Of a stretch of DNA of 53,050 nucleotides, positions 1 through 53,050 are shown one piece after another. Position 1 is the stretch's first letter. Each line of letters begins with the position of its first letter. Under the pieces are notes generated by a model. That model did not search any database, was not told the DNA's origin, and saw only the letters and a program-made list of their open reading frames with translations. A program made the translations under genes and the position numbers. Origin of the DNA: a virus (Duplodnaviria > Heunggongvirae > Uroviricota > Caudoviricetes); IMG/VR virus record IMGVR_UViG_3300012347_000482, positions 1 through 53,050 of that record, one strand, 5' to 3'.

Positions 1-287
1 GCCCATTCGTATGCAGGGCCGTCTTCCCGATGTAGTTGATCGTTAACCCACCATTCTTTTGTGCCATTTGTCCAAATAGTAGCAGGCCCGTCAGTTCGAT
101 GATGTTTTCCTTCAAACCACCACTCTTGTGTACCACTTGGCCGTATGACAGCTGGCCCATCGGTTCGATGCAGCTTGCCTTTGTGCCACCATTCTTTTGT
201 ACCGTCTGCAAACTCACGGCTACATTTAGGATGTACTGGCCGCTCTACGCTACCAATCTTACCTACTAGTTTTGGTCTACTTTTCAT
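1..287 (-). CDS. HRxDGPA 23-aa repeat protein, 3'-truncated by window edge
   Basis: Manual translation from ATG at 287: MKSRPKLVG...WWHKGKLHRTDGPAVIRPSGTQEWWFEGKHHRTDGPA...HREDGPAYEW; open to position 1. Confidence 0.85.
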   Translation of the reverse strand, partial: MKSRPKLVGKIGSVERPVHPKCSREFADGTKEWWHKGKLHRTDGPAVIRPSGTQEWWFEGKHHRTDGPATIWTNGTKEWWVNDQLHREDGPAYEW

Positions 288-329
288 ATAATTCCCTATA
301 TGTAACACAAGAATGTGTCTACAACAATA

Positions 330-1433
330 TTATAGCACTTTTTTGCGGAGGCGTTTAGAATTATTTATTAACATAATGGTTAGCGGATCTGTTATTCGGT
401 CACCGTTTACCCACCACTCTTGAGTTTTGTCTGGCCATGTAACCGCCGGGCCGTTGGTTCTATGTTTTTTGCCGTGTCGGTGCCATACTTCTTGTCCGTC
501 GGTAGTTACAACAGCAGGTCCGTCTGTTCGATGCAGCTTGCCTTTCTGATACCAATACAACGTGCCTTCTCTTCCTATCAGTGCGGGTCCGCCTACTCGA
601 TGATATTTACCATGTTTATACCATGTTGTATCACCATTGCTATGTATAATCGCAGGACCATCAGTCCGATGATATTCGTTGTTAAGCAACCATTCTTTTT
701 GCCCGTTTGGCCAAGTAATAGCAGGACCATCAACTCTATGGCGCTCACCATTAAAGTACCATTCTTTTGTGCCATCTGGCCTAACAATCGCAGGCCCATT
801 AGATCGGTGACGCTTACCATTGTACCACCATGATTCGTATCCGTCCTCGCTTGTAACAGCAGGGCCGTTGGATCGATGTCGTTGGCCATCAACCCACCAC
901 TCCTGGTTACCATCTGTACGAATAACTGCAGGGCCGTCAGTTCGATGCTGCTTCCCGTTAACGAACCACCCTTGAACACCATTTAGTCCTATAAGTGCAG
1001 GGCCATCTAATCGATGCAGTTTGCCGTTGATATACCATCGTTGTTCGCTATTATGTATAACTGCAGGACCATCTAATCGGTGTAGTTGATCGTCAAACCA
1101 CCATTCTTGAGCGCCATCTGCATACACAGTTGCAGGACCATCTGTTCGATGATGCTTCCCATCAACCCACCATTCTTGATCCCAGTCTGAGTGAATCACC
1201 GCAGGTCCATCTGTTCGATGCCGTTCGCCAGATGACGAGGTATATACGATTTGCCCAAAGCCAAGATCGAACGCTATATTCTCATCAACAATAACATCTC
1301 TGTCACCGGTTACTTTAACTTTATAAATACTCCCAGAAACGAGCTTATAAGCACTAGATACCTTCTGGCAAACATCACCGTTGGTATCGATAAAGTTTGC
1401 ACCAATTGCTATTTGTTTAAATGATTTAATCAT
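330..1433 (-). CDS. HRxDGPA repeat protein (12 repeats) with N-terminal beta-barrel-like module
   Basis: 367 aa; repeats HR[TLSV][DNG]GPA; cap ITDPLTIMLINNS; ends KKVL*. Confidence 0.9.
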   Translation of the reverse strand: MIKSFKQIAIGANFIDTNGDVCQKVSSAYKLVSGSIYKVKVTGDRDVIVDENIAFDLGFGQIVYTSSSGERHRTDGPAVIHSDWDQEWWVDGKHHRTDGPATVYADGAQEWWFDDQLHRLDGPAVIHNSEQRWYINGKLHRLDGPALIGLNGVQGWFVNGKQHRTDGPAVIRTDGNQEWWVDGQRHRSNGPAVTSEDGYESWWYNGKRHRSNGPAIVRPDGTKEWYFNGERHRVDGPAITWPNGQKEWLLNNEYHRTDGPAIIHSNGDTTWYKHGKYHRVGGPALIGREGTLYWYQKGKLHRTDGPAVVTTDGQEVWHRHGKKHRTNGPAVTWPDKTQEWWVNGDRITDPLTIMLINNSKRLRKKVL

Positions 1434-2299
1434 ACCGTTTGTCCTATACGTGCCGTATTTCGCATATATCTTCTAACTGACTGCTTTAACGTTTCTATCT
1501 CTAACCATAACGTTTGATGAGGTACATCTAATGTAAAAGTTCGAGATATAGTTCTTCTTTTCTCCCCAATAGCACTATATGTCCAATTATGCGGACATAC
1601 TGCTTTTAAAAAAGTTTCAACTGCTGGATCAGATCCAAAATAGTGTAGTCCTACTTTTACACTATTCTTAAGAGTATGAACATATGCCATGTGTAAGAAC
1701 GGTAACTCTATAATTTTACTCCACAGCGTAATAGCTGTACCATTTTTTTCTTCTCGTTGTACGTACCAGTCTGGTGCATATATTTCATAAAACTCTTTGT
1801 AGAATTCAATTGATTGTTTGTTGTCCGATACTGTGTTATTATCTTCAAACAATGCAGGTACATATTCGCCAGAGTCTGTCCATTGACTTTTTACAATATG
1901 TACGTTCGCATAGCCGCATTTTTTCGGTCGCCGTTCGTATGTTTGCCGAGTTAATGCAAACTCATCTAAAAAATGTTTACCAGCCGAATCGCAAAGTAAA
2001 ATTGCTCCAATTACATTAGTACCCGATACCTGCAATGCAGTGGCGTATCTAATAGTTTTTGCCGCATGAGTTTGGTCTGCCTTTCCAGTAATGTCTTGAT
2101 GCTCGTATACTATTGCACAGTTCTTGGCAGTGTACCCAACTACATCAATCGATCCGTTGCTAATACTTACTCCGCTAACAGCTGAATGCACCTGCGGAAG
2201 ACCAACTAAGTCATTGATTTTATTTAAACTACCAATGTCAGTTGCTAGACTTCGAGTAAATTTAGTTTCGTTGCCCCATTGTTCTTTAAGAGTTCGCAT
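1430..2299 (-). CDS. Putative PD-(D/E)XK nuclease-like protein (NucS/DUF4268-associated type)
   Basis: Motif IDVVG...IVYEHQ...ADQTHAAKTIRYA resembles the ID...E-NQ...DHDHLGKLLTYA signature; recognised from memory only. Confidence 0.55.
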   Translation of the reverse strand: MRTLKEQWGNETKFTRSLATDIGSLNKINDLVGLPQVHSAVSGVSISNGSIDVVGYTAKNCAIVYEHQDITGKADQTHAAKTIRYATALQVSGTNVIGAILLCDSAGKHFLDEFALTRQTYERRPKKCGYANVHIVKSQWTDSGEYVPALFEDNNTVSDNKQSIEFYKEFYEIYAPDWYVQREEKNGTAITLWSKIIELPFLHMAYVHTLKNSVKVGLHYFGSDPAVETFLKAVCPHNWTYSAIGEKRRTISRTFTLDVPHQTLWLEIETLKQSVRRYMRNTARIGQTV

Positions 2300-2357
2300 A
2301 TAATATAATAGGTTAGATAACTAGCAGAAAAAATTTAATAATTGCTGAGTGATAATG

Positions 2358-2996
2358 TTATACGATCTCTGGTTCCTTGTATGTCATCAACATGCCAGTT
2401 AGTATATCGTATGGTTTATCATCGATCCAGTATTCAACTCTCCCGTCGGAACGCTCTACTGCAGGACCATCTGTTCGATGCAATTTACCTCTCCAGTACC
2501 ACTCACGTGTACCATCGGGCCATGTGCGTGCAGGACCATCTGCTCGATGACGATCGTTGTTGTTTATCCATGCTTCGTATCCGTCGTGATGTATAACTGC
2601 AGGACCACCTGTTCGATGACGCGTACCGTTAACCCACCATTCTTGACCACGCACGGTAGTACGTGCAGGGCCGCCGTGTCGGTGATATTTACCATTAAAA
2701 TACCAGTCTTCAGTGCCGTTGCAACTCACAAGAGCAGGACCATCTTCGCGATGCAGTATGTCGTTGTTGTACCAATGTTGTAATCCAGTTTTACCGCAGA
2801 TAACTGCCGGACCATCAGTTCGGTGCCGTTTATTATTCTCGTACCACTCTTGAGTACCATCTGCACGTATAATAGCAGGGCCGTCGGTTCTATGACGATT
2901 TCCGTGTAAATACCAAGATTGACTACCGTCGTTATAAATAACCGCAGGACCATCAGTTCTGTGAAGCTTCTTAAAACGATCACGATATTGTTTCAT
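2358..2996 (-). CDS. HRxDGPA repeat protein
   Basis: 212 aa almost entirely repeats; cap YDILTGMLM. Confidence 0.9.
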   Translation of the reverse strand: MKQYRDRFKKLHRTDGPAVIYNDGSQSWYLHGNRHRTDGPAIIRADGTQEWYENNKRHRTDGPAVICGKTGLQHWYNNDILHREDGPALVSCNGTEDWYFNGKYHRHGGPARTTVRGQEWWVNGTRHRTGGPAVIHHDGYEAWINNNDRHRADGPARTWPDGTREWYWRGKLHRTDGPAVERSDGRVEYWIDDKPYDILTGMLMTYKEPEIV

Positions 2997-3037
2997 GTAA
3001 ACTCCTTAGTAGTCTAAAACATTGCGTTATAACTGTA

Positions 3038-3688
3038 TTATAACACAACTTCTGCTGAAGTTACTTGACGGCGTAAAAGTAATATTGTTAATTCATCAAT
3101 TATCTGAACTCCATCAACCCACCACTCTGTTGTGCCATCTGGCCATATGCGTGCGGGGCCGGCTGTGCGGTGTAGCTTTCCGTTGGCCCACCATGATTTA
3201 TAGCCGCTTAATACGTCAACTGCAGGACCGTCGGTTCGATGACGAACGTTATTAACCCACCACTCGCATGAGTGATCTTCGTGTATAATCGCAGGACCGT
3301 CAGTTCGATGACGCTTACCGTGAAAATACCACTCTTGTGTACCATCTGAGTATATAACAGCAGGGCCATCAGTTCGATGTATATCACCTTCATAGAACCA
3401 CTCTTGTGTACCACTCTCAGTTATCAATGCAGGGCCATCAGTTCGATGTTGCTTGCCGTTAATATACCATCGTTGACTACCATTTGAGTATATAACAGCA
3501 GGGCCGTCTTCTCGATGTAGTTTACCGTCAACATACCAATATCGATGACCGTCTGAGTTTATAACTGCTGGGCCGTCAGTTCGATGTAGTACACCATTAA
3601 CCCGCCATTCTAATGTGCCATCTTCCCATTCGTATGCTGTACTATCTGTTTGATAACTGTGTCTGGATTCGATATTATGGGGTTTCAT
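3038..3688 (-). CDS. HRxDGPA repeat protein
   Basis: 216 aa; cap IIDELTILLL; ends EVVL*. Confidence 0.9.
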   Translation of the reverse strand: MKPHNIESRHSYQTDSTAYEWEDGTLEWRVNGVLHRTDGPAVINSDGHRYWYVDGKLHREDGPAVIYSNGSQRWYINGKQHRTDGPALITESGTQEWFYEGDIHRTDGPAVIYSDGTQEWYFHGKRHRTDGPAIIHEDHSCEWWVNNVRHRTDGPAVDVLSGYKSWWANGKLHRTAGPARIWPDGTTEWWVDGVQIIDELTILLLRRQVTSAEVVL

Positions 3689-4263
3689 AAAACTTTCTTA
3701 ATCTCCTGTTGGAGTAACATAACAGTCAACCGATCAAGTTGATAACCGTTAACCCACCACTCTTGTGTGCCATCTGTGAATTCAGCAGCTGGCCCATCTA
3801 GCCGATGTCTTACATCATTATAAAACCACAGTAAGTGGCCTTCTGCAGATGTAATCGCAGGACCGTCGGCTCGGTGCCGATTACCTTCGAACCACCACTC
3901 TTCGCGTCCATTGGCCCATATCCGTGCTGGGCCGTCAGCTCGGTGTAGTCTGTTGTTGTTATGCCACTCTTGCATACCATCTGCACGTATGATCGAAGGA
4001 CCATCAGTTCGATGTCGTTTACCGTGTATGCGCCACTCTTGCGAGCCGTCTGCACGTATGATCGCAGGACCGTCAGTCCGATGTAGTTTGTTGTTAATAA
4101 ACCACTCCTGAGTTCCGTTGGGCCATATCCGTGCAGGGCCATCTGTTCGATGTAGTTTGCCACGGATATGCCATTCTTCTCTGTTATCTATACGTATGAG
4201 TTTAGGACTATTTTTTTGATGCTGTTGTGATGAGTTGCGATCCTCATTTGAAAATTCTTCCAT
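3685..4263 (-). CDS. HRxDGPA repeat protein
   Basis: 192 aa; cap LDRLTVMLL; ATGA overlap with next gene. Confidence 0.9.
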   Translation of the reverse strand: MEEFSNEDRNSSQQHQKNSPKLIRIDNREEWHIRGKLHRTDGPARIWPNGTQEWFINNKLHRTDGPAIIRADGSQEWRIHGKRHRTDGPSIIRADGMQEWHNNNRLHRADGPARIWANGREEWWFEGNRHRADGPAITSAEGHLLWFYNDVRHRLDGPAAEFTDGTQEWWVNGYQLDRLTVMLLQQEIKKVL

Positions 4264-4310
4264 GATACACTATCCTAAATTAATATCAACATCAGCTTAT
4301 TAAACAGTGC

Positions 4311-5411
4311 TTACTCTGATACTGTCTGTTGACGATTTCCATTGACCCACCACTCTTGGGTGCCATCTTCGTTGATAACTGCCGGACCATCAGTTCGATG
4401 ACGATTGCCATTAATGTACCATTCTTGCGAGCCATCTGCGTATATAAGTGCAGGACCATCTGTTCGATGCTGCTTCCCATTGAGCCACCACTCTTGCGAG
4501 CCATCTGGGTATGTAATCGCAGGGCCGTCTGTTCGATGAGCTTGTCCATTGCAAAACCATCCTTGCATACCGTCTGCCCATTCGTATGCAGGACCGTCTG
4601 TTCGATGCCAGTTGCCATTAATGTACCATTCTTGCGAGCCATCTGTACGTATAACTGCAGGGCCATCAGTTCGATGTAGTTTGCCTTTGAACCACCACTC
4701 CTGGTTACCATCTGTACGAATAACTGCAGGGTCGGCAGTTCGATACCATTTGCCACTTTTATACCACTCTTGCGAGCCATCAGTTCTATGTAGTTTGCCA
4801 TGAAAATACCATCCTTCGCTGTCAGGCCATACTTGTGCAGGACCATCTGTTCGATGGCGTTGTCCATTAAACCACCACTGTTGTGTGCCATCTGCAAGTA
4901 TAACAGCAGGACCATCAGTTCTATGTAGTTTGCCATGAATGTGCCATTCTTCTCTGTCAGGCCATACTCGTGCCGGACCATCTGTTCGATGAAGTTTACT
5001 ATCGAGATACCAGTCCACTCCTCCATTAGCATCTACACACGCAGGACCATCTGTTCGATGACGTCGGTTATTAACCCACCAATGTACTGACCCGTCAGCA
5101 AACTCGACTGCAGGACCATCTGTTCGATGCTGCTTACCGTTGAACCACCACTCTCGATGGCCGTCTGTGTTTATAACTGCAGGACCATCGGTTCGATGCA
5201 GATTGCCTGCAATTGTACGATATTCTGTATTGCCGTCTGTTGTTACAAAAGGCATATTTAACGCCTCTGTAATAATTACATCATCGGGAGTCTTAATGCT
5301 ATCAGTAGTGCCAGTAGGCTGTCTACGTCGCGCAGTTAATTTCATACACACGACACCATCACTATCAACAAAGACTCCGTATTTAGAAACAGCATTAAAT
5401 GTTAATATCAT
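4311..5411 (-). CDS. HRxDGPA repeat protein (13 repeats, one truncated) with N-terminal module
   Basis: 366 aa; N-terminus MILTFNAVSKYGVFVDSDGVVCMK homologous to 5487-6107 and 6109-6990. Confidence 0.9.
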   Translation of the reverse strand: MILTFNAVSKYGVFVDSDGVVCMKLTARRRQPTGTTDSIKTPDDVIITEALNMPFVTTDGNTEYRTIAGNLHRTDGPAVINTDGHREWWFNGKQHRTDGPAVEFADGSVHWWVNNRRHRTDGPACVDANGGVDWYLDSKLHRTDGPARVWPDREEWHIHGKLHRTDGPAVILADGTQQWWFNGQRHRTDGPAQVWPDSEGWYFHGKLHRTDGSQEWYKSGKWYRTADPAVIRTDGNQEWWFKGKLHRTDGPAVIRTDGSQEWYINGNWHRTDGPAYEWADGMQGWFCNGQAHRTDGPAITYPDGSQEWWLNGKQHRTDGPALIYADGSQEWYINGNRHRTDGPAVINEDGTQEWWVNGNRQQTVSE

Positions 5412-5486
5412 ATCCGCCCCTTTACTGTAAAATATATTTCATAAATTTGTGGTGTTAGCTCAACAACTATGTATTGCTTACAAGTA

Positions 5487-6107
5487 TTATAACACAACGT
5501 CTACTGAATTTGTTTGATGTTGTAAAAGCATTACGGTCAACTGATCAACTCGCTTGCCATTTAAGTACCACTCTTGTTCGCCATCTGCACGTATAACAGC
5601 AGGGCCGTCAGTTCGGTGAACTTTTCCGTTAAGCCACCACTCCTGACTACCATCTGTACGTGTAACTGCAGGACCGTCTGTTCGATGCAGTTTGTGATTT
5701 TGATACCATACTCTATCACCATCTGCATATATAACTGCAGGGCCGTCTGTTCTATGTCGAGTGTCGTTAATCCACCACTCTTGTGTACCATCGCTATCGA
5801 TGTATGCAGGACCATCTGTTCGGCCCTTCTTGCCGTTTATATACCAAGCTCGTGTACCATCGTCGTATTCAACAGCAGGACCATCTGTGCGATGATATTT
5901 GCCTGCAATTGTACGGTATATTGTTTCGTTCAATCTGTCATTAAACGGTCTGTTTATGGCTTCTGTGATAATCATATCGTCGGGCGTTTTAATTAACCTT
6001 TGACCCCCAGTAGGTTGCCGATGTTGCATAGTTGCCTTCTTGCACACGACACCATCACTATCAATAAAGATTCCGTATCTAGAAACATTGCTAAATGTTA
6101 ATACCAT
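5487..6107 (-). CDS. HRxDGPA repeat protein with N-terminal module
   Basis: 206 aa; MVLTFSNVSRYGIFIDSDGVVCKK; ends DVVL*. Confidence 0.9.
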   Translation of the reverse strand: MVLTFSNVSRYGIFIDSDGVVCKKATMQHRQPTGGQRLIKTPDDMIITEAINRPFNDRLNETIYRTIAGKYHRTDGPAVEYDDGTRAWYINGKKGRTDGPAYIDSDGTQEWWINDTRHRTDGPAVIYADGDRVWYQNHKLHRTDGPAVTRTDGSQEWWLNGKVHRTDGPAVIRADGEQEWYLNGKRVDQLTVMLLQHQTNSVDVVL

Positions 6108-6108
6108 A

Positions 6109-6990
6109 TTAGTCCTTGTTGTTATAACTAAGCAATAACCAAGTTAGCTTATCGTACAATTGACCATCAACCCAGTACTCTTCAGTGCCGTCTGCTCGGA
6201 TAATTGCAGGACCGTCAGCTCGATGAAGCTGATCATCTTGCCACCACTCTTGGGTGCCATCTTCGTTAATAACTGCGGGGCCGTCATATCGATGACGCTC
6301 GCTATTAAAGTACCAATGTTGATCACCGTCTGCATATACAATTGCAGGACCATCTGTTCGATGGCGTGTGTTATTAACCCACCACTCTAGTCTACCATCT
6401 GGTTGTATAACAGCAGGGCCATCTATTCGGTGGCGTTTACCATCTTGAAACCATCGTTGACTACCATCTACCTGTATAACAGCAGGGCCATCTAGTCGAT
6501 GTAGTTTTCCGTTAATCCACCACTCCTCATGACCGTCCGGGTGTGTAACTGCAGGAGCGTCTAGCCGGTGCTTAAGACCGTTAACGAACCAATGCTTAAC
6601 ACCATTAGCCCGCTCAATAGCAGGACCATCTAGCCGATGAAGCTCGCCGTTTAAGTGCCATTCGTTAGTGCCATTTGTGCATACAAGTGCAGGAGCATCA
6701 GTTCGATGTTGCAGACCATTAACCCACCACTCTTGTGTGCCATCGCTACGAATCATCGCAGGTCCGTCGGTTCGATGTAGATTGCTTTTAATTGTACCGT
6801 GGATAATTGTACCTAATACATCTGCGAACGGTACGCCGTCGGATTCTGTAACAATCATGTCTCTAGGAGTTGCAATGGTAGTAGCCGTACCGGAACGTAT
6901 CCTAGTGCGTCTAGTTATCTGCATACACACAAAGCCGTCGCTATCAACAAAAATTCCATTGTTTACTACATCTTTAAATTTCAATGTCAT
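6109..6990 (-). CDS. HRxDGPA repeat protein with N-terminal module
   Basis: 293 aa; MTLKFKDVVNNGIFVDSDGFVCMQ. Confidence 0.9.
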   Translation of the reverse strand: MTLKFKDVVNNGIFVDSDGFVCMQITRRTRIRSGTATTIATPRDMIVTESDGVPFADVLGTIIHGTIKSNLHRTDGPAMIRSDGTQEWWVNGLQHRTDAPALVCTNGTNEWHLNGELHRLDGPAIERANGVKHWFVNGLKHRLDAPAVTHPDGHEEWWINGKLHRLDGPAVIQVDGSQRWFQDGKRHRIDGPAVIQPDGRLEWWVNNTRHRTDGPAIVYADGDQHWYFNSERHRYDGPAVINEDGTQEWWQDDQLHRADGPAIIRADGTEEYWVDGQLYDKLTWLLLSYNNKD

Positions 6991-7010
6991 ATCCGGCTCT
7001 CTTCTGAAAA

Positions 7011-7409
7011 TTATCTGTCACTTAACGCAATTTGTAAAGCAATGTCGATATGATCAGATACTCCGCCAAACCTAAGTAGCATAATAGTCAATTCGTCAAC
7101 TTGCTTACCATTAAGCCACCACTCTTGCGAGCCATCTGGGCGCATAATAGCAGGTCCATCTGCTCGATGTAATTTGTTGTCAATCCACCACTCTTGTTGT
7201 CCATTGGACCATATCCGTGCAGGTCCATCTGTTCGATGAAATTTGCCATTGATGTACCATTCTTGTACTAATCCGGGTACTACAACTGCAGGACCATCTG
7301 TGCGATGACGCTTACCGTGAAAAAACCACGCGTGGCCACCGTCATCATGCGTAATTGCAGGACCATCTGTTCGATGAAATTGCCCGCGTGTATTTCGATA
7401 TGTTTTCAT
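7011..7409 (-). CDS. HRxDGPA repeat protein
   Basis: 132 aa, 4 repeats; cap VDELTIMLL. Confidence 0.9.
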   Translation of the reverse strand: MKTYRNTRGQFHRTDGPAITHDDGGHAWFFHGKRHRTDGPAVVVPGLVQEWYINGKFHRTDGPARIWSNGQQEWWIDNKLHRADGPAIMRPDGSQEWWLNGKQVDELTIMLLRFGGVSDHIDIALQIALSDR

Positions 7410-7442
7410 GTGGCCCTTAACAGATGTTGTTGACTACACAGT

Positions 7443-7670
7443 TTAAGAAATCGCAACAACTGGTGTAACAGGTTCACCGTCAGTTTCATTGTCGTCCTCG
7501 ACTACTCGGGGCATTCCGTGATATCTCGAAAATGCAACATTCACTTTGGCAACTTTGCGTATGCTAGGAGCTACCTCAGTAGCCCAATGATCGCCATAGT
7601 TGTATACAAAATGCACCTGTGCATCGCTTGGCATTAACATTAGTTCGGAAATTAAATCATCAACTGTCAT
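7443..7670 (-). CDS. Hypothetical phage protein
   Basis: 75 aa ORF, GGAG RBS, promoter directly upstream. Confidence 0.75.
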   Translation of the reverse strand: MTVDDLISELMLMPSDAQVHFVYNYGDHWATEVAPSIRKVAKVNVAFSRYHGMPRVVEDDNETDGEPVTPVVAIS

Positions 7671-7706
7671 ATTAGCTCCTGGGTGATAAAAATTAACTTA
7701 TGCTAT

Positions 7707-7735
7707 ATTATAGCACAAAAAAATTAAAGTGCAAA
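7707..7735 (-). promoter_or_regulatory. Early-type sigma70 promoter TTTGCA-17-TGTGC-TATAAT
   Basis: -10 at 7707-7712, -35 at 7730-7735; 19-bp leader TAAAAATTAACTTATGCTA identical at 7687-7705 and 8970-8988. Confidence 0.7.
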
Positions 7736-7770
7736 TGAACATTGCGACTTTAATTTTTATAGTGATTGTT

Positions 7771-8511
7771 TTATTCTTCGAGTTGACGTTTTGCGATTTC
7801 AATTAAACTAGGATCGGCTTTGGTAAGAACTGCCAGTAGTTCCCGCTTTTCGGGTAGATACACTCGAGCAAAGTTTGCATCGATTATTTCTTTGTTTTTA
7901 GTATTCGATATAATGTCGCATACTTTGATAGTTTGTACTTCGGCAGGAGCACTTGCAAGTAAATCGCGAACATGAGCTTTACGGAAAGTACGACTGCCAA
8001 ATTCAGGACTGGTTAAATCAGTTAACCATTCAACGTAATTAGCTACTGTCTCGCCAAACTCGCTACTAATAAATTCATCAGTTAAGCTAGTATCTTCAAC
8101 TACATCATGAAGCCAAGCAGCAGCGATCATTTCATCGGTATGTGGCACTGTACTTACAAGGTTAGCAACTTCGGCAGGGTGATTCCAATACGGCTCGTTT
8201 GTAAACTTACGATACTGATCAGATGCTGTATGAGCTGTAATGGCACACATTCTAGCTCGTTCGACTAGCATACTAGGAACCTTGACTTCTGTGGGTTCTT
8301 TAACTGAGTCCACTGAAATAAATCTTGGCATGTTTCCGGGACTGTGTCCATCGAATACATAGTTGTCGAGGGTTAGCAGTAAATCTTTTAGATCTAATGC
8401 AGGCCATCGACCGATCATTGTGCGATCGTCTTCGGTTACTGAAAAGTACAACTTAGTAGTACCTTCATCAATTTGTGATTTAAAGATATGTTCTAAATCA
8501 TCGATATTCAT
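7771..8511 (-). CDS. HD-domain hydrolase, RelA/SpoT/Mesh1 (p)ppGpp-hydrolase-like, with ~80-aa N-terminal extension
   Basis: AH..Q.RKFTNEPYWNHP.EVA, AAWLHDVVEDT, IKVCDIISN motifs. Confidence 0.85.
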   Translation of the reverse strand: MNIDDLEHIFKSQIDEGTTKLYFSVTEDDRTMIGRWPALDLKDLLLTLDNYVFDGHSPGNMPRFISVDSVKEPTEVKVPSMLVERARMCAITAHTASDQYRKFTNEPYWNHPAEVANLVSTVPHTDEMIAAAWLHDVVEDTSLTDEFISSEFGETVANYVEWLTDLTSPEFGSRTFRKAHVRDLLASAPAEVQTIKVCDIISNTKNKEIIDANFARVYLPEKRELLAVLTKADPSLIEIAKRQLEE

Positions 8512-8554
8512 AATTGGGTCCTTGTGTTAGTAATAGTATTCACTTCTGCAATAA

Positions 8555-8956
8555 TCAATCGCTTGATTCTGTATCGTCGATCGATAGCTCAGATAGCGTG
8601 TTGTTATCTGAGTTTTCCGACAGCAAAAACCATTTAGGTGTGCCATCAACAACTCTCATAATGTAGTTGTATTCTTCACGTTGCACATTTAATTTATAGT
8701 AATCGATATCGTCATATTGACGAATGTTTAACTTCTCCCCATTCCAGTGTGCATACGCTTGATCTTTAGTTTCGCCAATAGTTTCTCGCAAAGAAGATAT
8801 ATCACCTAAGTGCATCAACTCGAGAACTTTTTCCGGATTCATGTAATGGTTAGTAAGAGTTGTACCCGTGCCAGATATGTAATTGTCATAGTGGCAGTAA
8901 ATTTGTTGAACAGTACCGTCGCCGAACTCAATTGCAATAGTGCCTCTAGTTGCCAT
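8555..8956 (-). CDS. Conserved hypothetical phage protein
   Basis: MATRGTIAI...IYCHYDNYISGTG..L..HY; GGAG RBS. Confidence 0.8.
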   Translation of the reverse strand: MATRGTIAIEFGDGTVQQIYCHYDNYISGTGTTLTNHYMNPEKVLELMHLGDISSLRETIGETKDQAYAHWNGEKLNIRQYDDIDYYKLNVQREEYNYIMRVVDGTPKWFLLSENSDNNTLSELSIDDTESSD

Positions 8957-8990
8957 ATATACGCTCCTTTAAAAATTAACTTATGCTAGT

Positions 8991-9019
8991 ATTATATACT
9001 AAAATTTTTTGTTTGTAAA
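8991..9019 (-). promoter_or_regulatory. Promoter TTTACA-17-TATAAT
   Basis: -10 at 8991-8996, -35 at 9014-9019. Confidence 0.7.
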
Positions 9020-9027
9020 ATGGTAAT

Positions 9028-9516
9028 TTAGAATGTTGATTTTGGAATAATGATGCCCGATTTAGTAACAATACCGTTAGTACTCGGCTGTTCTTTGATG
9101 TCGTATGTTAGACCCAATACTAACATCATGCGGTGCTTAACCATTAAGTTAGGACTACGAAACTTTCCAAGATCAGTAAATCCCATCATGACTCCTACTT
9201 CGGCTACTGCACCACTACGGCATATCCCGGCATGACAATGTATGACCGTGTTCATGTCATTGTCCAACGCGTGTTGTAATAATTCTACTAACTGCTCGGC
9301 TTGTTCATGACTACACTTTAGCGAGTCATTAACACTTGGATCATTGTATTCTGCATCTAAAAACTTAAACTGATGAATTTCTTTAAACTGATCTGCAGGT
9401 TTCGGGAAATCAATATCCGGGTCGACTATCTGAATCAGCATTGCATTGTTGCCAGCTTTTCTATATGAATTACCGTTAACAATGCTGATTAGTGATGTAT
9501 TTTGAATAAATGGCAT
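9028..9516 (-). CDS. Protein-tyrosine/dual-specificity phosphatase-like protein
   Basis: CX5R P-loop VIHCHAGICRSGAVA; upstream F.D acid-loop region. Confidence 0.8.
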   Translation of the reverse strand: MPFIQNTSLISIVNGNSYRKAGNNAMLIQIVDPDIDFPKPADQFKEIHQFKFLDAEYNDPSVNDSLKCSHEQAEQLVELLQHALDNDMNTVIHCHAGICRSGAVAEVGVMMGFTDLGKFRSPNLMVKHRMMLVLGLTYDIKEQPSTNGIVTKSGIIIPKSTF

Positions 9517-9546
9517 ATGATGATTAATGTGAGGGTTTAAATAATG

Positions 9547-18326: not shown

Positions 18327-18926
18327 TTAAAATGGAATGTCATCAAAGTCAACAGCATCTAACGATTTGTCTTCTACTACAAGCACATCGCTAATGTCAA
18401 ACGCTGTAGGCTCATCGATCACTTCAGCTTCATCGATCACTTCAGCTTCATCGATCACTTCAGCTTCGTCAATTGCATCGACTACATCAACTTCGTCGTA
18501 CGATGCAACAGCATCAAGTACAGCTTCGGCATCAGCATCGCTAATCAACGGACGGAACACATTTGCAAGGTCAACTGCTGGGGTATCAACAGTAGCTGTC
18601 GTTGTCGCGACTGCTGTCGTTGCTACTGCTTTAGTTACCTTAGTAGCTTTAACTGCCTTAGGTGCCTTAGGTGCAGGGTGTGTTGCTTCGTACAACTCAT
18701 CACGAGCCATTACGATTGCCGGATTGTTTGCACCGTAGTCGATATCAATTAAGAACTCTGCAATTTCAGCTTTATTCATTGCACTTGGCAAGTCAATAAA
18801 GTCGATATCAGTGTGACCATTCTTAATCAGTACCTTAACACGTGTTGCATCATTTGCAAAACGGATCTTTGTCTCGCCTTTAAGTGTTGAAACACCAGCA
18901 AGTGTAAAAGTTTTCTCTGTAGACAT
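18327..18926 (-). CDS. Protein with globular N-domain, Ala/Lys/Thr linker, acidic repeats and SSB-like C-terminal tail DFDDIPF
   Basis: Start MSTEK (18926) with GAGG RBS; ends ...DAVDFDDIPF*. Confidence 0.8.
   Translation of the reverse strand: MSTEKTFTLAGVSTLKGETKIRFANDATRVKVLIKNGHTDIDFIDLPSAMNKAEIAEFLIDIDYGANNPAIVMARDELYEATHPAPKAPKAVKATKVTKAVATTAVATTTATVDTPAVDLANVFRPLISDADAEAVLDAVASYDEVDVVDAIDEAEVIDEAEVIDEAEVIDEPTAFDISDVLVVEDKSLDAVDFDDIPF
18412..18465. repeat. Perfect 3 x 18-bp coding tandem repeat (EAEVID)
   Basis: TCATCGATCACTTCAGCT x3. Confidence 0.95.
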
Positions 18927-18990
18927 AGTTGACCTCTTTCTGTGTGTGTGAAAAATTAAAAAATATAACAATTTTTTTGTTATGTAAACA

Positions 18991-19114
18991 ATTATACACT
19001 AAACAAAAAAACTTGCAAATGATTATTTAGATTGCGTAAACAATAAAACAATTGTTTGCTTGTTATGTAATAATTATAAAACAAAAAACAAACAATTGCA
19101 AATGATTATTTAGA
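18991..19114 (-). promoter_or_regulatory. Tandem promoters (TTTGCA/TTGCAA-17-TATAAT)
   Basis: -10 boxes at 18991-18996 and 19073-19078; 18-bp TGCAAATGATTATTTAGA duplicated at 19014 and 19097. Confidence 0.7.
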
Positions 19115-19406
19115 ACTCAAATTTTGACTTGGCTAATACAAAGGTAGTAAACGCCGCACCATCATTAAAGTATAATGCTCTGTTACCCGAATCCCATGCC
19201 CACTGTGCGTCTGCATCAACTCGGAATGACGCATTGCTCATCCCAAAACGCTCAGTACACCACAATCTCACAATGTCGTAAGTACACCACTTTACACCAG
19301 GTAGTCGTTGTCCGTCGCCTGTGATTTGTGCCTTGTACCTAAACTTGTTAGTAGTTAGTCGTTTCGGAGTCGTTTCAATAGTTGTTATTACAATATTAGT
19401 TGGCAT
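19110..19406 (-). CDS. Hypothetical phage protein
   Basis: W..vr.WC.E.FG...W.W...LYF.D...F..F.L pattern typical of small jumbo-phage proteins. Confidence 0.7.
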   Translation of the reverse strand: MPTNIVITTIETTPKRLTTNKFRYKAQITGDGQRLPGVKWCTYDIVRLWCTERFGMSNASFRVDADAQWAWDSGNRALYFNDGAAFTTFVLAKSKFEF

Positions 19407-19439
19407 ATTTTATATCCGATGAAATTACAAATGGGTTAA

Positions 19440-19462
19440 GGTGCATAGCATTACTATGCACC
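19440..19462 (-). terminator. Hairpin, probable terminator
   Basis: 9-bp perfect stem GGTGCATAG/CTATGCACC. Confidence 0.6.
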
Positions 19463-19481
19463 GAGTGTATACTCAATTATG

Positions 19482-19652
19482 CTAATCTTTTACATCAACA
19501 TACGTGTCGTAATTGAATTCAAGCACTTCAACTTCAAGGAACGACATTTCAAATTCACTAGCTGTCGATTGCAATGCAACTTCGTAGTCAACACCTAGTG
19601 CTACTAGCTGTTTCATTTGATCAACAGCTTTGCTCATGCGTGTTTGTTTCAT
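19482..19652 (-). CDS. Small hypothetical protein
   Basis: Manual translation, 56 aa MKQTRMSKAVDQMKQLVALG...; ATGA overlap with upstream gene. Confidence 0.6.
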   Translation of the reverse strand: MKQTRMSKAVDQMKQLVALGVDYEVALQSTASEFEMSFLEVEVLEFNYDTYVDVKD

Positions 19653-19840
19653 TTGAGATCCTTTGTGTTATGAATGTCATCAAGTTGCACATCAATGCTA
19701 AGTTTAAGTCGATCAGCTGCCGACAAGCAAGTTGCTGAAATTGCTCTCAACACTGCTAGTTGATCAGTAGGACTGCTCGTCTCTAACTGCCTTACTGCTA
19801 CACTGAGCATTTTAATAATAACCGTATTATCATATTTCAT
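19649..19840 (-). CDS. Hypothetical protein
   Basis: 63 aa; promoter upstream. Confidence 0.65.
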   Translation of the reverse strand: MKYDNTVIIKMLSVAVRQLETSSPTDQLAVLRAISATCLSAADRLKLSIDVQLDDIHNTKDLK

Positions 19841-19901
19841 AATGCACCTTTACGTTGTTTAAGTAACTATTATAGCACAGTTTTAACTGACTGCAGACAA
19901 T

Positions 19902-20171
19902 TTATTTTGATGCGTTGACTGAGTTCAAATGTGCTAGTACCCGTTCCTCTGATCCCCAAACGTGCATCGGCATACGATTGTACATGAATTTCACAATGCT
20001 ACCAAGTGCGGCAACATTTTGCATATCGCCACGACCAAATGCGTCAACTAAGTTGTTAGACAATACCGCAGACACAAAGCCGCCGGGTTTGTGTCCTAAC
20101 TCAACATAGTCAACCAATGTTTGACGAGTGTGTTCTGGAATGTCTTGATAGCTTTCAAAATTTAAACTCAT
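19902..20171 (-). CDS. Conserved hypothetical phage protein
   Basis: IPEHTRQTLVDYVELGHKPGGFVSAVLSNNL..AFGRGD..N; GGAG RBS. Confidence 0.8.
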   Translation of the reverse strand: MSLNFESYQDIPEHTRQTLVDYVELGHKPGGFVSAVLSNNLVDAFGRGDMQNVAALGSIVKFMYNRMPMHVWGSEERVLAHLNSVNASK

Positions 20172-20200
20172 AGTGTCTCCTAGTAAATTAAATACGCAAA

Positions 20201-20410
20201 TTATTCTTGTTCGGTATCATCAACGATACCTAACTTAGCAAACGCCCACTCAATAATTTTGGGGATAACAATCGTTGAGATAGTCCACACTCCAGTTAAT
20301 ACCATTGCTAAGAGGGTAAAAAAGTTGAAGAACGACAGCATTCCTAAAAATACCGCGATTGCGACCACATAAGCAAAAATCAATTTAGTTTCATAAGTCA
20401 AATATTTCAT
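20201..20410 (-). CDS. Small membrane protein
   Basis: Two hydrophobic segments; GGAG RBS. Confidence 0.7.
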   Translation of the reverse strand: MKYLTYETKLIFAYVVAIAVFLGMLSFFNFFTLLAMVLTGVWTISTIVIPKIIEWAFAKLGIVDDTEQE

Positions 20411-20479
20411 TGAGCTCCTTTAAGTTGTTTATTATACAGTCCATAAAATGTTGCTGTATATGCTATTGTAACACAGTTT

Positions 20480-21070
20480 TTATTGATTGTCACTGGAATA
20501 TTTTGCAAGCATTACGGTCAACTCGTCCACTGCTACACCGTTAAGCCACCACTCTTGAGTGCCATCGGCTTTTATCGTAGCAGGACCATCTAGTCGATGA
20601 CGCTCATCGTTAAAATACCAAGCCCGATATCCGTTTATGCCTTCATACGCAGGTCCGTCAACTCTGTGGCGTTTATCGTGTTGGCACCATACTCTATCAC
20701 CGTTTGGATGTATAATCGCGGGTCCGTCTGTTCGATGAGTTTGCCCATTGTAATACCATCTTTGTTTGCCGTTAGGGTCTATGCATGCGGGACCATCTGT
20801 TCGATGCAGTTCACCAAGGCTATACCATCTTACTTCGCCGGATTGTAATATTACCGCAGGACCATCATTGCGATGGAGGGTTTCACCAATATACCATCCC
20901 CATCCGGGCTCTCCGTCTACTTGCACAGCTACAGGTAGATTTTTATTTTGGGCAGTTGGCTGATACGAATAGGGTAGTTCTCGATGTGAAGTCGATGTTA
21001 GTAATAATACATAAACTAACCAAACTACCATCGCTACCACTAAGAAAGATATAACTATATCCATATCCAT
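20480..21070 (-). CDS. HRxDGPA repeat protein with N-terminal transmembrane helix
   Basis: IVISFLVVAMVVWLVYVLLL followed by 5 repeats and cap VDELTVMLA. Confidence 0.88.
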   Translation of the reverse strand: MDMDIVISFLVVAMVVWLVYVLLLTSTSHRELPYSYQPTAQNKNLPVAVQVDGEPGWGWYIGETLHRNDGPAVILQSGEVRWYSLGELHRTDGPACIDPNGKQRWYYNGQTHRTDGPAIIHPNGDRVWCQHDKRHRVDGPAYEGINGYRAWYFNDERHRLDGPATIKADGTQEWWLNGVAVDELTVMLAKYSSDNQ

Positions 21071-21090
21071 AATCCATTGTCGTTCAAAAT

Positions 21091-21142
21091 AAAAAAGGAG
21101 AGTAGAATATAAACTCTACTCCCCAAGTCCGTTTTCACGGAC
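21091..21142 (-). terminator. Intrinsic terminator preceded by a GAAA-tetraloop hairpin
   Basis: Minus strand: GTCCGT-GAAA-ACGGAC then GGGGAGTAGA...TCTACTCTCC-TTTTTTATTTT. Confidence 0.75.
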
Positions 21143-21155
21143 GGAGCAACACTAC

Positions 21156-21731
21156 TTAACCAGTTGTTTTCGATCCATGTTCTATGCCATTCTCAATAAA
21201 GATCAGCAAGTCATCTTTTTCTTCGTCTTCGCATTCGCGTTGCGAAACTGTAATTTCAAAGAAGTCATTTAGTTCATCAGGTAACATTTCAGTTGCACCA
21301 TCGGAGTCACCCCAATCTGAGTACTCGTCATGCGAGTCATTAGTGTAAATACCCGCAAACTGCATTCCGGGTTCGTAATAGTATGCCACGATACCGAACC
21401 CTTGATTCTGTAAAGCGTCAAGTGCCGCAATCGGCGGACCCCATGCAGTCTCGCACATCACAGTAACTGTGCCATTGTCATTAACTGACACCATCGGATC
21501 ACTTAAGTCCCACTTAGTGCCCCATTCGTTTGTGCAAAAATCATACCAATTACTGTAGCCGCAACTTGCAAGGCACTCCTCTTCCGAAGCTACTTCGTTT
21601 TGCAGTATCTCGGGAACCGGAATAAACTCTTTAAGTATCCCAGTATTAGCTTCAGCTGCTTTAACAACTCGAGCTAACATTTCGGGGTCGTTGTGTTCAA
21701 GCGTAATGTTTACACTGCACCAATTTGGCAT
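21156..21731 (-). CDS. YubB/DUF1281 ferredoxin-like-fold (Api92-like) protein
   Basis: MPNWC, NWYDFCTNEWGTKWD, ETAWGPP, YYEPGMQFAG. Confidence 0.8.
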   Translation of the reverse strand: MPNWCSVNITLEHNDPEMLARVVKAAEANTGILKEFIPVPEILQNEVASEEECLASCGYSNWYDFCTNEWGTKWDLSDPMVSVNDNGTVTVMCETAWGPPIAALDALQNQGFGIVAYYYEPGMQFAGIYTNDSHDEYSDWGDSDGATEMLPDELNDFFEITVSQRECEDEEKDDLLIFIENGIEHGSKTTG

Positions 21732-21817
21732 AATAAAGTCCTTTAAGTAGTTGTTTGCTAAGTGTTTATTATAGCATAATTTTAAAATTATGCTAATGAG
21801 TTTTTATTGTTACTGAT

Positions 21818-22021
21818 TTACTTTTTGAATAGATCTAACAACTGATTGTTAATAATAGCCATTTCTTCTGGATACACGTAAAAATCACAAGTAGGATCAT
21901 AATGTAACCCTGCCACAGGATCATAATATAATACTCGGCCGCCTGCATAATAAAAAGGACCTTCTAATCCTTTTCTGGGTTGCCACCTGGAATCACGTTC
22001 GCCTAAAACTATATAAGCCAT
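21818..22021 (-). CDS. Conserved hypothetical phage protein
   Basis: PRKGLEGPFYY.GGRVLYYDP..G..YDP..DFYV; start MAY at 22021. Confidence 0.75.
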   Translation of the reverse strand: MAYIVLGERDSRWQPRKGLEGPFYYAGGRVLYYDPVAGLHYDPTCDFYVYPEEMAIINNQLLDLFKK

Positions 22022-22095
22022 GCTAACTTTCCTTGATATTAACAATCTACTAGCCGTGTGCACCATCGGTACAGTATGGCTAGCAGCGGGGTCTA

Positions 22096-22410
22096 CTACC
22101 GATTAGTAGCGTCGGACTGCATTTGTGCATACAATAACCATCCTGACAGTTGATCCGGTACTCGTATACCCTCGATAAACCATTCTTGGTGCCCGTTTGC
22201 CCAAGTAACAGCAGGTCCATCGACTCTATGACGTTTACCGTTAAACCACCACTCCTCGTAGCCATCTGGATGTGATACTGCAGGTCCATTTGTTCGATGT
22301 AGCTTGCCGGCAACATACCATGCGCAAGTCCCGTCATTAAAAACAAAAGGATTATCAGGATCAGGATCATACGCAGATGAGTTATCGCAATACCGTATTT
22401 GAATTGCCAT
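22096..22410 (-). CDS. Short HRxDGPA repeat protein
   Basis: 104 aa, 2 repeats plus cap. Confidence 0.85.
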   Translation of the reverse strand: MAIQIRYCDNSSAYDPDPDNPFVFNDGTCAWYVAGKLHRTNGPAVSHPDGYEEWWFNGKRHRVDGPAVTWANGHQEWFIEGIRVPDQLSGWLLYAQMQSDATNR

Positions 22411-22413
22411 AAA

Positions 22414-22887
22414 TTATTTTACATCAACGATGTTATCAACTTTAATATTAAACACAATGCTACCATTGCTTTCTTTGCTAAACTCGCTTTTCAAACACGC
22501 AATTCGTGCATCTTCATCACTAATAACAACACCGTTTTGTTTGTAAATTGGTGCGCGATAAAAGTTGTTATCGACTGAAGTACAACGAATGTAATACTGA
22601 TCGTTGTGTTCGATTACATAAGGAAAGTGCAACCATGTACCCCATGGCAGGCCACTATTTTCTGCAGGTAAATCGCCGTTTGCTCGACCTTCTTTCACAA
22701 CACCGATGTTATCGTAATTAACACCGATTCGACATTGAAATTCGCTTTCTTTGAACACAGGGTCGTGTCCTTTGCGCACCTTCATAGGTCGGATTGTTTT
22801 GATAGTAGCAATTTGACCTTTGCGATTTAACAGTTTAGTCAATTGTTCAGTACGGGTGTCAATATCAATTAAAAGTGCGGCTGACAT
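22414..22887 (-). CDS. Conserved hypothetical phage protein
   Basis: RIGVNYDNI..VKEGR.NGDLPAENSGLPWG.W..FPYVIEH; start MSAALL. Confidence 0.75.
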   Translation of the reverse strand: MSAALLIDIDTRTEQLTKLLNRKGQIATIKTIRPMKVRKGHDPVFKESEFQCRIGVNYDNIGVVKEGRANGDLPAENSGLPWGTWLHFPYVIEHNDQYYIRCTSVDNNFYRAPIYKQNGVVISDEDARIACLKSEFSKESNGSIVFNIKVDNIVDVK

Positions 22888-22920
22888 AGTGTGTCCTCTG
22901 TGTGTTGTTGCTAAAACATT

Positions 22921-22956
22921 ATTATAACACAACTTTTTACGGTTGTGTTTGAATTA
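22921..22956 (-). promoter_or_regulatory. Stem-loop promoter cassette, copy 1
   Basis: ATTATAACACAACTTTTTACGGTTGTGTTTGAATTA identical to 27297-27332; internal IR AACACAAC/GTTGTGTT. Confidence 0.75.
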
Positions 22957-23286
22957 TTACATAGTTTTATTGGAACAATGTTTCCTGTAAAATCTAACGT
23001 AATCCACTGTGGTGAACTCGTTATCTTTAAATTCGTTTCGGCTTATAGTAATAAGCTCTTTGGCTGTATTTTCAACTGAGGATAACGGCGCGTGTGGGGC
23101 AAGTTCGATTAGTTCAGTGAGTAGTTTATCGATCCAGTTAACATTCGCCGAGTCTTCGTTTCCTATCATATAACTAGCAACTGTGCATCGAGAAGCAGTG
23201 ATGACGTTGGCAGTTTCTGTGGCAGTTGCCGAATAAGCACTCGATAATGCTATACCGAGAAGTGTTGTAACAATTAGTTTTTTCAT
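22957..23286 (-). CDS. Putative secreted protein
   Basis: Signal peptide MKKLIVTTLLGIALSSAYSA. Confidence 0.75.
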   Translation of the reverse strand: MKKLIVTTLLGIALSSAYSATATETANVITASRCTVASYMIGNEDSANVNWIDKLLTELIELAPHAPLSSVENTAKELITISRNEFKDNEFTTVDYVRFYRKHCSNKTM

Positions 23287-23317
23287 ACAGTCCTTTATGT
23301 TGTTGCTGTTAAAACAT

Positions 23318-23350
23318 AATTATAACACAACTTTTTACGGTTGTCATTGA
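23318..23350 (-). promoter_or_regulatory. Stem-loop promoter cassette, copy 2 (ATGACA-17-TATAAT)
   Basis: 27 bp identical core AATTATAACACAACTTTTTACGGTTGT. Confidence 0.75.
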
Positions 23351-23356
23351 ATTAAA

Positions 23357-23500
23357 TTAGGATGCGTCGTCAGTCGAATCAGCATCAACTACTTCGTCAG
23401 CTATTGCATTGTAAGCATACTCAGCACCAATTATAAATCCAACCCATCCTATTACACCAATTGCAATAATGTGGATAACTATCTGCATTCCTAAACTCAT
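23357..23500 (-). CDS. Small membrane protein
   Basis: MSLGMQIVIHIIAIGVIGWVGFIIG... Confidence 0.5.
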   Translation of the reverse strand: MSLGMQIVIHIIAIGVIGWVGFIIGAEYAYNAIADEVVDADSTDDAS

Positions 23501-23543
23501 AATATTTCCTGCTAAGTCGATAAACTTACAATGCTGTTCGTGC

Positions 23544-23565
23544 AACTAGGGCCGAAGCCCTAGTT
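23544..23565 (-). terminator. cUUCGg hairpin terminator
   Basis: Minus strand AACTAGGGC-TTCG-GCCCTAGTT, 9-bp perfect stem after stop of 23570-23893. Confidence 0.75.
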
Positions 23566-23569
23566 GGTT

Positions 23570-23893
23570 TTACGCTCTTGGAATCCTGTAAATTACCCCT
23601 TGCGGGCTAATACACTTTTTAACTCCGTCACCTGCATATTGTTGTTCCAGCAACCGCAAGTTTCTCAAATCTTTAATCGACGGGTGGTCGACTTTGATTG
23701 CAATAAACTTTTTACGATAGTTGATGTATACATCATTTGCATATACCATTTCGAGACCAATCTTCATACGTTCGGCCTGCAACTTCTGCGTATCGGAATA
23801 CGAAAAGCTTTCGTATGAACTACGCTTCGACGCATCTGCCGAAGCAGCCCATTTAGTCGACGATGCAACATATTCAGTTTCGGTTTCTTTCAT
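23570..23893 (-). CDS. Conserved hypothetical phage protein
   Basis: 107 aa; GGA RBS. Confidence 0.75.
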   Translation of the reverse strand: MKETETEYVASSTKWAASADASKRSSYESFSYSDTQKLQAERMKIGLEMVYANDVYINYRKKFIAIKVDHPSIKDLRNLRLLEQQYAGDGVKKCISPQGVIYRIPRA

Positions 23894-23956
23894 ACAATTC
23901 CTTTAGTGGTTAAGGGTGGCACAGTTTGTTGCTGTATATACATTATAGCATAAAAT

Positions 23957-24151
23957 TTAAACTGTGCTGTGAATTGTTTGCCTACAGATAACAATAGTGG
24001 AAGGATAGTTGTCGTGATTAATTAGCGATTGCTTAACATATTGTTTATCACAATCGACAGTGAAGAATACTGCATCAATCCAGCGTAACTGCTTATCGGT
24101 GCGGGGAACGTATACGTCCCATCGGATAAATCGTTCAGACGGTTCTTTCAT
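23957..24151 (-). CDS. Hypothetical phage protein
   Basis: WDVY....WIDAVFF..DCDKQYVK.SLINHD.YP..I; GGAG RBS. Confidence 0.7.
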   Translation of the reverse strand: MKEPSERFIRWDVYVPRTDKQLRWIDAVFFTVDCDKQYVKQSLINHDNYPSTIVICRQTIHSTV

Positions 24152-24164
24152 ATGACTCTCCTAT

Positions 24165-24362
24165 TTAATATTTAATATTAAATGCAGTGTTTCGCTGTTC
24201 AGATACCATTCGATATGCAACACGAACTTCTTGTTCGAGATCGTCGTAAGATGCCTCGATTAGTGCTAACGCTTCGTCAAAAGCATCAACGCCTTGTTCG
24301 TCGCCGTATGTTTGAACAATAACGATTGCTTCGTTCATTGACATATAAAGAGGTGTACCCAT
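24165..24362 (-). CDS. Hypothetical phage protein
   Basis: 65 aa; GGAG RBS. Confidence 0.7.
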   Translation of the reverse strand: MGTPLYMSMNEAIVIVQTYGDEQGVDAFDEALALIEASYDDLEQEVRVAYRMVSEQRNTAFNIKY

Positions 24363-24431
24363 ATATTCTCCAAGTGTTTGAATAACTGTAAGTGTATATT
24401 ATAACACACTTACAGTTGGTTAGTTACGAAC

Positions 24432-24713
24432 TTATGCGGCAGATAACATCGAGGCTGGCACTCTGTAAGATCCCAACGGAGTTCTCACTACAATGTTCTT
24501 ACGTCCTACAGTAAGCACAGTGCCGATGTGTATTTGTCGATCACGCGATGATGTAAACTTAACTTTGTCTCCTTGTCTAAAAGATTGAACATTAGCCTGG
24601 CTAATTAAGCTTCGAGAAAATCTAAGAGCTTCAACTAGCAATGTGATTTCTTCATCAGTAAGGTTAGTGCGTAAAATGCTAGTGCGGATTGCTTCAGCTT
24701 CGTTAGAGATCAT
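24432..24713 (-). CDS. Small SH3/KOW-like protein, paralogue of 27826-28098
   Basis: GDKVKFT...GTV..VGRKNIVV....YRVPASML. Confidence 0.75.
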   Translation of the reverse strand: MISNEAEAIRTSILRTNLTDEEITLLVEALRFSRSLISQANVQSFRQGDKVKFTSSRDRQIHIGTVLTVGRKNIVVRTPLGSYRVPASMLSAA

Positions 24714-24761
24714 AGTATAGTACCTTAAGTTTGTTTAACAAGTTTTTATTATAACACAATT

Positions 24762-25223
24762 TTATGCGAATGTTTGTGATTTTTTTAACAGCAATATGGT
24801 TAATTGATCAGTAATATGTTGTCCATTAACCCACCACTGTTGTTCCCCATCGGAGCGTATAATAGCAGGGCCATCAGTTCGATGCCGCTTACCGTGAAAA
24901 TACCAATGATATGTCCCACTTGTTGTTGACAGAGCAGGGCCATCAGTTCGATGAAATTTGCCATTAAAATACCAGTATTCAGTACCGTCGGTATCTGTAA
25001 CAGCAGGCCCATCAGTTCGATGGCATACTCCATCACAATGCCACGCCTGGTAACCATCTGCATATACAACAGAAGGACCATCTTCTCGGTGCTTTTTACC
25101 ATTCACATACCAATGTTTAGTGCCATTCATATATTCAATAGCAGGCCCATCTAGTCGGTGAAAGTTATTATTACTTTTGTACGTTATCGTACCATCTGTG
25201 CGAATATATTTACGTGTTGCCAT
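24762..25223 (-). CDS. HRxDGPA repeat protein
   Basis: 153 aa; cap ITDQLTILLL. Confidence 0.9.
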   Translation of the reverse strand: MATRKYIRTDGTITYKSNNNFHRLDGPAIEYMNGTKHWYVNGKKHREDGPSVVYADGYQAWHCDGVCHRTDGPAVTDTDGTEYWYFNGKFHRTDGPALSTTSGTYHWYFHGKRHRTDGPAIIRSDGEQQWWVNGQHITDQLTILLLKKSQTFA

Positions 25224-25270
25224 AGTAATCTCGAGTAAACATACCGAGCAAAATGCTAAGTATGCTTTTA

Positions 25271-25792
25271 TTATAGCACAATTTTATACGACTGTTTGTG
25301 ATTTTTTAAAAGCAAAATAGTTAATTGATCAGTAATGTGTTTCCCATCGATCCACCATTGAGTACTGCCGTCTTCCCAGGTAACAGCTGGGCCATCTAGT
25401 CGATGTAGCTGTCCATTAACAAACCATTCTTCATGACCACCCAGTGTCGTAATTGCAGGGCCGCCTATTCGATGTACTTTGCCGTCGATGTACCATCGTG
25501 TACCTCCAGTTGCCCACTCGCATGCAGGACCGTCTAGCCTATGACGCACTCCTTCAACAAACCACTCTCGCGTACCATCATCAGATATAACAGCAGGGCC
25601 ATTAGTTCGATGCGGTTTTCCGTGTTTATACCAGTATTCGCCTCCTTTGGGAGTCATAATAGCAGGTCCATCTAACCGATGTAATCGCTTATTAAGATAC
25701 CAATTACCGTGTTTATCTTGATGCAGTCCGCTAGTATTAGGATGATCTTCAGTCATAAAGTGTTCGCTAAAGAATACGGATGAATAAGTCAA
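25271..25792 (-). CDS. HRxDGPA repeat protein
   Basis: 173 aa; cap ITDQLTILLL; ends KIVL*. Confidence 0.9.
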   Translation of the reverse strand: MTYSSVFFSEHFMTEDHPNTSGLHQDKHGNWYLNKRLHRLDGPAIMTPKGGEYWYKHGKPHRTNGPAVISDDGTREWFVEGVRHRLDGPACEWATGGTRWYIDGKVHRIGGPAITTLGGHEEWFVNGQLHRLDGPAVTWEDGSTQWWIDGKHITDQLTILLLKNHKQSYKIVL

Positions 25793-26261
25793 TCCTAGCT
25801 ACCATTACAACTATTTGATATGGAACTGGATTAACAAGGGGATGAACAAGAGGGGAGTCAGCAGTCACGGTACACTTCAACAACTTCGGGGACGGGTTAG
25901 ATTTGCCGTGTTGCCAGTTGTATTGGCAGTTGGCTAATTCATCATACTCGCCACCTTGCATAGTTGTTAGGTAATCGACAAAATCCGTAAACGGTAAACC
26001 AGCACTACGACACTTCATGAGCGTGCTTACCACTTTACGATTAAATCGTTGTGTATGAGCAAGCTGATGCTTAATCTCGTATGTTGCCGCAGCCTGTACA
26101 GAAGGAAGTGACGTGTTGTACTCTCGAGCTAGGGCAGTACAGCTCTTGATAACAACACGCATCGAAGTTAACGCTGAATTATATTGGACATTATCATTCC
26201 ATAGTGTATCAACCATGGAATTCATAAAGTCTTTATACGTTATAGCTCTGGGTGTATTCAT
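25767..26261 (-). CDS. Hypothetical protein, paralogue of 44621-45121
   Basis: Shared GL.F..F...L..M.GG.Y and LL.CTVTADSP. Confidence 0.75.
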   Translation of the reverse strand: MNTPRAITYKDFMNSMVDTLWNDNVQYNSALTSMRVVIKSCTALAREYNTSLPSVQAAATYEIKHQLAHTQRFNRKVVSTLMKCRSAGLPFTDFVDYLTTMQGGEYDELANCQYNWQHGKSNPSPKLLKCTVTADSPLVHPLVNPVPYQIVVMVARIDLFIRIL

Positions 26262-26528
26262 CTATTTACGCATGCCAAATCGGTCTTTAATAGCATTGGC
26301 TCTACGATTAAATTCCTCTAAAGCCAAATCACTAGTGTTACACTCTTCAGTCCACAGTTGCTTAATGCACTCACTAACAATAGATTCAGCAAACGCTTGT
26401 AACTCGTCCTTTTCAAAGAGAGCAGTGTTCATCCAAGCCTCATTACCGCCTTCAGCTGATGGATATCCTTGTGGCCACCAAACACCGGCTTTTTCAGCTA
26501 ACTCGTTAAATTCTTTGCTAATTTCCAT
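26262..26528 (-). CDS. 'EKFAEL' family small protein (outlying member)
   Basis: ELAEKAG...LQAFAESIVSEC...IKDRFG. Confidence 0.8.
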   Translation of the reverse strand: MEISKEFNELAEKAGVWWPQGYPSAEGGNEAWMNTALFEKDELQAFAESIVSECIKQLWTEECNTSDLALEEFNRRANAIKDRFGMRK

Positions 26529-26604
26529 TTTGATTCCTTTGATTAACTGCTGTATGCATCAACGACAAGCTAACGAGTTGCCAATTCGCTAGCTTGTCTA
26601 TTAT

Positions 26605-26973
26605 TTAATTTTTTGATTGTTTGTAGCCATCAACTACTGCTTTAAACAGTGAGTCTTTAACTTGTAACTCAATCGGTAGTTGATCAAACGGTACCATACA
26701 ATTGTGTGTCTTTAACTCAACATTCTTTTCAGGCCCGTATGTCCAGCCTTCGCTAATTTTAACTTTCATCCAGTTTTCGTGTGATTGTTCAGGCGTTAAC
26801 TCATCTTTTAAGTGTGCTCGAACACCTGCAATAGCACTGTTTCGTTGCCATTCTGGGGCATCGGCCCACACAGGCTGCGAGTTATCGCCCAATGACAAAC
26901 AATAAGCACGATTAACTGAATGGGCAATACCTGCAATCATTGAAACAACTGAATTTGTATAAATTACGGTCAT
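26605..26973 (-). CDS. RyR-domain protein
   Basis: PEQSHENWMKVKISEGWTYGPEKNVELKTHNCMVPFDQLP...KD. Confidence 0.85.
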   Translation of the reverse strand: MTVIYTNSVVSMIAGIAHSVNRAYCLSLGDNSQPVWADAPEWQRNSAIAGVRAHLKDELTPEQSHENWMKVKISEGWTYGPEKNVELKTHNCMVPFDQLPIELQVKDSLFKAVVDGYKQSKN

Positions 26974-27007
26974 ACTATGGTCTTTCTATAAAATTTAACT
27001 GACTAAA

Positions 27008-27262
27008 TTATCGAATCGGAGTAAAAGTGTAAGTTGATACCTTACAACTGTCAGTATCATACTTGCTAAATGTATAAATGATACCTTTTGTCCAGTATTT
27101 CCAACTTTCTGAGTAATACTTACTCGAGTTGTACTTGCTTACTTCTTCGGGAGCACCGTATTTTGCACGAGCATCGTCCATTAATGTATCGCATCCGTCA
27201 TCACTGCCCCCACATGCTGATAATGCCATTGCGATAGCTAATGTACTTAATATGAGTTTCAT
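27008..27262 (-). CDS. Putative lipoprotein
   Basis: Lipobox LSAC at residues 14-17; AKYGAP..V...W.Y resembles small SmpA-like domains. Confidence 0.75.
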   Translation of the reverse strand: MKLILSTLAIAMALSACGGSDDGCDTLMDDARAKYGAPEEVSKYNSSKYYSESWKYWTKGIIYTFSKYDTDSCKVSTYTFTPIR

Positions 27263-27277
27263 AGGATAGTTCCTTAA

Positions 27278-27331
27278 TGTTGTTGTTTAAAATGTAATTA
27301 TAACACAACTTTTTACGGTTGTGTTTGAATT
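27278..27331 (-). promoter_or_regulatory. Stem-loop promoter cassette, copy 3
   Basis: 54 bp perfectly identical to 39740-39793. Confidence 0.8.
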
Positions 27332-27336
27332 ATAAT

Positions 27337-27786
27337 TTACCAGCTGGCTTGGTAGTAAAAATCCCACTCTCTATACTCTTCACTTAACAGTGGCTCGATT
27401 TGTGTAATTGTCGAGTCTAAGTCGCCGATGTATGCCTCGCCGTAGTCTGTGCTACCAAAGAAGAACCCATTTGTAGTTGGTAGCAAGTCTGGTGCTCGTT
27501 CGGGGAATGCAATAACCTCCATACAAATGCGAACTAACTCTTGAAGTTGATCGTATGATAACGAGACCCGCGAGCAGTCATCGACTCCTTCGTTACAATT
27601 TGTAACTATCCAGTTGTGAATAGCATTTGCTTTCCTCCAATATGCTACTTCGGCAGTGATAGTTTTAATTTTGCCCGACATACGCGAGGGCAATGGCAGG
27701 GTTGATAGCTGAGCAAGAAGCTGTGCATCGCGACTATCGTATTGTGATACATAACGTTCTGCGTTTAAATACATATCTAAGCCCAT
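27337..27786 (-). CDS. Conserved hypothetical phage protein
   Basis: MGLDMYL...VAYWRKANAIHNW...LLPTTNGFFFGSTDY...FYYQASW. Confidence 0.85.
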   Translation of the reverse strand: MGLDMYLNAERYVSQYDSRDAQLLAQLSTLPLPSRMSGKIKTITAEVAYWRKANAIHNWIVTNCNEGVDDCSRVSLSYDQLQELVRICMEVIAFPERAPDLLPTTNGFFFGSTDYGEAYIGDLDSTITQIEPLLSEEYREWDFYYQASW

Positions 27787-27825
27787 AATTTACTCCTAAA
27801 TTTTAATTACACAAATCGCCAATGG

Positions 27826-28098
27826 TTAAATTACTTCAAGTAAGTTAGCCGGAACTGAATATAGATTGCCACTACAATTGACAACACTGTTTTTAATACC
27901 CATTTTAATAACAGTGCCCCGTTCAACAAGTTTTTTTCGAGGATGAGTAAACCTTACTCGCGTACCGATTTTAATTTCCTTTGCTTTCATTTTAGCAATT
28001 ACCGATTTTGCATTTTTAATCGCATTGGTAATTTCTGTTAGTTCATCATTTGTGTATGTGCCATCCTTAATAGCATCGACAATTTCTCTGTAATCCAT
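27826..28098 (-). CDS. Small SH3/KOW-like protein, paralogue of 24432-24713
   Basis: GTRVRFT...GTVIKMGIKNSVV....YSVPANLL; start MDYREIV. Confidence 0.75.
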   Translation of the reverse strand: MDYREIVDAIKDGTYTNDELTEITNAIKNAKSVIAKMKAKEIKIGTRVRFTHPRKKLVERGTVIKMGIKNSVVNCSGNLYSVPANLLEVI

Positions 28099-28173
28099 GT
28101 ATACACCTTTGTGTTGCTGTTGTAACTGTATTATAGCATAATTTTTTACGGCTTGCAATTGAGCAAAAATTGA

Positions 28174-28557
28174 TTAGCCAAACAACATTGAAATCATCAA
28201 TGCATCATTCGGATCATTGCACGCGACATATATTTTGTCTTCTCCCCACAAAGGTGATTGCACAACACCAGAAATCACAGGATCCCAACTAACTCGATCA
28301 ATCCCCCATACACAAGTAGTGGCTATTGATCGAGCAGGCCAAAAGTACGGCAGTGCTCGATCATTTAGATCAATTCCGTGTTCTTTGAAAAATTTAGTAT
28401 AATCGACTGGTATCAAATATGCAAAATGCGAGTACTTATCAGCAATTGAATGACTGTGATGTTTAATTACTGAGTGCTTCCACTTTACAAATCTGTATAG
28501 GTCGCGATTGTGCTTCCAATCGCGATACCAGTCGATAATACAATTAATCATCTTCAA
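28174..28557 (-). CDS. Hypothetical phage protein
   Basis: 127 aa; C-terminal ND.NDALMISM.FG pattern. Confidence 0.7.
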   Translation of the reverse strand: MKMINCIIDWYRDWKHNRDLYRFVKWKHSVIKHHSHSIADKYSHFAYLIPVDYTKFFKEHGIDLNDRALPYFWPARSIATTCVWGIDRVSWDPVISGVVQSPLWGEDKIYVACNDPNDALMISMLFG

Positions 28558-28964
28558 CTATGAATTGCTGACAACAAGGCTAAGTGTTTAAATAGCAATT
28601 CGTTGTATTCAGCAAACGGAGAAGTATCGGTATTAGTTAGTTTATCTACTGTACCTGCTACGATTTGTGAATTCTCTTCGGCAATAAAGTCCGTGAAAGA
28701 CCAGTTATTTGCTTTGTTATAAAGAAAGGTTGTTGTTTCAAACTCTACTTCGCCGGGGCACACCGATGTGAACAGTTCTTTAAGAAGTTCAGGCTCAATT
28801 GAAATACCCAGTTCTTCTTTAGCTTCGCGAATCATAGCGTCAACAGTAGTTTCCCCTTCATTTACTTTGCCTCCGGGTAATCCAATTTTGCTCGCATCAT
28901 TTTTTCGTGTAACAGACACTAGTGAGTCATCGGCAATCAGTACCAAACATACTGCTTTATTCAT
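28554..28964 (-). CDS. Nudix hydrolase
   Basis: Nudix box GGKVNEGETTVDAMIREAKEELGI. Confidence 0.92.
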   Translation of the reverse strand: MNKAVCLVLIADDSLVSVTRKNDASKIGLPGGKVNEGETTVDAMIREAKEELGISIEPELLKELFTSVCPGEVEFETTTFLYNKANNWSFTDFIAEENSQIVAGTVDKLTNTDTSPFAEYNELLFKHLALLSAIHS

Positions 28965-28990
28965 ATTATTTCCTTTTCGTTAGTTACTTA

Positions 28991-29335
28991 TCATTCAGTC
29001 TCATCTTCGTCTTCATATTCCTCATCTTCATCCTCATCATCTTCGTCCTCGTCCTCATCTTCATCCTCGTCATCTTCGAAGCCGTACTTGAAAAGTTCGT
29101 GAGCGTATGTGTCAGTAATGTCTTGTTCAATGTCGAGCATAAAAAACTGTAATCTTTGTAACATCGTTGTAAAATCAATATTTGTCGAAGTATGTATAGT
29201 TTTAAATTTGTCAAATGCGGCCGCAAACTCACCTAACGAGTCGTACAATTCTTGAAGTGCCTCGCTCACGGTTTCGTAGTCAGGCAGGTGGTTGTCGGGA
29301 ATAGGAGCTGGAGTTGGTGTTGTAGTATCTGTCAT
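28991..29335 (-). CDS. Highly acidic protein with poly-D/E tail
   Basis: C-terminus EDDEDEDEDEDEDDEDEDEEYEDEDETE. Confidence 0.75.
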   Translation of the reverse strand: MTDTTTPTPAPIPDNHLPDYETVSEALQELYDSLGEFAAAFDKFKTIHTSTNIDFTTMLQRLQFFMLDIEQDITDTYAHELFKYGFEDDEDEDEDEDEDDEDEDEEYEDEDETE

Positions 29336-29350
29336 AATGTTTCCTTTTGT

Positions 29351-29716
29351 TTAAATATCGTCTGAATGTTTAATGTGATTCTCAGCGGCTTCGTACACTA
29401 CCGCCCATAACTTATCTTCGTCAATAGCAAATTTATCATCAAGAATAATATCACCTATGTTAAATCTAAGTCTACCAATGTCAGATTCGATGCTAAGTGA
29501 CATTAGTAGTAAGTGTTCTACTATATAGTGAGCATTTTCCCCAATTCCGTTTACAAATACAGAAGGGCATGCCGATTCTATTCCTGCTAGCATCCGTACA
29601 GCGCCTGGATATACTGTTTCATACACAGACTCAGTTAGGCTATCTACAGCGTTAAGATATGCTTCGTTATCTTCGTGAGCACGATCTAACGCTAACCAAT
29701 GGTTATTTAAATTCAT
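29351..29716 (-). CDS. Hypothetical protein
   Basis: 121 aa co-oriented. Confidence 0.7.
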   Translation of the reverse strand: MNLNNHWLALDRAHEDNEAYLNAVDSLTESVYETVYPGAVRMLAGIESACPSVFVNGIGENAHYIVEHLLLMSLSIESDIGRLRFNIGDIILDDKFAIDEDKLWAVVYEAAENHIKHSDDI

Positions 29717-29723
29717 AATTTGA

Positions 29724-29975
29724 TTACTCGAGGTCGTTCATTTCTTTGCGTTGTTCAATTTCGGCAATAAGCTCAGCATCTGTGAAATTAGCGTAGCCTT
29801 TAAATCCAAGCCATATGTAGTCTCTTAACAATTCAAAATCAAAGTCCGACTGAGTAATGTATTTGATATCGCTGTCCACTAACCATTGCTCTGCTTGCTC
29901 TCTATTAAAAGTATCAAGTGTAGTTGATATATTCGCCGTGTTGCCGGTTGTGTTATCAGAATTTGAAGAAGTCAT
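29724..29975 (-). CDS. Hypothetical phage protein
   Basis: L..GFKGY.NFTDAELIAE pattern. Confidence 0.7.
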   Translation of the reverse strand: MTSSNSDNTTGNTANISTTLDTFNREQAEQWLVDSDIKYITQSDFDFELLRDYIWLGFKGYANFTDAELIAEIEQRKEMNDLE

Positions 29976-30047
29976 TTTGTTACCTTTATGTTATACTAGC
30001 AAAATTGTATTATACACGCATTTTGCTAGGTTGTGTTGATTTAAAAA

Positions 30048-30398
30048 TTAGCTAACTGAATCACGACACTTTAATAGTTCGACTAGTCTAAGAGATTCAG
30101 GTAGTGCATCGAGCCAATTATCGTAGCTATAACGGACATTGTGCAAATACCAGTCGCATTCTCCGTGCGCATATTCTACAGCAGGACCATCTTCTCGATG
30201 CATCTCTCCATTTATCATCCACGCACTGTGTCGGCCTGGAAAGATACATGCAGGTCCGTCGAGTCGGTGAAGCAGTCCATTTTGCCTCCATTCAATTACT
30301 CCGTGTGCCCATTCAACAGCTGGGCCATCGTCGCGATGAATTCGCCCCTCGTCGTTAAACCAAATAGTTGTACCAGAACTGAAAGTCTTCTTAATCAT
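30048..30398 (-). CDS. HRxDGPA repeat protein (type-2 cap)
   Basis: Start MIKKTF (ATGA overlap); 3 repeats; cap YDNWLDALPESLRLVELLK. Confidence 0.85.
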   Translation of the reverse strand: MIKKTFSSGTTIWFNDEGRIHRDDGPAVEWAHGVIEWRQNGLLHRLDGPACIFPGRHSAWMINGEMHREDGPAVEYAHGECDWYLHNVRYSYDNWLDALPESLRLVELLKCRDSVS

Positions 30399-31363
30399 AC
30401 TACTCCTTTGTTGCTCATAACCCAATGTGTAAATTTGTCAACTTCATGATCGTTAACGTACCACTCTTGTCTACCATCTGCACGTATAACAGCAGGACCA
30501 TCTGTTCGATGGCGTTCATCATTTTGATACCACTCCTGAGTTCCGTTTGCCCTAATAACAGCAGGCCCATCAGTTCGGTGACGCTTACCATTAACCCACC
30601 ATTCTTGATTACCATTTGCACTATTTACAGCAGGGCCGTCAAGTCGATGGCGCTTTCCGTTGACCCACCATGCTGTACTGCCATCTGCATACATAGTAGC
30701 AGGACTATCGATTCGATGATAAAACCCATTTATCATCCATGCTCGATATCCGCTAGGATCAATAACAGCAGGCTCGTCTAGTCGATGTTGAGATCCGTTA
30801 ACCCACCATTCTTGAGTACCATCTGCATATACAACAGCAGGGCCGTCTTCTCGATGAAGATGTCCATTGACTCGCCATTCTTGATGTCCGCTAGTATGAA
30901 CTACTGCAGGGCCGTCAGTTCGATGCTGCTCCCCATTAACCCACCATTCTCTAGCATGAGCACCATGCACTATCGCAGGGCCATCTGTTCGATGTCTCTT
31001 ACCTTGATAAAACCATTCTTGATCACCGTCTGGGTTTTCAATAGCAGGACCATCTGTTCGATGCTTCTTACCATTAACCCACCAAGCTTTATGTCCTGTT
31101 GCGTGCTCTATAGCAGGCCCGTCGTCTCGGTGTCGTACGCCATTTCGATACCACTCTTTTCTGCCTTTGTTGCTTTCTATAGCAGGCCCGTCGTCTCGGT
31201 GCAATTTATTAAGACGATACCATTTGTTGATGCCGGTTGCAAATGTAACTGCAGGGCCGTCTTCTCGATGAAGCAGCCCGTTTAAATACCATTCGATGAT
31301 ATTACCTGAGTCTTTTTCTACAACTACCGGTTGCGGAGTTAATTGATTAACTGTATTAGTCAT
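30395..31363 (-). CDS. HRxDGPA repeat protein (long)
   Basis: Likely start MTNTV at 31363, downstream of promoter 31395-31423. Confidence 0.88.
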   Translation of the reverse strand: MTNTVNQLTPQPVVVEKDSGNIIEWYLNGLLHREDGPAVTFATGINKWYRLNKLHRDDGPAIESNKGRKEWYRNGVRHRDDGPAIEHATGHKAWWVNGKKHRTDGPAIENPDGDQEWFYQGKRHRTDGPAIVHGAHAREWWVNGEQHRTDGPAVVHTSGHQEWRVNGHLHREDGPAVVYADGTQEWWVNGSQHRLDEPAVIDPSGYRAWMINGFYHRIDSPATMYADGSTAWWVNGKRHRLDGPAVNSANGNQEWWVNGKRHRTDGPAVIRANGTQEWYQNDERHRTDGPAVIRADGRQEWYVNDHEVDKFTHWVMSNKGVV

Positions 31364-31394
31364 ATGCCATACGTTGTATTGTTTACATAACTGT

Positions 31395-31423
31395 ATTATA
31401 ACATAAAAATTTGTGGTTGCAAA
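31395..31423 (-). promoter_or_regulatory. Promoter TTTGCA-17-TATAAT
   Basis: -10 at 31395-31400, -35 at 31418-31423. Confidence 0.7.
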
Positions 31424-31468
31424 GTGGTTGTAATGTGTTTGCTGTATGCTACACAAAATACAACCAAC

Positions 31469-31570
31469 TTTAAAACGCATTAAAACACGTTTTAAGCGTG
31501 AACTGCCATATGCTGTGTATATGTGTATGCACAACAAAAAAACACGCTTAAAACGTGAGTGTTCGATATA
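31469..31570. repeat. Nested-palindrome dispersed element, copy 2
   Basis: 15-bp perfect outer IR 31486-31500/31543-31557 enclosing inner hairpin TGTGTATA/TATGCACA. Confidence 0.8.
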
Positions 31571-31575
31571 CCATG

Positions 31576-31866
31576 CTAAGTACTCAGCATCGCCAATAGT
31601 TTATATTGGTCGGGTAATTGATCAACCCAGTCTTTATAGGAGTATTGTTTATCATCGATACACCACTGTCGTAATCCGTTAAAATATGTAACTGCTGGGC
31701 CATCTAGTCGATGGCATTTTCCATGCCAATACCATGCAGAGGTACCCGAGGAAAGAATCATTGCAGGGCCGTCTTCTCGATGTAGCAGCCCGTTGACTGT
31801 CCAGGTAATCGTGCCAACTTCGCTAATTTTCATTTCACTTGGTGAATCAGATAAACATGTGTTCAT
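31576..31866 (-). CDS. Short HRxDGPA repeat protein (type-2 cap)
   Basis: 96 aa, 2 repeats. Confidence 0.85.
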   Translation of the reverse strand: MNTCLSDSPSEMKISEVGTITWTVNGLLHREDGPAMILSSGTSAWYWHGKCHRLDGPAVTYFNGLRQWCIDDKQYSYKDWVDQLPDQYKLLAMLST

Positions 31867-32228
31867 AACCCTAGTACTTTCTTTTCTTCGTCTGATAACT
31901 TGCTCATCGCTTTGAGTTTAAGTTCTAATTCTGCTTTTTGTTTATCTAACTCTGCGATATTAGCTTTTAACGCGTCGTCGGGACCAACAGTAATGGAAGC
32001 TCTAGGCTTATCATATTTGCCAACTCGTTGTTCCCAGGTTATCGATTGTCCAGAATTCGGGCATTGCTGTAAATAAACTATATTGCCATCAATTCTAATT
32101 ATGTCAATAACAGTGCCATTATGATTAACAGTGCTAACCTTTTCTACCGTCAGTTCGCTAGGCGTTGATTTACCGCAGCTAACCAAACCCAATAAAGCTA
32201 AACCCAATACGATAGTAGTCTTTTTCAT
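31863..32228 (-). CDS. Putative lipoprotein with C-terminal coiled coil
   Basis: Lipobox LVSC; LKANIAELDKQKAELELKL. Confidence 0.75.
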   Translation of the reverse strand: MKKTTIVLGLALLGLVSCGKSTPSELTVEKVSTVNHNGTVIDIIRIDGNIVYLQQCPNSGQSITWEQRVGKYDKPRASITVGPDDALKANIAELDKQKAELELKLKAMSKLSDEEKKVLGL

Positions 32229-32292
32229 AACGAACCCTTTTAATATGTTAATTGTTTATCTTCACAGTGACTAACTTTGTTTGACCCACTAG

Positions 32293-32535
32293 TTACAGAT
32301 TTCTCATATCTGTGCTAACCGGCCGTACACCAGTTTCTTTTTCAAAAGCATTAACAAGAGCTAGTGGGTTCACATGTCCCTTAGCGTCCTCCATAGTTGC
32401 TTTGAAACATCCAAACGCAATTGATTCGGCTAACTTTTGTATTGAATGCCAACCTTCGCATTCAATGTGTTGAGGATTTTCTTTAGAAAATTTTAAACCT
32501 GCTTCTTCGGCTAATTGTTTAAGTTTGTCAGTCAT
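32293..32535 (-). CDS. 'EKFAEL' family, divergent member
   Basis: KLKQLAEEAG...QKLAESIAFGC. Confidence 0.7.
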   Translation of the reverse strand: MTDKLKQLAEEAGLKFSKENPQHIECEGWHSIQKLAESIAFGCFKATMEDAKGHVNPLALVNAFEKETGVRPVSTDMRNL

Positions 32536-32795
32536 TTTTCAATTCCAAAATGTTTTCTAATCAACGATATTTTGCCATACAATAATTCCAATCCGTCTAC
32601 TCCTCCCATATACCCCTGGGCAAAAGCCTCGTGATGACTCGTAGGTTTAACCAAATCAATACAGTCATTAATAATTAGCTCGGCAAACTTTTCTAATTCA
32701 GATTCGCTAAATTCGTAACACTCGTGTACATGTCCGTTATCAAATTCTGTTTGGCAAAAGTGTTCTTTAGCCAGTTCTTTAATTCGTTCGTTCAT
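32532..32795 (-). CDS. 'EKFAEL' family small protein
   Basis: MNERIKELA...LEKFAELIINDC...IRKHFGIEK. Confidence 0.85.
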   Translation of the reverse strand: MNERIKELAKEHFCQTEFDNGHVHECYEFSESELEKFAELIINDCIDLVKPTSHHEAFAQGYMGGVDGLELLYGKISLIRKHFGIEK

Positions 32796-32807
32796 TAGTA
32801 TTTCCTA

Positions 32808-33080
32808 TTATTTGTTTAACAATTTGAAATATGCCGCTACCTCGTCATGACTCATAAGTCTGTTTTCTGTGAGCCTTACGCCATGCTTAAGAGCATTTAC
32901 TGCCATATCAAATGAGGGAGTAATAGTTTTACACAAGTAATAGTTATTTGGATGTATACCAGCTTCGTCCATTTTCGTCCATGCCTCTGGATCTAATACT
33001 CGCGCCATTGCATGTATATCCCAATGCGAATAATCATTAATGGGTTGTTTTGTAATCTTGCGTTTCAAACAATTAAACAT
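32808..33080 (-). CDS. Hypothetical protein
   Basis: 90 aa; GGA RBS. Confidence 0.7.
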   Translation of the reverse strand: MFNCLKRKITKQPINDYSHWDIHAMARVLDPEAWTKMDEAGIHPNNYYLCKTITPSFDMAVNALKHGVRLTENRLMSHDEVAAYFKLLNK

Positions 33081-33092
33081 AATTTAGTTCCT

Positions 33093-33170
33093 TCAGTTTT
33101 CAATTCCAAAATGTTTTGTAATTTCACACCAACCCAGGACGCTGTGTCGCTCTGACACTTTGGCAATCAT
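33093..33170 (-). pseudogene. Orphan 3' fragment of an 'EKFAEL' gene
   Basis: 25-aa micro-ORF MIAKVSERHSVLGWCEITKHFGIEN directly behind a consensus promoter. Confidence 0.55.
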
Positions 33171-33193
33171 TAATAGCTTGTTGTTAAGTATCA

Positions 33194-33222
33194 ATTATAC
33201 TATAAAAATTGTTGGTTGTCAA
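33194..33222 (-). promoter_or_regulatory. Perfect sigma70 consensus promoter TTGACA-17-TATAAT
   Basis: -10 at 33194-33199, -35 at 33217-33222. Confidence 0.85.
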
Positions 33223-33229
33223 ACAGAAT

Positions 33230-33250
33230 ATGGGACTATTTAAGTCCCAT
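33230..33250 (-). terminator. Hairpin terminator
   Basis: ATGGGACT/AGTCCCAT 8-bp stem after 33262-33528. Confidence 0.6.
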
Positions 33251-33261
33251 GGTTAGCTCGT

Positions 33262-33528
33262 TTATACGTTTCCTAATCCAATACGACTGTAGCCCAACTT
33301 TGAACTAACTTCTCGGCGACTTTCTCGATATTCTATTTCAATACCGGCGATAAACTCATGAATTGCTTTTGCTTGTTCGGGATTATTATTTTGCCACTCT
33401 GCTAAAAACTTTTCAGCATCATCAGTAGTCGGCAACTTAAAAGCAGTTGTGCGTAGTTCTCTCAGTTTGCAAGCCATAGGGTGATCTAGTTTCATTATGC
33501 TGTCAATTAGGTTATCGTGTTTAGTCAT
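33262..33528 (-). CDS. Hypothetical protein
   Basis: 88 aa; GGAG RBS. Confidence 0.7.
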   Translation of the reverse strand: MTKHDNLIDSIMKLDHPMACKLRELRTTAFKLPTTDDAEKFLAEWQNNNPEQAKAIHEFIAGIEIEYRESRREVSSKLGYSRIGLGNV

Positions 33529-33531
33529 TTG

Positions 33532-33687
33532 TTAACTCCAGGCAAATCTAAACTTACCAACAATAATTTCATAAATCTTCATACCTTCATATACAGTAGT
33601 GCCAAGTCTAAACAAATGAGTTACATGCTCGCCTTTGTGACTTTTAGTATACCATAATCCATCTTTTGAATATTCAATTTTAGTCAT
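33532..33687 (-). CDS. Small hypothetical protein
   Basis: Manual translation, 51 aa MTKIEYSKDGLWYTKSHKG...FAWS; overlaps stop of 33684-33938. Confidence 0.6.
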   Translation of the reverse strand: MTKIEYSKDGLWYTKSHKGEHVTHLFRLGTTVYEGMKIYEIIVGKFRFAWS

Positions 33688-33938
33688 TTTTCAATTCCAA
33701 AATGTTTCTTAATATGCTGTGCCATAGCACTGTGCTCGGGTCTAACACCCGCTTGGCTAGGAGCCCAATCAATCCAGTCTGTTCCTTTTTCTATGATTTG
33801 TTCAACACACTCCTGGACAACCAACTCAGCGAACTTTTCAGTGTATCGTTTCTTCCACACATCAAACACCATGCTAGAATTATCAGATACAGCATACAAA
33901 GAAGCCTGCTCGGCAAGTTCTTTAATTTGGGCGTTCAT
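33684..33938 (-). CDS. 'EKFAEL' family small protein
   Basis: IKELAEQA...TEKFAELVVQEC...IKKHFGIEK. Confidence 0.85.
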   Translation of the reverse strand: MNAQIKELAEQASLYAVSDNSSMVFDVWKKRYTEKFAELVVQECVEQIIEKGTDWIDWAPSQAGVRPEHSAMAQHIKKHFGIEK

Positions 33939-34192
33939 TCTTTAATTCCAAAATGTTTGTTAATATCCTGCCAAATAAACTGTCTAGCACGTTGAAACCC
34001 TTCTCGATAATCTTCGTTTGTTTCTATCGTTACTTTATTATAAACAATGTCAGCACATTCTTTTACAATCAACTCAGCAAACTTTTCCAATGCGTGAATC
34101 GTCATACAGCCATCCATGGATTTGCCATACAAATCTGCTCCCATTTCTTCCCAGCCCATCTGCGAAACAAGTTCTTTAATTCGGTCGTTCAT
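33935..34192 (-). CDS. 'EKFAEL' family small protein
   Basis: MNDRIKEL...LEKFAELIVKEC...INKHFGIKE. Confidence 0.85.
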   Translation of the reverse strand: MNDRIKELVSQMGWEEMGADLYGKSMDGCMTIHALEKFAELIVKECADIVYNKVTIETNEDYREGFQRARQFIWQDINKHFGIKE

Positions 34193-34409
34193 TTTTTAAC
34201 TCAAAAACAATCCAAGGTTCAGGTTTAACTTTCCAGTGATCCTTATTCCAAAGTCCTACTGGATTTTCTTCCCAGGTCTCTTTCAAGATGTTTTGAAGAT
34301 CCGCATGTTGTTGCGCTTCTTCTCTCGTACGATATTTCATCGGCATTTGATTAGGATCATTTGGACTCACTGCACCGTATTTATAACCGAATTTATTTTC
34401 TGTACTCAT
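34176..34409 (-). CDS. Hypothetical protein (cargo within the EKFAEL array)
   Basis: 77 aa, unrelated to neighbours. Confidence 0.65.
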   Translation of the reverse strand: MSTENKFGYKYGAVSPNDPNQMPMKYRTREEAQQHADLQNILKETWEENPVGLWNKDHWKVKPEPWIVFELKNERPN

Positions 34410-34711
34410 TCTTTAATTCCAAAGTGTTGGTTAATATCTTCATCTGACAGTTCGTCGGCCTCCATTTCAAGAAACATAGCAACATCGTTACCAGTGAACT
34501 GTTCCTTACTTACATTGGCATATTTTTTAGCAGAGTACAGCATACCTGCTCGAAACGCTTCTGACATAATCAACTCAGCAAACTTTTCTATAAAAACTTC
34601 TTGTAGAGGTTTTTCAGCTATTTCAGGAGTTTCTTTAAATCGGTTATCAAACCCATACATTACTGCCTGTTGATATAATTCTTTAATTTTTTCGTTCATG
34701 TCTAATCCCAC
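34406..34711 (-). CDS. 'EKFAEL' family small protein
   Basis: MNEKIKELYQQA...IEKFAELIMSE...INQHFGIKE. Confidence 0.85.
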   Translation of the reverse strand: MGLDMNEKIKELYQQAVMYGFDNRFKETPEIAEKPLQEVFIEKFAELIMSEAFRAGMLYSAKKYANVSKEQFTGNDVAMFLEMEADELSDEDINQHFGIKE

Positions 34712-35169
34712 AAGTTCATGCCAAAATGTTCTAACAACAACAAGTCGATTGCTACATACTCGCCATCTTCTCGTTCGGCTGATTTAACCTCTTTGAGTAA
34801 CACAGCAATGCATTCTTTAACAATCATCTTAGAGAATCTTTCTTGAAAGGCAGCTTCGAACGTTACTCCACTATGTGCATCGTAAACAGCATACTGTTCA
34901 GCTTCTTCAGCAACATGTTTAAGGTTTTCGGTGTTAGCTACATGGTCTAACAATAATACATCAACACTTTCTTCATCGCCATCTTCTCGATATGCTGAAT
35001 ATACTTCTTTGAGCAATACAAAAATACATTCGTCAACAATAAACTCAACAAACTTTTCTCGCCACGGTCGGTCAGCTAGACTGTCACCTAGGCTGCGCCA
35101 CGAATTTTTATTTATTTCTTGAGTCGGGTCTGCTGCATCGTTCGCAATTTGTTGAAATAGTTCATGCAT
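34702..35169 (-). CDS. Tandem double-domain 'EKFAEL' protein
   Basis: EKFVEFIVDECIFVLLKEV..A.REDG and ERFSKMIVKECIAVLLKEV..A.REDG...EHFG. Confidence 0.8.
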   Translation of the reverse strand: MHELFQQIANDAADPTQEINKNSWRSLGDSLADRPWREKFVEFIVDECIFVLLKEVYSAYREDGDEESVDVLLLDHVANTENLKHVAEEAEQYAVYDAHSGVTFEAAFQERFSKMIVKECIAVLLKEVKSAEREDGEYVAIDLLLLEHFGMNLWD

Positions 35170-35204
35170 TATTCTTTAACTCCAAAATGTTGTTTAATTT
35201 TATA

Positions 35205-35564
35205 TTAACGCTCATTGCTTTCAATAGGATTCTCATCGAGTGGTGTATCACTCCAATGGCGTGCTACTGGTGGCATCTTTATCACGCCATAAATATCTGC
35301 TCTATTTTTAGAAAACTCTCCATGTACAATAAAAATATGATAAGTGACCGCATTATATACTGTCCTTGGCTCAAGTGTTTCAATATCAAGTATTGTTGTT
35401 TCGGGTATATTGGAGTCTACTAGTTGACTGTAAGTAGCCGTTCTAAGCTCACAATTTTCTGTAATTGGATTGCCGTAGTTAGTAAATATAACTTCTTCAA
35501 AATGACTACGAATATCATCAATTACTTCTTGTGGTATTTCTTCTTTAGTAAGGTAAGGGTTCAT
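35205..35564 (-). CDS. Hypothetical protein (cargo within the EKFAEL array)
   Basis: 119 aa, unrelated to neighbours. Confidence 0.7.
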   Translation of the reverse strand: MNPYLTKEEIPQEVIDDIRSHFEEVIFTNYGNPITENCELRTATYSQLVDSNIPETTILDIETLEPRTVYNAVTYHIFIVHGEFSKNRADIYGVIKMPPVARHWSDTPLDENPIESNER

Positions 35565-35815
35565 TCTTTAATTCCAAAATGTTGTTTAATTAAAAAGGCT
35601 CCGGTTTTTAAACCATCATCATAACCATTAGTCCACCCTTCACCTGCTTTGCCCAGCTGCCCAGGAGCACGACTCTGAATAGTGTTAACGCATTCCTGGA
35701 TAATCAACCCAGCGAACTTTTCTTTATTAAACACAGATGATGTTGCATCCCAATCTCGTTCATGCGGAACTTCATCATACGATTGCTTAATGAGTTCTTG
35801 TATTCGGTTGTTCAT
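35561..35815 (-). CDS. 'EKFAEL' family small protein
   Basis: MNNRIQELIKQS...KEKFAGLIIQEC...IKQHFGIKE. Confidence 0.85.
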   Translation of the reverse strand: MNNRIQELIKQSYDEVPHERDWDATSSVFNKEKFAGLIIQECVNTIQSRAPGQLGKAGEGWTNGYDDGLKTGAFLIKQHFGIKE

Positions 35816-36177
35816 TATTTAATTCCAAAATGTTTTACAATCTTATGTTTAGTTATAGCAACAAAATGACTCATTCGTTTAGCATCGTCTAAACTAACAA
35901 ACGGACTAGATGTTGCTTGCTCAACTTGTTTAACACACTCCTGAATAATCAACTCGGCAAACTTTTCTGCATTAAGAACTTCTTCAAAAACAACACCGTG
36001 ATCTTGCTGTCGGCATACTTCTACAGTACCAGCTTGCCTGATAAGTTCTTGTATTTGGTTGTTCATATTTACACACTTTTTCTCTCGTAGTGTCATAAGG
36101 TAGTCGTCAGACTGACAAAGTTCACATTTGTAGCTATAAGTTGGTTCACCACACTCACACATTTTCAATCCGTTCAT
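35815..36177 (-). CDS. 'EKFAEL' family protein with N-terminal CxC..CxxC extension
   Basis: CECGEPTYSYKCELC then MNNQIQELIRQAG...AEKFAELIIQEC...VKHFGIK. Confidence 0.8.
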   Translation of the reverse strand: MNGLKMCECGEPTYSYKCELCQSDDYLMTLREKKCVNMNNQIQELIRQAGTVEVCRQQDHGVVFEEVLNAEKFAELIIQECVKQVEQATSSPFVSLDDAKRMSHFVAITKHKIVKHFGIK

Positions 36178-36181
36178 ACAG

Positions 36182-36715
36182 TTAATCCTGTTGGCTTTTT
36201 CTGTAATGCGTTACATAATCCGGTCTACTTTCATTGCCCCAATTACAGTCGCATGCACGTAAATAAGAAAAACTTCCATCTTTTTTCTTGACCGTTATGC
36301 GCTCTCCATATGAAACCGGAATGAGCGATGTAACGTTTTTAATCCAACCTTGGTCTTCTGCTAATTTTGCAATTGCCTTTTCGTTTTCAATGTCTTGATA
36401 TTTTGCCTTAAGACGTTTGTACTCAGCTAGCTCCTTAGCTTCTTTAGCTTTTAACTTATTGATAGCTTTCTCGTGTTGTTCCATACGTTCTTTGTATTCT
36501 TTATCGTTTTCTTTTCGACGTTCGTTAACAAACAATTCCACACCGCCATCGTAACCATAAGGAACAAATCTAAAGTACAAATCACGATCTGGATAATTAT
36601 CTTTGAACTCGTTCATAAGCTCGATAATTTCGTCGGGGGTTCTGTTGTTGAACAAATCATAATAATCAGTTTGAATGTCATCGCACTCAACATCTACAAA
36701 TTTTCTATCAGTCAT
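36182..36715 (-). CDS. Hypothetical phage protein with coiled coil
   Basis: YGYDGG...RKENDKEY.ER...EAKELAEYKRLKAKY. Confidence 0.8.
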   Translation of the reverse strand: MTDRKFVDVECDDIQTDYYDLFNNRTPDEIIELMNEFKDNYPDRDLYFRFVPYGYDGGVELFVNERRKENDKEYKERMEQHEKAINKLKAKEAKELAEYKRLKAKYQDIENEKAIAKLAEDQGWIKNVTSLIPVSYGERITVKKKDGSFSYLRACDCNWGNESRPDYVTHYRKSQQD

Positions 36716-36981
36716 AATTTAATAATTTTATCAATAACGTTGTTAGCAGTAGTACAATCCGGTTGTTCTTGTAGTTGATTGTTTACAAGTTCCAGCTGCA
36801 TCAGATTTACTATCTGTTCAAGTGTTGTAATATTTTCACTAATTTGATCGCAGTCGTCTTCGTTAATAGAGTTGATGATAACATCGCACTCTTTAATAAT
36901 TGCTTCGGCGAAAGGTTCTTCCCAATTGTCAGCTGAAGTAATTTTAGCCTGTTCAATTAGTGTCTTGATACTATCACTCAT
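36712..36981 (-). CDS. 'EKFAEL' family, divergent member
   Basis: IKTLIEQA...EPFAEAIIKEC. Confidence 0.7.
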   Translation of the reverse strand: MSDSIKTLIEQAKITSADNWEEPFAEAIIKECDVIINSINEDDCDQISENITTLEQIVNLMQLELVNNQLQEQPDCTTANNVIDKIIKL

Positions 36982-37216
36982 TATCTTCAATTCCAAAATG
37001 GGTTAATAAATCACCAGGATTCATCCATGGTTCCGAGTTGTCCCATCGTTCGGCAACGTATCGATCACATTCTCGAACAACGGCTTCGACTAGCTTGTCA
37101 ATTGAGCCAAAGTTATCTGATTCAACAGAGTAGCCTAAGTTTTGACCGTCTACATCGGTCATGTCGTAAAAGTAAAAGCCGCAGTCTTCGGCTAATTTTC
37201 TAATTCTTGGATTCAT
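36974..37216 (-). CDS. 'EKFAEL' family small protein
   Basis: MNPRIRKLAEDCG...DKLVEAVVREC...LTHFGIE. Confidence 0.8.
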   Translation of the reverse strand: MNPRIRKLAEDCGFYFYDMTDVDGQNLGYSVESDNFGSIDKLVEAVVRECDRYVAERWDNSEPWMNPGDLLTHFGIEDNE

Positions 37217-37550
37217 TTATTAACTCCATTTCGTTGATACTATAAGCTAACGGTATATCACATTCAGGGATTACTACATACATCCTTTTTGACCTTAAAT
37301 CAATTTCAGTTACTGTACCGTGTGCTAGTTGATTTCTAAATGTAACTTGCACTCGACTACCTTTAAAAATAGAATTCGACAAGCTACCCTTTAACAACAA
37401 CTTACCACGTTGCGGTTCTGTAATGTTTGAACTAACTGGCAACCAATTAAACTCATACCCATATGCGCCCGGAGCAACGTCGGCTAAACACTCAACTGTT
37501 AGTTCAGGGTCAAGTGTTGATAACCAAGTAATCATCTCTTTTACTTTCAT
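37200..37550 (-). CDS. Hypothetical protein (C-terminal SH3/KOW-like)
   Basis: MKVKEMITWLSTLDPEL.V; GSRVQV...GTVTEID. Confidence 0.7.
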   Translation of the reverse strand: MKVKEMITWLSTLDPELTVECLADVAPGAYGYEFNWLPVSSNITEPQRGKLLLKGSLSNSIFKGSRVQVTFRNQLAHGTVTEIDLRSKRMYVVIPECDIPLAYSINEMELINESKN

Positions 37551-37747
37551 TTGAATCGTCCTCTACTCAAGTCGTACAATGCTTGTATAATAAGTATCGC
37601 ATTCACAATAGGGATCAGCGAAATAATCCCAGTAGTTAAAATAACTACTATAGGATCAGTTCGTAGCGTAGATTTGTCAAACCACCAAAACATGTATATG
37701 CAAAAGCAAATCAGTGATAAGATCAAATGTATAACAAGTAGAATCAT
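37547..37747 (-). CDS. Small membrane protein
   Basis: Two hydrophobic helices, ..SLIPIVN motif. Confidence 0.7.
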   Translation of the reverse strand: MILLVIHLILSLICFCIYMFWWFDKSTLRTDPIVVILTTGIISLIPIVNAILIIQALYDLSRGRFK

Positions 37748-37756
37748 GTCAATTCC

Positions 37757-38002
37757 TTATTCAGAGTGTGATTGCACAACTGTGTCGTTGACAATCCCAA
37801 ATCGGTCTCGAACAAGTTTCACTCTAGCAGAGTACTGCTTATACGCCGAATGATTGCACAAACATTCATCAGTAAACAAATCTTTAATGCACTCTTCAAC
37901 AACAAGTTGAGCAAACTTTACAGGATTGACTGTTATACGATCGTCGCTTTGTTCGTTTAGTTCTAAACTTTGTACATACAAATCGTTAATTACTTTGTTC
38001 AT
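37757..38002 (-). CDS. 'EKFAEL' family small protein
   Basis: VKFAQLVVEECIKDL.T.EC...VRDRFGI; closest to 26262-26528. Confidence 0.8.
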   Translation of the reverse strand: MNKVINDLYVQSLELNEQSDDRITVNPVKFAQLVVEECIKDLFTDECLCNHSAYKQYSARVKLVRDRFGIVNDTVVQSHSE

Positions 38003-38228
38003 AGTGTTCCTTAATTAAAGTTACTGCGTGTGTTCTGCTAATCATATCACGTAAGGCTGGATTCAATGAGCGGCAGCAATCATCAATAACTAGCTCGGCA
38101 AACTTCTGTAAGAAGTCGTCCATTCCGACGATACCCTTTGCTCCGCTTTGTTCATAGCCTGCTTGCCTTGCAAGACTCATGATCAACTCATGATTCGTAT
38201 TGCCAGCTACTTTATTAACTGTACTCAT
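37986..38228 (-). CDS. 'EKFAEL' family small protein
   Basis: SLARQAG...LQKFAELVIDDC...IKEHY. Confidence 0.8.
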   Translation of the reverse strand: MSTVNKVAGNTNHELIMSLARQAGYEQSGAKGIVGMDDFLQKFAELVIDDCCRSLNPALRDMISRTHAVTLIKEHYEQSN

Positions 38229-38251
38229 AATATGCCTTTTGTTATGTATAA

Positions 38252-38280
38252 ATTATATTATAAAAATAGCTGGCTGTCAA
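38252..38280 (-). promoter_or_regulatory. Perfect sigma70 consensus promoter TTGACA-17-TATAAT heading the EKFAEL array
   Basis: -10 at 38252-38257, -35 at 38275-38280. Confidence 0.85.
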
Positions 38281-38294
38281 ATTAAATCTTGAAC

Positions 38295-38543
38295 TTAATA
38301 CACGTTGATTGGAATTACTGATGCTTCGGGTGTCATTAAATCCTTGTCCACAGTGTGGAACACAAATTCATCATTGTCTAGATCGATCTCTAAATCGGGA
38401 TCATTTTTAATTTGATTTGTGATGAATTCAATCCTAGCAGTGCGTTCTTCTTCAGTAGCAAATATTTCTACCGGAGTGTAAAAAGTATTCCAGCTTTCGC
38501 TACTACCATTGTCGTAATCATAGTATAATAAAAACAATTTCAT
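38295..38543 (-). CDS. Hypothetical protein
   Basis: 82 aa; GGA RBS. Confidence 0.7.
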   Translation of the reverse strand: MKLFLLYYDYDNGSSESWNTFYTPVEIFATEEERTARIEFITNQIKNDPDLEIDLDNDEFVFHTVDKDLMTPEASVIPINVY

Positions 38544-38564
38544 ATCAATTCCAATCGTTGTTAA

Positions 38565-39020
38565 TCAAGTTGACAAAATGCTGTCTAAAAATTTCGATGT
38601 CACTTCTTCTAGGAAAATTTCCTCGGGAACGTGTTCCACTACAATTTTACTAATTTGTCGAGTGTAATATTCGCCCCCATCGAAAGAAGTATATTGATTC
38701 AAAATATCTAGTGCGACTTCCAAAAAACTGTCATCTAATTGGGTATCTACTACATCTTTATAGTCATCATTAGTAACAATTGCTACACATTCTCGATCGA
38801 ACTTGTATCTAATAGGGTCATCGTAGCTGTTAGAGAAGTGTATATTTCCATACCCTGTCGCAAAACACGAATCTGTTAGCAAGTTCAATAATTCTAAATG
38901 AAATTTAGCTTCAAGTTCGTTAAGTCCGTCAACGGATTTAGTACATTGATAGTCTTCATCACCCTCAAATGAATCTACTACAATACGATAACCTGCTTTA
39001 ATTACACTCATGATATTCAA
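38565..39020 (-). CDS. Conserved hypothetical phage protein
   Basis: IKAGYRI.V.SFEGD.DY..TK.VDGL; GAGG RBS. Confidence 0.75.
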   Translation of the reverse strand: MNIMSVIKAGYRIVVDSFEGDEDYQCTKSVDGLNELEAKFHLELLNLLTDSCFATGYGNIHFSNSYDDPIRYKFDRECVAIVTNDDYKDVVDTQLDDSFLEVALDILNQYTSFDGGEYYTRQISKIVVEHVPEEIFLEEVTSKFLDSILST

Positions 39021-39079
39021 TCCTCAAGTTTAGTTTAAAAATTTCAAAACAGTGCTGATAGTATCAGCACTTGCAACTA

Positions 39080-39502
39080 CTATTCAGCGTCAAGCATATT
39101 CAACATCGATGACAAGTTGTCATATCGTCTGCAACCTGCATAGTAGTACCCTGATTTATACTCAATATAATTGCCTTGTATCACGTGCGGGGCCTTTGCT
39201 AGTGGTCGCTCGTAAAGATAGTCACCGTATCTGGATTTTAAAATTTTGTCAATTTCATCCGCTCTTGGGTGTGTCCGTACATTACGCAGTTTTGGGCTGT
39301 CAGCAATAGTATTACTAATGTGAGCATCATACCCATCTTTTACATAGTTCGGGTTTGTAATAAACAATTCACCGATGAGTTCGTACATTAAGTGTTCGCT
39401 GTCAGTTGTCTTAACAATGTGAGCAATTGCATCACGGTCTTTCGTAAACATTGGGATAACAGTGTTAAGCTGATCAATAAATCTATTCAATACTTGAGAC
39501 AT
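39080..39502 (-). CDS. Hypothetical protein
   Basis: 140 aa; GGAG RBS. Confidence 0.7.
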   Translation of the reverse strand: MSQVLNRFIDQLNTVIPMFTKDRDAIAHIVKTTDSEHLMYELIGELFITNPNYVKDGYDAHISNTIADSPKLRNVRTHPRADEIDKILKSRYGDYLYERPLAKAPHVIQGNYIEYKSGYYYAGCRRYDNLSSMLNMLDAE

Positions 39503-39536
39503 AGGGTACTCCTGGGTTATTACAATTTATGACGAT

Positions 39537-39725
39537 TCACTCTTCGTTGATGTAGCGTGAATTACATTTGGCTAAAATTAAGTTTGTTAATCGAGGTATC
39601 AAATCCCACCCAATATAAAACCCAGCAATTCCGCCGAATACTATATCGGAAATAGTGCGGGGCAATGAAAATACAATACCGATGTACATCATTATAAGTG
39701 CGACTGTAATGATCGTTTTTAGCAT
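39537..39725 (-). CDS. Small membrane protein
   Basis: Hydrophobic, 62 aa; promoter cassette upstream. Confidence 0.7.
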   Translation of the reverse strand: MLKTIITVALIMMYIGIVFSLPRTISDIVFGGIAGFYIGWDLIPRLTNLILAKCNSRYINEE

Positions 39726-39739
39726 ACGTTACCTTTAGC

Positions 39740-39793
39740 TGTTGTTGTTTAAAATGTAATTATAACACAACTTTTTACGGTTGTGTTTGAATT
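39740..39793 (-). promoter_or_regulatory. Stem-loop promoter cassette, copy 4
   Basis: 54 bp identical to 27278-27331. Confidence 0.8.
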
Positions 39794-39804
39794 TTAGCGA
39801 GTAT

Positions 39805-40041
39805 TTAAAAATCAGCAGTCATGTTGCCACTTTCGGTTTCTTCAACATAAACAATTGCAGTTTCAGTAGTATCAGTGTGATCATCATAAAACGATATTCG
39901 ATACATTGCTTGTTCTTGCTCGTTCACTTTTAAGAAAACCGATTCGTCGATCAATACTTCAAAGTAACCGGAGTCGTTCAACACACTGCACAGTTGGTCA
40001 CTAGTAAGTGTTGTCAACTCGTTAATCGATGTGTTGCTCAT
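39805..40041 (-). CDS. Hypothetical phage protein
   Basis: 78 aa; GAGG RBS; ATGA overlap. Confidence 0.7.
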   Translation of the reverse strand: MSNTSINELTTLTSDQLCSVLNDSGYFEVLIDESVFLKVNEQEQAMYRISFYDDHTDTTETAIVYVEETESGNMTADF

Positions 40042-40277
40042 TGCTCTTCCTCTTTGAAATATTGCTCAATCGAATGTTTTGAGTCACCAGTTGATAGATC
40101 CATACATTTTTTAATAATCATGTTAGCGAAGTCTTCTAAATTACCTTCGCCGTAGCCAGTCCCGTCAACATGGCAAAACGCCTGTTCAGCAAGTTCGGCA
40201 ATTTTTCTATTCAGCATATCGATCACGCTCCTCTCCATTACTTTCATTTTCCTCGTTCCATTCACGATCTTCTTCAT
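40038..40277 (-). CDS. 'EKFAEL' family, outlying member (start uncertain)
   Basis: KIAELAEQA...LEDFANMIIKKC. Confidence 0.65.
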   Translation of the reverse strand: MKKIVNGTRKMKVMERSVIDMLNRKIAELAEQAFCHVDGTGYGEGNLEDFANMIIKKCMDLSTGDSKHSIEQYFKEEEQ

Positions 40278-41205
40278 CTAGCACTAGATTTATTGTATCG
40301 CATAATAATCGAAGTGCTCCCGTGCTGTGTGACTGACTACCGTCGTGCCCACCATTTGTCCATTGCTTTCTTGCGGCCATCATAAAGGAGTCGATATAAG
40401 CACCCTTCGCAAAGTCAGTCAATAACGCTTCTAGCTCATCGTGCTTGCCTGTATCAACATAATCAATTATCACTCGATTAATGTCGACTAACCGACTAAA
40501 TCTAAATTTATCAACTCGTAGTAAAGGTATCAATTTATTATAAATATCTGCGTCATGCACCGCCATTTGCAACGATAGTTTCAGCATTGCTTGATATTCA
40601 GTTTCGAGATCCAGTACACGATTATTCAGTATAAGGTTAGTAGTTCGTTCACTAGATTTGGATAATAATTTGCCCGATGCCAAATTGTCAATAAAAGGGC
40701 GGATGTCAGCAACTATATCTTCAAACTTAAATTTAATATACGAGTTCGACCATCCATGTGTTCCCTTCTCTGGTCCAACGTAGTCTTGAACGTGTCTAGT
40801 GTTGAGTATGTGATCGACTACATCTTTACGGAACATAGTAAATGTTAGATGAGTCGGAGTACTAGAATACGGTCGATTAATTACTAGCTTACCGTCATGA
40901 CTTGCTGTAAAAAAATCGTCAACACTAAATGTGTCTTGGTAAACCCCCGATGGCAACTCGTCTTTGTCTATCATCGGTCGAATTGCATCCATGATTAAAT
41001 TGAGTGCAGCTCCTGAACTGTTTTCACCGCCCCCGTAATCATTGTAAACAGATTCGAATGGAATTAATAGCGGACGAAACGCCGAACTAGTATAACAACT
41101 AACTGGTTCGAAATCGCGATGCAATTCCATTACAAATACATATACCGGCGTATCTTCCGCAATGTGCAAACTGCTTAGTCCGCAAGTTTTCATCCATGAT
41201 CCCAT
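40207..41205 (-). CDS. Conserved hypothetical phage protein
   Basis: 332 aa; MGSW..TC.LS.L.I, PF...YNDYG; GGAG RBS. Confidence 0.85.
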   Translation of the reverse strand: MGSWMKTCGLSSLHIAEDTPVYVFVMELHRDFEPVSCYTSSAFRPLLIPFESVYNDYGGGENSSGAALNLIMDAIRPMIDKDELPSGVYQDTFSVDDFFTASHDGKLVINRPYSSTPTHLTFTMFRKDVVDHILNTRHVQDYVGPEKGTHGWSNSYIKFKFEDIVADIRPFIDNLASGKLLSKSSERTTNLILNNRVLDLETEYQAMLKLSLQMAVHDADIYNKLIPLLRVDKFRFSRLVDINRVIIDYVDTGKHDELEALLTDFAKGAYIDSFMMAARKQWTNGGHDGSQSHSTGALRLLCDTINLVLDEEDREWNEENESNGEERDRYAE

Positions 41206-41247
41206 TATAACTCCTATGTGTGTATTGTCTGTCGTAAACAGTAAAAA

Positions 41248-41285
41248 GTGTGGCGTATGCTCAACTTAGTAAACATACGCCACAC
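41248..41285 (-). terminator. Intrinsic terminator
   Basis: 12-bp perfect stem GTGTGGCGTATG/CATACGCCACAC followed by TTTTT on minus strand. Confidence 0.8.
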
Positions 41286-41293
41286 ACTAATTA

Positions 41294-42517
41294 TTATACA
41301 GCTTCGTAAATCACAGTTTGTCCAAACGGAGCGTTTGCCGATGTGTTACCTTTTACAATAAACAACGTATCTGTGTAGTCAGGATCTCCCCAACTGCCGC
41401 AAGGGTAGCCATCTGTGAACATCAAGAACTTCTTAGGCTGAATGTTATTTTCTTTCATAAAGTCAAAGTTAACATCGAAGTCTGTGCCGCCCCCGCCCTG
41501 CAAGTCGTAATCTAACAAGTCCATGCCGTTGTCTTGTGTAATAACCTGCGGATTATATGTTCGTGTATCAAAAGTCCACAATGTAATCTTGTAGTCTTGA
41601 TACTGATCCATAATACCCTTGACCTCGCTTAAGAATGTCATAGCATCTGCATCACCAATACTACCTGACATGTCAATTGCAATACATACGTCAATAGTAG
41701 TATCGTTAGTCATGCCTGGCAAAATAGCACCACTATGCCAGCTCTTGCGATTTGGTCGCTGAAAGCTGTAATCATTACGCACAATACTTTGAATCTCTTG
41801 ACGAATCAGTGTACGCCAATCCATCTTAGGTTCTGTTAAGTCTTTAATCAAACGCTGGATAGCTGCCGGAGTCTTGCCTGCGCCTGCAGCCGCTGCACTC
41901 TGGATCATTGCTTGCTTAATCTCATCGCGGATAGTTTGCATTTCTTCTTTGCTTAAGCGAGGACCACTACCCTTGCCATCTTTGTCGTCGTCTTCGTCAC
42001 CTGGGGCACTTTCTTTCATATGATCGTCTAACAGATCGCCTAACTGCGCTAGTAAATCTGCCATACTAATCTTTTCTGCTTTCTCATACAGCAAGTCGTA
42101 AATTTCTTCCCACGCCATATCGCGATACTTGTTATCTTGACAAATGTCAACTTCTGTAATTACTTCGCCGATCTTCTCGTCAACTAAAATTTGATTAACT
42201 GCGAAGTCCATCGCAATGTTAGCTAACTGCCTATCACGATTGCCTGTGCGACCAAAGTGATCAAGAACACAATGAAGTATTTCATGACACAACAGGAACT
42301 CAACTTTGCGTGTTGACAAAGAATTGACAAAGTCCTTGTTGTAAAAAAAGTTACGACCATCAGTTGCGGCAGTCTTGTATTTGTCGCTAGCCTCAATCAA
42401 TTGCATACGTGTGCTCATGTTGCCGAAGAACGGAGCTTTAATTAACAAGCCCACACGTGCGGTAATTAGCTTGTCTTGGATAGCTGTCATATTAACTGTA
42501 CTTGCTTTGGTGCTCAT
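41294..42517 (-). CDS. DUF2201-type metallopeptidase plus VWA-like protein (MoxR partner)
   Basis: TAATDG..., HEILH (HExxH), AIDMSGSI MIDAS, GGGGTDF, FTDGY; start MSTKA. Confidence 0.9.
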   Translation of the reverse strand: MSTKASTVNMTAIQDKLITARVGLLIKAPFFGNMSTRMQLIEASDKYKTAATDGRNFFYNKDFVNSLSTRKVEFLLCHEILHCVLDHFGRTGNRDRQLANIAMDFAVNQILVDEKIGEVITEVDICQDNKYRDMAWEEIYDLLYEKAEKISMADLLAQLGDLLDDHMKESAPGDEDDDKDGKGSGPRLSKEEMQTIRDEIKQAMIQSAAAAGAGKTPAAIQRLIKDLTEPKMDWRTLIRQEIQSIVRNDYSFQRPNRKSWHSGAILPGMTNDTTIDVCIAIDMSGSIGDADAMTFLSEVKGIMDQYQDYKITLWTFDTRTYNPQVITQDNGMDLLDYDLQGGGGTDFDVNFDFMKENNIQPKKFLMFTDGYPCGSWGDPDYTDTLFIVKGNTSANAPFGQTVIYEAV

Positions 42518-42547
42518 ATATTCCCTTAGTGCTGTTGTTAAAAATAC

Positions 42548-42575
42548 ATTATAGCATAACGCAAACAATTGTCAA
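42548..42575 (-). promoter_or_regulatory. Promoter TTGACA-16-TATAAT with extended -10
   Basis: -10 at 42548-42553, -35 at 42570-42575; second promoter TTTACA-17-TATAAT at 42632-42660. Confidence 0.75.
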
Positions 42576-42669
42576 CTGATATAGTGACATATGATATTTT
42601 TACATATCACTTTTTGCTTGCGTTATGCTATATTATAACACAATGTTTATTGAGTGTAAATGAGTTAAT

Positions 42670-43122
42670 TTATTGGAACGGTTGATTGTAGATGTACTCT
42701 AGCTTGTTATTGCGGTAGAGTCCTTTTTTAACTTGTTCTATTTTAAAATTATAATAATGATGGAACGCTCTGCTGTATTGATGGAACAGCTCTTCGGATA
42801 CTGTGATCAGAGGATGGCGATCCTCGATCAAATCCAGCGTGTGATTAATTAGCCGAATGCCTAACCCTGTATTTTCTAAATCTTTAGTTACCCTTACGCA
42901 TCGTAACTTACCATGCGTACCTTTCTTTGCTATGGCTACGCCGACTAAATTGTCATTGTCATACGCATGGATTAAGATTGATCGACTATCGTCAAGTTGA
43001 TTAACTACTTGATAGTGATACCACGTATTGATATCAGGATAGAACGGGTCCAGACTGGTAATAAAAGGTTTTGACAATAATGCCCTTATCGGGTCTGTTA
43101 CCTGTTCAATAATAATAGCCAT
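42670..43122 (-). CDS. GNAT-family acetyltransferase
   Basis: FYPDINTWY...LVGVAIAK...KLRCVRV...GLGIRL...PLITVSEE...F...Y.F...LYR..K.EY.YN. Confidence 0.75.
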   Translation of the reverse strand: MAIIIEQVTDPIRALLSKPFITSLDPFYPDINTWYHYQVVNQLDDSRSILIHAYDNDNLVGVAIAKKGTHGKLRCVRVTKDLENTGLGIRLINHTLDLIEDRHPLITVSEELFHQYSRAFHHYYNFKIEQVKKGLYRNNKLEYIYNQPFQ

Positions 43123-43140
43123 AGTGGTATCTCTGTTCAA

Positions 43141-43527
43141 TTAAGACAATACGTTGTATCGGTTAACAATACGTTCTTTGCCATCGTAGCAATCAATTAC
43201 AAAATCAGTACCATCGGGTATAGTTACTACTCGCAGTTCTGAAAACGTTGTGTTGGCTAGTTCACCTAGCTCTTCAACTACTTGAACCAATACAGGATCT
43301 GTTCGTTCAATATCATCGTGGTCTAGAAATGTATTGTCTTCGTATTCCGTAGTCGCAGGATCTTTAATAGAGTAAGACCAAAGACCAAACGACAAAGGTT
43401 CGGGGTAAAATTGAATACCTTTAATTTCAAAGTATCGCCTCATGGCTAGATCACTTAGTCCGTAACCCCCATAACAATTGTTAATTACCACTTTCACCTT
43501 AACCGTCCCAACCTTCGCGATTGACAT
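43141..43527 (-). CDS. Conserved hypothetical phage protein
   Basis: KVVIN.CYGGYGLS..A...RTDPVLVQVVEELG..AN...L.VV.IPD....I..YDG.E. Confidence 0.8.
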   Translation of the reverse strand: MSIAKVGTVKVKVVINNCYGGYGLSDLAMRRYFEIKGIQFYPEPLSFGLWSYSIKDPATTEYEDNTFLDHDDIERTDPVLVQVVEELGELANTTFSELRVVTIPDGTDFVIDCYDGKERIVNRYNVLS

Positions 43528-43589
43528 TTTTTAAATTGTTCATAATTTCTCCTTGTTAGTATTCAGTATTTATTACACCAATCTAGCCG

Positions 43590-43841
43590 CTACCAACTAA
43601 TTTCTATAGCCGACAGAAAAGCCTTAACTTTAAATCCAGCATCAACAAAGGGCTGTATGGCTTGACTGGTAATTGCTGTAGACTGATGAGTTTTCATTTC
43701 ATCCGCCCAGAAATTGCCTCGAGCGTAGACTTTGCGTTCGCCGTTGCTAGCCGCTTCTTTAATCTGTTGAAACATTTCAACTACTCGAGTTTCTACTGTA
43801 CTATCGTACAAATCTCTAGCTTGGGTCGCTGTAATTATCAT
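43590..43841 (-). CDS. Hypothetical protein, paralogue of 46100-46369
   Basis: ITA.QAR.L...I.EAA...FWA...GF.VK...ISW. Confidence 0.75.
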   Translation of the reverse strand: MIITATQARDLYDSTVETRVVEMFQQIKEAASNGERKVYARGNFWADEMKTHQSTAITSQAIQPFVDAGFKVKAFLSAIEISW

Positions 43842-43877
43842 TGTCGTCTTTCTTTAAAAAATTTACACACCACTTAC

Positions 43878-44066
43878 TTACATTCGTCGGATTTGATCTT
43901 TAGAGACAATCTGAAAATTGACGTCTTCCATTTTATAGTCTGCCGAAACAAGACCATGAGTCACTGCTTCTTTGATTAAGTTAAATCTAGTAACTGGATC
44001 ATCCTCGAGATCAGCAAATCCAACACATACGTTTCCTACTAACACTCTCCAACAATAATCTGCCAT
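43878..44066 (-). CDS. Hypothetical protein
   Basis: 62 aa; GGAG RBS. Confidence 0.65.
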   Translation of the reverse strand: MADYCWRVLVGNVCVGFADLEDDPVTRFNLIKEAVTHGLVSADYKMEDVNFQIVSKDQIRRM

Positions 44067-44106
44067 ATTATCTCCTATTGTATTAAAAAATTATCTATCC
44101 TAGTCA

Positions 44107-44322
44107 TCATTCGCGAATGATGACTTTATTTATGGTACCGTTTTTGTCTTCGACTAACACAGCACCGCCGTCCTTGACAGTATCGTCAAAGAACTTGTAA
44201 TATGAAATAGCTCGTCGAACAATATCTGCTGTTGTGCATTCTTTATCCAGTGCGAGCTTTTCTAGAAGTGTGTAGTCGTTAGCCAATAAATCAAATGTAA
44301 TTTTATAAACGGTATCTTTCAT
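44107..44322 (-). CDS. Ribbon-helix-helix (CopG-like) DNA-binding protein
   Basis: KITFDL...LLEKLA....TTADIVRRAISYY. Confidence 0.7.
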   Translation of the reverse strand: MKDTVYKITFDLLANDYTLLEKLALDKECTTADIVRRAISYYKFFDDTVKDGGAVLVEDKNGTINKVIIRE

Positions 44323-44334
44323 ATAAGCCTGTAA

Positions 44335-44547
44335 CTAGTTAGCCATGCAACTGTTGTCAGTTGTGGCTTCTTTAAATGTGTGGGGATCAAATTGCAATTT
44401 TTGCACGTACTCGTTCATCCCAAAATAAAACACCCTGTATGGCATGCTTCCGTGAACCAGAAATACAGTGCGTGACGATTTTTTGACATATCGCGCACCA
44501 TTGCAAGTAAACCCATCACCGACTTCTAAGTCTTTAAATTGAAGCAT
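44335..44547 (-). CDS. Stand-alone small beta-barrel-like protein resembling the N-terminal module of the repeat proteins
   Basis: MLQFKDLEVGDGFTCNGARYVKKSSRT. Confidence 0.7.
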   Translation of the reverse strand: MLQFKDLEVGDGFTCNGARYVKKSSRTVFLVHGSMPYRVFYFGMNEYVQKLQFDPHTFKEATTDNSCMAN

Positions 44548-44620
44548 TGTGTGTCCTTTAAATAAAACTAATAATTTATTATAGCACAATTATTAGCGAG
44601 TGTCACGTGGTTTTAACAGT

Positions 44621-45121
44621 TTAGTCGAAAAAATAATCATTAAGTGATTGTTCGGCAAAACGATGCATCATACGACACAATGAAATAGGAGCACGATCAA
44701 CAGTATGAAAGATAACAGGAGAGTCAGCTGTGACTGTGCATTCCAACAACAGTCGCTGTTCGCGCATCCATCTGGGGTGTTTATTTTGACTATACTGGCC
44801 TCCCTTCATTTTGTTTAATCGATTGATAAAGCAGTTGAAATCTAATCCTTGTGTCCGAGTGATCATCAGCATCTTTACTGCTTCACGATTAAATCGTTGC
44901 TTATATGTCAGCTCGGCTTTTTCAGTCTCTAGTTGCAGGCCAAACACCACATTAGAAGGAAATGTGTTATTGGCCTCGGCCGTACAACTAGCGATACTGA
45001 TTCTTAGAGCAGTTAACGCGGTGTTGTATTTTTCAGACTCCGACAAACCGTCACTTTCATCAATCATGGTCATTAATTGATAATAAGTCACATCTTTAGG
45101 TTTAATTAGCTGTTCAAACAT
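44621..45121 (-). CDS. Hypothetical protein, paralogue of 25767-26261
   Basis: LLECTVTADSP; GGAG RBS. Confidence 0.75.
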   Translation of the reverse strand: MFEQLIKPKDVTYYQLMTMIDESDGLSESEKYNTALTALRISIASCTAEANNTFPSNVVFGLQLETEKAELTYKQRFNREAVKMLMITRTQGLDFNCFINRLNKMKGGQYSQNKHPRWMREQRLLLECTVTADSPVIFHTVDRAPISLCRMMHRFAEQSLNDYFFD

Positions 45122-45152
45122 TTTTCTCCTCGTTAAGTATGCTACAAAATAG

Positions 45153-45446
45153 TTAAGCCGTTTCGACTACTTCGCCAATGAATTCTTCTGCAGAGTATGT
45201 GTCACCGCAACCGTTAAGGGCAAGGTTGTCACTAGCTTTGTTGAGATTAGACATCAGTGCCGCAATAGTTTTGGGATTACGATTGATCTTCTTGTTGCCT
45301 TTCTCACGCTCGTAAAATACACCGCACTCAAGTGTATAACCATAGTATGCAACTGCTTCTGCAACAGTCAAAGGACGACTTGTATCAGTGTGACCGCTCA
45401 TCGGACGGAGTGATGTAATCACATAACGTTTTGCTTGCTTTGCCAT
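45153..45446 (-). CDS. Conserved hypothetical phage protein
   Basis: LTVAEAVAYYGYTLECG..YE.EKGNKKINRNPKTI..L.SNLNKA. Confidence 0.75.
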   Translation of the reverse strand: MAKQAKRYVITSLRPMSGHTDTSRPLTVAEAVAYYGYTLECGVFYEREKGNKKINRNPKTIAALMSNLNKASDNLALNGCGDTYSAEEFIGEVVETA

Positions 45447-45614
45447 TTTGTATTCCTTGTTGTAAACTATCAATTAACACTTGTAGCACTATCGCTGAAC
45501 CAGTTTTAATAAAATTGTTCATTAACAGTGCCGGATTTCATTTTAGCTATAAGTAATTTTAATAGCGTAAAAACATATTATAACACAGTTTTAAACGGTT
45601 GTGTTTGACAATAA

Positions 45615-45992
45615 TTATTTTAATAATGCTAATTCGGCGGCGGTCACACCTAACTTTTCCAACCTGGCAAGTAGTTCGGTTTTTAAGGCTAACTTCTTAG
45701 CTTCCTCGATTGCCTCTTTTTCTTTTCGCTTTTCCTCTTCTTTCGGTTCAATTAGACTTACGGGTCCATAGAGTCGACCATAATACCTAAACAAGGTTAC
45801 AGCTTCAACACTTGCGGGTGTTCCCTGAACGCCTTTGCCTGCAGCTAGTCGAAAGGCGGTATGTTTGTTTAAGGTAACTGTGCCGTTCATAGGATATTGA
45901 TATCCGCGTCCTTCGGTAAGATCGCTATTAGTTTCGACCACATAGCCTTTGAGGACTTCGTGAACTTCGATTTGTTGTGTATCTTTTGCCAT
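45615..45992 (-). CDS. Hypothetical phage protein
   Basis: V.TNSDLTEGRG motif; GGAGG RBS. Confidence 0.8.
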   Translation of the reverse strand: MAKDTQQIEVHEVLKGYVVETNSDLTEGRGYQYPMNGTVTLNKHTAFRLAAGKGVQGTPASVEAVTLFRYYGRLYGPVSLIEPKEEEKRKEKEAIEEAKKLALKTELLARLEKLGVTAAELALLK

Positions 45993-46099
45993 ATTTAACC
46001 TCCATCTTAGTTAGTTTATGTTAGGGCGACAGTGCGTCGGTAACTAATACTGTCATTTGATTCTACGCGTGCCCTAAGATAACTCAACCGATCTCTAGT

Positions 46100-46369
46100 C
46101 TACCACTTGATTTCTACACCACAATCAACAAATTGTTGTTCGATATAAAAGTATTTAACTGTGAATCCGTAGTCAGTAAGTATTTTTACTGCTTCATTAA
46201 ACATCGGAGTTGATCTATAGCCTTCCTGCGCCCAGAATTCAGATCGCACCTTAACACTATGATTGTGTTCTGTTGCGGCTTGCCTGATCAATGGAAATAC
46301 TGCATTTACGTGATCAATAGCCTTTGGTCCGGCTAATAGCCTAGCCTCGTCTGCTGTAATTGGTTTCAT
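46100..46369 (-). CDS. Hypothetical protein, paralogue of 43590-43841
   Basis: ITADEAR.L...IRQAA...FWA...GFTVK...IKW. Confidence 0.75.
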   Translation of the reverse strand: MKPITADEARLLAGPKAIDHVNAVFPLIRQAATEHNHSVKVRSEFWAQEGYRSTPMFNEAVKILTDYGFTVKYFYIEQQFVDCGVEIKW

Positions 46370-46370
46370 A

Positions 46371-46913
46371 CTAACTCCAAGTGTTCAATGTATTCATTAT
46401 TTCTATTGCGTGTAATGCCTGCGATTTAGCATCATCTAACGCATTGTGTAAAGTGCCGACCCGTGTAATTTTTAAGTTGGGTACAATTTTCTTTAATGTC
46501 CGATAACATCTATTATCGGAATGTATCCAATTTGGAGTAATACCCATTTCGGCACACGCTACTTGTAAAATAGCATTATCAAATTCGGGACCATTCCCCC
46601 ATAAGCATAATTCAGATTCCCCAAGTGTATGCTTACTTTGCTCAATAAACGTATTAAACAAACCTAATGCATCGTTTAAATTATGGCGATTATCGCCATT
46701 AGTCAATTTATCTAATAGACCATTCTGAGTTTCCCACCATTCTAGTGTCGCAGGATCTTCGTGTAATGTGCCTTGATTATTTCTATCAACTTCTACATAA
46801 AAGTCTAAGTGCAGTCCATTGCGATTAAAAACAACAGCACCGATACTCAACACTTTACACCCGGGACGTCTACCCAAAGTTTCAATGTCTAACATGATAT
46901 TCAACATAATCAA
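46371..46913 (-). CDS. DEDDh 3'-5' exonuclease (DUF5051/Rv2179c-like)
   Basis: MLDIETLG, WGNGPEFDNAIL, HNALDDA. Confidence 0.9.
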   Translation of the reverse strand: MIMLNIMLDIETLGRRPGCKVLSIGAVVFNRNGLHLDFYVEVDRNNQGTLHEDPATLEWWETQNGLLDKLTNGDNRHNLNDALGLFNTFIEQSKHTLGESELCLWGNGPEFDNAILQVACAEMGITPNWIHSDNRCYRTLKKIVPNLKITRVGTLHNALDDAKSQALHAIEIMNTLNTWS

Positions 46914-46985
46914 CTCCTTTAACTAACTTTAAGACTTATTATAACCTAGTGTCCTAGGTTATAGCTAGCCAATCCTATCCATTTT

Positions 46986-47189
46986 TTACGATAGAAACCT
47001 CTGGGCTTGGTCCAAGTTAACCAATAACGCCACCCGCCAACTTGGGCCACTAGTGCTCTGAGGGTATACGCTCACCCTATGGGCTTTGTAGGTATCAGGG
47101 TTTAACACTTCGCTCTCAGCGATTTTATCCTTATCCGTTAAAGCTTTAATCACAGGCTCGAAGTGAGGCGTTTTATAGAACACATACAT
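46986..47189 (-). CDS. Hypothetical protein
   Basis: 67 aa cassette gene. Confidence 0.6.
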   Translation of the reverse strand: MYVFYKTPHFEPVIKALTDKDKIAESEVLNPDTYKAHRVSVYPQSTSGPSWRVALLVNLDQAQRFLS

Positions 47190-47258
47190 AATTAAATCCT
47201 TTTTAACTATTCCAAGAACTTGTTATAACTCAAGTTAGCTCCAAAGAGCTAACTTGAT

Positions 47259-47522
47259 CTATCTTTTTTTAGATTTTCTTTCTTTTTTTACTTTTATCGG
47301 AACGTTTAAAAATCCGCTATTATAAGAGCCAATGTTACCGTATTGTCCAGTCCAATAGCCCATTACCGTGCGTTGCTCGTCGTCGTTTTCGTCGTATTTG
47401 TATAAGTTAGCCGAATAGTCGCACGAGAACATAGCCCCGTCCTCATGTACGTTATAGCCTAGCTTTTCGGCACGGTTTTTCCACTCGTTGAAGTTGTAGA
47501 ATTTTTCAGTTTCCATAATCAT
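47259..47522 (-). CDS. Hypothetical protein
   Basis: 87 aa; GGGGAG RBS. Confidence 0.7.
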   Translation of the reverse strand: MIMETEKFYNFNEWKNRAEKLGYNVHEDGAMFSCDYSANLYKYDENDDEQRTVMGYWTGQYGNIGSYNSGFLNVPIKVKKERKSKKR

Positions 47523-47621
47523 CTCCCCTAAAGACTACATTATAACCTAGTTTTTACACTTAACGCTATCTTTTTATCAAATAAACTTTCATTTAAATTT
47601 CCATTTAATTTTTTGTGTATC

Positions 47622-47828
47622 TTACCACCTCGCCAGTCCATAGTTTCCACGAGAAACTGACGTTTCAATGAAAACAGTATCTTTGCCTTTAAAGTAAACT
47701 AATTCACCACTTGATTGGACTCGTGCAGTTCGGGTGCTTTTTTTAATATACGTGACCTTTTGATTTGAAAATACTCGGCCAACTGGTAATCTACAAAACT
47801 CGCTCATTATAACGACACTCATATTCAA
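47622..47828 (-). CDS. Stand-alone small beta-barrel-like protein (related to 44335-44547)
   Basis: EFCRLPVGRVFSNQKVTYIKKSTRTA. Confidence 0.65.
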   Translation of the reverse strand: MNMSVVIMSEFCRLPVGRVFSNQKVTYIKKSTRTARVQSSGELVYFKGKDTVFIETSVSRGNYGLARW

Positions 47829-47877
47829 CTCCTTTAAACTAACCCAAGAACTTGTTATAACTCAATCGATCTTTTTA

Positions 47878-48072
47878 TCAAATATAATCTGCCATAATTT
47901 CTTTTAAGATATCCTTGCTTTTATTTGGCCACTCTTTCATAGCAGCCGTTAACACCGCCGGGTCTTCGAGTAAACTGCCGGCTATTTCATAAGCCATTGT
48001 ATCATCGATAGCATCGCCCATATCGGCAGCTATTTCTTTACCACAGTCACGCAACATTTTACGAATATCCAT
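47878..48072 (-). CDS. Hypothetical protein
   Basis: 64 aa; GGAG RBS. Confidence 0.7.
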   Translation of the reverse strand: MDIRKMLRDCGKEIAADMGDAIDDTMAYEIAGSLLEDPAVLTAAMKEWPNKSKDILKEIMADYI

Positions 48073-48148
48073 TTTAAACTCCGTTTAATTAACTTAAGAA
48101 CCTATTATAACCCAAGTTAGCTCCGAAGAGCTAACTCAATCTATCTTT

Positions 48149-48403
48149 TTACCAATTTGGTTTCCACCGCAATGTGTAAGAATTTACAAAATCAAAATTC
48201 TCATAGTAATCTTGTAACGTTTTTTCCAGTAACGGTTTAAGATCAGCGTCTTTGACGATAATCTCGATAATGTAACTGTTAGCATCGTGTGTAGATGCAG
48301 TTTTCTGTAAAAAACGAAAACCGTTAGCTTTCAGTGCCTTTTTAAATGCCGCTGTGGTTTTATTAGAATACACTTTATACACTACTATCATATTGGAGTC
48401 CAT
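48149..48403 (-). CDS. Hypothetical protein
   Basis: 84 aa cassette gene. Confidence 0.6.
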   Translation of the reverse strand: MDSNMIVVYKVYSNKTTAAFKKALKANGFRFLQKTASTHDANSYIIEIIVKDADLKPLLEKTLQDYYENFDFVNSYTLRWKPNW

Positions 48404-48433
48404 TTAAATTAGTTCAATACTATAATCCAAAGT

Positions 48434-48661
48434 TTACTCTAGAACTAGAGTTCTCCGTCTTTCTTTCAAACGCACAAATGCGACCCATTTTCTAGCTTGC
48501 GGGTATCTATACTGGACTCTGTTCGGTCTACTAGTGCTCGACTTCATCCTGCGGCCTACAATGTGAACGGCAAAGGATATTCCATTGCTACCTTTGCCGT
48601 TCAATAGCTCTGTACCTACTCGCATGTAAGTACCTAAACGTTGCATATTTGCTGTTTTCAT
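48434..48661 (-). CDS. Basic hypothetical protein
   Basis: Start MKTANMQ with GGAG RBS; Arg/Lys-rich. Confidence 0.6.
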   Translation of the reverse strand: MKTANMQRLGTYMRVGTELLNGKGSNGISFAVHIVGRRMKSSTSRPNRVQYRYPQARKWVAFVRLKERRRTLVLE

Positions 48662-48692
48662 ACTCAACTCCTTAATGTTTAACACATATAAC

Positions 48693-48714
48693 AACTGGGG
48701 CTTTCGCCCCAGTT
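48693..48714 (-). terminator. GAAA-tetraloop hairpin terminator after MoxR gene
   Basis: Minus strand AACTGGGGC-GAAA-GCCCCAGTT. Confidence 0.75.
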
Positions 48715-48719
48715 ACTAA

Positions 48720-49796
48720 TTAAGTCATTGCTTGCAATACATACTTACCAAAACGCTTATGGAACTCGTTAAAAGTACTCATCTTAGCAGGATCCAACGG
48801 CAAGTTGTAGTTAGTCAACGCAGTCTTTGCACCCATAACAACAATCTCTGTCGAGAAGTTAGCCATCATGTACTCAAAGAACTTATCTGCCATGTTATCC
48901 CAACCCTTAACTTTCTTATCTGCACGATCTTTCAATTCGTAACATAAGCTAGTTGTTAGTGTATACATCGCTGATATATCTTTAACTTCTAACGTTTTAA
49001 CTTTGCCATCTAAAATATCTTCTGCTTTAGGTAACTTGCCAGCAATCTTACGGTGTGCCATAAACTTAACAGCTAAGCCATCCCCAATAGAGCCGCTAAT
49101 TAGTGTTGTAAGTGTTTCAATGTCGCAATCGTCATCTGTTAACAATTCGCTAACAAAGGACCAGCTACGTGGTGTAGCAAAGGACTTGCTAGCACTCTTA
49201 GGATCGAAGTCATATAAATCTTGCTTTGCAAAGCTAACATAACCAACAACTTCAGGATGCAACTTGTTAAGCGTAGCCCAATCTTGCCAGTCATCAAACT
49301 CAACTTTAGCTTCAATATGTACAAAGCGGTTAGCTAACGGAGCAGGCATACGATATGTTACGCCACGATCGCCTTCCCTGTTACCTGCTGCAACAATATC
49401 AACAGACTTAGGTAACTCATAAGTACCTACACGGCGATTTAAAATTAACTGATACGCTGCCGCTTGCACTGTAGGCGCCGCACTGTTAAGTTCGTCTAAG
49501 AAAATAATCGAATTGTCACTAAACAATGTCGGCAACTCTGCGGGTGGCGCCCATACCATCTTACCTAATGTACTATCAAAGTACGGAATACCTTTAATAT
49601 CTGTCGGCTCCCATAAAGCTAAGCGAACATCAATAACACGTCGACCTAAGTCAGCGCCAATTTGTTGCACAATGTCAGATTTGCCAATACCAGGGGGGCC
49701 CCATACAAACACAGGACGGTGTACGGAAATTGCCTTGCGAATTGCACGTTTAGCTGCCTTAGGACCAACTTGACGAATGCTAATATCTTTGCTCAT
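48720..49796 (-). CDS. MoxR-like AAA+ ATPase
   Basis: Walker A GPPGIGKS, Walker B IIFLDE, AAGN, PLANRF. Confidence 0.92.
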   Translation of the reverse strand: MSKDISIRQVGPKAAKRAIRKAISVHRPVFVWGPPGIGKSDIVQQIGADLGRRVIDVRLALWEPTDIKGIPYFDSTLGKMVWAPPAELPTLFSDNSIIFLDELNSAAPTVQAAAYQLILNRRVGTYELPKSVDIVAAGNREGDRGVTYRMPAPLANRFVHIEAKVEFDDWQDWATLNKLHPEVVGYVSFAKQDLYDFDPKSASKSFATPRSWSFVSELLTDDDCDIETLTTLISGSIGDGLAVKFMAHRKIAGKLPKAEDILDGKVKTLEVKDISAMYTLTTSLCYELKDRADKKVKGWDNMADKFFEYMMANFSTEIVVMGAKTALTNYNLPLDPAKMSTFNEFHKRFGKYVLQAMT

Positions 49797-49846
49797 AGTG
49801 TGCTCTTTCTTTAAAAATAACTAACAAAATAACTAACACAAAAACA

Positions 49847-50116
49847 TATTATAACACAACATTTACTGACTGTAAACGAATGTTTTAATATTTTTACTAC
49901 TTAATAACTTAATTAAGTAAACTTATTATAACACAACATTTACTGACTGTAAACGAATGTTTTTAATATTTTTTACTACTTAATTTAATTAAGTAAACTT
50001 ATTATAACACAAAAAAATTGACTTGCAACTGATTTTTATGTTATAATGAAACAACACGTATTACCGTATTGCTTATTGCATAACTGTATTATATATAACA
50101 ACAAAAAATATGCAAA
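49847..50116. promoter_or_regulatory. Four stacked leftward promoters (~77-bp tandem duplication) plus a divergent rightward promoter
   Basis: GTTTACA-17-TGTGT-TATAAT at 49848-49877 and 49925-49954; further -10 boxes at 50001 and 50088; plus-strand TTGACT-18-TATAAT at 50018-50047. Confidence 0.8.
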
Positions 50117-50153
50117 TGATATTTTTGGTTAAAATTTAAATGGTAAATATCAG

Positions 50154-51644
50154 ATGATATCTTCTACATCGTTTCTCGATTCAGTCTACACAAAAATACC
50201 CGCTCGCCAACGTCAATGGCATATCGACAACAATGTCTATTCACTAGTCATGTGTAAGCACTGCCAATCAGTTACAGTTGGGTGGAGCGTTAAGAACAAA
50301 CGATATTCAACTTACTGCGGATCGAAGTGTGCAAACTCGACTGCCGAAGTGAAAGACAAGCGGGCACAGACCTGTGTCGTTCGGTATAACTCAACCACCA
50401 ACCTATCTACTGCCGAAAACAAACAACGAGCGAAAGATACATGCGTTGCAAAATACGGTGTTGATAATTTTTCAAAGACTGAACAGTTTGGTACTAAATT
50501 TAAACAGACGGTAATGGATCGTTACGGAGTCGATAATCCAAGCAAGTTACAATCGGTTAAGGACAAGATAACTGATTCACACTTATCTAAATACAATCGA
50601 AAGCGAGCATCGCAGGTTCATATTCCGATCGATGTAATAGCATTGAAAGATGACCGTAACGAAATGATCAGGCTTTACAATGAGTTAAAGATGCCAATAT
50701 CGGAAATTGCGGAGTTGTTGGGAGTTAATCATAGTCAGTTGTGTGTTCACTTCAAAGACAATCTAGGTATAGATATTTCAAGGCATGCAGTCTCGATGGG
50801 CGAAAGACAAATATATGATTTTGTGCTAACGCTGGATCCTACAGTGGTACAATCTGATAGGACTGTGATCAAACCTAAAGAACTCGACATATACTCTAAA
50901 GCCCACAACGTTGCGATTGAGGTAAATGGTCTAGCATGGCATTCGGAGCTGAGAGGCAAGGGCAAGAACTACCACAAGGACAAAACTGTACTATGCGGGC
51001 AGCGGGGCCTTAGGCTAATTCACATCTTTGATCTCGAATGGAGCACTAAACAAGATATCGTAAAATCTCGATTGAGATCAGTGTTTGGTAAAAATACTGT
51101 AGTGTGGGCGCGAAAGTGTAAAATTGTTAAAATGGAGTCAAGTGATGGTGCTGAGTTCTTTGCTCGCACTCATATACAAGGGCCGTGTGTGGCTAAGGTC
51201 ACGTATGGACTCGAATACGATGGCAAAGTTGTATGTGCTATGAGTTTCGGCACACCTAGATTTGATAAATCGCAATCTTGGGAACTGTTACGATTTTCAA
51301 ATGAATTGAATACTAATGTAGTAGGCGGTGCTGGACGACTGTTGAAACACTTTATCAAAGGGCATTTGCCTACGTCGATCATTAGCTACTGTGACTTGAG
51401 ATGGAATACGGGGAATTTGTATGAGCAGTTAGGGTTTACATTGGTACGTACAACTGAACCAAACTACTGGTATACTTTTAAACACGCTACGTTGGAACAT
51501 CGAATGAACTATCAGAAGCACAAGTTAAAAGACAAACTCCCACACTACGATGAAACGCTTACTACTTGGGATAACTTAGTAGCTAACGGTTACGATCGTG
51601 TGTGGGACTGTGGGAACAGCGTATTTGTTATGGCACTTGACTAA
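50154..51644 (+). CDS. Hef-like free-standing homing endonuclease with C-terminal Mom/GNAT-like domain
   Basis: CKHC...CGSKC Zn motif; KYGVDN(F/P)SK repeats; Vsr-like ELDIY...AIEVNGLAWHS...RLIHIFDLEW; tail WELLRF...VVGGAGRLLKHF...ISYCD...G.LY..LGF. Confidence 0.8.
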   Translation: MISSTSFLDSVYTKIPARQRQWHIDNNVYSLVMCKHCQSVTVGWSVKNKRYSTYCGSKCANSTAEVKDKRAQTCVVRYNSTTNLSTAENKQRAKDTCVAKYGVDNFSKTEQFGTKFKQTVMDRYGVDNPSKLQSVKDKITDSHLSKYNRKRASQVHIPIDVIALKDDRNEMIRLYNELKMPISEIAELLGVNHSQLCVHFKDNLGIDISRHAVSMGERQIYDFVLTLDPTVVQSDRTVIKPKELDIYSKAHNVAIEVNGLAWHSELRGKGKNYHKDKTVLCGQRGLRLIHIFDLEWSTKQDIVKSRLRSVFGKNTVVWARKCKIVKMESSDGAEFFARTHIQGPCVAKVTYGLEYDGKVVCAMSFGTPRFDKSQSWELLRFSNELNTNVVGGAGRLLKHFIKGHLPTSIISYCDLRWNTGNLYEQLGFTLVRTTEPNYWYTFKHATLEHRMNYQKHKLKDKLPHYDETLTTWDNLVANGYDRVWDCGNSVFVMALD

Positions 51645-52357
51645 CTGTTATTTCCATACCGCATGGCCATAAAAATTTGTTGGTCATCCGGTATGCGTGT
51701 TAGCCATTCTTTAAATTTAATTTTGTGTCCACCGACCCACCATTCAACTTTACCAGACGTGTATTCTACTGCAGGTCCGTCTAGTCGATGAATCATTCCG
51801 AGTCTACACCATGTTTTATACTCGGATGTTTCAACTGCTGGACCATCTTCGCGATGTCTCACTCCGTCAACCCACCACTCTTGTTCGCCATCTGAGCGTG
51901 TAACAGCAGGACCATCTGCTCGATGTTGTTTGCCATTAACCCACCACTCTCGATCAGTATTTTCCCAAATAGCAGCAGGCCCATCTGCTCGATGGCGCTT
52001 TCCGTACATATACCAGTATTCGCTTCCTTTGGCAGTCTGAATAGCAGGACCGCCTTCGCGATGGCGTTCTCCATTAACCCACCATTCTTTTCCACCATTC
52101 CTATGAATAACAGCAGGCCCATCTGCTCGATGTCGTCTGTGATTAATCCACCACTCTTGTGTGCCATTTCTTTCTATAACAGCAGGACCATCTTCGCGAT
52201 GGCGTTTGCCAAATAAGAACCAAGCTTTACGCCCGGAGTTATCTTCTATAGCAGGACCGCCAAGTCGGTGAAGTTCACCGTCGAGATAATAATTAGTGGC
52301 TCCGTTATGCTGATGCACCGCAAACAGCGATTTATCAGTAGTGTCAGTTGTCGTCAT
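51641..52357 (-). CDS. HRxDGPA repeat protein (type-2 cap)
   Basis: Start MTTTDT; cap EWLTRIPDDQQIFMAMRYG; stop overlaps the endonuclease stop convergently. Confidence 0.88.
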   Translation of the reverse strand: MTTTDTTDKSLFAVHQHNGATNYYLDGELHRLGGPAIEDNSGRKAWFLFGKRHREDGPAVIERNGTQEWWINHRRHRADGPAVIHRNGGKEWWVNGERHREGGPAIQTAKGSEYWYMYGKRHRADGPAAIWENTDREWWVNGKQHRADGPAVTRSDGEQEWWVDGVRHREDGPAVETSEYKTWCRLGMIHRLDGPAVEYTSGKVEWWVGGHKIKFKEWLTRIPDDQQIFMAMRYGNNS

Positions 52358-52442
52358 CGTCGAACCCGTCATTACTAATTAAAATTCCAGCTGCGATAAT
52401 TATCACAATTACCCCGATTATTGCGACTATAATATTTGCCAT
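52344..52442 (-). CDS. Small single-pass membrane peptide
   Basis: Manual translation, 32 aa MANIIVAIIGVIVIIIAAGILISNDGFDDDDN; GGA RBS. Confidence 0.5.
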   Translation of the reverse strand: MANIIVAIIGVIVIIIAAGILISNDGFDDDDN

Positions 52443-52462
52443 ATGTGTCCTTTAAAGTTTGC

Positions 52463-53050
52463 CTACGCCAATCTTACATAATTTAATTGGGTAGATTTGT
52501 CTGTGTTGAATGCTTTGATTTTTGCTTTGATGTGCAAGGTCTTGTCTTTCTTATAATGCTCGGAAGGTGTAACAAAGAAATTAACCAATGAGTTTCCTGC
52601 AAGTGCAGTAACTCGCATTTTATTATATGCCGATAAAAATACCGAATTGATAATCTTAATATCAACAATAATCGAATCACCAATTTCGCCAATCAACAAC
52701 TCGCTTTCAACTACAAGTTTGCGTAATTCCGACTGTGTTAAATCAACACGCAAACTGCTGGGCAAACACGATATCGTTGAAATCTCTCGCCAGTCGTTGC
52801 CCGTAAACCAATCTTTGTTCGCGACCAACAATGCTGTGTCAATAAACGGTGTCGATGTACCAGATAGCTTTTTAAATAGCCACGCTTTGCATCCGTTTCT
52901 AACTCGACGACCTTCGTCGATGATGTCGTCTGTGATATAAGGTACCATGCTAGGATTCGTTAACCATTTTCTAAGTACCAACTTGTTAGCAGGTATCGAA
53001 GTTATCGATCCATCATCATTAAATATATGCCTTGTCTCCTTAAAGTACCC
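52463..53050 (-). CDS. Hypothetical phage protein with C-terminal OB-fold-like region, 5'-truncated by window edge
   Basis: Frame open to 53050 (GYFKETRH...ANKLVLRKW); C-terminus HIKAKIKAF...TQLNYVRL. Confidence 0.75.
   Translation of the reverse strand, partial: GYFKETRHIFNDDGSITSIPANKLVLRKWLTNPSMVPYITDDIIDEGRRVRNGCKAWLFKKLSGTSTPFIDTALLVANKDWFTGNDWREISTISCLPSSLRVDLTQSELRKLVVESELLIGEIGDSIIVDIKIINSVFLSAYNKMRVTALAGNSLVNFFVTPSEHYKKDKTLHIKAKIKAFNTDKSTQLNYVRLA

What the first reader, a model, noticed from the sequence alone, without database searches (positions are those of the whole stretch)
1..52357. Arsenal of 24 modular HRxDGPA repeat proteins: candidate diversifying binding-scaffold system
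Seen: 24 minus-strand genes share a 23-aa unit (consensus HR[T/L/E/A/I]DGPA-[VI]-x3-[DN]G-x-[QK]E-W-[WY]-x-[ND]G-x-x) at 1 to 13 copies each. Sixteen are packed into 1-15426; the rest lie at 20.5, 22.1, 24.8, 25.3, 30.0, 30.4, 31.6 and 51.6 kb. Framework residues (H, R, DGPA, G, W-W/Y, NG) are fixed while defined positions vary. Architecture is [variable N-module]-[n repeats]-[cap helix]. Established: similar HRxDGPA repeats occur in giant viruses and some phages and resemble MORN-like beta-hairpin repeats; I know of no assigned function. Inference: a dedicated early-expressed family of binding scaffolds (anti-defence decoys/sponges, host-protein or nucleic-acid binders) whose specificity is tuned by repeat number and variable positions.
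Basis: partly seen in the sequence, partly recalled or inferred. Interest (0 to 1): 0.82.

Follow-up and report, generated by a model that had tools for sequence, protein, structure and literature searches.

The report
Expanded MORN-like repeat genes, jumbo phage
An uncultivated freshwater giant phage carries 24 old, individually conserved early genes for proteins built from a 23-residue MORN-type beta-hairpin repeat, most likely a panel of protein binders whose targets and function are unknown.

Summary
Exactly 24 minus-strand ORFs carry 135 strict HRxDGPA motifs (about 159 units, period 23 aa). None is on the plus strand or in the other 92 kb of the record. The window is the start of a 145.7-kb IMG/VR fragment of a jumbo phage.

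An AlphaFold model (pLDDT 85) matches only MORN proteins. Sequence models do not: there is no Pfam MORN hit, and DUF6745 matches over one repeat only.

The family lies in an arm rich in host-type extended -10 promoters (TGTTATAAT). Six genes end inside the promoter of the next gene.

Compared with a 94%-identical relative, 13 orthologues are under purifying selection:
- pN/pS is 0.19 overall, as in neighbouring genes.
- pN/pS is 0.05 at framework positions and 0.48 at the most variable loop positions.

Three genes differ by exact 23-aa repeat indels and replaced blocks, and one gene is present only here. Point-mutation diversification is therefore not supported. Modular change is.

The repeat type is very common and unstudied: 28,099 cluster representatives in phages, giant viruses and bacterial mobile elements. 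This scan has already met similar arrays in at least seven other genomes.

Best reading: an early-expressed repertoire of specific protein binders. An anti-defence role is untested.

The parts
1..287 (-). Repeat gene 1. Its C-terminal part is cut by the end of the record; 3 units are visible.
330..1433 (-). Repeat gene, 367 aa: ~70-aa N-module, 12 units, class I cap helix. It ends ..KKVL-stop inside the promoter at 329-337.
2358..2996 (-). Repeat gene, 212 aa, 8 units.
   Evidence: orthologue pN/pS 0.11
3038..3688 (-). Repeat gene, 216 aa, 7 units. The relatives have 193 aa, one unit fewer. It ends inside the promoter at 3037-3045.
3685..4263 (-). Repeat gene, 192 aa, 6 units.
4311..5411 (-). 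Repeat gene, 366 aa: N-module, 11 regular units plus 2 degenerate ones, no cap helix.
5487..6107 (-). Repeat gene, 206 aa: N-module, 5 units, cap helix. This is the member that was modelled. The relatives have 183 aa, one unit fewer. Its stop codon lies inside the TATAAT of the promoter at 5486-5494.
6109..6990 (-). Repeat gene, 293 aa: N-module, 9 units. It is absent from relatives L001 and L002 but bridged by contigs of other public runs.
7011..7409 (-). Repeat gene, 132 aa, 4 units.
9547..10431 (-). Repeat gene, 294 aa: N-module, 9 units.
10463..11551 (-). Repeat gene of 362 codons with an in-frame TAG at 11414-11416 (GAG in L001). It has two more units than L001 and replaced blocks of 62-67% nt identity.
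11582..12532 (-). Repeat gene, 316 aa: N-module, 10 units. It has its own promoter at 12564-12572.
13169..13351 (-). Smallest member, 60 aa: 1 unit plus cap.
13354..13989 (-). Repeat gene, 211 aa, 7 units, class II cap.
13997..14623 (-). Repeat gene, 208 aa, 7 units.
14674..15426 (-). Repeat gene, 250 aa, 8 units (two irregular), class II cap.
20480..21070 (-). Repeat gene, 196 aa: N-terminal hydrophobic (membrane) helix, 5 units.
22096..22410 (-). Repeat gene, 104 aa, 2 units.
24762..25223 (-). Repeat gene, 153 aa, 5 units.
25271..25756 (-). Repeat gene, 161 aa, 5 units. It ends ..KIVL-stop inside the promoter at 25270-25278.
30048..30398 (-). Repeat gene, 116 aa, 3 units, class II cap.
30395..31363 (-). 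Repeat gene, about 322 aa, 12 units. The start is moved to the ATG behind the promoter at 31395-31403.
31576..31866 (-). Repeat gene, 96 aa, 2 units, class II cap.
51641..52372 (-). Repeat gene, 243 aa, 8 units, class II cap.
10462..10470 (-). Example of an extended -10 promoter (TGTTATAAT) that overlaps the last codons and stop of gene 10463-11551 and serves gene 9547-10431. Equivalent sites lie at 329-337, 3037-3045, 5486-5494, 11581-11589 and 25270-25278.

Best explanation
The 24 genes are a lineage-specific expansion of one protein type: a soluble, elongated beta-sheet solenoid made of 23-residue MORN-fold hairpins. It usually has a small N-terminal module and a short C-terminal capping helix.

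The genes lie in the phage's early arm. They are probably transcribed by the host RNA polymerase from extended -10 promoters soon after infection, in short operons of one to four genes.

Each paralogue is old and is kept by purifying selection, including at its 'variable' loop positions. The set therefore looks like a repertoire of binders, each fitted to a different protein partner. The partners are most likely host proteins that the phage must capture, redirect or neutralise.

The repertoire changes mainly by modules: loss or gain of exact repeats, replacement of repeat blocks by recombination, and gain or loss of whole gene-plus-promoter units.

Shown here: the family, the fold, the promoter motifs, the selection pattern and the modular differences. 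Inferred: early timing, protein binding and host targets.
For: - Motif counts and period are as described.
- The AlphaFold model has pLDDT 85, above 93 in the repeats, with a C-terminal helix at 189-198.
- Every Foldseek match in PDB at E<=0.001 (12 chains, then 21 more ranks) and the top 30 in Swiss-Prot models are MORN proteins: MORN1, junctophilin, MORN4, radial spoke proteins, SETD7. MORN arrays are protein-interaction modules with a binding groove (PMC7725318).
- 34 TGNTATAAT sites lie on the minus strand against 4 on the plus strand. 31 of the 34 are in the first 60 kb. Late-type TATAAATA/CATAAATA boxes lie elsewhere on the plus strand.
- For 13 orthologue pairs, pN/pS is 0.19, against 0.17 in 9 neighbouring genes. 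It is 0.05 at framework positions, 0.32 at variable positions and 0.48 at positions 10, 11 and 14 (Fisher p=0.014 against equal rates).
- Positions 10-14 form the turn between two strands in the model.
- Paralogues are only 65-73% nt and 43-61% aa identical.
- There are four exact 23-aa indels, mosaic blocks and one gene present or absent relative to 94%-identical relatives.
- No signal peptides are apparent, and only one member has a membrane helix.
Against: - No partner, host or expression datum exists. No RNA evidence could be laid.
- Foldseek TM-scores to solved MORN proteins are modest (0.3-0.4), as is usual for twisted repeat arrays.
- Purifying selection fits any conserved function, not only binding.
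- One gene carries a premature stop, so not all copies need be functional.
Confidence: 0.55

Rival explanations
1. The array is an anti-defence or immunity bank. Each paralogue would bind and neutralise a different host toxin or defence effector, as YwqK-type MORN-variant immunity proteins neutralise LXG or T6SS toxins.
For: - A JGI homologue is named 'antitoxin YwqK'.
- ESM Atlas structural neighbours include bacterial clusters named YwqK-family antitoxin.
- Bacterial copies lie in mobile-element contexts next to MobC/NikA, an integrase, an orphan methylase and AbiGi.
- The genes sit in an early region with HD and HIT hydrolase genes among them.
Against: - NCBIfam gave no YwqK match and PADLOC gave no match.
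- No toxin gene lies beside the copies examined.
- There is no arms-race signature in point substitutions.
Confidence: 0.2
2. The proteins are self-assembling structural or scaffold proteins, for example of an intracellular phage compartment or cytoskeleton-like lattice, as MORN1 forms oligomeric rings.
For: Solved MORN1 proteins dimerise tail-to-tail and oligomerise (PMC7725318). The gene dosage is high, with many copies.
Against: - 24 strongly diverged paralogues of very different length do not fit a uniform lattice.
- Early host-type promoters, rather than late ones, precede the genes.
- None of the 24 N-termini fits the capsid-targeting-type leader motif that earlier notes report elsewhere in this genome.
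Confidence: 0.08
3. The proteins are membrane- or lipid-targeting modules that bring cargo to the cell envelope, the original proposal for MORN repeats.
For: One member (20480-21070) has an N-terminal membrane helix. This is the historical MORN annotation.
Against: Lipid binding by MORN repeats was re-examined and not supported (PMC7725318). 23 of the 24 members lack membrane segments and have no fused cargo domains.
Confidence: 0.05
4. The proteins are nucleic-acid binders or DNA mimics.
For: The proteins have an elongated repeat surface.
Against: pI values run from 5.1 to 9.2, with net charges between -11 and +4. They show neither the strong acidity of DNA mimics nor strong basicity.
Confidence: 0.05
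5. The array is a neutral or selfish repeat expansion without function, or an annotation or assembly artefact.
For: One copy has a premature stop. Repeat regions assemble poorly in short-read contigs.
Against: - Purifying selection is as strong as in neighbouring genes.
- All other frames are intact.
- The same genes with the same lengths occur in independent assemblies.
- The phage is found in runs of 12 studies.
Confidence: 0.03

Closest known systems
MORN repeat proteins with solved structures (MORN1 of T. brucei, T. gondii and P. falciparum, 6t68/6t69/6t4d; MORN4-Myo3a, 6jle; junctophilin-2, 7rxe; radial spoke RSP1)
   Same: They share the 23-residue period, the beta-hairpin solenoid and the W-x-N-G-K-x-H half of the motif, and they act as protein-binding modules. 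All top fold matches are of this kind.
   Different: The canonical GxG start and YEGEW strand are replaced by R-x-D-G-P-A and E-W-[WY]. There is no Pfam MORN hit. The phage proteins are small, stand alone, and carry their own N-module and cap helix.
Pfam MORN_2 (PF07661) / YwqK-family antitoxins of LXG and T6SS toxin systems
   Same: These are bacterial small repeat proteins of the same fold class. Some homologues are so named by pipelines.
   Different: Only 2 of 50 family members touch MORN_2. There is no NCBIfam YwqK match. No partner toxin gene was seen.
Pfam DUF6745 (PF20530)
   Same: 44 of 50 members match it.
   Different: Matches cover about 25-30 of the 206 profile positions, which is one hairpin, at scores near the cut-off. 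The domain as a whole is not present.
Expanded repeat-protein families of giant viruses (MORN, ankyrin and F-box families of Pandoravirus, Marseillevirus and Mimiviridae)
   Same: There are many diverged paralogues of a binding repeat in one large viral genome, with variable content between strains and unknown function. BFVD matches include mimivirus R871 and MORN proteins of Pandoravirus and Klosneuviruses (PMC6418002, PMC8208085).
   Different: The host is bacterial. The genes are short early units with sigma-70-type promoters. The sequence subtype is HRxDGPA.
Lineage-specific expansions in jumbo phages (for example ~35 zinc-ribbon copies in Bacillus phage G, PMC7824862), and MORN-like arrays seen earlier by this scan in other phage genomes
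   Same: One small domain is multiplied tens of times in one large phage. Earlier scan notes describe the same promoter-in-gene-end arrangement.
   Different: The domain differs from that of phage G. Here comparative data from a 94%-identical relative quantify selection and modular change.

Membership tests
MORN repeat superfamily (fold level) | Tandem units of about 23 residues | tested here: met
   124 of 135 spacings are exactly 23 aa.
MORN repeat superfamily (fold level) | Each unit is a beta-hairpin, and the array forms an elongated sheet like solved MORN proteins | tested here: met
   The AF2 model has pLDDT above 93 in the repeats. The best Foldseek hits in PDB, Swiss-Prot models and BFVD are MORN proteins at probability 1.0 and TM 0.3-0.6.
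Canonical MORN (Pfam PF02493) | The sequence signature GxG ... G ... YEGEW (PMC7725318) and a match to the Pfam model | tested here: not met
   There is no PF02493 hit at E<=1 in 50 members. The GxG position is occupied by R-x-D-G-P-A.
MORN_2 / YwqK-family antitoxin | A match to PF07661 or to the NCBIfam YwqK model | tested here: not met
   2 of 50 members match PF07661. There are no NCBIfam hits.
MORN_2 / YwqK-family antitoxin | The gene is paired with a toxin gene (LXG, deaminase or T6SS effector) | tested here: inconclusive
   No toxin family was found among the neighbours scanned in the window and in bacterial or phage loci. Many neighbours are unannotated.
DUF6745 (PF20530) | A match over the ~206-position domain above the gathering score | tested here: not met
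   Only profile positions ~53-83 are matched. Scores are 21-44 bits around the 27-bit cut-off.
Diversity-generating (DGR-type) variable proteins | A reverse transcriptase plus a near-identical template/variable repeat pair | tested here: not met
   There is no RVT_1 match in the 145.7-kb record, which is a fragment. No repeat pair above ~81% identity exists inside the family.
Viral multigene repeat families (lineage-specific expansion) | Many diverged paralogues in one genome, absent from more distant relatives, with content that varies between strains | tested here: met
   There are 24 paralogues. Phages at ~50% aa identity lack them at the syntenic locus. Gene and repeat differences exist relative to 94%-identical relatives.

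The most novel reading that the evidence does not exclude
The array is a germline-encoded panel of target-specific binders. Each early protein would capture a different host defence effector or toxin. The panel would be retuned not by point mutation but by adding, deleting and swapping 23-residue modules and whole promoter-plus-gene cassettes. It would be a phage counterpart of the host-range multigene families of poxviruses and giant viruses.
Probability: 0.22. Interest if true: 0.8.

Novelty: new variant of a known kind. Interest (0 to 1): 0.5.

Why it matters
The HRxDGPA repeat family is one of the larger protein families without any study. It has 28,099 cluster representatives at 50% identity, found in phages, giant viruses and bacterial mobile elements. 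It has no dedicated Pfam repeat model, and no paper was found for the motif.

Large phages multiply it to dozens of copies, which argues for an important function specific to each lineage, early in infection. This window offers a well-defined test set:
- 24 members of 60-367 aa;
- a near relative that shows which copies are stable and which are being remodelled;
- simple predictions (early transcription, specific partners) that expression and pull-down experiments could settle.

Tried and rejected
- **Homodimer prediction** for 24762-25223 gave no verdict, so nothing can be said about self-association.
- **Contigs of four public runs** laid on 1-16000 were fragmented in the repeat genes, and the many 'joints' are cross-matches between paralogues. 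They are uninformative for copy-number variation. They only show that the phage, and the arrangement across 5650-7216, exist in other samples.
- **Megablast** of 10 kb against cultured phages found no match.
- **tblastn** of one member found only Atu_ph07, Celeribacter phage P12053L and one uncultured phage.
- **PHROGs, NCBIfam, PADLOC and PDB sequence searches** found nothing useful.
- **The search for related loci** with the family alignment failed for lack of a conserved stretch. A degenerate DNA pattern was used instead.
- **Literature** searches for the motif strings and for MORN with phage anti-defence gave no papers.
- **A donor** for the replaced block in gene 10463-11551 was not found among the paralogues at hand; the best match was 74%.
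- **The capsid-targeting-type leader** reported elsewhere in this genome fits none of the 24 N-termini listed. This was checked by eye, not by a pattern search.
- **A DGR mechanism** was rejected.
- **The whole record of the relative** could not be searched.
Full report
**What the window is.** It is the first 53,050 bases of a 145,656-base linear IMG/VR virus record that CheckV rates 41% complete. Almost all genes are short and lie on the minus strand.
- The rest of the record holds ribonucleotide reductase, tail-fibre-like and virion proteins.
- A MoxR-like ATPase is 52% identical to those of PA5oct-like Pseudomonas jumbo phages.
- Near-identical DNA occurs in freshwater, pond, wastewater and other aquatic metagenomes of 12 studies.

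This is therefore a fragment of an uncultivated jumbo phage.

**The observation.** A six-frame scan finds 135 HRxDGPA-type motifs on the minus strand and none on the plus strand.
None lies in the other 92 kb of the record.
- With relaxed anchors there are 159 units, and 124 of 135 spacings are exactly 23 residues.
- H1, R2, P6 and W17 are essentially invariant. D4, G5, A7, G13 and G21 are strongly conserved, with an aromatic at 18 and N at 20. Positions 10, 11 and 14 are the most variable.
- Seven genes share a diverged ~70-aa N-module (17-63% identity), and one has an N-terminal membrane helix.
- Most genes end in a short helix of the type D-x-L-T-[IV]-[ML]-L-L. Five have a longer W-L-x-x-x-P...L-K-Y-G type cap, and one has none.

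**Fold.** An AlphaFold2 model of 5487-6107 reached mean pLDDT 85, above 93 through the repeats. It shows regular short strands and a C-terminal helix.
- Foldseek against PDB gave 12 matches at E<=0.001, all MORN proteins: MORN1 of three protists, junctophilin-2, MORN4 and radial-spoke proteins. Ranks 13-33 are MORN proteins too.
- Swiss-Prot models gave the same picture.
- BFVD gave uncultured phage proteins at ~45% identity, mimivirus R871, Megavirus, Marseillevirus, Klosneuvirus and Pandoravirus MORN proteins, and several Atu_ph07 proteins.

At sequence level the family is not a canonical MORN.
- No PF02493 hit was found, and 2 of 50 members touch MORN_2.
- 44 of 50 touch DUF6745, but over one hairpin only.
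- Against the structure-based MORN consensus (GxG, G10, YEGEW; PMC7725318), the W-x-N-G-K-x-H half is kept. The GxG start is replaced by R-x-D-G-P-A.

I file it as a distinct sequence subtype of the MORN fold.

**Expression signals.**
- TGNTATAAT occurs 34 times on the minus strand, 31 of them in the first 60 kb, and 4 times on the plus strand. It is often preceded by an xxxACA or TTTACA hexamer at 17-18 nt.
- T4-late-like TATAAATA/CATAAATA boxes cluster instead on the plus strand beyond 60 kb.
- In six family genes the last codons (..V/I-V-L-stop, as GTT GTG TTA TAA T) are themselves the extended -10 element of the next gene. This explains the conserved C-terminal 'VL'.

The family is thus arranged as short operons of one to four genes behind host-type promoters. 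This supports early expression by inference. No RNA data could be used.

**Evolution.** Within the window the paralogues are old: 65-73% nt and 43-61% aa identity, with no recent duplicates. Assemblies L001/L251, L002 and L003 from other samples are about 94% identical and syntenic over the ~26 kb available (window ~1-26,800).
- For 13 collinear orthologue pairs, pN/pS is 0.19. For nine neighbouring non-repeat genes it is 0.17.
- Inside regular units it is 0.05 at framework positions, 0.32 at the variable positions and 0.48 at positions 10, 11 and 14. All are significantly below 1.

Even the variable residues are therefore conserved within a paralogue. This argues for paralogue-specific function and against point-mutation diversification.

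Change is modular.
- Genes 5487-6107 and 3038-3688 each have one exact 23-aa unit more than in the relatives.
- Gene 10463-11551 has two more units than L001, but not than L002.
- The same gene has ~180-nt blocks at 62-67% identity between flanks at 97-100%.
- Gene 6109-6990 is absent from L001 and L002.
- In 60-nt windows, 7.7% of those in repeat genes fall below 75% identity, against none in other DNA. Part of that 7.7% is paralogous cross-matching at the absent gene.
- The window's copy of 10463-11551 carries a premature TAG.
- There is no reverse transcriptase and no template/variable repeat pair.

**Distribution.**
- The family is very large: 28,099 representatives at E<=0.001 and 14,329 at E<=1e-10 among 1.84 billion 50%-identity clusters. 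Members reach about 1,900 aa.
- Arrays recur. One 122-kb IMG/VR record has over 100 matches in dozens of genes.
- More distant relatives of this phage (~50% aa identity) lack the family at the syntenic locus.
- Bacterial copies are small stand-alone proteins beside mobilisation, integrase, methylase and AbiGi genes.
- No paper mentions the motif, or MORN in phage anti-defence.
- Giant-virus MORN families and other jumbo-phage expansions are documented (PMC6418002, PMC8208085, PMC7824862).
- Earlier notes of this scan describe comparable arrays of 5 to about 31 genes in at least seven other genomes, including the promoter-in-gene-end arrangement. My results agree with them independently.

**Mechanism.** The best-supported reading is an early-expressed repertoire of specific protein binders.
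- The proteins have no catalytic domains, no secretion signals and no charge bias.
- MORN arrays bind partners through a groove or by oligomerisation (PMC7725318).
- The most variable positions sit in the turn between strands.

Whether the partners are defence effectors, other host proteins or phage proteins is open. The YwqK-type immunity analogy is attractive, but nothing here tests it.

**Verdict.** The finding is a large example of a recurrent, unstudied phenomenon rather than a one-off.

Noticed in passing
window 49842-50012: Three tandem ~77-nt copies (94% identical) of a TTTACA-N17-TGTTATAAT promoter lie upstream of the MoxR-like AAA ATPase gene 48720-49796.
   Followed up: partly
window 50154-51644 (+): The only plus-strand gene of the window is a 496-aa homing/HNH endonuclease (phrog_3339, E 1.6e-118). 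It lies tail-to-tail with repeat gene 51641-52372.
   Followed up: partly
window 41294-42568 and 48720-49796: A DUF2201 metallopeptidase+VWA protein and a MoxR-like AAA ATPase occur together, a pair typical of MoxR-VWA systems.
   Followed up: no
window 12610-13080: A gene-free ~470-nt stretch lies inside the array. Contigs of four public runs replace 12793-12906 by 129 other letters and carry small indels near 12756-12766. Another first-stage note flags it as a candidate structured RNA.
   Followed up: no
window 7771-8511 and 15436-15822: An HD_4-type phosphohydrolase and a HIT-family protein sit among the repeat genes and are conserved in the relatives.
   Followed up: partly
window 11414-11416: An in-frame TAG interrupts the N-module of gene 10463-11551, whereas relative L001 has GAG. 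The copy may be broken, may be a strain variant, or may restart at the ATG at 11323.
   Followed up: partly
IMGVR_UViG_3300042477_000802 (locus L084, handle G004): This 122-kb viral record has more than 100 matches to the repeat protein, spread over dozens of ~105-200-aa genes. The expansion is far larger than in this window.
   Followed up: partly
L193/L194 (MAG contig JABXKB010000001.1, labelled Promethearchaeota): A 56-kb contig of an archaeal MAG holds at least 18 two-unit pattern matches in 11 ORFs. It may be a binned viral contig.
   Followed up: no
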